Positions 1 to 20,000 of a stretch of 20,000 nt of DNA are shown one piece after another. The notes under the pieces were generated by a model. It saw nothing but the letters and a program-made list of their open reading frames with translations, did not search any database and had not been told where the DNA came from. The position numbers were made by a program, and so were the translations under genes. This stretch comes from an uncultured virus (IMG/VR IMGVR_UViG_3300018080_000160) (taxonomy: Duplodnaviria; Heunggongvirae; Uroviricota; Caudoviricetes), in the IMG/VR virus record IMGVR_UViG_3300018080_000160; one strand, written 5' to 3'. Positions within the stretch are counted from its first letter, which is position 1. Each line of letters opens with the position of its first letter.

Positions 1-1
1 C

Positions 2-169
2 CCCTCCCCCGGACTTCCCCTGATCTATATACAGGAAGTATTGCTTGTCAATAATTGGAGCTTTCACTAATTTCCCCGAAATTACATCCCCTGCCTTTGT
101 CTTGACTGAGATTTTCGCGCCAAGCAAAGCAGCAAGCCTTTTTATCTGTAACAATTCGTCTTTTGCCAT
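2..169 (-). CDS. Putative Sm/LSm/Hfq-like fold protein (partial, runs off the window start)
   Basis: Not in the ORF track; translated by hand. ATG at 169 follows GAGGT and gives MAKDELLQIKRLAALLGAKISVKTKAGDVISGKLVKAPIIDKQYFLYIDQGKSGGG. A helix followed by G-x-x-I-x-V-x-T-K-x-G-x-x-I-x-G-x-L resembles the Sm1 motif. Confidence 0.5.
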   Translation of the reverse strand, partial: MAKDELLQIKRLAALLGAKISVKTKAGDVISGKLVKAPIIDKQYFLYIDQGKSGGG

Positions 170-185
170 TTTTTTGACCTCATAT

Positions 186-236
186 AGAATAAAAAAAGTG
201 GTCTATAGCTCCTATGTGAGCGAGCTATATTTAAGT
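186..236 (-). promoter_or_regulatory. Intergenic element: TATA-like TTAAATA, 8-bp inverted repeat and T-tract (terminator and/or promoter-operator)
   Basis: TATAGCTC (204-211) and GAGCTATA (222-229) are separated by 10 nt. On the minus strand TTAAATA overlaps the start of the repeat and a T7 run (191-197) follows it. It lies between the RFC-S stop and the Sm-like RBS. Confidence 0.45.
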
Positions 237-245
237 TTAGCCTAC

Positions 246-1208
246 TTACCTCGCGCTGCTCTTCTTCTTGGCGGTTCGAGTTCGTTTATTCAACTGCGAT
301 GCAATCCACATCACTGCAATCTTTGGATGCGCTCCAACCGCGATTCGGTAATCTGCCTCTGCGATAAGAGCGATTAGATTACGCTTAGCAGATTCGCTAA
401 TCTTACTTTCGATTGTGTAGTCGAGCAACTCGGTCAAGAACTGTCTCTCGCTGACGGAGAGTTTTTCGACCACATCTACAACGAACGAACCAGTTTGGGT
501 GATACTGCTATTGATAGCAATCTTTACGAATTTAGAACACGCTTTTCGAACGCCGCTGCCAAACACAGAGATGTCACCTCCCTTTTCGTACACGCCAAGC
601 ATCTTAATCGCGTGGCGCATCTGACCGTTGGAAGATTTGACGATCTCGTTCAAATCATTGTCATCGTACTCGACTTTTTCTCGTTTGGCCACCTCCTTCA
701 AGCGTTCAATTATCGCGTCGTCCTCGATGGGTCGAAATCTGGCAATGAAGCAACGGTCAAGTATAGCTGGGTGAATCTTTGATTCGTCATTTGCAGTGAA
801 TAGACAAAGGACATTCCGCGATCTGGTTTCTAAATCTCGACGAAATCCTTGCTGTGCTGCCGTACTCATATTATCGATCTCCTCACCCACGAAAATCTTA
901 CGCCTACCACTCGTAAAGCAAGCAGTAGACATAAATTTCGTAAACGGGCCACGGAGATTGTCTATTCTACCGTCTTTGGAAGCATTCACTTCCATAAAAT
1001 CGCGCTCGCCAACGGAAAACGATTTGCGTATCACGTTAATACAGCTCGTCTTGCCCGTACCCGGCGGCCCTACAAATAGAACATGAGGCATCTTCTCTCT
1101 CGGGTCGTTTTTCTCCTTTTCGACTAATACCCTCAATCTTTTCAAGACTTTCTCGTTCCCTTTCAAGTCTTTCCACGAACGGGGCCTGTATCTAACTTCA
1201 AGACTCAT
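246..1208 (-). CDS. rfcS: Replication factor C small subunit-like clamp loader (AAA+)
   Basis: RFC boxes are visible: RYRPRSWKDLKG, PHVLFVGPPGTGKTS (Walker A), EVNASKDGRID, GEEIDNMSTAAQQGFRR, ANDESKIHPAILDRC (SRC-like) and GQMRHAI. Length is 320 aa. Confidence 0.92.
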   Translation of the reverse strand: MSLEVRYRPRSWKDLKGNEKVLKRLRVLVEKEKNDPREKMPHVLFVGPPGTGKTSCINVIRKSFSVGERDFMEVNASKDGRIDNLRGPFTKFMSTACFTSGRRKIFVGEEIDNMSTAAQQGFRRDLETRSRNVLCLFTANDESKIHPAILDRCFIARFRPIEDDAIIERLKEVAKREKVEYDDNDLNEIVKSSNGQMRHAIKMLGVYEKGGDISVFGSGVRKACSKFVKIAINSSITQTGSFVVDVVEKLSVSERQFLTELLDYTIESKISESAKRNLIALIAEADYRIAVGAHPKIAVMWIASQLNKRTRTAKKKSSAR

Positions 1209-1768
1209 TTTTGTTTCTCCTTTTTTTCTGATATTTCTGCTAAGTAACGCATCTTTTCGTCGATAAGCACTTCCAAATCTTTAAATTGGGAGAGCTTCTC
1301 GTCAACTTCTATTTTTACATCAATTAATACATTCAAAAGTCTATCAATGTCTATTAACTCTATCTTTTTAGTAATAACAGCAACATTTGCATCACAAGGC
1401 AGCCCAGATTCGATAGTTTTTACCATACTTTCGATTTTGTTAACTCCAGTCTGCGAACGAAACCACTCGTGCGGAATCTGCAAGATTAGGAGCTGCTTCT
1501 TTATTTGACTTCTCGCAAGAAAAATCTGGTCAAGAGTAAAATGATTTTTACAGTTATGACAAAGGTATTGGGGAGATAGAGGAACAGTAGGTTGTGCAAC
1601 ACTCTTCTGTGCTATCTTAATTGTGCTTGAACTCCCACATAAGGGACATTCAGGCGATTTTGGTGGTTGGAACTTGTGATTACAGTTCGGACACACGAAT
1701 ATCTGAGATACTGGGTCGAAATGGGCTAAGCCGCTACACATTGGACATAAATCTACTTTGTTCGAAAT
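1205..1768 (-). CDS. Double Zn-ribbon protein with a C-terminal coiled-coil; start probably ATT at 1768 rather than ATG at 1741
   Basis: CPNC, CPLC and CHNC are in the track ORF. Extending upstream in frame gives ISNKVDLCPMC, which completes a fourth CxxC. GGGGGT lies 7 nt before the ATT and an in-frame TGA at 1772-1774 bounds it. Confidence 0.7.
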   Translation of the reverse strand: MSNKVDLCPMCSGLAHFDPVSQIFVCPNCNHKFQPPKSPECPLCGSSSTIKIAQKSVAQPTVPLSPQYLCHNCKNHFTLDQIFLARSQIKKQLLILQIPHEWFRSQTGVNKIESMVKTIESGLPCDANVAVITKKIELIDIDRLLNVLIDVKIEVDEKLSQFKDLEVLIDEKMRYLAEISEKKEKQK

Positions 1769-2868
1769 ATGTCAAACCCCCCGCGTTTTTTGCTGCGTTT
1801 TTTCGATGTTCGTTTTTTAGGTTTTCTGCGCTTGGCGGTTTTCTTTTTCACGGTTGCTTTCTTGTCTTTTAGATTCCATTTCCGTCGCGTTGTAGTATCT
1901 GGGGTGACAATGTGAATCTTTTGAGGGATTATACTGAATGCAACTGTGGCCATTATCATTTTCTTTTTTGCAACATAAACGAACATCGAGATTTTATCGA
2001 CCACTTCGCGGTTATGTGCGTTAAGATTCTGTTCGGCGAGGTATATAACCAAAGTGGTTAGATTGATTTTCTGCTCTTTCAGAATTGCGTACACTCTCTG
2101 TCTGTCTGTGTTTATCAATACTTGCCCTACAATGTCTTTCACGCGCATCTGCTTGACTTCGTTCCTACTCGTGGCTCCATACTTCAAGATTTGGATTCCT
2201 TTGTAAAGTGGGTACATCTTAGCCGCTTTTTTGATAATCTTAACTGAAAGATTCGGGAAAAGATGTGTTAGAACAGCGGTACGAGTCGTCTCATTAGCCT
2301 CCTTAAACTCTATCACCTCTGCATTCAAGGAGATTTCTTTTTTACGGAGTTTGTAGGTTCTTTTCAACATCTTCGGAGCTATCCGCGTGATAATAATACA
2401 TGGAACGCGACAAGCATCCATCAACTCATTCAACTGCAGCATTGTTTGTTTATTGAACTTATCGAGCGAATCTACCACGACAATCTTTGGTTTGCCAATG
2501 AGGGTTGAATACCCAACTTCCTGAAAGAGTTCTTTAATTTTCTTTCGTGCCAAATCAACAAACACAAGTTCATGCGTGTTTTTGAATTTCTCGTTCACAA
2601 AATAAGATTTCCCAGTTCCTTGCGGCCCGGAAAGGATAACTAAACGGTTTTGGTACACCGCACGAATAATTCTCGCTCTCTGCTCGGAGTTACCTAAATA
2701 AAATATGCTTTCGTCCGCGTAAATCTGATCTTCTATTGAATCTCGCAAGAACGGGTAATACTTGTAGAGTATTGGGATTATATCTACGCTTTCTCCCGTT
2801 TTTTCGAGAGTTTCGAACAAGTCGAATTGGTTTGCTTTCAAGTGTTTGAAAAACATTTTTAATTTCAT
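1753..2868 (-). CDS. Divergent RFC large subunit-like AAA+ ATPase with a basic C-terminal tail
   Basis: VILSGPQGTGKS (Walker A), KPKIVVVDSLD (Walker B-like) and VPCIII. It is one gene away from RFC-S and ends in a K/R-rich tail followed by GGFDIF, the position of the archaeal RFC-L PIP box. Start set at ATG 2868, 7 nt after GGAGG. Confidence 0.7.
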   Translation of the reverse strand: MKLKMFFKHLKANQFDLFETLEKTGESVDIIPILYKYYPFLRDSIEDQIYADESIFYLGNSEQRARIIRAVYQNRLVILSGPQGTGKSYFVNEKFKNTHELVFVDLARKKIKELFQEVGYSTLIGKPKIVVVDSLDKFNKQTMLQLNELMDACRVPCIIITRIAPKMLKRTYKLRKKEISLNAEVIEFKEANETTRTAVLTHLFPNLSVKIIKKAAKMYPLYKGIQILKYGATSRNEVKQMRVKDIVGQVLINTDRQRVYAILKEQKINLTTLVIYLAEQNLNAHNREVVDKISMFVYVAKKKMIMATVAFSIIPQKIHIVTPDTTTRRKWNLKDKKATVKKKTAKRRKPKKRTSKKRSKKRGGFDIFRTK

Positions 2869-3350
2869 TACCAGTCCTCCCATAGTCGTTCTAACAATTT
2901 CTCTTTTGATTTTTGCTTTCTGGTGAATTCTGCTATCTGTTGTTGAACCACCGAGTCTAAATATGTCCTTACTGGGTCTGATATTGTATCGAATGCAAGC
3001 GTCCCCTCCACTTCATCTGTCGTGTAAAGCCCGACCCTACTCACAATCATCATATCATCAATTATAGTAGATTTACCGTCCTTTTCGAGGCGTAATGTTA
3101 ATGGGTCGCGGTTCATTATGTTTCTACACAACAGAACTTCTTGTAAATCGTCTACTTCTACTATAATTCTATATCGAGGTGATCCTTCTGTTTTGAAATA
3201 CTGTTTGCGTTCACCATTAGGTTCCATAATAACAACAGGAACATGCTGCGTCTCAGTCACCACTGTCATACTGCGTACAGAAACGGATATTTCCTCTCCT
3301 CTATCTTTAAAATCTACAAACAAATTACTTTCTGTGCCAGTGTTTGTCAA
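2868..3350 (-). CDS. Hypothetical protein (160 aa)
   Basis: Overlaps both neighbours in the leftward array and has a GGGAGG RBS; no recognisable motif. Confidence 0.65.
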   Translation of the reverse strand: MTNTGTESNLFVDFKDRGEEISVSVRSMTVVTETQHVPVVIMEPNGERKQYFKTEGSPRYRIIVEVDDLQEVLLCRNIMNRDPLTLRLEKDGKSTIIDDMMIVSRVGLYTTDEVEGTLAFDTISDPVRTYLDSVVQQQIAEFTRKQKSKEKLLERLWEDW

Positions 3351-3768
3351 AGGAATCCTCCCAAATTAGATTTAAATCAAAATTGTCATCACGACAAAGA
3401 CTATGGAAGAGCTGTTCGCTTTTACAAAAGATTTTGGTTGTATAGCAGCTATACGCTTTTTCTTGCAGTATGGTAGCAAAATTTAACACCACCACGTCGC
3501 TCGCGTACATTGCAGAGATAACCCACATATCCTCCTTCTTCCACGCATTTGCTATGCAGATTTTCGATTTATTGTGCTTGTTTTCATTGAACAAGTTTGC
3601 TGTGAATGCGTTGCGAATCCGAACTACAGCAAAGAAAGTGTAGAACGGTTTCCGTCCGTCCCAATCTTCGTATTCCTTTATACGTGCATTGAAAATCTTT
3701 AGATCGGAAATTGGGACGTGGGTAGTTTGCATCACGAAGGTGAGCCGGAATTGCTGCATGTTTATCAT
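3325..3768 (-). CDS. Hypothetical protein (147 aa), first gene of the leftward array
   Basis: ATG-started ORF filling the space between the divergence point and the next gene; no recognisable motif. Confidence 0.55.
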   Translation of the reverse strand: MINMQQFRLTFVMQTTHVPISDLKIFNARIKEYEDWDGRKPFYTFFAVVRIRNAFTANLFNENKHNKSKICIANAWKKEDMWVISAMYASDVVVLNFATILQEKAYSCYTTKIFCKSEQLFHSLCRDDNFDLNLIWEDSFDKHWHRK

Positions 3769-3770
3769 AA

Positions 3771-3803
3771 TGTGTCACAACCGTGTGTCACATTTGTGAC
3801 ACA
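3771..3803. repeat. Three copies of the palindromic 9-mer TGTG(T/A)CACA
   Basis: TGTGTCACA at 3771-3779 and 3784-3792; TGTGACACA at 3795-3803. Confidence 0.9.
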
Positions 3804-3815
3804 AAAGGTTTTAAT
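3803..3815. promoter_or_regulatory. Putative archaeal BRE-TATA promoter at the divergence point, possibly bidirectional
   Basis: AAAAGGTTTTAAT on + is a purine-rich BRE-like stretch plus TTTTAA, and it reads TTAAAA on -. It sits about 40 nt from the first start codon on each side and next to the repeats. Confidence 0.55.
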
Positions 3816-3854
3816 GCTCAACAACTATCTACTGTATTAGCACACAACAATTTA

Positions 3855-4100
3855 ATGTTTGAGGTGTTGAAACTGCCAAAAAAGAATTTTGAGATCAATC
3901 TCGAAAACTTCCCGAATCACTTGCTGCGGATGCGTGGACACGCGAGGCGGAAGATGCCTTCGGTTCCAGTTCCGTATATGTCGCTAACGGAGCATCTGGA
4001 CGGGAAAACGACGGATCTTCCAGAGATTCCGATCTACATAAAGAAGCACGAAGGTCAGACTCTTATGATTGCAGTGCTTCCAAGCGAAGAAGAGGTATGA
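3855..4100 (+). CDS. Small hypothetical protein, weak AbrB/SpoVT-like pattern
   Basis: First gene of the rightward array. Start is ATG 3855 or CTG 3873, 6 nt after GAGGTG. PSVPVP...L.EHL...IPIYIKKHEGQTLMIAVLP loosely fits a swapped-hairpin fold. The ORF is likely real; the fold call is weak. Confidence 0.5.
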   Translation: MFEVLKLPKKNFEINLENFPNHLLRMRGHARRKMPSVPVPYMSLTEHLDGKTTDLPEIPIYIKKHEGQTLMIAVLPSEEEV

Positions 4101-4103
4101 TAA

Positions 4104-5588
4104 ATGCCGCCGAAAAAGAAAACAAGCAAAAAGCCCGCCAAGAAAAAGGCGAAGAAGACTGCTAAGCGTAAAGCAACGAAGAAACCTTCTAAATCTAAAT
4201 CAAACGGGAGTGATATGGTTATTGACATATCCTTCCTTGAGGAGGGTGACTGGGCAAAGGTTAATATGAGCCAGTCCGAGCTTGTTGCTGAACTGGAGCA
4301 GGTATGGGAGGCTGAGAGTATTTTGCGTCCGCAAGTTAAGAAAAACAACCCGAAGCTCTTTGAGCGAAAGGTTCTGTCCACTTTTGAGGGCAGAATGCGG
4401 CGGAAGCTCGCATCTACAGCACAAGCAGGTAACGAATCTTGTTACATCTTCGGGATGTCGATGCCATTCGACCCATACGCTGCGATGGCTGGCAAGTGTA
4501 TGAACGAGTACCAGAAAGATCCGACTGGTGCGATGAATAAGTTCGTGAAAACTCGCAAAAACAAACGCGGAAAACGAGAGGTTTACCCAATCTTCTACCC
4601 GACCTACGCAAAAGACACACGAGACCGAATCGGTAAGGAAATCAAAGGTACATCGTGGATGACTTCAATCGTCGGTGTTTGGGGGCCACAAGATGCGAAA
4701 AAGACTAAACCGTTCGTTACAATCGCTGGAGGCAGCTTCGGAGACGAGCATGTAAGTCTAAAGTGCCCCAACTGCGGAAACGAGTCAGTTTTCAAGATTT
4801 GCCCCGATTGTGGAACAAAAAAAGCGTTTGTCCTCCCGGAGATTATGAAAAGGATGTTCCATCCCTGTTCGTTTGACATGCGCGTAAAGGTAGATGACCA
4901 AGGCAACGAAACAATCGCATGGACGAAGCAAACCGTCCCGAAACTTAAAGATAACCCCACGGAAAAACAGATGGACATCTGGGGGTTGCTTGAAGGGAAC
5001 AAGGTTCTGCGCGGACACAGAATAACTACCAAGTCAGTGCTTAGCACCTACAAGAAATACAAGAACAACCGTAACTGGTGGGTGTGGATCTCGTGTGAGG
5101 TTGTCCGTGTTATCCCTAACGAGGACAAGAAAGGCAACAAAAAAATCATCGTGAGTGACGAACACTTCTCTTTGATGGATTCAAACGGTCGAGTCCGCGA
5201 GGGAATCACGGTGCGTCTCCCTCCTCACATTTGGGAACACCAGATGAGTGGTAAGATTGGTCAAGGTTCCTCGATTATTGTTGTTGGTAAAGTAGATGGG
5301 TTCAAGGGCAATGACGGTACGTTCATCACTTACCTCGAAGCGTGGGGTATTTGGGGAGTCCCCGGTCTCGTGAATGTGCCTCCGAAAGTCGAAAACGACC
5401 TCGAAGAAGAAGAGGGATTCGAAATCTCTGATGAGGAATCTTTAGAGAATATTGAACTCGGAGATGGAGAAACGGAAGATTTTGACGACGATGACGAGGA
5501 ATGGGATGAGAGTTTTAATGACGAGGAAGCATCCGACGAAGACGACGATGACGAATTAGATGTTAATCTTGAAGAGGAGTGGGAGTAA
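4104..5588 (+). CDS. Putative single-stranded DNA-binding protein (OB fold + Zn ribbon) with basic N-tail and acidic C-tail
   Basis: Zn ribbon CPNCG..CPDCG. OB-like strands WVWISCEVVRV / IIVSDE / ITVRLP / GQGSSIIVVGKV / LEAWGIW. The D/E-rich tail ends in EEEWE, as is typical of SSBs. GAGGT RBS. Confidence 0.65.
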   Translation: MPPKKKTSKKPAKKKAKKTAKRKATKKPSKSKSNGSDMVIDISFLEEGDWAKVNMSQSELVAELEQVWEAESILRPQVKKNNPKLFERKVLSTFEGRMRRKLASTAQAGNESCYIFGMSMPFDPYAAMAGKCMNEYQKDPTGAMNKFVKTRKNKRGKREVYPIFYPTYAKDTRDRIGKEIKGTSWMTSIVGVWGPQDAKKTKPFVTIAGGSFGDEHVSLKCPNCGNESVFKICPDCGTKKAFVLPEIMKRMFHPCSFDMRVKVDDQGNETIAWTKQTVPKLKDNPTEKQMDIWGLLEGNKVLRGHRITTKSVLSTYKKYKNNRNWWVWISCEVVRVIPNEDKKGNKKIIVSDEHFSLMDSNGRVREGITVRLPPHIWEHQMSGKIGQGSSIIVVGKVDGFKGNDGTFITYLEAWGIWGVPGLVNVPPKVENDLEEEEGFEISDEESLENIELGDGETEDFDDDDEEWDESFNDEEASDEDDDDELDVNLEEEWE

Positions 5589-5753
5589 TTGGGTAAGTAT
5601 AACAAAGGGAAACAAAAAGGAATCAATCTCCTCTTCAAGAAACGCTTCGACAGCATCATGAAAGACATCCGCCGACACGAGAAGGCGATAGACGAGATAA
5701 TTTCCAATATAAAAGATTTGTGGGAGGAGGTTGGCCATCGTGGAAATACTTAA
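5589..5753 (+). CDS. Small hypothetical helical protein (54 aa)
   Basis: Translated by hand from a TTG directly after the SSB stop: MGKYNKGKQKGINLLFKKRFDSIMKDIRRHEKAIDEIISNIKDLWEEVGHRGNT. It fills the gap and overlaps the next gene. Confidence 0.55.
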   Translation: MGKYNKGKQKGINLLFKKRFDSIMKDIRRHEKAIDEIISNIKDLWEEVGHRGNT

Positions 5754-6735
5754 TCTCGAAGACAAAGATGCAGATGAAATCCTCGATCTATTTCAAAAGA
5801 TGGAGGAATTTGGCGACATCAAACGATTTGTTATCGTTCTCTGGGGGCCTGAAAAGGTGGGTAAAACACATGTAGCTCTAACAGCATCGCGTTTAATCCC
5901 CAAAAACCCTACTATATCTTCAGAGCTCCGCGAGATGCTGAAGGATGGTCGCGTAATTCTCGGAGAGCCTGTCTGGCTTATCGACACGGAAGGTAAATCC
6001 CCAAAATTAAAAGATAAGTTCACTGGGAGAGATATTCGCATTCTTCCGGTGTGGGTTCCCGATGAAAACAACCCACTGAAGCCAGATGTGGAGAAATCTT
6101 TGAAGAATTTGATGTATGCTCTCATTGCTATGTCAAAACAGCCGAAAGGGACTCTCGTTATCGACTCGTGGACTGACCCTAACTCGTGGGCAAGAAAGCT
6201 CGTGCAAAAGAAACTGGTCGAAAACGAAGCAGAAGGCTGGGAACTCGGGGAACTCATCCCACTAAAGCCTACAGACTACGAGGGCCGCAATGACATCATG
6301 GACTTCATTCTCTATTACCTTCAAAATTACATCAAAAACATGCACGTAATCTTGACGGTGCGCGGAGAACCGAAGTGGGTCACGAACTCGGATGGAAAGC
6401 GGCCACATCCCGGCCCGCTTGCCAAGAAATGCAATAAAAAGACAATGTTCTTCGCAGATGTCGAAATCAAGCTCCTCAAGAATTTGTACGATGATGGAAC
6501 TGCTGAGCGCGTTGGAAGTTTGATTACAAGTGAGTTTGACGATGATGACCCTATTTCAAAAGATTGGGTAAACCCGAATATACCAAAAATCATCGACGAC
6601 CTCAAGGACTTCGCCATCAAGAAGCGGAAGATGACGGAGAAGAAGAAGCCCAAGAAGAAGAAGGCCAAGAAAAAGAAAACGACAAAGAGGAAATCCAAAA
6701 AGAAATCCAAACGACCAGTAAAACGAGGCGGTTAG
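5731..6735 (+). CDS. P-loop ATPase, AAA_24/Sak4-like (RecA superfamily), with a K-rich C-tail
   Basis: VLWGPEKVGKT (Walker A), WLIDTEG, TLVIDSWT (Walker B), HVILT and FFADVEIKL. It lies just downstream of the SSB-like gene. Confidence 0.75.
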   Translation: MAIVEILNLEDKDADEILDLFQKMEEFGDIKRFVIVLWGPEKVGKTHVALTASRLIPKNPTISSELREMLKDGRVILGEPVWLIDTEGKSPKLKDKFTGRDIRILPVWVPDENNPLKPDVEKSLKNLMYALIAMSKQPKGTLVIDSWTDPNSWARKLVQKKLVENEAEGWELGELIPLKPTDYEGRNDIMDFILYYLQNYIKNMHVILTVRGEPKWVTNSDGKRPHPGPLAKKCNKKTMFFADVEIKLLKNLYDDGTAERVGSLITSEFDDDDPISKDWVNPNIPKIIDDLKDFAIKKRKMTEKKKPKKKKAKKKKTTKRKSKKKSKRPVKRGG

Positions 6736-6736
6736 A

Positions 6737-7741
6737 TTGGCAAAAAAGAAGAAAGCTGCAAAGAAGAAGGCGGCCAAGAAAAAGGCGGCCAAGAAAAAAT
6801 CTGCACGGAAGAAGAATGTGGTCGAGTTAGAAGGCCCGAAATCTAAAATTCTTAATCTTTTTTCCGTGCTGGGAATAAAAGGCAAGGAGTTGGACTCGAA
6901 TATGAGTTCAAAAGCTCTACTCACCGAAGGATTCGTTCTTGAAGTGGAAAACGACATCGCATCTTTTTATTCTGGGAACACGGTGAAGGGGATGAATGTC
7001 TTGCTTTATAAGATGGTGGAGCTTGACGGGATAACCGTTAAGTCCGAGGGGCTATGTTATTGTGCCGCAAACGACGAACTCCTTTCTCGCATATACAAGT
7101 GTGAGTCTGGAAAGATGCGAATCTCTATCGGAGATAAGAAAATCGAGATGGTCGATTCCGCGAACCACAAATCCGGATTCACGCAGACCTCAAAGGATGA
7201 AGGCGAAGATCGGGTGAAAGGATGGAAAGATATAATCGAGGACAACATCGGTCAACACACTCGCGGGTATAAATGGTCTGATGCAGATGTAATTGCTTCT
7301 ATGGTAGTTGATGCAGAGGAACTGGCTAAAATCGTCAAATCTGCTGAGATTATGCGTGTAGTGTCTTATCCCATCAAGATTCGGGACGGAAAGGTTATTT
7401 TCTCCGTGGAAAACGAATTCGCGTGGGAATCTCGTGAAATCGAACCTGACGATATTGAGATGGAAGAGGAGGAGTACGAGGCGAATTATCATACAGGGGT
7501 AGATGCTGCACTTAGCAATCTCGAAGAGGAAATCGTCATCAATATGTGTCGGCATCCGGAGGGTGTCGCGGATGTGATGGCCATCTCCAAAGTGGAGGAC
7601 AAATCTGTAACGGTGTTTTACCTTATCGCAATATCGGAAGACGATCTCGACGAACCCGAAGAAGATTTGGGTGAAGAGGAATTCGAGGAAGATTTGGGTG
7701 AAGAGGAACTCGAAGAAGCGGAGGAAGAGAACGATGGTTGA
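6737..7741 (+). CDS. Divergent PCNA-like sliding clamp with (KKKAA)n N-tail and acidic C-tail
   Basis: A core of about 270 aa has a two-domain alpha/beta pattern (ASMVVDAEELAKIVKSAE, IKIRDGKVIFSVE, EEYEANY, VTVFYLIAI; compare PCNA C-terminal YLAP). RFC and PolB are in the same module. TTG start after GAGGCG. Confidence 0.65.
   Translation: MAKKKKAAKKKAAKKKAAKKKSARKKNVVELEGPKSKILNLFSVLGIKGKELDSNMSSKALLTEGFVLEVENDIASFYSGNTVKGMNVLLYKMVELDGITVKSEGLCYCAANDELLSRIYKCESGKMRISIGDKKIEMVDSANHKSGFTQTSKDEGEDRVKGWKDIIEDNIGQHTRGYKWSDADVIASMVVDAEELAKIVKSAEIMRVVSYPIKIRDGKVIFSVENEFAWESREIEPDDIEMEEEEYEANYHTGVDAALSNLEEEIVINMCRHPEGVADVMAISKVEDKSVTVFYLIAISEDDLDEPEEDLGEEEFEEDLGEEELEEAEEENDG
6746..6805 (+). repeat. 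Four 15-bp in-frame tandem units encoding KKKAA x3 and KKKSA
   Basis: aagaagaaagctgca / aagaagaaggcggcc / aagaaaaaggcggcc / aagaaaaaatctgca. Confidence 0.9.
7661..7708 (+). repeat. 27-bp-period duplication in the acidic tail (EDLGEEE x2)
   Basis: gaagatttgggtgaagaggaa occurs at 7661-7681 and 7688-7708. Confidence 0.9.
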
Positions 7742-8000
7742 TGTTCCATACCCAGAAGGAGAAGTGAGATGGTACGGAGGGAGTCACAAAGTCAGAATTC
7801 TCCCGGCTGAATCTTTCAGTGAATGTAAACAACCTTATACTGGCTACACTTCGAAAAAGATTGAATCGCGGTGTTACCCGTGCTTGGTGATGGAAGATTT
7901 CATGACCACGCGCAGCGGGAAGGTATTCAAAGCTGGGGATAAAGTGGTTCTGGCAAAGTGTCTTCTGCCGAGGAAACATCGAAGTCAGTGGAAACGGTGA
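7734..8000 (+). CDS. Hypothetical protein (88 aa)
   Basis: ATG at 7734 overlaps the end of the clamp gene and follows GGAGG; MVDVPYPEGEVRWYGG... Confidence 0.55.
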   Translation: MVDVPYPEGEVRWYGGSHKVRILPAESFSECKQPYTGYTSKKIESRCYPCLVMEDFMTTRSGKVFKAGDKVVLAKCLLPRKHRSQWKR

Positions 8001-8344
8001 AGGAGATGGTAGAAACGGTCACTATCGAGAACGAGGCTAAACTTAGGCGTATATTACAGGAAATGAGCAAGACACAACACAAAATTCTTAGATTCATCGT
8101 GGAATTCGAGAAAAGTCACGGAATCGCCCCACAACAACGAGAAATCATTGAAGGAATCGAAAAAGCACCGACAACGATTAAGGACAATGTTATGATGTTG
8201 ACGCTTAGACAAATCGCTTACAAGAAAAAACTTAAAATCTATCGCCAGCTTGGTGGTAGACCTCCGATGACTGTCTCAGCAACGCCGCTTGGTGAATTTC
8301 TGTACCAATACGCCAAAAAAATGGGCTTTAAACCCTATACTTAA
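7958..8344 (+). CDS. Winged-helix DNA-binding protein (LexA N-terminal-like)
   Basis: SKTQHKILRFIVEFEKSHGIAPQQREI..TTI..L resembles the LexA DNA-binding domain, and GGRPP...TPLG resembles the wing. There is no peptidase domain. The true start may be further downstream. Confidence 0.7.
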   Translation: MSSAEETSKSVETVKEMVETVTIENEAKLRRILQEMSKTQHKILRFIVEFEKSHGIAPQQREIIEGIEKAPTTIKDNVMMLTLRQIAYKKKLKIYRQLGGRPPMTVSATPLGEFLYQYAKKMGFKPYT

Positions 8345-8371
8345 CTTTTTTATTTCAGGAGAGTATCATTA

Positions 8372-8611
8372 ATGGTGGAAATAACAGGTGAAAGAAACAC
8401 AATTCTCTATTTGAAGATTCTAAGACTCTATCCAACCGAACCGCTTGAAGATGTTGTCACACGGGTCGTTAATGACTATATCGACAGACATCGTGCTAAG
8501 ATCGAACAAGGCCCGAAAGCAGCAGCACTTCGCTCGCTTGAGACGAAATTAGCGTTGGAGGCAACAAAATCTTTGAATAAAGACATCACGGAGATAGATT
8601 GGAATGAGTAG
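8372..8611 (+). CDS. Hypothetical protein (79 aa), possibly ribbon-helix-helix-like
   Basis: AGGAG RBS, preceded by a T-tract at 8346-8355; strand-helix-helix pattern (LEDVVTRVVNDYIDR). Confidence 0.55.
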   Translation: MVEITGERNTILYLKILRLYPTEPLEDVVTRVVNDYIDRHRAKIEQGPKAAALRSLETKLALEATKSLNKDITEIDWNE

Positions 8612-9461
8612 GTACAAGGAATCTTTGCTTCGGTGGGCTGGCGGGAAGTACCACGCCTTATCAAGAATCATCCCTCTCATCAACCCACGCAAGAATTCCT
8701 GCGAGATTTTCTGCGGATCTGCAGTTATAACTCTCAATCTACCTCTTCTGAGGAGAAGCAAATCGGAAGCGATTGTTGACATCAATTCCCAAATTTCCAA
8801 TTTTTTTCGAGTTATTAGAGATAAACCAGACGAATACATGGAAAGGATGAAATACACGTTCTCAGGGGATGATTGGGTTGAGGAACTCGAAGCTCAGTCG
8901 GACGATGTTAGTCGTGCTATGTGTTTTTACCTCAAGAACCGCAATTCTTTTGCCGGGTTTGGCGATTTTGCTACCCGTGAAGGGATTGTCTACTCCTTCG
9001 GTAACAACCCAATCATAAAGGACGTGACTTGGTGGGCTGAACGTCTTCGGAATGTGCGGATTTATCGTTTAGACTTTAGAGATGCACTCAAACGGGTAAA
9101 CGGACTTGACACTGATTGGGTTCTCATTTTAGATCCCCCTTATCCTAAAGCTGGGAAGAAAGGGGAGCGTATGTATTGCGGGGAAACCGAGAACGGGAAG
9201 GAAGACCTCGGATTCACCGAAAAGGACACGCGAGATTTATGTAAATTACTTCACGAATCACATCACGAAATCTTTCTTACATATCCAGATAAACCACTTA
9301 TAAGAGATTTATACTCGGATTGGCACATCCGGGAAGCTCGGTGGCACTATCATGCTGCTCCGGGTGAGAAGAAGAACACAAAAACGGAATTGTTTCTATC
9401 AAATAGACCTTTTAAAAAATACTCGGTAAATAAAGTAAGTTTTGATAAATGGAGTGAATGA
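8604..9461 (+). CDS. DNA adenine methyltransferase (D12/Dam-like class)
   Basis: LRWAGGK, EIFCGSA (motif I), DINSQISNFF, LILDPPY (motif IV) and ELFLSN. Confidence 0.92.
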   Translation: MSRYKESLLRWAGGKYHALSRIIPLINPRKNSCEIFCGSAVITLNLPLLRRSKSEAIVDINSQISNFFRVIRDKPDEYMERMKYTFSGDDWVEELEAQSDDVSRAMCFYLKNRNSFAGFGDFATREGIVYSFGNNPIIKDVTWWAERLRNVRIYRLDFRDALKRVNGLDTDWVLILDPPYPKAGKKGERMYCGETENGKEDLGFTEKDTRDLCKLLHESHHEIFLTYPDKPLIRDLYSDWHIREARWHYHAAPGEKKNTKTELFLSNRPFKKYSVNKVSFDKWSE

Positions 9462-9760
9462 AAATGTCAGAGGAAATTTTTGCGGAAGAGGAAAAAAAGA
9501 AAAAGTTCTGCCCGTTCCACCAAAGCGATGATGCAGCTTTCTGCGATGGAGAGGGATGTGAATTGTGGCTCGAAGAGGCTGAGATGTGTTGTCTGAAATT
9601 TGCATCTGTAATGATAGCAAACGCACTAACCCCGATGGATGTAATGGCAACGCTTATGGAGCATAAGGGAGTAGAATCTCAACCCAAATCTGAAATCGAC
9701 CAAGAATTAGACATAATGAACAAAGTTCTTCGTTCTGCACAGAAAAAGGATGAAAAATAA
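9458..9760 (+). CDS. Cys-rich hypothetical protein (100 aa)
   Basis: CPF..C.GEGC..W.....CC motif; overlaps both methyltransferase genes. Confidence 0.7.
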   Translation: MKMSEEIFAEEEKKKKFCPFHQSDDAAFCDGEGCELWLEEAEMCCLKFASVMIANALTPMDVMATLMEHKGVESQPKSEIDQELDIMNKVLRSAQKKDEK

Positions 9761-10797
9761 TGAGCGTAGTTGATGCGTTCTGCGGGTGCGGCGGTCTATC
9801 CCTCGGGTTTCACCGAGCAGGCTTCCAAACCGTACTCGCTATAGATTCTGACGAAGATGCTTGCACATCTTACGAGATGAACTTGGGATTGCAACCTTAT
9901 TGTGGGGACATCCGAAAGTTCCCGTATGATGTGTATATGCACTTTGCTGGGGATTTAGATTTGGTAATTGGCGGTAGTCCGTGTACCGATTATTCTACTG
10001 CCGGACAGCGGAGAATCCGTAGCAAAGTAGCAATGTTATACAAAGAGTTTATTAAATGTGTTGATTATTTCCGCCCAAAAGGATTTCTCTTCGAGAATGT
10101 TAGAGGAATAAAGACTGCTGGAAATATCTGGGACGATTTAAGGCAAACGATGCATAAGATTGGATATAGATTGAAGTGGAAGGAATTACACGCGGCTGAC
10201 TATGGCGTTCCTCAATTTCGCATAAGGATATTTTTGGTAGGAATAAGGGAAGATTTGACATTTAACTACAAATACCCAGTCCCAACTCACGCGCAGAAAC
10301 CTCTCGTGACATTCGATGGGATGAAAACAAAAAAGTGGGTCACAGTACGAGAAGCAATAGGCGACATCATTGGGTTAACTCCAAGGCCATCCTCGACGCC
10401 AGAAGCCATGGAAAACCGACTTAAATCTAATTACAAGAGCGGGAATAGAATTATCGACCCGGACAAACCAGCACCAACGGTAATGACCGGGAATCACGGA
10501 AAAAGTATGGGTATTCTACCAATACAATACACGGATGCTCTCAATAAAGTGAGGAGGAGCGTGGATGAGCCTTCACGCACACTTAGACAAATTCCATTCA
10601 AGTGGCTGAAGCCCACAGATACATTAACCACCTTTTCCGGGCTGGTTCCATTCAGTCCGAGGGAGCAAGCAAGGTTACAATCATTTCCAGACTCGTTCAA
10701 GTTTTACGGTACGTTAAATTCACAGTATAGGCAGATTGGGAATGCTGTACCGCCACTCATGGCTGAAGCACTTGCAAGAGGATTTGTTGGAATATGA
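9760..10797 (+). CDS. DNA (cytosine-5)-methyltransferase
   Basis: DAFCGCGG (I), GGSPC (IV), FENV (VI), YGVPQFRIR (VIII), REQARLQSFP (IX) and YRQIGNAVPP (X). Confidence 0.95.
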   Translation: MSVVDAFCGCGGLSLGFHRAGFQTVLAIDSDEDACTSYEMNLGLQPYCGDIRKFPYDVYMHFAGDLDLVIGGSPCTDYSTAGQRRIRSKVAMLYKEFIKCVDYFRPKGFLFENVRGIKTAGNIWDDLRQTMHKIGYRLKWKELHAADYGVPQFRIRIFLVGIREDLTFNYKYPVPTHAQKPLVTFDGMKTKKWVTVREAIGDIIGLTPRPSSTPEAMENRLKSNYKSGNRIIDPDKPAPTVMTGNHGKSMGILPIQYTDALNKVRRSVDEPSRTLRQIPFKWLKPTDTLTTFSGLVPFSPREQARLQSFPDSFKFYGTLNSQYRQIGNAVPPLMAEALARGFVGI

Positions 10798-10943
10798 GAA
10801 GAATCAGAAAAAAGAAAGTGAAGAGGTTATGCACCAAAGTTCTCTATGGGACTTGTGGTTCGTTGATGAAAGTAGGTAGGAAGTATTATTGCATGCGAGA
10901 CAAATGCAGGAGGAAAGCGTTATATGGAAAAAGATCAGAATGA
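10794..10943 (+). CDS. Small basic 4-Cys protein (49 aa)
   Basis: Translated by hand; ATGA overlap with the C5-MTase stop: MRRIRKKKVKRLCTKVLYGTCGSLMKVGRKYYCMRDKCRRKALYGKRSE. Confidence 0.55.
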   Translation: MRRIRKKKVKRLCTKVLYGTCGSLMKVGRKYYCMRDKCRRKALYGKRSE

Positions 10944-11103
10944 GATAATAGATTTCGAGGCTCCGTTATACTACGAGACGGACGAGATGATTGAGACCCT
11001 ACAAAAGATGGGTATCATAAAAACGATGAAGGACGACGAGATGACCGAGTTTCGACACAAGATAGTAAAGGTATTGAAGGAGAAGTGGACATTTTATGAT
11101 TGA
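10924..11103 (+). CDS. Small hypothetical protein (59 aa)
   Basis: Translated by hand; AGGAGG upstream; MEKDQNEIIDFEAPLYYETDEM...EKWTFYD; overlaps the dUTPase start. Confidence 0.6.
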   Translation: MEKDQNEIIDFEAPLYYETDEMIETLQKMGIIKTMKDDEMTEFRHKIVKVLKEKWTFYD

Positions 11104-11569
11104 AGCAAACGTAGAATGGAAGAAGATTTTCCCAGATGCAAAGCTTCCGGTAAAGAAGCACGATTGGGATGTTGGATTGGATGCCTATGCTCATAGGTTC
11201 GATAAAGGCATTGGTCGAAATGCAAAAGAAGTTTCCATGTCGAGAGGAGAAATTGTAATCGCTCACCTTGGAATTGCGTGTAGTCTTCCGCAAGGTTTCT
11301 ACATCCAAGTCGTTCCGCGTAGTGGTCTGGCTAAGCGGTATGGTCTTAGCATCGTTAACAGTCCCGGAACAATAGATGCTGGTTACCAAGGAGAGATTGA
11401 TGTGATACTCGTGAAGTTTGGCGAGGAGCATCTACATCTCAAAAAAGGTGAGAGAATCTGCCAACTTATTCTTCGGAGCGTTATCCGAATGAATATCATC
11501 GAAAAGTCAGATTTCTCTTACACGACAGAGCGTGGGGAAAATGGGTTTGGTTCCACCGGAAGAGAATAA
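11096..11569 (+). CDS. dut: Trimeric dUTPase
   Basis: All five motifs are present: VGLD, PRSGLA, NSPGTIDAGYQGEI, GERICQL and RGENGFGSTG. Confidence 0.95.
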   Translation: MIEANVEWKKIFPDAKLPVKKHDWDVGLDAYAHRFDKGIGRNAKEVSMSRGEIVIAHLGIACSLPQGFYIQVVPRSGLAKRYGLSIVNSPGTIDAGYQGEIDVILVKFGEEHLHLKKGERICQLILRSVIRMNIIEKSDFSYTTERGENGFGSTGRE

Positions 11570-11726
11570 ACCCAGATGCCCAAGATGCGGAGGCTTGATG
11601 CAGTGGCGACAGATATCCCAAGACCAACCAAAATTTCTGATTTGTCGGGTTTGCCGATTCAGAATGGGCAACAACGATCTGGAAGATGTAAGATTTGCGG
11701 AGAAAAACGAGAAAAAATTGATTTAA
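11541..11726 (+). CDS. Small Zn-ribbon protein
   Basis: CPRCGGLM...FLICRVC; ATG at 11541 (alternative GTG at 11532). Confidence 0.6.
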   Translation: MGLVPPEENKPRCPRCGGLMQWRQISQDQPKFLICRVCRFRMGNNDLEDVRFAEKNEKKLI

Positions 11727-12004
11727 AGTATGGTTCTTACAATACCTGCGAATGTGGGCGGTCAGATATAACAGATTGGTTATTCTGGACGTCCATAGCA
11801 GGATATACGCGGAGTAAAATGAAAGATTTTTGTGCGAAACGATTAGGTGTTAGAACTCTCACAAACTACGATTGGAAAAATTCCAAGTGGAGGATCTCAG
11901 ATTATGAGCTCGAAAATATTACGCGGGGTGCATCAGTCGGTCGATTTCTTGAACTACAAGAACGCTCCGAGAATGTTTGTGTGGTACAGAGATGCGAGAG
12001 ATAA
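11651..12004 (+). CDS. Possible Zn-finger protein overlapping both neighbours (start uncertain)
   Basis: CKICG...TCECG. It is the only long + strand frame open across 11727-11903 and it overlaps polB by about 100 nt. Confidence 0.4.
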   Translation: MPIQNGQQRSGRCKICGEKREKIDLKYGSYNTCECGRSDITDWLFWTSIAGYTRSKMKDFCAKRLGVRTLTNYDWKNSKWRISDYELENITRGASVGRFLELQERSENVCVVQRCER

Positions 12005-14720
12005 ATACAGACGCAGACTCTTGGAAATCACTAACTTCTCACCCCATTTTTATGTTGAAGGCGACCAGCGCGGCGTGAATAGCCCGTACATCAAGAAGGC
12101 GTACTATGATAGGTACGTAAATCGAAACTTGCAAGGCGAACGTGTCACAAAAATTGAAACTAATATCTCGTCAGATGTTCGACATCTTCGGGATAATGAA
12201 TTTGATGGCATGCAAACCTACCAAGCAGCTATTCTACTTCCCCGAACCTTTCTCATCGCTAACAGAATCACTTCTGGATTCCATATTGACGTGAACCGTG
12301 TCACAAAAGAGTCACATAGATACAACGGATCTCTGATATACAAGACAAGAACAGAACACCTGAAACCAAGCTCAAAAATCTATGTAGCTCCCCGAATTCA
12401 ATACGGCGACTTCGAGATTGACAACTCGGACGGTTCTCTGGCAGATGCTACAGTTGGAGACCTCCCAATCACCATGTACTCTTGGATAGATTCTTACGAT
12501 CCATTCAAACCGAAGTCTATCGTGTGGCATCCAAAGTGGGCTAACAAACAACCGACACTCGTAAAGAAGGAATACATCTACGAATACACGGGAGAAAAGC
12601 ACGAGTGGCACATACATTGTTTCCCAAACGAAATTGACATGCTCCATTACCTTATCAAAGTCATAGGTCTGAAAGAAGATCCGGACATTATGACTGGCTG
12701 GAACTTCACGGAGTTTGATATGACTTATCTAATCAACCGAATTCGTCATATTAACGCAACATCTCTCGAATCACATAAACCGGAAAATTTCATAGATATT
12801 CGAAGAATTTCTCCGTTATGTAGACTTGCTGACTATCGCGGATGGAGTTCCAGCAACGCGAAGGTTTCCGCTAAAAACGGTAGAGTGTATATACCGGGCC
12901 GAGAAATCCTCGATATGTATAAAGCTTACCGTAAAATGGTTGACCCAGCAGAAGGAAAGAAAGATTCCTATACTCTTGATAATATTGGATTTACCGAGTT
13001 GAAGTTAAGGAAGATTGTTCACGAAGGCAGTGTCGGTCAGTTGTGGATGCGAGACCCGCTCGCCGCGCTAATCTATAATATGCGAGACTCGGAGATATGT
13101 TATTTTCTTGACAATGTAAAAGGAATCTTTAATAACTTCGACACACAACGCAGAGAAGTAGGTTGCTTGTGGAGAGATGTCCTATCTCCGGCTATCGTCT
13201 TAGGTACTGACCAGACTCGGGCTGCCAACAAGAAAGGCATCGTATTACCTACTACTTACGTGCCAGACAAAAATAAGAAGAAAAAATTCAAAGGAGCCAT
13301 CGTTCTCCCAGCAACGGTCGGACTGCACTACAATGTTCTTGCATTTGACCTCAAATCTTTATATCTAAATCTAATCGACCAGTGGAATATATCCCCCGAT
13401 GTCTTCGTGGACACATTATCGAATTTGAAGAAGAAGCACAATAATAGCCAAAAAATCTTATCATCATACGTGCAAAACTATATTCGGACTCCTAACGGGT
13501 TGTTGTGGGAGAAAAGAAAAGATGGCTTTGCAAGAGAACGGGTTAGGCATTATCAAATAGAGCGACAGAAGATTCGGGATAAACACGCGCAGCTAAAAGA
13601 GATCAACGGGGCTGATAATATCGAAGTGAAAAACCTCGACACGCGCCAAAAAGCCTACAAAACATTCAGTTTGGTCTTCTGGGGAGTATTCGGACACGAA
13701 GGAAGCGAACTCTACTGGGAACCGATGGCTGAGGCTGTTACATCTTCGGGACGTACAGTAATAAATTTCACGAGAGATAGAGTCGAGAGTACCTTAATGC
13801 AGAAAAAACTCGAACTACAATTCGGAGAAGTCAAGGATCTTCGTGTAGTTTACGGTGACACTGATTCAGTCTATGTGCTTGTTCAATTTACTGACGAAAT
13901 GCTAAATCAAGACATGGATTTTATGTGTGATGTTGCAGATTACATCTCGAAATTCTTGAATGATGGTTACCCGTTACTCGCAAAGAAGTATAATTGTCCG
14001 ACAAATTGCATGCACATCCGTTGCGAGAAGATTTACAAGTCCTACTTCATGACCGTGACCGGGAAAGGAACTGCCGGGAAGAAGCGGTACGTGGGATTAA
14101 AAGTAAGGGAGTTACTTCAAGAGAGAGGGAAGGAGAGATGGATTGTCACGAATAAAGAGGACATCAAAGGCTTCGAGTCCAGACGCAGCGATAACTCTAA
14201 AGTTGGTAAGGACTTCCAGAAATCTATATTCAGTATTCTAATGCACGGAAAAGGGATTAAAGATATCAGAAGAAAACTCAAACATTTAATTAGAAAAACG
14301 CAAATGGAATTTTTCTCTGGGAACCACGCACTTACTGATATTGCAATACCGAAAGGTATATCCAGACCGCTTGGTTCATACGGTAAGTTAAATCCTCATA
14401 GTGGGCGAAGAAGTAGTATTCCTATTCATGTCCGAGCAGCTAAATATTCTAACCAGAACTTCAAGACGAACTACAATGGTGGGTCAAAGGTGTATTATAT
14501 CTACGTGGAAGATGTCCCTCGAATCTACCCAAAGACAGATGTGATTGCTTTCCAGTACGACCACGAAGTTCCGAAAGGTGTAGTGGTAGATTATAATAAG
14601 ATGTGGGAGAAACAATTTATAAAGAAAGCAGAGGCTATATTTCGCGGGCTGAATACTACCTACAAGCAGATCGTTGGAGGAGTGTTCAAAAATGCATTTG
14701 ATTCGTGGGATTCTAACTAA
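11904..14720 (+). CDS. polB: Family B DNA polymerase with 3'-5' exonuclease
   Basis: ExoI YGDFEID, ExoII GWNFTEFD, ExoIII YNMRD; motif A FDLKSLYLN, motif B QKAYKTFSLVFWG, motif C YGDTDS; KKRY and KGFESRRSD. Start set at ATG 11904 (GGAGG upstream; VDF..P..F.W.R..FSPHFYV matches the archaeal PolB N-terminus). Confidence 0.96.
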   Translation: MSSKILRGVHQSVDFLNYKNAPRMFVWYRDARDKYRRRLLEITNFSPHFYVEGDQRGVNSPYIKKAYYDRYVNRNLQGERVTKIETNISSDVRHLRDNEFDGMQTYQAAILLPRTFLIANRITSGFHIDVNRVTKESHRYNGSLIYKTRTEHLKPSSKIYVAPRIQYGDFEIDNSDGSLADATVGDLPITMYSWIDSYDPFKPKSIVWHPKWANKQPTLVKKEYIYEYTGEKHEWHIHCFPNEIDMLHYLIKVIGLKEDPDIMTGWNFTEFDMTYLINRIRHINATSLESHKPENFIDIRRISPLCRLADYRGWSSSNAKVSAKNGRVYIPGREILDMYKAYRKMVDPAEGKKDSYTLDNIGFTELKLRKIVHEGSVGQLWMRDPLAALIYNMRDSEICYFLDNVKGIFNNFDTQRREVGCLWRDVLSPAIVLGTDQTRAANKKGIVLPTTYVPDKNKKKKFKGAIVLPATVGLHYNVLAFDLKSLYLNLIDQWNISPDVFVDTLSNLKKKHNNSQKILSSYVQNYIRTPNGLLWEKRKDGFARERVRHYQIERQKIRDKHAQLKEINGADNIEVKNLDTRQKAYKTFSLVFWGVFGHEGSELYWEPMAEAVTSSGRTVINFTRDRVESTLMQKKLELQFGEVKDLRVVYGDTDSVYVLVQFTDEMLNQDMDFMCDVADYISKFLNDGYPLLAKKYNCPTNCMHIRCEKIYKSYFMTVTGKGTAGKKRYVGLKVRELLQERGKERWIVTNKEDIKGFESRRSDNSKVGKDFQKSIFSILMHGKGIKDIRRKLKHLIRKTQMEFFSGNHALTDIAIPKGISRPLGSYGKLNPHSGRRSSIPIHVRAAKYSNQNFKTNYNGGSKVYYIYVEDVPRIYPKTDVIAFQYDHEVPKGVVVDYNKMWEKQFIKKAEAIFRGLNTTYKQIVGGVFKNAFDSWDSN

Positions 14721-14732
14721 AGGAGTGGTTAT

Positions 14733-15023
14733 ATGTTAAAACTAAAAGATGAATATTTCGATATATTTCTCGATTTTGTTGTAGGATGTATTCCGGATAA
14801 GTATTATCCCGAAGGAGATGCGCAAAACATCCAAACCGGGGCACATACTTGTTTGGAAGTGAAAGAAGCAGTTAGATTAACGACTGTGGAGTTTGGTTTA
14901 CCGGAGAAAGCTTTTTTCTCGTATAAGATTGATTATATTGACGGAAACATAGTCGGCGAGGTTCAAATTAACGAATTCTTGCTAACTGAATCGCAAAAGG
15001 GGGAGTTTTGTGTTGAAGTTTAA
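14733..15023 (+). CDS. Hypothetical acidic protein (96 aa)
   Basis: AAGGAGTG RBS; fills the polB-helicase gap. Confidence 0.7.
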   Translation: MLKLKDEYFDIFLDFVVGCIPDKYYPEGDAQNIQTGAHTCLEVKEAVRLTTVEFGLPEKAFFSYKIDYIDGNIVGEVQINEFLLTESQKGEFCVEV

Positions 15024-16803
15024 TATACAGCTAACGAACGAGTTCGCTGTTACTATCGAGGAAATGTTCTCCTCGAACGGTAAGAGAAAAGTCTGGAAGT
15101 TTAATGTAAATCCGAAAAACGAGGGAGATGAATGCGGCTTCCCGTCAGTGGAGGCTCCAGATCAGTTCTGGCTCAAGAAACGATTTCGTGACGAGCTGCG
15201 CAATGACCTTATCAAGTATATAGAGGAGTTCCAACCCAAAGATCCAGACGACAAGAACGAGATTTTCAAGAATAGGGATAGAGTCGATAGAGTAGTTGCG
15301 AATCTAACACAGGAAATTGAATCTATTATTGACGATTATAACGATTCCCTCACGAAAAACAAGTGGAAGCAATTAAGATTTAATCCTGAACTGTATGTAT
15401 CTGTTGTGGGATTTCTCGCTGACCTAAACAATCGTAGCGTGGCAGATATTAAGAAGCATATCGAGATCGTGCGAGATAGAAAGAATAAGAAGATTGCAGC
15501 AAAGGGAGGTAACGGGGAAGTTACGAATGAGGAGGTTGCTTCAGAAGTCTTATTCATCAAACCCCCGAAAGATGTCTTCTCGTTCTTTTACAAACGATTA
15601 GATTTAATCATACAGACGCATCACAGTCTATATCAAGACACGACCTACGGTAAACCAATTCATAGATTTAAAGAAGAGTTAATCATCTGCTTGGCAACTG
15701 TATTATCGTTCTGGCTTGGAAGAGACCCGAAATGGGTGCTGTTCATCGGCCCGAGTCGTTCCTTCAAAAGTACCCATATTAACTTCTTCCAGACGCTTAA
15801 CAAAATTATAACTTTCGAAGTGGATATGATGACAGCAAATGCATTAATGTCTGGTGCGGAAGATGTCGAATCTTTTATGCACTTACTTGATGAGAAATGT
15901 CAGTTGATGGACGAGATGGGAACTTTTCTCTCGATGCGAAAAGATGTAGTCATCAAACTACTCTCCGAATACACCGTTGCGTATAAAGGATGGGCGAGTA
16001 AAGCAAGCGGTTCCACGAAAACGATGGAAACTGTTATTGCGAGATTTAACTGGCTTGCAGGCATAACAAACGAGAAATTCCAAGAACTATACGATCTCTT
16101 CCGGACGATAGGTTCTCGGTTCATTACATTCGAGTTTCCAGTTTATGCACAAGCAGAATGGAGTTATTACCATGATTTGGTTGATGGAAAGAATCCTTCT
16201 ATCGTTGGTGCGAAGGAGAAGGCACTGAAGAGAATGATTGGTTCCTATATGTATGGAATGTTCCGGTGGCTGAAGGAACACAAACCAATAGTGAAGCTCG
16301 ATAAGGTGAAAGATTTGCTGATTGAAGCTAGCAATTTTTATTCGATTTTCCGAGATCGAGAACCTCCGCTGTGGTTCCGTCAGATGCTTACTGACTTGGC
16401 AAGCACCATCGCTACAATGTTCAACCGCGATGAAGTGTTGGAAGAGGATGTCGAGATATTGATTTCGAGTACGTATTCCTGCAACAAAAAGGTTTACAAC
16501 GAGATCGTAAAAGTATTTGCTGCGAATAGGCGTATTCTGAGTATTGGGGACATAAAGGAAGTTCTTTCTACCTACAAGGAAAGCCATATCCGGAATATAA
16601 TAAATCTGCTTATCCAACGCGAGTTTTTGGAAGAGATGCCTTCCGGATTTATGACACGAGATAAGTGGAGAAATATCATGGAAATGATAAAAAAGCACAT
16701 GAAACGGACGGGGCAATACAATGCCTACACGACCAGCTCAAGTTCCCAAGCAAAGCAAGAATACTTACCAGCAGCAGCAGAAGAAGAGGGGGATTATTAT
16801 TGA
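15010..16803 (+). CDS. Divergent MCM-like AAA+ helicase with a C-terminal winged helix
   Basis: WVLFIGPSRSFKS (Walker A variant), TANALMSG, QLMDEMG (Walker B), FNWLAGIT (sensor 1), GSRF (Arg finger) and a C-terminal wHTH pattern. It lies between polB and the primase. Confidence 0.7.
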   Translation: MLKFNIQLTNEFAVTIEEMFSSNGKRKVWKFNVNPKNEGDECGFPSVEAPDQFWLKKRFRDELRNDLIKYIEEFQPKDPDDKNEIFKNRDRVDRVVANLTQEIESIIDDYNDSLTKNKWKQLRFNPELYVSVVGFLADLNNRSVADIKKHIEIVRDRKNKKIAAKGGNGEVTNEEVASEVLFIKPPKDVFSFFYKRLDLIIQTHHSLYQDTTYGKPIHRFKEELIICLATVLSFWLGRDPKWVLFIGPSRSFKSTHINFFQTLNKIITFEVDMMTANALMSGAEDVESFMHLLDEKCQLMDEMGTFLSMRKDVVIKLLSEYTVAYKGWASKASGSTKTMETVIARFNWLAGITNEKFQELYDLFRTIGSRFITFEFPVYAQAEWSYYHDLVDGKNPSIVGAKEKALKRMIGSYMYGMFRWLKEHKPIVKLDKVKDLLIEASNFYSIFRDREPPLWFRQMLTDLASTIATMFNRDEVLEEDVEILISSTYSCNKKVYNEIVKVFAANRRILSIGDIKEVLSTYKESHIRNIINLLIQREFLEEMPSGFMTRDKWRNIMEMIKKHMKRTGQYNAYTTSSSSQAKQEYLPAAAEEEGDYY

Positions 16804-17258
16804 TTGAGATAGCAATTTTTGTGTTTTTACTTCTTTTCTTCGTCGTCGAAGTGGTTATCGTTCTTAGATTATGGAAGATGACCCCTCAGACAACCGAACA
16901 AAACGAAGAGCAGACATTATCAGCAATAGAAAGAGCAGAAAATGCTCTTACGAAGCATTTCACGGAAGCATTAGAACACACGAATACACACTTGAAGCGT
17001 TCGTTTACTGCCATTATTTCATCGCGTCAAGGTAAACTGGGAGAGATGGAGGCTTTGTTTGCGCTAAAGGAGCGATATATTAGACTAATACCCCTCGGGC
17101 AACCAATAGATTTCATCGGTGTCGGAAATGATACAATCGACTTCATCGAGATAAAGACTGGGAGGGCGAGACTGACGAACGCGGAGAAAAAGATAAAAGA
17201 TTTAATCGAGAAAGGAAAAGTACGATTCCGGGAAATGAGGGAGGCTGATTACCAGTGA
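16800..17258 (+). CDS. Holliday-junction-resolvase-like PD-(D/E)XK endonuclease with an N-terminal transmembrane helix
   Basis: GKLGE, LGQPIDFI and FIEIKTG.ARLT..EK.IK..IE.GKV.F fit the Endonuc_Holl-type pattern. IAIFVFLLLFFVVEVVIVL is hydrophobic. TTG at 16800 overlaps the helicase stop. Confidence 0.8.
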   Translation: MIEIAIFVFLLLFFVVEVVIVLRLWKMTPQTTEQNEEQTLSAIERAENALTKHFTEALEHTNTHLKRSFTAIISSRQGKLGEMEALFALKERYIRLIPLGQPIDFIGVGNDTIDFIEIKTGRARLTNAEKKIKDLIEKGKVRFREMREADYQ

Positions 17259-17500
17259 CTTCAATGCGCGAAAAATTGTCAAAGAGAGCAAGCGAACTCG
17301 AATCGTGGTTGAGCGATAACAGTAAAAGACCCACATTTGAGCGTCGGTACTTAAATCTCTGCTCTGTATGTAATCAATTTGATATTAGTCATCATCTACT
17401 TGATGTGGCATTCAACAGCTTTTGTCAGGGAAAAGGAGCATCTTTTTCGAGGAAGTACCTTCGAAGATTTGCTCGAAGAGTTTTATCTGGAGATGAGTAA
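17255..17500 (+). CDS. Hypothetical protein (81 aa)
   Basis: GTGA overlap with the upstream stop, GGAGG RBS, and it abuts the next ATG. Confidence 0.65.
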   Translation: MTSMREKLSKRASELESWLSDNSKRPTFERRYLNLCSVCNQFDISHHLLDVAFNSFCQGKGASFSRKYLRRFARRVLSGDE

Positions 17501-18373
17501 ATGAAAGAACTGAAATTGGTAGCTGATGTATTAGGCTTCAATGTAAGCCCGTCATCTTTGAATACATTCGCCTATTGTCCGTACCAGTGGAAGATAGTTT
17601 ATCTAAATGGAGTTCGTGGGCCGGACAACTTATTTGCAGCCGCAGGATCTACCTTCCACAAGATTTTTGAAGTTGCATCTAAGAACTACGACAAGAACCT
17701 TTTCTTGAAGGAGAGAGCCACACATGTATACAATCTATGTATGGCTGTCCCTCCGGGTGAATGGAAACAACTAATGTCTCCTATTCTCAAAATGTATGCT
17801 ATAGCGGAGAACAAAAGATTCGAAAGAATTCTAAAATTCGTGGATGACGAAGACGAAGCGTGGGATTACTTCAACCCAATAGAAAACGAGAGGAAATACG
17901 TGTTAGATGATGAAGGGATAACCTTCATTGCGGATAGGCAGGTTATGGTTCCTGCTGGATATGCAGGAAATAGAGAGGAAGTTATGGGTGTTATCGACTT
18001 CAAACCAAAAGGAGACGAATACAGCACAACTCTAAATCGCCAACTAACTGCTATGGCTATTCACCTTAAAGATGATAGTGGAAACACACCGGTAGTTGGT
18101 GCTTACTTTTACCGAACAGGAGTAGAGCTTCCTATGAAGAAAGTTCATCACGCTTCTGTGCGAGGAATAAAAAATATCGCAGAGAAGATGTTGAATTGTC
18201 TAAAATGGGGTAGATTTAAGAAGAATCTTGGTTGGGGATGTGCTTGGTGTAGTTTCCAATTGGTATGTAGAGCGAAAATTCCACTCGAAACGTTCTTGGA
18301 GAATAAAAGGAACAGAAACGAAGTAGTAGGAGGTATATTCGATAATGTCAACCACAAAAATACATCTATTTGA
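17501..18373 (+). CDS. Cas4/AddB-like PD-(D/E)XK exonuclease with a 4-Cys cluster
   Basis: SPSSLNTFAYCP, GSTFH, E.E, IADR, IDFK, RQL and C-terminal CAWCSFQLVC. Confidence 0.85.
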   Translation: MKELKLVADVLGFNVSPSSLNTFAYCPYQWKIVYLNGVRGPDNLFAAAGSTFHKIFEVASKNYDKNLFLKERATHVYNLCMAVPPGEWKQLMSPILKMYAIAENKRFERILKFVDDEDEAWDYFNPIENERKYVLDDEGITFIADRQVMVPAGYAGNREEVMGVIDFKPKGDEYSTTLNRQLTAMAIHLKDDSGNTPVVGAYFYRTGVELPMKKVHHASVRGIKNIAEKMLNCLKWGRFKKNLGWGCAWCSFQLVCRAKIPLETFLENKRNRNEVVGGIFDNVNHKNTSI

Positions 18374-19427
18374 CACAATGGCCCGAGAGATTGGCCCAAA
18401 GCGTACTTGGGTTGAAGATAAAAATAAATTCTTCCACTGGTTAAACACAAACAGAACATACGAGGATTGTAGAGTTAGCGTTTACAGGTACGGGAATAGA
18501 CTGCAAGAGAAGAATTATGGGGATGCTGACCCTCGCAGCGTAGTCGTCGATAAAATTTTCATCGACACTGACTCGTTTTATGGTTACGAAGTAATGAAAC
18601 TCTTGAACGAGAAACTCTGCGATCTCGGTTTCGTTCATAGGATTAACTACTCCGGTCGTTACACACCTTACGGTACTATCCCACGCGCTATCGGCTTTCA
18701 CATCTATGTTTTTTGTTACCCAAATATCAACTACCCGAAGCAAGCCCTTTCAAATGCTCAAATCTTCATGGACAAGTGGGTTAGAAAGAAAGCAAAGGTA
18801 GAATTTGGTATAACGGAGGACGATGCTGTTGATTCCGCTATTATCGGTGATGTGATGCGGATGAGCCGATACCCGAACACATTCAACAAGAAGTGGAAGC
18901 GTTGGTGCGTCCCACTCACACAAGAAGACATCGACAACCTCAATCCTTACGATATCTATAAACTTGGTAGTCAACCCAGAAGAGAAGTAAACGGTAATGT
19001 CTGGTTAGGGGAAGGAAAGATTTGGCAGTTACCTCCTAAGTTCGATAAGGATGAATTCGATAAATTCAAACGCCGAAATGTCAATGTGACTAAATCTGAA
19101 TGTGATTGGGCTGAGATGATGGAAGTTTACGATGCGCCTCCGTGTTTGTGGAGTATGTTGAATGACCCGCATCTTGATTACCAAGAAAGATTCTGGTTAA
19201 TCGTGTGTCTGAGAGACCTCGGTTTCACACAAGAGGAGACGGAAACAATACTTGACGACTCACTTGATTACTACAAGTTCATGCATTGTGTAAATCAAGA
19301 ATTGATGACACACAGGTGTTATAATGGTGAACAGCAATCTGCGTACTTTACTGATGGTTGCGCGTTTATGAAGTCTCGGGGTTACTGTCCGGGTAATTGT
19401 GGACGAGATCATCCTATTTACAAGTGA
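18345..19427 (+). CDS. Archaeo-eukaryotic primase: PriS catalytic domain fused to a PriL C-terminal (Fe-S)-like domain
   Basis: AEP motifs FIDTD, SGR..GFHIY and GD..RM.RYPNT.N. The C-terminal part has PPC..L...ERF.L...L..LG and C..MKSRGYC.G.C..DHP. Confidence 0.85.
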   Translation: MSTTKIHLFDTMAREIGPKRTWVEDKNKFFHWLNTNRTYEDCRVSVYRYGNRLQEKNYGDADPRSVVVDKIFIDTDSFYGYEVMKLLNEKLCDLGFVHRINYSGRYTPYGTIPRAIGFHIYVFCYPNINYPKQALSNAQIFMDKWVRKKAKVEFGITEDDAVDSAIIGDVMRMSRYPNTFNKKWKRWCVPLTQEDIDNLNPYDIYKLGSQPRREVNGNVWLGEGKIWQLPPKFDKDEFDKFKRRNVNVTKSECDWAEMMEVYDAPPCLWSMLNDPHLDYQERFWLIVCLRDLGFTQEETETILDDSLDYYKFMHCVNQELMTHRCYNGEQQSAYFTDGCAFMKSRGYCPGNCGRDHPIYK

Positions 19428-19433
19428 TGAATT

Positions 19434-19592
19434 ATGTGTGAGTATCTGGAAAAATCTAAGGAATCCCCGGAAGTGATTAAATCTTGGGGAATTGTCGGGT
19501 ATTGTACCTACTTTAAGGCGAATGTCACTGGGCGAGTTTGCCCGTGTTCTAAGAAAAAGAAACGAAAAATAACAACATTTGATAGGATGTAA
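19434..19592 (+). CDS. Small 4-Cys protein with a basic tail (52 aa)
   Basis: Translated by hand: MCEYLEKSKESPEVIKSWGIVGYCTYFKANVTGRVCPCSKKKKRKITTFDRM. Confidence 0.55.
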   Translation: MCEYLEKSKESPEVIKSWGIVGYCTYFKANVTGRVCPCSKKKKRKITTFDRM

Positions 19593-19593
19593 A

Positions 19594-20000
19594 ATGCCAA
19601 AAATAGTAATTATTAAAGATACAGACGGTTGTGTTAAGGCTGAGCCTGCTGCAATTGATAACAAAGATCCGATGGCTTTCTTCACCTATACATTCACTAA
19701 CACACAAACTGGAGAAGTTCGGAAGTTTCTGGCTCCTTGTACGTATAACTCTTTTAGAAATTGCTTCACAAGTAACGTTTACCACGAAAGAAGAGCGTCT
19801 AACTGCCCATTGCTTTTCATGTATAATAATAAAATCTATTGGCGGGATGGTATATGGACGCTAAAGGTGCGCGTAGCAAGAAAAAGAAAAAAAGAAAAAA
19901 AGAAAGCGAGAAGTAATTTGAAGGCATTACGGATAGGCGGTAAGGTACACTTACACCCTTACATTGCTCTCGTTGACTTTTGCTCTCCCATACTCTCGAA
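19594..20000 (+). CDS. Hypothetical protein (partial, open to the window end)
   Basis: Translated by hand. ATG at 19594 follows the previous stop and there is no stop for 135 codons: MPKIVIIKDTDGCVKAEPAA...RKRKKEKKKARS... Confidence 0.55.
   Translation, partial: MPKIVIIKDTDGCVKAEPAAIDNKDPMAFFTYTFTNTQTGEVRKFLAPCTYNSFRNCFTSNVYHERRASNCPLLFMYNNKIYWRDGIWTLKVRVARKRKKEKKKARSNLKALRIGGKVHLHPYIALVDFCSPILS

Follow-up and report, generated by a model that had tools for sequence, protein, structure and literature searches.

The window, a 20-kb stretch (20,000 nt) of a ~79-kb contig, comes from an uncultured sediment virus, and its positions 1–8000 are covered, with 0 differences, by an independent assembly that possibly derives from the same sample. 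The census of tails covered its 24 proteins, among which only DNA-metabolism genes are visible. The RFC, PCNA-like and PolB proteins are of archaeo-eukaryotic types, and the window also codes for Dam and Dcm methylases, an archaeal Hjc-like resolvase and an AAA_24 (Sak4-like) ATPase. The best matches of PolB among named viruses were haloarchaeal tailed viruses, and archaea were found among its cellular matches. The gene layout is of the prokaryote type: GTG and TTG starts and 4-nt overlaps indicate tight, operon-type packing, and Shine-Dalgarno-like motifs (GGAGG, AGGAG, GAGG) precede most starts by 5–12 nt. Purines predominate throughout the coding strand, and GC skew and AT skew are both positive in the plus-strand block.

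Several of the encoded proteins carry strongly charged segments, which are listed here from the composition of their translations:

249–287, minus strand: short basic C-terminal tail of RFC-S, KRTRTAKKKSSAR, 7 K/R in 13 aa (gene 246–1208)
1756–1869, minus strand: basic linker of the RFC-L-like ATPase, residues 339–369 (19 K/R in 31), followed by GGFDIFRTK (gene 1753–2883)
4104–4211, plus strand: basic N-terminal tail of the putative SSB, 17 K/R in the first 36 aa (gene 4104–5588)
5421–5585, plus strand: acidic C-terminal tail of the putative SSB, 33 D/E in 55 aa, tip NLEEEWE
6619–6732, plus strand: basic C-terminal tail of the AAA_24 ATPase, 25 K/R in 38 aa, ending in KRGG (gene 5731–6735)
6737–6817, plus strand: basic N-terminal tail of the clamp, (KKKAA)n, 16 K/R in 27 aa (gene 6737–7741)
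7634–7738, plus strand: acidic C-terminal tail of the clamp, 23 D/E in 35 aa
19864–19938, plus strand: internal basic tract of orf140p, 12 K/R in 20 aa (gene from 19579, running off the window)

All the tails quoted in the first-pass annotation were recovered in the translations where it had placed them, its count of 25 K/R in 38 aa for AAA_24 is exact, and the long D/E C-tails that it described on the SSB and the clamp are present. Its set of five basic tails needs qualification: those of the RFC-L-like ATPase, the putative SSB, AAA_24 and the clamp are dense (13–15 K/R per 20 aa), while that of RFC-S is short and weak, no 20-aa stretch of the protein containing more than 8 K/R. As it had stated, PolB, orf597 (its “helicase”), the primase-like protein, Dam and Dcm lack such tails (at most 8 K/R per 20-aa window). 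We scored tracts with at least 12 K/R, or at least 12 D/E, per 20-aa window against 2000 within-protein shuffles. Five of the 24 proteins contain such a K/R tract (shuffle mean 0.02, maximum 1) and two contain such a D/E tract (shuffle mean 0.03); no tract with at least 12 K/R in 20 aa occurred in the ORF sets of seven other loci (three relatives and four unrelated viral loci). The tails are thus real, terminal and far above chance. Four of the five K/R tracts belong to the clamp, the clamp loader, the putative SSB and the recombinase-like ATPase and the fifth lies in orf140p; the other 19 proteins, catalytic enzymes included, have no dense K/R tract. Basic and acidic tails co-occur in the window, all tracts are in frame and stop-free, and the five basic tails are all located at gene junctions.

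The tract of orf140p is a sixth basic tract, which the first-pass annotation had missed. It contains an 8-bp tandem repeat at 19881–19905; Pfam/PHROG-type profile searches returned no family for orf140p, and the fetched loci contained no homologue.

The proteins that carry the tails were identified with different degrees of support. RFC-S matches Pfam AAA, RFC lid and Rep_fac_C, as well as the NCBIfam RFC small subunit (E 5e-54, under the model cut-off). The RFC-L-like ATPase matches Pfam AAA (E 8.8e-5) and PHROG 168 “clamp loader” (E 9.5e-5), and the AAA_24 ATPase was assigned by Pfam at E 3.7e-4, under the gathering score. The public gene calls for the putative SSB and the clamp have lengths identical to ours (494 and 334 aa), and their starts, ATG 4104 and TTG 6737, are preceded by GAGGT 7 nt and GAGG 8 nt upstream, respectively. 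Family and profile searches with the 494-aa protein found no OB, SSB or phage family match and detected a zinc ribbon alone; its structural leads had TM <0.4, and the model was poor. Its gene is directly followed by that of AAA_24, an arrangement that is also described for the neighboring phage genes sak4 and ssb (PMC5928155), and the protein may bind ssDNA. Neither Pfam PCNA_N nor PCNA_C, nor any solved-structure sequence match, was found for the 334-aa protein, even with a family profile. Its predicted two-domain model aligns with archaeal PCNA and viral clusters at TM 0.67–0.75 over 223–252 residues; this structure comparison supports its designation as a PCNA-like clamp. Its gene adjoins those of RFC-S, RFC-L and PolB. 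PCNA-type relatives are only 245–273 aa long and therefore have no room for such tails, in agreement with the earlier remark that cellular PCNA lacks a basic N-tail; compared with them, clamps of this family add an acidic tail of 35–70 aa.

The relatives used for comparison were three syntenic loci found via clamp alignment (L005, L006 and L007), in which the five tailed proteins are 32–56% and PolB 50–52% identical to those of the window. The clamp was compared with five distinct relatives: L005, L006 (which includes P0126), L007 (identical to P0125), P0127 and P0128. Conservation differed from tail to tail. The K/A/P-rich tail of AAA_24 is kept in 3/3 relatives, in which it is shorter and has acidic residues at its end; its sequence drifts and its composition is constant although the cores are only 50–55% identical, which suggests selection on composition. 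The RFC-S homologue of L005, the single one compared, likewise retains a K/P/S-rich basic C-tail. In contrast, the N-tails of the clamp and the SSB-like protein are reduced in relatives to three to five lysines or are missing. Upstream of the conserved core, the clamps carry only MAKKK(K)S or MAKVKAK, and the SSB-like proteins have only MAKKSKS in L005 and nothing in L007, so that the long N-tail of the putative SSB is an insertion specific to the window genome. In the alignment of RFC-L with L005 and L007, the core ends in PDTxxRRKW and the linker is variable; it is net positive in 2/2 relatives, but its high K/R density is specific to the window genome. L005 retains the terminal GGF(D/S)(I/Q)F; the L007 protein terminates in KSFAW.

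The proposal that the five basic tails form one shared system is not borne out, since they are not conserved jointly and no protein of the relatives reaches 12 K/R in 20 aa. KRGG likewise fails as a common signature: the GG of RFC-L is the beginning of its conserved C-terminal GGFxxF, and KRGG is missing from AAA_24 of 3/3 relatives. Judging from the alignments, it is the acidic tails, given a secondary place by the first-pass annotation, that are conserved. The acidic C-tail of the clamp is present in 5/5 distinct relatives and that of the SSB-like protein in 2/2, with the conserved tip L-E-(E/G)-(E/A)-W-(E/H). Because the nearest relatives do without long basic tails on the clamp, the SSB-like protein and RFC-L, these tails are dispensable for the basic working of the replisome and could be neutral expansions.

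Four of the tails bear the trace of tandem duplication. Among the basic ones, 15-bp repeats occur in AAA_24 (6638–6677) and in the clamp (3.7 copies at 6745–6799); among the acidic ones, a 9-bp repeat occurs in the putative SSB (5534–5554) and a 27-bp repeat in the clamp (7652–7718). This may suggest that the long lysine tracts represent, for the most part, neutral low-complexity expansions with little or no function beyond short ancestral seeds, existing basic termini having been lengthened by replication slippage in purine-rich (AAG/AAA)n, since disordered ends tolerate growth. The purine-rich coding strand with its positive skews would favor slippage of this kind, and the relatives, which possess MAKKK-type seeds and no dense tract, could represent the state before expansion. 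In L005, a single GAA/AAG run encodes EEEE where AAA_24 ends and KKK where the clamp begins, so that the underlying DNA can dictate composition. However, the distribution of four of the five tracts over proteins of clamp, clamp-loader, putative-SSB and recombinase-like type, with 19 other proteins spared, does not look neutral. Neither the SSB-like nor the RFC-L basic tail is a tandem repeat, and both contain P, T, S and A among their K/R; the tracts stay in frame without stops, and the composition of the AAA_24 tail has been maintained. We therefore regard neutral expansion as a serious alternative, yet an unlikely one.

The reading that we prefer, and to which we give about half of our confidence, is that the tails are disordered polyelectrolyte tethers on the non-catalytic organizers of an archaeal-type replisome that the virus encodes. 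Two of them, the clamp and the putative SSB, would serve as hubs, each with a long acidic C-tail that embeds hydrophobic/aromatic residues (in the SSB-like hub, the L-E-E-x-W tip), and they may recruit partners in a manner resembling that of bacterial SSB, T4 gp32 and the negative PCNA surface. AAA_24, RFC-L and RFC-S would use their basic K/A/P tails both for non-specific DNA binding and for electrostatic docking on the acidic hub tails. In RFC-L, the basic stretch would be a linker presenting the terminal GGFxxF, a candidate clamp-binding peptide, with the flanking positive charge raising the affinity for the clamp. In the window genome, every basic element would have been lengthened, partly via tandem duplication of 15-bp lysine-coding units, which would have given the clamp and the putative SSB basic N-tails in addition to their acidic C-tails. 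Ends of this kind could increase residence on DNA and allow head-to-tail self-association.

Several elements of this scheme have counterparts in known systems. Lysine repeats stabilize the TopA–DNA complex and give processivity (PMC5714199), and Streptomyces TopA, M. smegmatis Ku and Hlp (PAKKA) have K/A/P-rich terminal extensions on unrelated DNA-handling proteins of one lineage, which are described as DNA-binding and as increasing complex stability or processivity (PMC5714199, PMC3553676). The TopA repeats also end in acidic residues (PMC5714199), as do the AAA_24 tails of L005–L007. Unlike these extensions, the tails described here belong to viral clamp, clamp-loader, putative SSB and recombinase-like proteins, are paired on two hub proteins with long acidic tails, and vary greatly in length from one close relative to another; their DNA binding is predicted. 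For the putative SSB, the closest parallels are the HK620 SSB, the last six residues of which are needed for Sak4 binding to SSB-coated ssDNA (PMC5928155), and gp32, in which an OB core is combined with a zinc finger, an acidic C-domain and an N-terminal region that confers cooperativity (PMC8549804). The window protein resembles them in its zinc ribbon, its L-E-E-x-W tip and its AAA_24 neighbor, and, as in E. coli SSB, HK620 SSB and gp32, its acidic tail is capped by a short conserved hydrophobic/aromatic tip, which in those proteins recruits partners. It differs from them in the lack of an OB or SSB family match, in a much longer (55–80 aa) and more acidic tail with a tip other than DDDIPF, and in the 36-aa basic N-tail, which only the window genome has.

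The affinity of PCNA is tuned by positive charge flanking the PIP box, the PCNA surface around the pocket being negative (PMC6881253; PMC7776575). The large subunit of archaeal RFC carries its PIP box at the C-terminus (PMC7776575), and GGFDIF of the RFC-L-like ATPase likewise stands at the extreme C-terminus after a K/R linker. It departs from the canonical PIP consensus QxxLxxFx in its spacing and in having no glutamine, and binding to the clamp is predicted. In comparison with cellular and viral PCNA, the predicted two-domain fold of the clamp is similar, while its basic N-tail is specific to the window genome and its acidic C-tail is conserved in its own family.

A further reading takes up an idea of the first-pass annotation and makes it the main function: the charged tails would be a targeting code that gathers the replisome on the host nucleoid or in a condensate driven by charge. 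For E. coli SSB, phase separation through the disordered linker and the C-terminal peptide has been reported (10.1101/797431; PMC7584906). The SSB-like protein (N +17, C −33) and the clamp (N +16, C −23) are diblock polyampholytes that would be multivalent if oligomeric like their families, and basic client tails are present alongside. However, the basic tails on the same replisome are much weaker in the relatives, and PolB, the primase-like protein and orf597 are untagged, so that a strict address code would omit the catalytic core; we find this explanation rather improbable. Still less probable is an action mainly at the mRNA level with the peptide as a by-product, in which A-rich unstructured RNA would promote translation initiation or coupling, after the starts of the clamp and SSB-like genes and before the next start at the AAA_24/clamp, RFC-L/Zn-ribbon gene and RFC-S/next gene junctions. 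Such a role would agree with the junction positions of the five basic tracts, with the tight packing, 4-nt overlaps and Shine-Dalgarno motifs, and with the MAKKK-type codons 2–5 common to the clamps and the L005 SSB-like gene. Nevertheless, tracts of 27–38 codons far exceed an initiation region, the GCN and CCN codons (Ala, Pro) within them are not A-rich, the K/A/P character of AAA_24 is conserved at the protein level, and the acidic tails do not fit. Finally, PPKKK- and KKKRK-like tracts resemble classical nuclear localization signals, and the RFC, PCNA and PolB types would suit a virus of a eukaryote replicating in the nucleus, but the Shine-Dalgarno sites and the overlapping, operon-type genes with GTG/TTG starts argue against such signals, as do the Dam, Dcm, Hjc-like and AAA_24 proteins, the haloviral and archaeal matches of PolB and the absence of most tracts from relatives, which makes this the most far-fetched of the readings.

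Overall, relatives retain the acidic tails together with a single basic one, and the remaining basic tails lengthened recently; this points to polyelectrolyte tethers, a viral version of an established means of keeping proteins on DNA and attached to each other.

Translation recovered in place every tail quoted by the first-pass annotation, which had inferred a shared electrostatic system of lysine-rich and acidic tails on five replisome proteins. Our results can be reconciled with such a system. Its conserved core, however, consists of the paired acidic tails of the clamp and the SSB-like protein plus the basic tail of the AAA_24 protein, rather than of five equivalent basic tags. The proteins concerned and their tails are as follows.

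246-1208, minus strand: RFC small subunit (RFC-S); C-tail of 13 aa with 7 K/R
1753-2883, minus strand: RFC-L-like protein; linker of 31 aa with 19 K/R
4104-5588, plus strand: SSB-like protein; N-tail of 36 aa with 17 K/R, C-tail of 55 aa with 33 D/E
5731-6735, plus strand: AAA_24 (Sak4-like) protein; C-tail of 38 aa with 25 K/R
6737-7741, plus strand: PCNA-like clamp; N-tail of 27 aa with 16 K/R, C-tail of 35 aa with 23 D/E

By composition, position and tandem-repeat structure, the basic tails are terminal K/A/P-rich low-complexity extensions on DNA-handling proteins, as are the lysine-rich tails of actinobacterial TopA, Ku and Hlp. The maximum number of K/R per 20 aa is 14 in RFC-L, 13 in the SSB-like protein, 15 in the AAA_24 protein and 13 in the clamp; it is at most 8 in PolB, orf597 (the “helicase” of the first-pass annotation), the primase-like protein, Dam and Dcm. 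At least 12 K/R in 20 aa were found in five of the 24 proteins of the 20-kb window, all of whose genes are DNA-metabolism genes, vs. an average of 0.02 over 2000 shuffles, and at least 12 D/E in two of the 24, vs. a shuffle mean of 0.03. The density of 12 K/R in 20 aa was not reached in the ORF sets of seven other loci. The N- and C-tails carry net charges of +17/-33 (SSB-like protein) and +16/-23 (clamp). The fifth dense basic tract, which had not been listed previously, is internal to orf140p (19579-19998, plus strand, running off the right edge), a protein without assigned function; it has 12 K/R in 20 aa, contains an 8-bp tandem repeat (19881-19905), and is itself followed by RIGG.

Relatives of these proteins were scarce. 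A word-index search of 5.8 billion proteins matched the clamp and SSB-like cores only to themselves, and tblastn of the same cores against phage genomes revealed nothing beyond the query. With the clamp core as query, exhaustive HMMER searching yielded four homologues (P0125-P0128, 29–43% identity). The alignment built from them led to three metagenomic loci with conserved synteny: L005 (20.8 kb of a 65-kb contig), L006 and L007. The comparisons below cover these three loci and two further clamps. Searches of viral contigs with the clamp or PolB protein gave no true relative, and with the PolB alignment they gave only PolBs at 22–25% identity (L001-L003); metagenome contigs searched with the PolB alignment and genome contigs gave no true relative. 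Two further matches were rejected: L004, retrieved with the clamp alignment, is a false positive within a 762-aa ORF that by eye looks like a DNA methylase, and L008, retrieved with the AAA_24 alignment, is a high-GC phage whose AAA_24 protein has no tail and is only 26% identical. In BLASTP against the ORFs of L005-L007, identities were 48% for RFC-S, 36% for RFC-L, 50 and 41% for the SSB-like protein, 56, 55 and 51% for the AAA_24 protein, 40, 38 and 32% for the clamp, 50 and 52% for PolB, and 62% for orf597.

The comparison of termini separates the tails into two groups. The acidic C-tail of the clamp is present in all five distinct relatives, that of the SSB-like protein, together with its conserved tip, in both relatives, and a K/A/P-rich AAA_24 C-tail in all three, where it is about 16–20 aa long and closes with a few acidic residues, compared with 38 aa and a KRGG end in the window. 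In contrast, the N-termini of the clamps of relatives have only MAKKKSKS, MAKKKKS or MAKVKAK, with none in the two further relatives, and the SSB-like protein begins with MAKKSKS in L005 and lacks any basic stretch in L007. A density of 12 K/R in 20 aa is not attained by any protein of the relatives; their AAA_24 homologues have 9–11. The RFC-S tail is kept as a short K/P/S-rich basic C-tail in the single relative compared (1/1), and it is marginal, with a maximum of only 8 K/R per 20 aa. Thus, the family as a whole shares the acidic tails and the tail of AAA_24, whereas this genome acquired its long N-tails and its very high density of K/R recently. The absence of tails from homologues, proposed by the first-pass annotation as a refutation, was observed for the clamp and SSB-like N-tails and in part for RFC-L, while the other tails were retained.

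Acidic termini were also seen elsewhere in the relatives, on an ERCC4-domain nuclease (L005:3250-4119, minus strand; C-terminal, 16 D/E in 20 aa) and on a homologue of the window winged-helix protein (L007:6827-7267, plus strand; 11 of 20). In addition, the relatives carry a gene for a 6-pyruvoyl-tetrahydropterin synthase (PTPS/QueD-type) between AAA_24 and the clamp (L007:5413-5775, plus strand) and a DUF6884 gene beside RFC-S (L005:5574-6074, minus strand), neither of which is among the predicted proteins of the window. These genes may point to base-modification chemistry.

Tandem Repeats Finder detected a 15-bp unit in the AAA_24 tail (2.7 copies) and in the (KKKAA)n N-tail of the clamp (3.7 copies), a 27-bp unit in the acidic tail of the clamp (2.5 copies) and a 9-bp unit in that of the SSB-like protein; the RFC-L linker and the SSB-like N-tail gave no tandem repeat. 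Purines are enriched along the entire coding strand. In L005 (9950-9990), the AAA_24 stop region overlaps the clamp start by 20 nt, and one GAA/AAG run is read in two frames, as EEEE (…NGEEEE, stop) and as KKK (MAKKKS…). Taken together, these features indicate local duplication in purine-rich tracts as a real source of the tails. This keeps alive the explanation that the tails are mostly a neutral expansion; we regard it as rather unlikely.

Of the tailed proteins, the clamp stands out as the most unusual. It had no Pfam match at E ≤ 10, no PCNA family was found at E ≤ 1 among five members of the clamp family, and a search of PDB sequences with the family profile returned no PCNA and one unrelated match at E 0.25. 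Single-sequence AlphaFold2 models were unusable for both this protein (pLDDT 34.0) and the SSB-like protein (pLDDT 34.8). The ESM Atlas model of the exact clamp protein has a pTM of 0.70, and its residues 28–295 align at TM 0.67–0.75 to archaeal PCNA_N/PCNA_C clusters and unnamed viral clusters of 245–273 aa (predicted models on both sides), which is consistent with a two-domain clamp fold of about 250 residues. On the basis of this model and of the RFC and PolB gene context, a predicted PCNA-like fold was accepted. The PCNA-type relatives by structure, at 245–273 aa, are without such tails, whereas the viral clamp family has a conserved acidic tail of 35–70 aa. The neighboring RFC-S and RFC-L-like genes are the only hint of an RFC-loaded closed homotrimeric ring. 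The N-tail depends on the choice of start codon: initiation at codon 28, an in-frame GTG, would eliminate this tail and is unlikely given the Shine-Dalgarno (SD) motif GAGG 8 nt 5' of TTG 6737, the public gene call of the same 334 aa, and the relatives, which begin upstream of the equivalent position with MAK….

The SSB-like protein had no family match in Pfam (E ≤ 10), PHROG or NCBIfam. A C-x2-C…C-x2-C zinc ribbon is its only detectable domain (the profile against PDB sequences gave zinc-ribbon matches only); its Atlas model is poor (pTM 0.31), with SSB/OB cluster leads below a whole-query TM of 0.4. The C-terminus, where the 33 D/E lie in the last 55 aa, resembles a disordered tail with a putative terminal docking peptide, and the alignment of all three family members shows the acidic tail and the tip L-E-(E/G)-(E/A)-W-(E/H). 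The start is supported by an SD motif 7 nt upstream, by a public gene call of the same length, and by relatives that open with MAK… upstream of the conserved core. The zinc ribbon, the beta-rich core, the acidic tail with its conserved aromatic tip and the position directly 5' of the AAA_24 gene slightly favor the assignment of this 494-aa protein as an SSB. Adjacent ssb and sak4 genes are an arrangement described for phages (PMC5928155). In the L007 homologue (L007:2901-4412, plus strand), a second C-x2-C…C-x2-C pair lies within the acidic tail.

The AAA_24 protein matched PF13479 at E 3.7e-4 with 20.8 bits, below the curated gathering score of 27, so the label “Sak4-like” is provisional; it also matched PHROG 1366 (unknown function) at 8.7e-8, and the P-loop GPEKVGKTH is kept across the family. 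RFC-S has the AAA+, lid and collar domains of its class (Pfam AAA 1.5e-11, RCF1-5-like_lid 5.9e-9, Rep_fac_C 2.2e-6) and matched the NCBIfam RFC small subunit over nearly its full length (E 5e-54), at 183.5 bits, under the equivalog cut-off of 303. The RFC-L-like protein matched Pfam AAA (8.8e-5) and PHROG “clamp loader” (9.5e-5) and had no match in NCBIfam. Its C-terminal region runs from a conserved PDTxxRRKW through a variable net-positive linker to a tip, which reads GGFDIF-RTK in the window, GGFSQF-GKRK in L005 and KSFAW in L007; the terminal GGFxxF, found in two of three family members, does not match the PIP consensus QxxLxxFx. A complex prediction with the clamp core (6-row alignment) and the C-terminal 40 aa of RFC-L (3-row alignment) scored 0.01 (mark 0.32), which is evidence neither way. 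KRGG, noted in the first-pass annotation at the end of two basic tracts, is not a signature, and its reading as a ubiquitin-like or protease-site signature was rejected: none of three AAA_24 relatives keeps KRGG, and the RFC-L GG is part of GGFxxF. A motif of GG plus an aromatic residue was also noticed near three C-termini of the window, RGGFDIF (RFC-L, 1756-1782, minus strand), VGGVFKNAF (PolB) and VGGIFDNV (PD-(D/E)XK nuclease, about 18320-18370); this recurrence may be due to chance, as the motif is missing from the L005 nuclease homologue.

Another terminal feature recurs in the window. A tryptophan occurs within the last eight residues of 6 of the 23 complete proteins (binomial p about 0.05), mostly in the form hydrophobic-x-x-W with an acidic or small residue next to it on the C-terminal side: in PolB (about 14700-14717), Dam (about 9440-9458), the SSB-like protein (5565-5585), orf79, orf160 and orf147, and also in PolB, Dam and DUF6884 of L005. 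The tip W is invariant in three PolBs, where the tip of the relatives reads Q-V-G-I-L-E-W-G, and is kept in Dam relatives. These are candidate PIP-like clamp-docking tips, and the presence of one on a Dam methylase would be notable.

The window represents a dense DNA-metabolism gene block, 20 kb in length, of an uncultured virus-like contig. Its proteins are recorded on contigs of about 79 kb. In an independent assembly of a sediment-metagenome run, which may be the source sample, the window falls at about 25.3-45.3 kb of a 78,730-bp contig, with zero differences over positions 1–8000. Family searches also identified Dam and Dcm methylases, a dUTPase, a family-B polymerase, an Hjc-like resolvase, a PD-(D/E)XK nuclease and the primase-like protein. 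SD-like motifs precede most genes, several genes have 4-nt overlaps or GTG/TTG starts, and the best matches of PolB among named viruses are haloarchaeal tailed viruses (about 25% identity). These features suggest that the host is prokaryotic and probably archaeal. TGTGWCACA occurs in three copies, two of them direct and one inverted, at 3771-3803, at the junction of the divergent leftward and rightward gene blocks, where the cumulative GC skew also has its minimum; they are a candidate operator or origin-associated element.

The closest precedents for the window tails are all electrostatic. The PAKKA repeats of Ku and Hlp of M. smegmatis modulate DNA binding, and the authors conclude that tails of this type have arisen repeatedly, on DNA-binding proteins unrelated to one another (PMC3553676). 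Bacterial and phage SSBs recruit partners, including Sak4, via a short peptide at the end of an acidic tail (PMC5928155). In gp32, a zinc finger and an acidic C-domain occur together with an N-terminal region that serves cooperativity (PMC8549804), and the large subunit of archaeal RFC has a C-terminal PIP box (PMC7776575). These precedents led us to a reading in which the clamp and the SSB-like protein would act as acidic-tailed hubs, and AAA_24, RFC-L and RFC-S as basic-tailed clients whose non-specific affinity for DNA would rise as well. Carried at the end of its linker, the terminal GGFxxF of RFC-L would serve as a clamp-docking peptide. In this genome the hubs have gained basic N-tails too, and the tail charges should favor DNA residence and head-to-tail association. 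As a whole, we consider this hub/client reading evenly balanced between right and wrong.

Besides neutral expansion, a dedicated condensate or targeting code was considered and appears improbable. An electrostatic assembly code of this kind would combine the polyacidic tails of the clamp and the ssDNA-binding hub with the polylysine tails of the clients, and here of the hubs too, to drive coacervation with DNA into a membrane-less replication compartment in a prokaryotic, probably archaeal, host, and repeat expansion would tune tail length rapidly; we hold it to be quite doubtful. An effect of the tracts at the mRNA level is given small weight. Classical nuclear localization signals, which would require a eukaryotic cell with a nucleus, also carry small weight, in view of the SD motifs, overlapping genes, GTG/TTG starts and the prokaryote- or archaeal-virus-type gene set of the window.

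If the hub/client reading is true, the basic tails of the clients would be recruited by the acidic ones of a PCNA-like clamp and of an SSB-like protein, with short docking motifs adding specificity. Since one lineage lengthened all of its basic tails, the system, whose small size lends itself to direct testing, would also show the speed at which such wiring can evolve. Provided that the tails function in this way, a small virus family that has hardly been sampled would show a replisome wired by charge alone.

Follow-up and report, generated by a model that had tools for sequence, protein, structure and literature searches.

Clamp client peptides in described systems

The sliding clamp of phage T4, gp45, is trimeric, and its clients are the polymerase, late-transcription factors and the ligase; we know of no methyltransferase client of the T4 or RB69 gp45. 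In eukaryotes, the DNA methyltransferase DNMT1 binds PCNA via a PIP box. The Tetrahymena 6mA methylase subunit AMT6 is described as being brought to newly replicated DNA by its PIP box, on the basis of IP-MS and PIP mutants (PMC11761967). Among the archaeal clients of PCNA with a C-terminal PIP box, one source names PolB, the RFC large subunit, NucS, NreA and others (PMC4929162). A distant sliding clamp homolog was reported in HVTV-1 by Kazlauskas, Krupovic and Venclovas in 2016; the term "PIP" has no occurrences in the main text of that article and tails shared by several clients are not described there (PMC4889955).

Clamp and clamp loader of the window

The window analyzed here covers 20 kb of a contig some 79 kb long and probably represents the replication module of a tailed virus of archaeal type, uncultured and related to the HVTV-1 group. 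The module encodes its own replisome, namely PolB, RFC-S, an RFC-L-like ATPase, a primase-like protein and a PCNA-fold clamp, and the replication genes surrounding the clamp gene are homologous between the window and HVTV-1.

The clamp gene (6737–7741 bp, plus strand) encodes a protein of 334 aa with a core at approximately residues 27–300, a Lys/Ala-rich N-terminal tail and an acidic C-terminal tail. No Pfam family at E ≤ 0.01, no PHROG match and no PCNA_N or PCNA_C signature was found for this product, its homologs numbered only four among 1.84 billion representatives, and a search of PDB sequences with the resulting five-sequence profile found no clamp. Modeling with AF2 from the five-row alignment gave a pLDDT of 86.7 and a pTM of 0.86, and the model has the two repeated beta-alpha-beta-beta-beta domains of the DNA-clamp fold. 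Foldseek placed only PCNA or beta clamps at the top of its matches, P. furiosus PCNA with E = 2.9e-11. In the VIA comparison the model matched PCNA 6j0j_A with Z 19.4 (229 of 274 residues aligned, rmsd 3.4); the top 40 rows (Z 19.4 to 8.5) were clamp-family chains save for one de novo design at rank 40, after which Z fell to 4.6. The fold matches include three complexes with clients, namely PCNA with the RFC-L PIP peptide (1isq, P. furiosus), PCNA with PolB (3a2f) and gp45 with a ligase peptide (6drt, Z 16.0). Comparison with HVTV1_101 using hhalign gave a probability of 71% and E = 3.7e-5, with a YPIxIxDG block common to both proteins, and the HVTV-1 protein L7TKG1 matched the model at TM 0.71. 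HVTV1_101 was equated with the clamp of Kazlauskas et al. (PMC4889955) by the match of its 285-aa length to the fold hit and not from their gene list. The initial annotation had called the product a divergent clamp, and the model upholds this: it is identified structurally as a very divergent PCNA-type sliding clamp and a distant homolog of the HVTV-1 clamp.

Clamp loader genes are encoded in the same module. The RFC small subunit (246–1208 bp, minus strand) was recognized by PF00004, PF21960, PF08542 and phrog_168 (7.4e-45). Next but one to it on the same strand, beyond a Zn-ribbon gene (1205–1741 bp), lies the gene of a 376-aa AAA+ ATPase resembling the RFC large subunit (1753–2883 bp; PF00004, 8.8e-5; phrog_168 clamp loader, 9.5e-5). 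Pfam detected the AAA core alone in this protein, its profile gave no RFC match against the PDB, and the hhalign comparison with the neighboring RFC-S reached a probability of 88.5% over 77 columns only, from Walker A to Walker B. Its identity as the large subunit is therefore suggested by weak similarity, and the gene position and the C-terminal tail would fit that role. Between the window and the relative L002, the clamp (39.6%) and RFC-L (36.2%) show the lowest identity of the shared replication proteins, the others being at 48%–62%; across lineages, clamp identity is 33–40%.

C-terminal peptides of the replication proteins

Family B DNA polymerase (11,904–14,720 bp, plus strand; 938 aa) was identified by PF00136 (7.8e-42), PF03104 (3.7e-20) and phrog_262 (3.4e-103). 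The start was placed at ATG 11,904, in agreement with the 938-aa database copy P0002; the longest ORF runs from GTG 11,847, and the Pfam envelope ends at residue 932 of 957, with the tail beyond it. The predicted docking peptide KNAFDSW (14,688–14,708 bp) lies 4 residues from the end, where L002/P0003 has QVGILEWG and P0004 has AVATAWG. A PIP-like [ILMVF]xx[FWY] box occurs in the last 14 residues of 104 of the 119 PolB homologs, so that the tail is positionally homologous to established PIP boxes, as the initial annotation had supposed. A strict Q-box was present in only 24 of the 119, and the lack of Gln, named in the initial annotation, cannot count as a special feature; the PIP box of AMT6 is likewise described as lacking Gln (PMC11761967).

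The product of the gene at 8604–9461 bp (plus strand, 285 aa) is classified from its sequence as a D12-class (Dam-like) N6-adenine DNA methyltransferase: PF02086 was matched at 9.3e-16 (58.7 bits, cut-off 22), phrog_56 at 1.1e-42, and D177-P178-P179-Y180 (DPPY) is invariant in the alignment. It is homologous to HVTV1_89 (E = 2.6e-11). Its predicted docking peptide, KVSFDKW (9432–9452 bp), lies on an extension of about 18 residues that follows the last conserved methyltransferase motif, and the Pfam envelope ends at residue 247 of 285. An h-x-x-[WF] ending is kept in all six members of the clade of this enzyme, and from one genome to the next it changes together with the PolB tail; within the final 8 residues, [FILMV]xxW was found in only 5 of the 120 Dam homologs listed and in 3 of the 114 outside the clade. 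As judged from these alignments, the tail is a conserved, clade-specific add-on, which bears out its inclusion among the proposed carriers.

The predicted docking peptide of the RFC-L-like protein, RGGFDIF (1765–1785 bp, minus strand), follows a basic low-complexity linker of 20–40 residues and variable length. F370 is invariant in three homologs; the counterpart in L002 is GGFSQFG, and the L004 protein ends with KSFAW. By analogy with the P. furiosus RFC-L PIP peptide (1isq), this tail is situated where homologs carry PIP-type boxes, in line with the original proposal. The GGG GGG codons of the tail are 35 nt upstream of the ATG of the next gene at 1741, a distance that removes the earlier reservation that they double as its ribosome-binding site.

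The tails of the three proteins (K-N-A-F-D-S-W-D, K-V-S-F-D-K-W-S and R-G-G-F-D-I-F-R) lie in terminal, flexible segments outside folded domains. They depart from the strict PIP consensus Q-x-x-[LIMV]-x-x-[FYW]-[FYW]: Gln is absent, position 4 is taken by Phe, and only one aromatic is present.

Several smaller candidates were considered. A putative gene for a 52-aa Cys-rich protein (19,434–19,592 bp, plus strand) has a basic linker, KKKKRK, after which the product closes with ITTFDRM (KITTFDRM, 19,566–19,589 bp); it had no Pfam or PHROG match, and no relative covers the corresponding position, the L002 sequence ending inside the primase-like gene. This product probably carries the motif and is a candidate for a small protein that binds the clamp. 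An ORF of 160 aa (2868–3350 bp, minus strand), directly upstream of the gene of the RFC-L-like protein, ends with RLWEDW, and an unrelated ORF at this position in L004 ends with RKFEW; it is probably an additional carrier, not listed in the initial annotation. The two weaker matches given there find no support in conservation. The GGIFDNV string of the Cas4-like nuclease (18,329–18,349 bp, plus strand), a weak candidate, is 11 residues from the end and is unconserved in L002, where the homolog has an unrelated tail, and the HVTV-1 RecB ends differently; DSFDKHW of a 147-aa ORF is spaced differently, and that ORF lacks homologs.

All five peptides quoted with coordinates, including QKPLVTFDGM of the C5-methyltransferase, were reproduced exactly by translation at their positions and strands. 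In the 26 complete window proteins (6422 aa), to which the enrichment counts refer, F-D-x-[FWYMLIV] occurs 14 times vs. 6.4 in within-protein shuffles. Starting in the last 8 residues, it was found 4 times vs. 0.14 expected (0 of 1000 shuffles), and the narrower F-D-x-[FWM] 4 times vs. 0.037 expected. Since this pattern was chosen after looking at the sequences, all 400 dipeptides were tested. FD ranked first for the last 8 residues (5 proteins vs. 0.48 expected, p = 1.4e-4), and any dipeptide as extreme appeared in 1.4% of 3000 shuffles, which corresponds to a family-wise p of 0.014; the supposed C-terminal enrichment thus holds in the window. The looser [FILMVW]xx[WF], counted over the same C-terminal 8 residues, was marginal in the window (5 vs. 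2.1, p = 0.05) and not significantly enriched in L002 (3 vs. 1.8, p = 0.25).

Near N-termini, too, F-D shows a mild excess (3 within 12 residues of the start vs. 0.68, p = 0.03).

Tails across related genomes

Within one genome, the tails of unrelated proteins are alike, whereas those of different genomes are not. The end-peptides are AFDSW, SFDKW and GFDIF in the window; GILEW, GIQNW and GFSQF in L002, where a 166-aa ORF also ends with GIQSW; VATAW, TATNW and KSFAW in the L004/47-kb lineage, for which the pooling of assemblies was checked; and GVLSW, DVLDF and SVLDF in HVTV-1. In a permutation test defined post hoc, with the tails already seen, 20 of 48 within-genome identities were counted vs. 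a mean of 7.5, and the true pairing alone (1 of 576) reached 20. An HVTV-1 pattern, likewise defined post hoc, gave a similar picture: 5 of 163 CDS end with L[DES][FW] (expected 0.14; 0 of 5000 shuffles), namely those of RFC-L, the N6-adenine methyltransferase, PolB and two hypothetical proteins, none of them in the structural module. HCTV-5 keeps four of the same tails, and its PolB, RFC-L and adenine methyltransferase share one end-peptide as in HVTV-1; both are independent, cultured viruses. In HCTV-2, the adenine methyltransferase and the product of the next gene end with the canonical-looking Qxx[L]xx[YF] (2 of 42 CDS), and no PolB or clamp is annotated within the 28 kb covered.

The L004 lineage has Ala at position 4, a weak residue for a PIP-type plug.

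Our literature search found no published description of such shared client tails. Their agreement within each genome fits a lineage-specific docking code, as far as it can be read from sequences. The initial annotation had proposed a "private" clamp-binding code; the privacy of the code agrees with the lineage-by-lineage covariation of the tails, and the clamp binding and replication-coupled methylation that were attached to it keep the status of predictions.

Proposed docking on the viral clamp and alternative explanations

The tails of PolB, the RFC-L-like protein and the adenine methyltransferase are predicted to dock on the viral clamp and thereby to allow co-replicative methylation; we assign this reading a probability of about 0.6. 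The docking element would consist of a hydrophobic residue followed at the third position by an aromatic, here F-D-x-W/F; the tail that bears it is flexible and in many cases basic, and the element would sit in a hydrophobic front-face pocket of the viral clamp, like PIP boxes on PCNA. Once loaded at the fork, the clamp could carry polymerase and methylase by turns, and methylation would reach newly made viral DNA just behind the fork. Tail sequences vary from lineage to lineage but match within a genome, which points to co-evolution with each fast-diverging clamp.

The same tails could be genuine docking peptides for the host PCNA instead of the virus-encoded clamp, given that their position matches that of archaeal PIP boxes and that the Qxx[L]xx[YF] tails of HCTV-2 show host-type boxes to exist on viral methylases. 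We regard this as unlikely: the virus encodes its own clamp and loader, the loader-like subunit bears the same tail, and divergence between close relatives combined with agreement within a genome is easier to reconcile with a fast-evolving viral partner than with a conserved host PCNA.

Slightly less likely is a different viral hub, or another role such as replication-compartment recruitment, oligomerisation or turnover. Candidate hubs are a 494-aa Zn-ribbon protein with an acidic tail, an AAA_24-like ATPase and a 597-aa protein, and the link between motif and clamp is a predicted one. Conserved charged tails ending in an aromatic occur elsewhere in the module (LEE[EA]W in the 494-aa protein, Y in the 597-aa protein), so that tails probably mediate contacts of more than one kind. 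Against another hub for the F-D tails stand the positional homology of the PolB tail to archaeal PIP boxes and the identity of the carriers, PolB and RFC-L being exactly the two proteins that are known for C-terminal PIP boxes on archaeal PCNA in the source cited above (PMC4929162).

The initial annotation had both methyltransferases tethered to the clamp, the C5-methyltransferase through its internal QKPLVTFDGM (10,294–10,323 bp, plus strand; residues 178–187 of 345). This string does fit QxxLxxF, and internal-loop PIP boxes are known, as described for AMT6 (PMC11761967). It is situated, however, inside the Pfam DNA_methylase envelope (1–340), directly after the conserved PxPTH that ends the M.HaeIII-aligned block and where the variable target-recognition region begins; the true C-terminus of the enzyme has no F-D tail. 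A C5-methyltransferase was not found in the gene content of L002. Tethering of this enzyme is improbable, and the string is probably no docking motif.

Finally, chance, composition or a nucleotide signal at gene ends (ribosome-binding site, promoter) is a largely refuted and very improbable source of the recurrence: the motif has merely 2–4 fixed residues, Phe is encoded by TTT in 5 of 6 terminal F-D pairs of this AT-rich genome, and the loose pattern is non-significant in L002, but FD leads all dipeptides, tails are kept at function-matched positions across relatives despite different letters and codons, the distances from motif to stop and to next start vary among carriers, the GGGGGG run is 35 nt from the next ATG, the gene downstream of PolB has its own AGGAG after the PolB stop, and the same tails phenomenon is seen in GC-rich HVTV-1.

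Returning to docking on the viral clamp, a wider proposal can be made only tentatively, namely that archaeal tailed viruses with their own divergent clamp use a genome-specific C-terminal docking code that co-evolves with it, forming a host-insulated toolbelt. If true, this code would connect the polymerase, the loader, the Dam-like methylase and accessory proteins of small size (in HVTV-1 and HCTV-5 one of them resembles N-acyltransferases) to the clamp and keep them apart from the clients of host PCNA. Methylation of viral DNA, and perhaps other modification, would accompany replication and precede the action of host restriction; where a virus has no clamp of its own, as with HCTV-2, these enzymes would carry host-type Q-boxes.

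Comparison with known systems

Like the archaeal PIP clients, the tailed proteins of the window bear, on a flexible segment, a C-terminal peptide in which a hydrophobic residue and an aromatic stand three positions apart, and PolB and the RFC-L-like protein are among the carriers. Unlike archaeal boxes, the tails of the window have no Gln, have Phe (Ile or Ala in relatives) at position 4 and a lone aromatic where archaeal boxes have two; their presumed partner would be a viral clamp without the PCNA sequence signature, and the clients include a DNA methyltransferase. DNMT1 and AMT6 belong to other methylase families, serve maintenance in cells and have PIP boxes that are internal or N-terminal, whereas the enzyme of the window is viral and Dam-like (D12), has a C-terminal tail and presumably serves in the protection or marking of viral DNA. 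The gp45 of T4 and RB69 is likewise a virus-encoded clamp that recruits unrelated viral proteins by a short, usually C-terminal hydrophobic peptide, although gp45 is of another clamp lineage and its viruses have a bacterial host. With the HVTV-1 clamp, the clamp of the window has in common the YPIxIxDG block, the fold and the surrounding replication genes.

Gene content of the replication module

The ORF listing, translation and family scans revealed a compact replication module in the window. The minus strand contains genes for the RFC small subunit (246–1208), a Zn-ribbon protein (1205–1741) and an RFC-L-like AAA+ ATPase (1753–2883, a soft label), together with two small ORFs. The plus strand encodes, in order, a 494-aa Zn-ribbon protein with an acidic tail (4104–5588), an AAA_24-like ATPase (5731–6735), a 334-aa protein called a clamp in the initial annotation (6737–7741), a wHTH protein, a D12 adenine methyltransferase (MTase; 8604–9461), a C5 MTase (9760–10797), a dUTPase, PolB (11904–14720), a 597-aa protein (15010–16803), a Hjc-like nuclease (16665–17258), a Cas4-like nuclease (17501–18373), a primase-like protein (18345–19427) and a 52-aa ORF. 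The contig carrying the window's own proteins is about 79 kb long. Among annotated phage records, the best matches of PolB belonged to haloarchaeal tailed viruses (about 25% identity).

Several proteins of the module have features of their own. A zinc ribbon (CPxCG...CxxCG) lies in the middle of the 494-aa protein, which has a long acidic C-tail and gave no match in Pfam or PDB sequences; profiles of this protein and of the RFC-L-like protein gave nothing informative against the PDB. Its tail tip, L-E-E-[EA]-W-[EH], is kept in the homologs of the related contigs L002 and L004, with spacing unlike that of the F-D-x-W tails, and the protein may act as a hub of the SSB type that makes a contact of its own through the tail tip. 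The 597-aa protein, which has no family match and shows the highest conservation in the module (62% to L002), contains a P-loop-like string GPSRSFKST and an acidic tail with a terminal Tyr. The AAA_24-like ATPase has a long basic tail, and BLAST matched it weakly to HVTV1_103 of Haloarcula vallismortis tailed virus 1 (HVTV-1; E 5.9e-6); the only helicase candidate of HVTV-1 in the accessible text of PMC4889955 is a divergent SF4 helicase. The Hjc-like ORF shares about 140 nt with the 3' end of the 597-aa gene, its residues 1–70 look as though they were read through out of frame and include a hydrophobic stretch that seems spurious, and the gene probably starts at the ATG near 16870.

A divergent sliding clamp

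The product of 6737–7741 had no match in Pfam or PHROG, and a word-based homolog search retrieved only the protein itself. Exhaustive scanning of 1.84 billion representatives with HMMER yielded four homologs, and no clamp was found when the family profile was compared with the PDB. Modeling with AF2 from the single sequence was unusable (pLDDT 36.8) and required the five-row clamp-family alignment A1, with which a model of pLDDT 86.7 and pTM 0.86 was obtained, showing a beta-alpha-beta pattern repeated twice. The top Foldseek matches of this model were all PCNA or beta clamps, the best being P. furiosus PCNA (E 2.9e-11). A structure search independent of Foldseek gave PCNA at Z 19.4 (229 aligned, rmsd 3.4); its top 40 rows were clamp-family chains except for one de novo design (rank 40, Z 8.5), after which Z falls to 4.6.

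In a viral structure library, the third match was an uncharacterised 285-aa protein of HVTV-1 (TM 0.71). HVTV1_101 (285 aa) aligned with the clamp profile over 94 columns (E 3.7e-5) with a common YPIxIxDG block. A distant clamp homolog in HVTV-1 was described by Kazlauskas, Krupovic and Venclovas in 2016 (PMC4889955, accessible text); judging from the matching length and the comparison made here, HVTV1_101 is probably that homolog. The structure matches and the HVTV1_101 alignment therefore bear out the divergent clamp of the initial annotation, and its type is one already noticed in one cultured virus.

Among the replication proteins shared by the window and L002, the clamp (39.6%) and the RFC-L-like protein (36.2%) are the least conserved, the others reaching 48% to 62%. 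A Lys/Ala-rich N-tail of the clamp (6737–6814) is present in the window only, while an acidic C-tail (7637–7741 in the window) is common to all five family members. In two related contigs (L002:9965–11032 and L003:1055–2092) this tail contains E-I-F-D-[LV]-G-N-E. Such a tail may serve as a pseudo-ligand for self-docking, or it may be the counterpart of the basic linkers located ahead of the client tails.

Enrichment of the motif at C-termini

The initial annotation took recurrent F-D-x-hydrophobic peptides to suggest a private clamp-binding code and clamp tethering of methyltransferases. All five quoted peptides, namely KNAFDSW (PolB), KVSFDKW (adenine MTase), RGGFDIF (RFC-L-like), KITTFDRM (52-aa ORF) and QKPLVTFDGM (C5 MTase), were present exactly where it had placed them. 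The 26 complete proteins of the window contain 14 occurrences of F-D-x-[FWYMLIV] vs 6.4 in shuffles. The enrichment at C-termini, a check proposed with that claim, was also found, since four occurrences start in the last 8 residues vs 0.14 expected (0 of 1000 shuffles). To correct for the choice of the pattern by eye, all 400 dipeptides were ranked by how strongly the last 8 residues are enriched in them; the top one was FD (5 vs 0.48 expected, p 1.4e-4), and a dipeptide as extreme as FD appeared in 1.4% of 3000 shuffles. The relaxed pattern [FILMVW]xx[WF] was marginal in the window (5 vs 2.1) and not significant in L002 (3 vs 1.8); therefore, counting alone cannot carry the relaxed version, and this generic pattern is too loose for count-based testing.

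The motif could also be the by-product of a nucleotide signal such as a ribosome-binding site (RBS), and the F-D codons do vary little (TTT/TTC, GAT/GAC). Such an origin was rejected, as the motif lies at varying distances from the stop codon and from the start of the next gene, and the downstream genes have their own signals. For the RFC-L-like tail, where the motif codons had been suspected of doubling as the RBS of the next gene, the caveat fails because GGG GGG lies 35 nt from the next ATG.

F-D-x-hydrophobic strings were also observed near N-termini, with three in the first 12 residues vs 0.68 expected (p 0.03). They are located at position 9 of a 96-aa ORF and of the primase-like protein, at position 8 of the Zn-ribbon protein and, further in, at position 20 of the RFC-L-like protein (2824–2826 region), where the Phe is invariant in relatives; 14757–14768 and 18369–18380 are the other window coordinates of such strings.

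Conservation of the tails and agreement within genomes

In the PolB homologs, [ILMVF]xx[FWY] was found in the last 14 residues in 104 of 119 sequences and a strict Q-box in 24 of 119, and K-N-A-F-D-S-W-D of the window occupies the position of this box. The tails of the closest PolB relatives, Q-V-G-I-L-E-W-G and K-A-V-A-T-A-W-G, fix the register, with a hydrophobic residue at position 4 and Trp at position 7. Three RFC-L-like homologs are built alike, with a common folded core, a basic linker that varies and, at the end, the peptide G-G-F-[DS]-x-F or K-S-F-A-W with one invariant Phe. In all six adenine MTases of the viral clade, a short extension past the last MTase motif closes with h-x-x-[WF] (SFDKW, GIQNW, GLQNW, ATNW, GLSGF and DMKLF); [FILMV]xxW was found in the last 8 residues of 5 of 120 Dam homologs.

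The syntenic relatives L002 (20.8 kb), L003 and L004 all come from one metagenome. The L002 PolB and MTase match the database proteins P0003 and P0127 at 916/917 and 286/287 residues, respectively; in L004, the clamp matches P0122 and the start of the MTase matches P0128 without any difference. Searches of viral contigs with the clamp or PolB alone and a search of genome contigs gave no relatives. Two other contigs were discarded: L001, the only match of alignment A1 in viral contigs, was weak and is unrelated, and L005, the only match of the AAA_24 alignment there, is not a relative.

Tails of unrelated proteins were alike inside each genome and different between genomes. In the window, they are AFDSW (PolB), SFDKW (MTase), GFDIF (RFC-L), LWEDW (the small ORF o160) and TFDRM (the 52-aa ORF); in L002, GILEW, GIQNW, GFSQF and, in a 166-aa ORF, GIQSW; in the L004 lineage, VATAW, TATNW, KSFAW and, in a 146-aa ORF, KFEW. 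In a test devised post hoc, the four residues before the aromatic residue were scored for PolB, MTase and RFC-L of four genomes (the window, L002, the L004 lineage and HVTV-1). Within-genome identities amounted to 20/48 vs a mean of 7.5 over 576 relabellings, and 20 was reached by the true labelling only. A real C-terminal motif, conserved and genome-coherent, is carried by the Dam-like MTase, the RFC-L-like protein and PolB, which are encoded together with a clamp-fold protein.

Small ORFs adjoining the clamp-loader genes carry the local tail version, namely RLWEDW in the window (2868–3350, minus strand), RKFEW in L004 (2076–2516, minus strand) and GIQSWRKNV in L002 (5574–6074, minus strand). 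BLAST between these ORFs of the different lineages revealed no homology.

The initial interpretation is partly supported: it holds for the clamp itself and for PolB, the adenine MTase and the RFC-L-like protein as carriers of putative docking tails, whereas neither the C5 MTase nor the weak matches gained support. The C5-MTase peptide is internal, directly after the conserved PxPTH segment, just past which the M.HaeIII alignment breaks off into a variable region, and no C5 MTase is present in L002. The tail of the Cas4-like nuclease is not conserved, and that of the 147-aa ORF differs in spacing and has no homolog. The putative 52-aa ORF has the best-looking architecture, with a basic linker and then the motif at the very end. 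A complex prediction for the clamp core and the C-terminal 40 residues of the adenine MTase, run without controls, scored 0.00 in both runs and weighs neither way on binding.

Cultured haloarchaeal viruses

BLAST homologs of the RFC small subunit, MTase, PolB, primase-like, AAA_24-like and Cas4-like proteins of the window were found in HVTV-1. Five of its 163 annotated CDS have a C-terminal L-[DES]-[FW] (0.14 expected; 0 of 5000 shuffles), namely those of the RFC large subunit, N6-adenine MTase, DNA polymerase, gp90 and gp69, and no such tail was found among the CDS of the structural module. In HCTV-5, whose MTase is 64% identical, the same four proteins retain the ending, with different preceding residues.

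A 165-aa protein encoded between the MTase/RFC-L genes and PolB ends in P-L-D-F, like the replication enzymes (HVTV-1, 45026–45523, minus strand; HCTV-5, 3064–3561, plus strand). An N-acyltransferase domain is annotated in the HCTV-5 protein (gp87). Clamp tethering may extend to this second kind of enzyme. In HCTV-2 (KC292028), which belongs to a different family, PolB and a clamp are absent from the annotation of the 28 kb examined. Its adenine MTase (7439–8254) and the next gene product (8247–8603) end in the canonical-looking Q-A-S-L-G-G-Y and Q-Q-S-L-R-E-F (Q-x-x-L-x-x-[YF]; 2 of 42 CDS in these 28 kb).

Proposed mechanism and comparison with known systems

The C-terminal motif would dock on the co-encoded viral clamp in the manner of PIP boxes on PCNA, and because of this docking the methylase would act on nascent DNA behind the fork. 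Host PCNA is an alternative candidate for the partner. To our knowledge, clamp tethering of DNA MTases is established in eukaryotes only, namely for DNMT1 and, recently, for a 6mA complex of a ciliate. Replication-coupled methylation would exist in the archaeal virosphere if a Dam-like enzyme of a virus is carried by the clamp that the virus encodes, and this would be a simple account of how nascent viral genomes are protected from restriction. The lineage-specific tail letters offer a natural system for the co-evolution of a hub and short linear motifs, and also bear on the question of whether the replisome of a virus is kept orthogonal to that of its host. Since HVTV-1 and HCTV-5 are cultured and have the same pattern, the idea is directly testable at the bench.

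In the open-access main texts searched, no clamp- or PCNA-tethered DNA MTase of archaea, phages or archaeal viruses was found. The term 'PIP' does not occur in the main text of PMC4889955, nor 'PIP motif' in the accessible text of a survey of archaeal Caudoviricetes (PMC8651126), and methylases are absent from the client list in the accessible part of a review of archaeal PCNA clients (PMC4929162). The Tetrahymena 6mA methylase complex is described, in the accessible text of PMC11761967, as tethered to PCNA by a Gln-less PIP box. The nearest item to a tethered archaeal MTase is a remark in the accessible part of PMC4929162, according to which a putative adenine MTase of P. abyssi co-purified with NucS, PCNA and RFC.

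Follow-up and report, generated by a model that had tools for sequence, protein, structure and literature searches.

The question raised by this locus is whether a DNA polymerase of family B can work with a substituted dNTP-binding pocket, and what such a pocket might be for. Few residues of family B are better conserved than the Asn and Tyr of motif B and the Pro of motif A, which are also recurrent targets of engineers and of drug-resistance studies. All three are replaced in the polymerase (PolB) encoded in a 20,000-nucleotide stretch of DNA from an uncultured virus, which is the whole stretch that was analysed and is referred to below as the window.

The polB gene encodes a full-length family B DNA polymerase of 938 residues in an uninterrupted frame (Table 1). 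The start was assigned to an ATG with GGAGGA 8 nt before it, the mechanical open reading frame beginning at a GTG at 11847. PolB matched the Pfam families DNA_pol_B (PF00136, 7.6e-42, 144.1 bits) and DNA_pol_B_exo1 (PF03104, 3.6e-20, 72.8 bits), each with a gathering cut-off of 23, as well as the DNA polymerase family phrog_262 (3.1e-103); the top NCBIfam match was DNA polymerase II, far under its cut-off. The AlphaFold2 model has a pLDDT of 93.7 and a pTM of 0.91. Its best Foldseek matches are E. coli Pol II, RB69 gp43, Pol delta and KOD, in ternary complexes, with target-normalised TM scores of 0.64-0.81 and E values of about 1e-39. The overall fold of the predicted model, consisting of N-terminal, exonuclease, palm, fingers and thumb domains, is that of a complete family B polymerase.

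The motifs essential for chemistry and proofreading were read directly from the translation. The 3'-5' exonuclease motifs are all present (FEID, NFTEFD and YNMRD), and the residues Asp169, Glu171, Asp272, Asp482, Tyr487, Lys586, Asp652 and Asp654 are invariant in an alignment of 122 sequences. Motif A keeps the catalytic Asp and the steric-gate Tyr of the consensus DxxSLYPS, with Leu in place of Pro. Motif B departs further from its consensus KxxxNSxYG, as Leu, Val and Trp stand where the consensus has Asn, Ser and Tyr, and Lys and Gly are the only invariant or nearly invariant motif B columns of the 122 sequences that PolB retains. That consensus describes the family and does not serve to exclude members from it. 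The longer string around motif B, DTRQKAYKTFSLVFWGVFG, spans nucleotides 13638-13694. In a phmmer search against PDB chains, the query segment rqkayktfslvfwgvfg was paired with RQrAlKvmaNamYGylG of 5mdn_A, placing Leu590 opposite Asn, Val591 opposite Ser/Ala and Trp593 opposite Tyr, and motif A was paired with DFSSMYPN and DLTSLYPS, placing Leu488 opposite Pro. In the 122 sequences the Leu488 column is at least 90% Pro and the Leu590 column at least 90% Asn. Since both residues sit in near-invariant columns, the departure is no chance reading. The initial annotation had described just this combination. It placed motif B, from K to G, at exactly the range occupied by KTFSLVFWG, read motif A as DLKSLYLN with normal YGDTDS and ExoI-III, and gave the feature a span of 13347-13868, which extends from the start of motif A to the end of motif C. 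The direct reading of the motifs agrees on each point, and the phmmer alignment to PDB chains bears out the co-occurrence of the four replacements in a full-length gene.

Table 1. Features of the window, with positions counted from its first nucleotide.
Feature	Position	Strand	Residues or matches
RFC-like clamp-loader subunit	246..1208	-	phrog_168 clamp loader 7.4e-45; AAA, RFC lid and Rep_fac_C domains
Second AAA+ protein, weak clamp-loader match	1753..2883	-	PF00004 8.8e-5; phrog_168 9.5e-5
Dam-like N6-adenine DNA methyltransferase	8604..9461	+	PF02086 9.3e-16; phrog_56 1.1e-42
C5-cytosine DNA methyltransferase	9760..10797	+	PF00145 9.2e-65
dUTPase	11096..11569	+	PF00692 4.1e-21; phrog_135 5.5e-40
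Family B DNA polymerase gene (polB), exonuclease and polymerase domains	11904..14720	+	Pfam, PHROG, AlphaFold2, Foldseek
ExoI YGDFEID (D169, E171)	12402..12422	+	D169 and E171 invariant in 122 sequences
ExoII WNFTEFDMTY, preceded by G (GWN), D272	12699..12728	+	D272 invariant in 122 sequences
ExoIII YNMRD (Y391, D395)	13074..13088	+	nearly invariant in the 122-sequence alignment
Motif A DLKSLYLN, aa 482-489	13347..13370	+	catalytic D482 and steric-gate Y487 retained; L488 for near-invariant Pro
Motif B KTFSLVFWG, aa 586-594, fingers helix P	13659..13685	+	K586 and G594 retained; Asn to L590, Ser/Thr/Ala to V591, Tyr to W593
Motif C YGDTDS, aa 650-655 (D652, D654)	13851..13868	+	both Asp invariant in 122 sequences
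KKRY motif, aa 726-729	14079..14090	+	K726, K727 and Y729 nearly invariant in the 122-sequence alignment
597-aa protein downstream of polB, possible replicative P-loop helicase (lead only)	15010..16803	+	structural look-alikes
Endonuclease related to archaeal Holliday-junction resolvase	16665..17258	+	PF10107 2.8e-8
PD-(D/E)XK nuclease	17501..18373	+	PF12705 1.5e-12; phrog_69 exonuclease
Possible primase-related protein (weak)	18345..19427	+	phrog_16345 primase 3.1e-4; PriL 2.9e-3, far under cut-off

Structural comparison of PolB with E. coli Pol II (3k59) yields query and target TM scores of 0.68 and 0.81, and with RB69 gp43 scores of 0.70-0.72, at sequence identities of 16-18%. Both enzymes have the same catalytic, exonuclease and KKRY residues as PolB. 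However, RB69 carries K560, N564 and Y567 in motif B and L415 and Y416 followed by Pro in motif A, whereas PolB has Leu, Trp and Leu in place of the Asn, Tyr and Pro. The GWN triplet in ExoII is described as a mark of the PolII-like PolB clade (PMC7544198; Kazlauskas et al. 2020), and the translation of PolB reads TGWNFTEFD, which assigns it to this clade by the motif alone. Similar to PolB, the archaeal PolB2 enzymes depart from the family B consensus in the polymerase motifs. As characterised in PMC7544198, ExoI of the B2 group is not conserved, ExoIII is missing, motif C has one Asp and a D(K/R) motif is found. Measured against that description, a B2 identity is ruled out for PolB by the presence of ExoI, ExoIII and both motif C Asp residues, and the contrast with PolB2 drawn in the initial annotation holds. 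The nearest cultured relatives belong to the haloarchaeal tailed viruses HRTV-27, HATV-2 and HGTV-1. Their homologs, annotated as DNA polymerase elongation subunit family B, align over 94-96% of the query with the same domain order, but are only about 25% identical to PolB. The representatives and haloarchaeal genome loci related to these viral enzymes carry canonical SLYP and NSxYG-type motifs.

The replacements are conserved among the close relatives of PolB. Three other metagenomic sequences, 49-55% identical to PolB, retain FSLVFWGVFGH and SLYL. P0003 (53% identical by phmmer and 52% by MAFFT) and P0004 (49%) read QKAYKxFSLVFWGVFGH and DLKSLYLR. A degenerate DNA pattern for FSLVFWGVFG found three stretches in metagenome_contigs: L085, with a PolB almost identical in sequence to P0003, L086, with one indistinguishable from P0004 in the alignment, and L084, a third LVFWG stretch with a partial sequence. 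The clade thus comprises four distinct sequences, and the three loci recovered by the metagenome scan lie on contigs whose names have one common prefix. Codons differ among the four members at Leu488 (CTA, TTG, CTT and TTG), Leu590 (TTG, CTT, CTC and CTC) and Val591 (GTC, GTA, GTG and GTC). Between L085 and L084 the Nei-Gojobori (NG86) dN is 0.059 and dS 0.858, resulting in a dN/dS of 0.07 over 625 codons; by this measure, polB is under strong purifying selection. The initial annotation had asked whether LVxWG is conserved in a clade, and had named close homologs with NSxYG as the case against its reading; the relatives at 49-55% identity all carry the swap, so PolB is a natural variant, rare and apparently functional. 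In a search of 1.84 billion representatives, P0003 was the sole relative above 36% identity among the 150 listed of 5013 matches. In viral_contigs, a pattern search for the motif gave no match, one profile-guided scan (A1) was dominated by T4-like PolBs of about 25% identity and gave no clade members, and another (A2) gave distant relatives only. In the papers searched, the string LVFWG was found in none that is relevant, and KxxxNSxYG in one review; the motif logos of PMC7544198 may already show hydrophobic motif B variants.

Parts of the substitution are also found outside this clade. As the motif B columns from MAFFT were unusable for distant intein-bearing rows, a phmmer-based mapping was used for 154 representatives. 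Leu occupies the motif B Asn column in 6 of the 154 (P0002, P0003, P0004, P0008, P0026 and P0032), and these are exactly the ones with Leu or Val at the motif A Pro column. In a tree of 68 rows each trait requires 3 changes, in the same rows every time, the six variants falling at three positions. A single clade for the six was rejected by an AU test on 32 rows under LG+G4, the only model used (delta lnL 118.5, p 0.0004), for a group defined by motif state and tested after the first tree had been inspected. The trait columns were retained in the trees. The sister position of P0008, which has no relative in viral_contigs, received 93% SH-aLRT in one tree and no resolution in the other. These patterns suggest that the motif A Pro and motif B Asn changes form a coupled replacement, which arose in 2 (on starred branches) to 3 independent events, a number at which a sign test cannot reach significance. 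The polymerase of the archaeal metagenome-assembled contig L126 reads LSFWG together with SLYPA, and by this example Asn-to-Leu does not require Pro-to-Leu. The other PolBs of DPANN-type or unclassified archaeal metagenome-assembled genomes have Val (L108 and L116) or Ala (L103 and L142) at the Asn column with SLYP retained. All five share with PolB a hydrophobic residue at this column and intact ExoI and motifs A and C, are 23-25% identical to it in the best tblastn segment, and, unlike it, retain the motif A Pro and the Ser after the variant residue. Judging from these alignments, the variant is less singular than the initial annotation supposed, as Asn-to-Leu, Val or Ala recurs in other archaeal-type PolBs. 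Six T4-like loci that had been mapped as motif B variants ('NNLQL...') were dropped, as direct reading gave the canonical KxxxNSAYG in 6/6.

Based on these comparisons, we propose that PolB is probably an active replicative and proofreading enzyme with a compensated hydrophobic pocket. We infer its polymerase and proofreading capacity from the intact motifs and the selection on the gene. Catalysis would be standard, with two-metal chemistry by Asp482 and Asp652/Asp654, Lys586 as the general acid, Tyr487 as the steric gate, the KKRY primer grip and a 3'-5' exonuclease formed by ExoI-III. The departure lies in the residue layer closing over an incoming dNTP, in which Asn is replaced by Leu, the neighbouring Ser by Val, the minor-groove-sensing Tyr by Trp, and the Pro after the steric-gate Tyr by Leu. 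Upon closure of the fingers, Leu590 may pack on Leu488 of the palm, and this hydrophobic contact would take the place of a polar water-mediated one. Such a contact fits the observation that Pro-to-Leu/Val is seen only on an Asn-to-Leu background, and predicts this one-way coupling in a testable way. In RB69 the motif B Asn is reported to contact the beta-phosphate through water (PMC3564110), and in the herpesvirus polymerase to contact the 3'-OH (PMC5175367). By analogy with the roles of the canonical residues in RB69 and HSV-1, altered selectivity or fidelity of PolB is plausible; the likely outcome would be a change in how the enzyme discriminates at the nucleotide's sugar/phosphate end and senses mismatches, with proofreading as a backstop. 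In HSV-1 the homologous Asn (region III) is found as Leu, Val and others in viable drug-resistant strains, as recorded in PMC5175367, which means that an aliphatic side chain at this position does not stop a replicative family B polymerase from working. However, the HSV-1 changes are single substitutions under drug pressure in a eukaryotic virus, whereas that in PolB is ancient, fixed in its lineage and accompanied by three further changes. A natural PolB in which all three conserved residues have been replaced over long evolutionary time with the exonuclease residues intact would indicate that the pocket can be built otherwise, and PolB could serve as a scaffold for testing the contributions of the Asn and Tyr to fidelity, sugar discrimination and analogue acceptance.

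Other explanations of the substituted pocket were weighed against this proposal. It is hardly credible that the variant stems from faulty sequencing or assembly, or that polB is a decaying or inactive paralogue, as four independent assemblies have these residues under synonymously different codons, with the low dN/dS given above, the long frame has no interruption and encodes every catalytic and exonuclease residue, and PolB is the sole polymerase in the replication module of both the window and L085. Neutral drift is rather unlikely, though less so. It would require a mutually compensating pair of changes followed by the conservative replacements of Ser by Val and Tyr by Trp, leaving an enzyme that behaves as an ordinary replicative PolB. 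Consistent with drift, the Asn column is occupied by Ala, Val, Leu, Ser, Cys or Thr in other lineages whose motifs are normal apart from this, Trp is found alone at the Tyr column in P0138 (NSLWG), and no gene in the scanned DNA suggests a special substrate. However, conservation of the Asn and Pro columns argues against it, and four changes in one pocket, retained over about 50% sequence divergence, are unlikely to lack an effect; in addition, substitutions at the homologous herpesvirus position are reported to alter analogue sensitivity (PMC5175367).

The initial annotation had further suggested a polymerase adapted to a modified base, that is, a pocket tuned to a modified dNTP in a virus that replaces a canonical base. 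The substituted residues line the dNTP site as described for RB69 (PMC3564110), which is in favour of this idea, but we consider it improbable, and it found no support in the genes at hand. In agreement with the statement of that annotation that the window holds no modification pathway beyond two methyltransferases, a profile scan found none in the 20 kb window (part of a contig that may reach 78,956 bp), where a dUTPase is also present and counts against the idea, or in about 31 kb of the relatives, in whose scanned DNA methyltransferases are the only DNA-modifying genes. No open reading frame of the window, L085, L084 or L086 reached E 0.01-0.1 for the thymidylate-synthase, TGT/DpdA, QueC or PurZ-type families. 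The methyltransferases are ordinary ones, which act post-synthesis and form a set that varies among the relatives. Against the idea, too, motif B is canonical in phage T4, which polymerizes hydroxymethyl-dCTP, and the known 2-aminoadenine polymerases are not of family B. On the other side, a 66 kb contig of the P0026 lineage (G001 contig C2), in which Asn-to-Leu and Pro-to-Val arose independently, has genes for two divergent paralogues of the thymidylate-synthase family, one radical-SAM protein and one protein of the UDG family. One of the paralogues scores about equally against CMP 5-hydroxymethylase and thymidylate synthase. For the second, the top PDB chains matched are 234-238 aa long and bear the name thymidylate synthase, and the short C2 enzymes may simply be the archaeal form. 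A broader version, in our view just as improbable, is that the paired Pro-to-Leu/Val and Asn-to-Leu changes are a recurrent, selected rebuild of the dNTP pocket of replicative PolBs, which would no longer read the 3'-OH or beta-phosphate via Asn and would serve a modified-pyrimidine genome or resistance to nucleotide analogues or to host manipulation of the dNTP pool, with the LVxWG clade as the most derived. If the change does track a modified genome or counter-defence, its sequence could be used to recognise such viruses in metagenomes. The compensated hydrophobic pocket in an otherwise standard enzyme is the reading we favour.

The genes around polB point to the kind of replicon it serves. 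The source, an uncultured virus that is probably archaeal, has a replication module of archaeal type (RFC-like clamp loader, Hjc-like resolvase and PolII-like 'GWN' PolB); the viral assignment follows from the PHROG matches, the haloarchaeal tailed viruses as nearest cultured relatives and the RFC-like and Hjc-like genes. Pfam and PHROG searches of the 20 kb window gave no capsid, portal or terminase gene, and no tRNA gene was found in it. The 597-residue protein encoded downstream of polB has no Pfam, PHROG or NCBIfam match; its structural look-alikes in the atlas include P-loop MTBMA_p00010 clusters and primase-helicase-type clusters, at TM scores of 0.46-0.56. L085 has an open reading frame of 595 aa at the equivalent position, and the gene order of the replication module is common to the window and L085. 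The G+C content of the window is 40-47%; that of haloarchaea is far above this.

The family B polymerase (PolB) of the window belongs to a cluster of replication genes and carries motifs A (DLKSLYLN), B (KTFSLVFWG) and C (YGDTDS) with exactly the sequences and positions assigned in the initial annotation. ExoI (FEID), ExoII (GWNFTEFDMTY), ExoIII (YNMRD) and KKRY are retained, in agreement with the reading that the exonuclease motifs and YGDTDS are intact. Against PDB chains, phmmer placed RQrAlKvmaNamYG of 5mdn_A opposite the fingers stretch and DFSSMYPN or DLTSLYPS opposite motif A, giving the substitutions Asn to Leu (L590), Ser/Ala to Val (V591), Tyr to Trp (W593) and Pro to Leu (L488). As had been claimed, all four occur together in a full-length gene, the 938-aa PolB being uninterrupted. 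Alignment of 122 relatives revealed at least 90% Asn in the Asn column and at least 90% Pro in the Pro column, with D169, E171, D272, D482, Y487, K586, D652 and D654 invariant. The AlphaFold2 model of the query, with this 122-row alignment as input, has a pLDDT of 93.7 and a pTM of 0.91, and its Foldseek matches, many of them ternary complexes, are E. coli Pol II, RB69 gp43, Pol delta and KOD, with E of about 1e-39 and target-normalised TM of 0.64-0.81 among the matches listed. The gene encodes a complete, selected and apparently proofreading PolB, in which hydrophobic residues replace the canonical Asn, Ser, Tyr and Pro, a rare version of the dNTP pocket of this family. The observation in the initial annotation is confirmed, and its interpretation is partly supported.

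P0003 and P0004, the two close homologues recovered by a word-indexed search, both carry QKAYKxFSLVFWGVFGH and DLKSLYLR. An exhaustive HMMER search of 1.84 billion representatives yielded 5013 matches, and only P0003 exceeded 36% identity to the query among the matches listed. A degenerate DNA pattern of FSLVFWGVFG gave no match in IMG/VR and was found in three stretches of metagenome contigs (L085, L086 and L084). The PolB of L085, on a 65 kb contig, has nearly the same sequence as P0003, that of L086 is identical to P0004 as aligned, and L084 contributes a third sequence, incomplete at 625 aa; both variant motifs are kept in all three loci. The clade thus comprises four distinct members at 49-55% identity to the query, and LVxWG is indeed conserved in a clade, FSLVFWG and SLYL being kept by all four. 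Their codons show synonymous differences at L488 (CTA/TTG/CTT/TTG), L590 (TTG/CTT/CTC/CTC) and V591 (GTC/GTA/GTG/GTC), and L085 versus L084 gives a dN of 0.059 and a dS of 0.858 over 625 codons. As far as can be judged from sequence, the kept motifs, the synonymous codons and the low dN relative to dS exclude an error or a decaying gene.

An identity as archaeal B2 polymerase was rejected. B2 enzymes, according to PMC7544198, have a non-conserved ExoI, no ExoIII and one Asp in motif C, whereas the query has ExoI, ExoIII and both motif C Asp residues. The same paper gives GWN in ExoII as a mark of the PolII-like clade, which is also found in the query. Among cultured relatives, haloarchaeal tailed viruses are nearest (~25% identity to the query), and the species-genome relatives are mostly archaeal (Halobacteria, Archaeoglobales, Methanoregulaceae, DPANN).

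In RB69, according to PMC3564110, K560 and N564 coordinate the triphosphate, N564 reaching the beta-phosphate via water, while Y567 is the minor-groove sensor that sets fidelity and Y416 stacks on the sugar. A kink in helix P lies between N564 and Y567, and ordered waters are present in its open state (PMC8639217). The homologous Asn of HSV-1 contacts the 3'-OH and is the one active-site residue seen mutated in drug-resistant strains, with Leu and Val among the replacements (PMC5175367). We propose that upon fingers closing L590 would pack on L488 beside the steric-gate Y487, and that this packing would substitute for the polar, water-mediated contact. W593 would still present the minor groove with an aromatic face and a hydrogen-bond donor. 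The enzyme would be active and would read the sugar/phosphate end of the nucleotide differently; mismatch sensing might also be altered, and the intact exonuclease would act as a buffer.

Motif columns were mapped by phmmer in 154 proteins among the listed word-indexed and exhaustive HMMER matches, with motif B unaligned in several rows. Leu occupies the Asn column in six, namely P0002, P0003 and P0004 (LVFWG), P0008 (LSYYG), P0026 (LSVYG) and P0032 (LSFYG), and exactly these six carry Leu or Val in place of the Pro (SLYL[NR], TLYLN, SAYVN, ALYVN). Other non-Asn residues, Ser (P0056), Ala (P0128, P0136), Cys (P0134) and Thr (P0142), all stand with Pro, and other non-Pro residues, Ala (P0080, P0094, P0097) and Phe (P0039), all stand with Asn. 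With a strict regular expression both motifs could be read in 181 of 320 sequences (proteins plus locus ORFs, duplicates between them counted): 162 Pro/Asn, nine [Leu/Val]/Leu and ten others. However, an obligatory Asn/Pro coupling appears to be contradicted by five archaeal loci that lack the Asn and retain SLYP, with KIMMLSFWG (L126), KILLVSFFG (L108 and L116) or K..[LM]ASF[FY]G, such as KTLMASFFG (L103 and L142). These PolBs, on contigs of DPANN-type or unclassified archaeal MAGs, have normal ExoI and DTDS and may be the cells' own polymerases. The dependency is one-way, because Pro to Leu/Val was observed only with Asn to Leu, while other residues at the Asn position occur with SLYP. Six T4-like loci were rejected as motif B variants, their apparent variation being alignment artefacts.

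A tree of 68 rows (P0002-P0075 of 690-1000 aa, minus P0007, plus seven hand-picked variant rows; trait columns retained) supports the query clade at 100%, with P0008 as its sister (93% SH-aLRT), canonical P0009/P0010 next (95%), and P0026 and P0032 apart in another part. Each trait requires three changes, on the same rows; counting starred branches gives two independent pairs and counting every branch gives three, too few for a sign test. An AU test on 32 hand-picked rows (LG+G4) rejected a single clade for the six Leu variants (delta lnL 118.5, p 0.0004). These results are evidence for a coupled fingers-palm replacement that seems to have arisen more than once, and by motif comparison only the four-member clade has the complete LVxWG combination.

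Regarding the suggested adaptation to a modified base, two methyltransferases are the only DNA-modifying genes in the window, as first read, and a dUTPase is also present. A Dam-like methyltransferase lies near polB in every clade member, including L084, and the second methyltransferase varies, being C5-cytosine in the window versus N6/N4 directly downstream of polB in L085 and L086. Thymidylate-synthase, TGT, QueC and PurZ-type families gave no match at E up to 0.01-0.1 in the window, L084, L085 and L086, a scan covering the 20 kb window, from a contig of up to 78,956 bp, and ~31 kb of relatives. The independent Val/Leu variant of the P0026 lineage sits on the 66 kb G001 contig C2; P0159, a member of its cluster, is labelled as coming from an Archaeoglobales MAG. 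The contig has genes for two divergent paralogues of the thymidylate-synthase family (227 and 242 aa) and for one radical-SAM and one UDG-family protein, together with primase subunits, an XPB-like helicase, a serine recombinase and a 2020-aa ORF. These genes are compatible with pyrimidine modification and equally with ordinary short archaeal thymidylate synthases, and the contig may represent a virus or mobile element that has a pyrimidine metabolism of its own. Its content gives no direct indication for the window's clade.

Coordinates of motifs and genes in the window and in related loci
Feature	Locus	Position	Strand
RFC-like clamp loader	window	246-1208	minus
Second AAA+ protein, clamp-loader-like	window		
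178-aa multi-zinc-ribbon ORF	window	1205-1741	minus
Dam-like and C5 DNA methyltransferases (pair)	window	8604-10797	
dUTPase	window		
142-aa ORF	window	11576-12004	plus
Family B polymerase, 938 aa	window	11904-14720	plus
Motif A	window	13347-13370	
Motif B	window	13659-13685	
Motif C	window	13851-13868	
597-aa protein without family match	window	15010-16803	plus
Endonuclease related to archaeal Holliday-junction resolvase	window		
PD-(D/E)XK nuclease	window		
Primase-like ORF, weak	window		
~596-aa protein	L085	6000-7787	minus
Methyltransferase pair, one Dam-like and one N6/N4	L085	8028-9014 and 11928-12812	
DUF6884 protein	L085	18386-18886	plus
Methyltransferase pair, one Dam-like and one N6/N4	L086	3-488 and 5119-5724	
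LAGLIDADG-like ORF	L086	3222-3653	minus
Thymidylate-synthase paralogues, radical-SAM, UDG-family	G001 contig C2	L169:3590-4273; L170:6061-6789; L171:2717-3472; L171:6699-7292	minus; plus; minus; plus

The polB ORF opens at GTG 11847, the frame being open upstream to there, and the likely start is the ATG at 11904, with GGAGGA ahead of it. The 142-aa ORF has no family match and runs in a different frame across the first 100 nt of polB. No virion genes were found within the 20 kb window. The ~596-aa protein is conserved near polB, one short ORF downstream in the window and two ORFs downstream in L085. Pfam, PHROG and NCBIfam give no match for it; in the atlas it resembles viral clusters, some of which have Toprim, Prim-Pol or MTBMA_p00010 P-loop domains, and it may be the replicative helicase. 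The DUF6884 protein of L085 (1.4e-21) sits between two clamp-loader-like genes, and the multi-zinc-ribbon ORF takes the corresponding place in the window. L086 also encodes RNase H and a weak HAD/NT5C-like protein; a LAGLIDADG-like ORF (weak, 1.7e-4), present in this clade member only, lies directly upstream of its polB. Among distant relatives that exceed 1000 aa, many have large, intein-like polB insertions, such as P0155.
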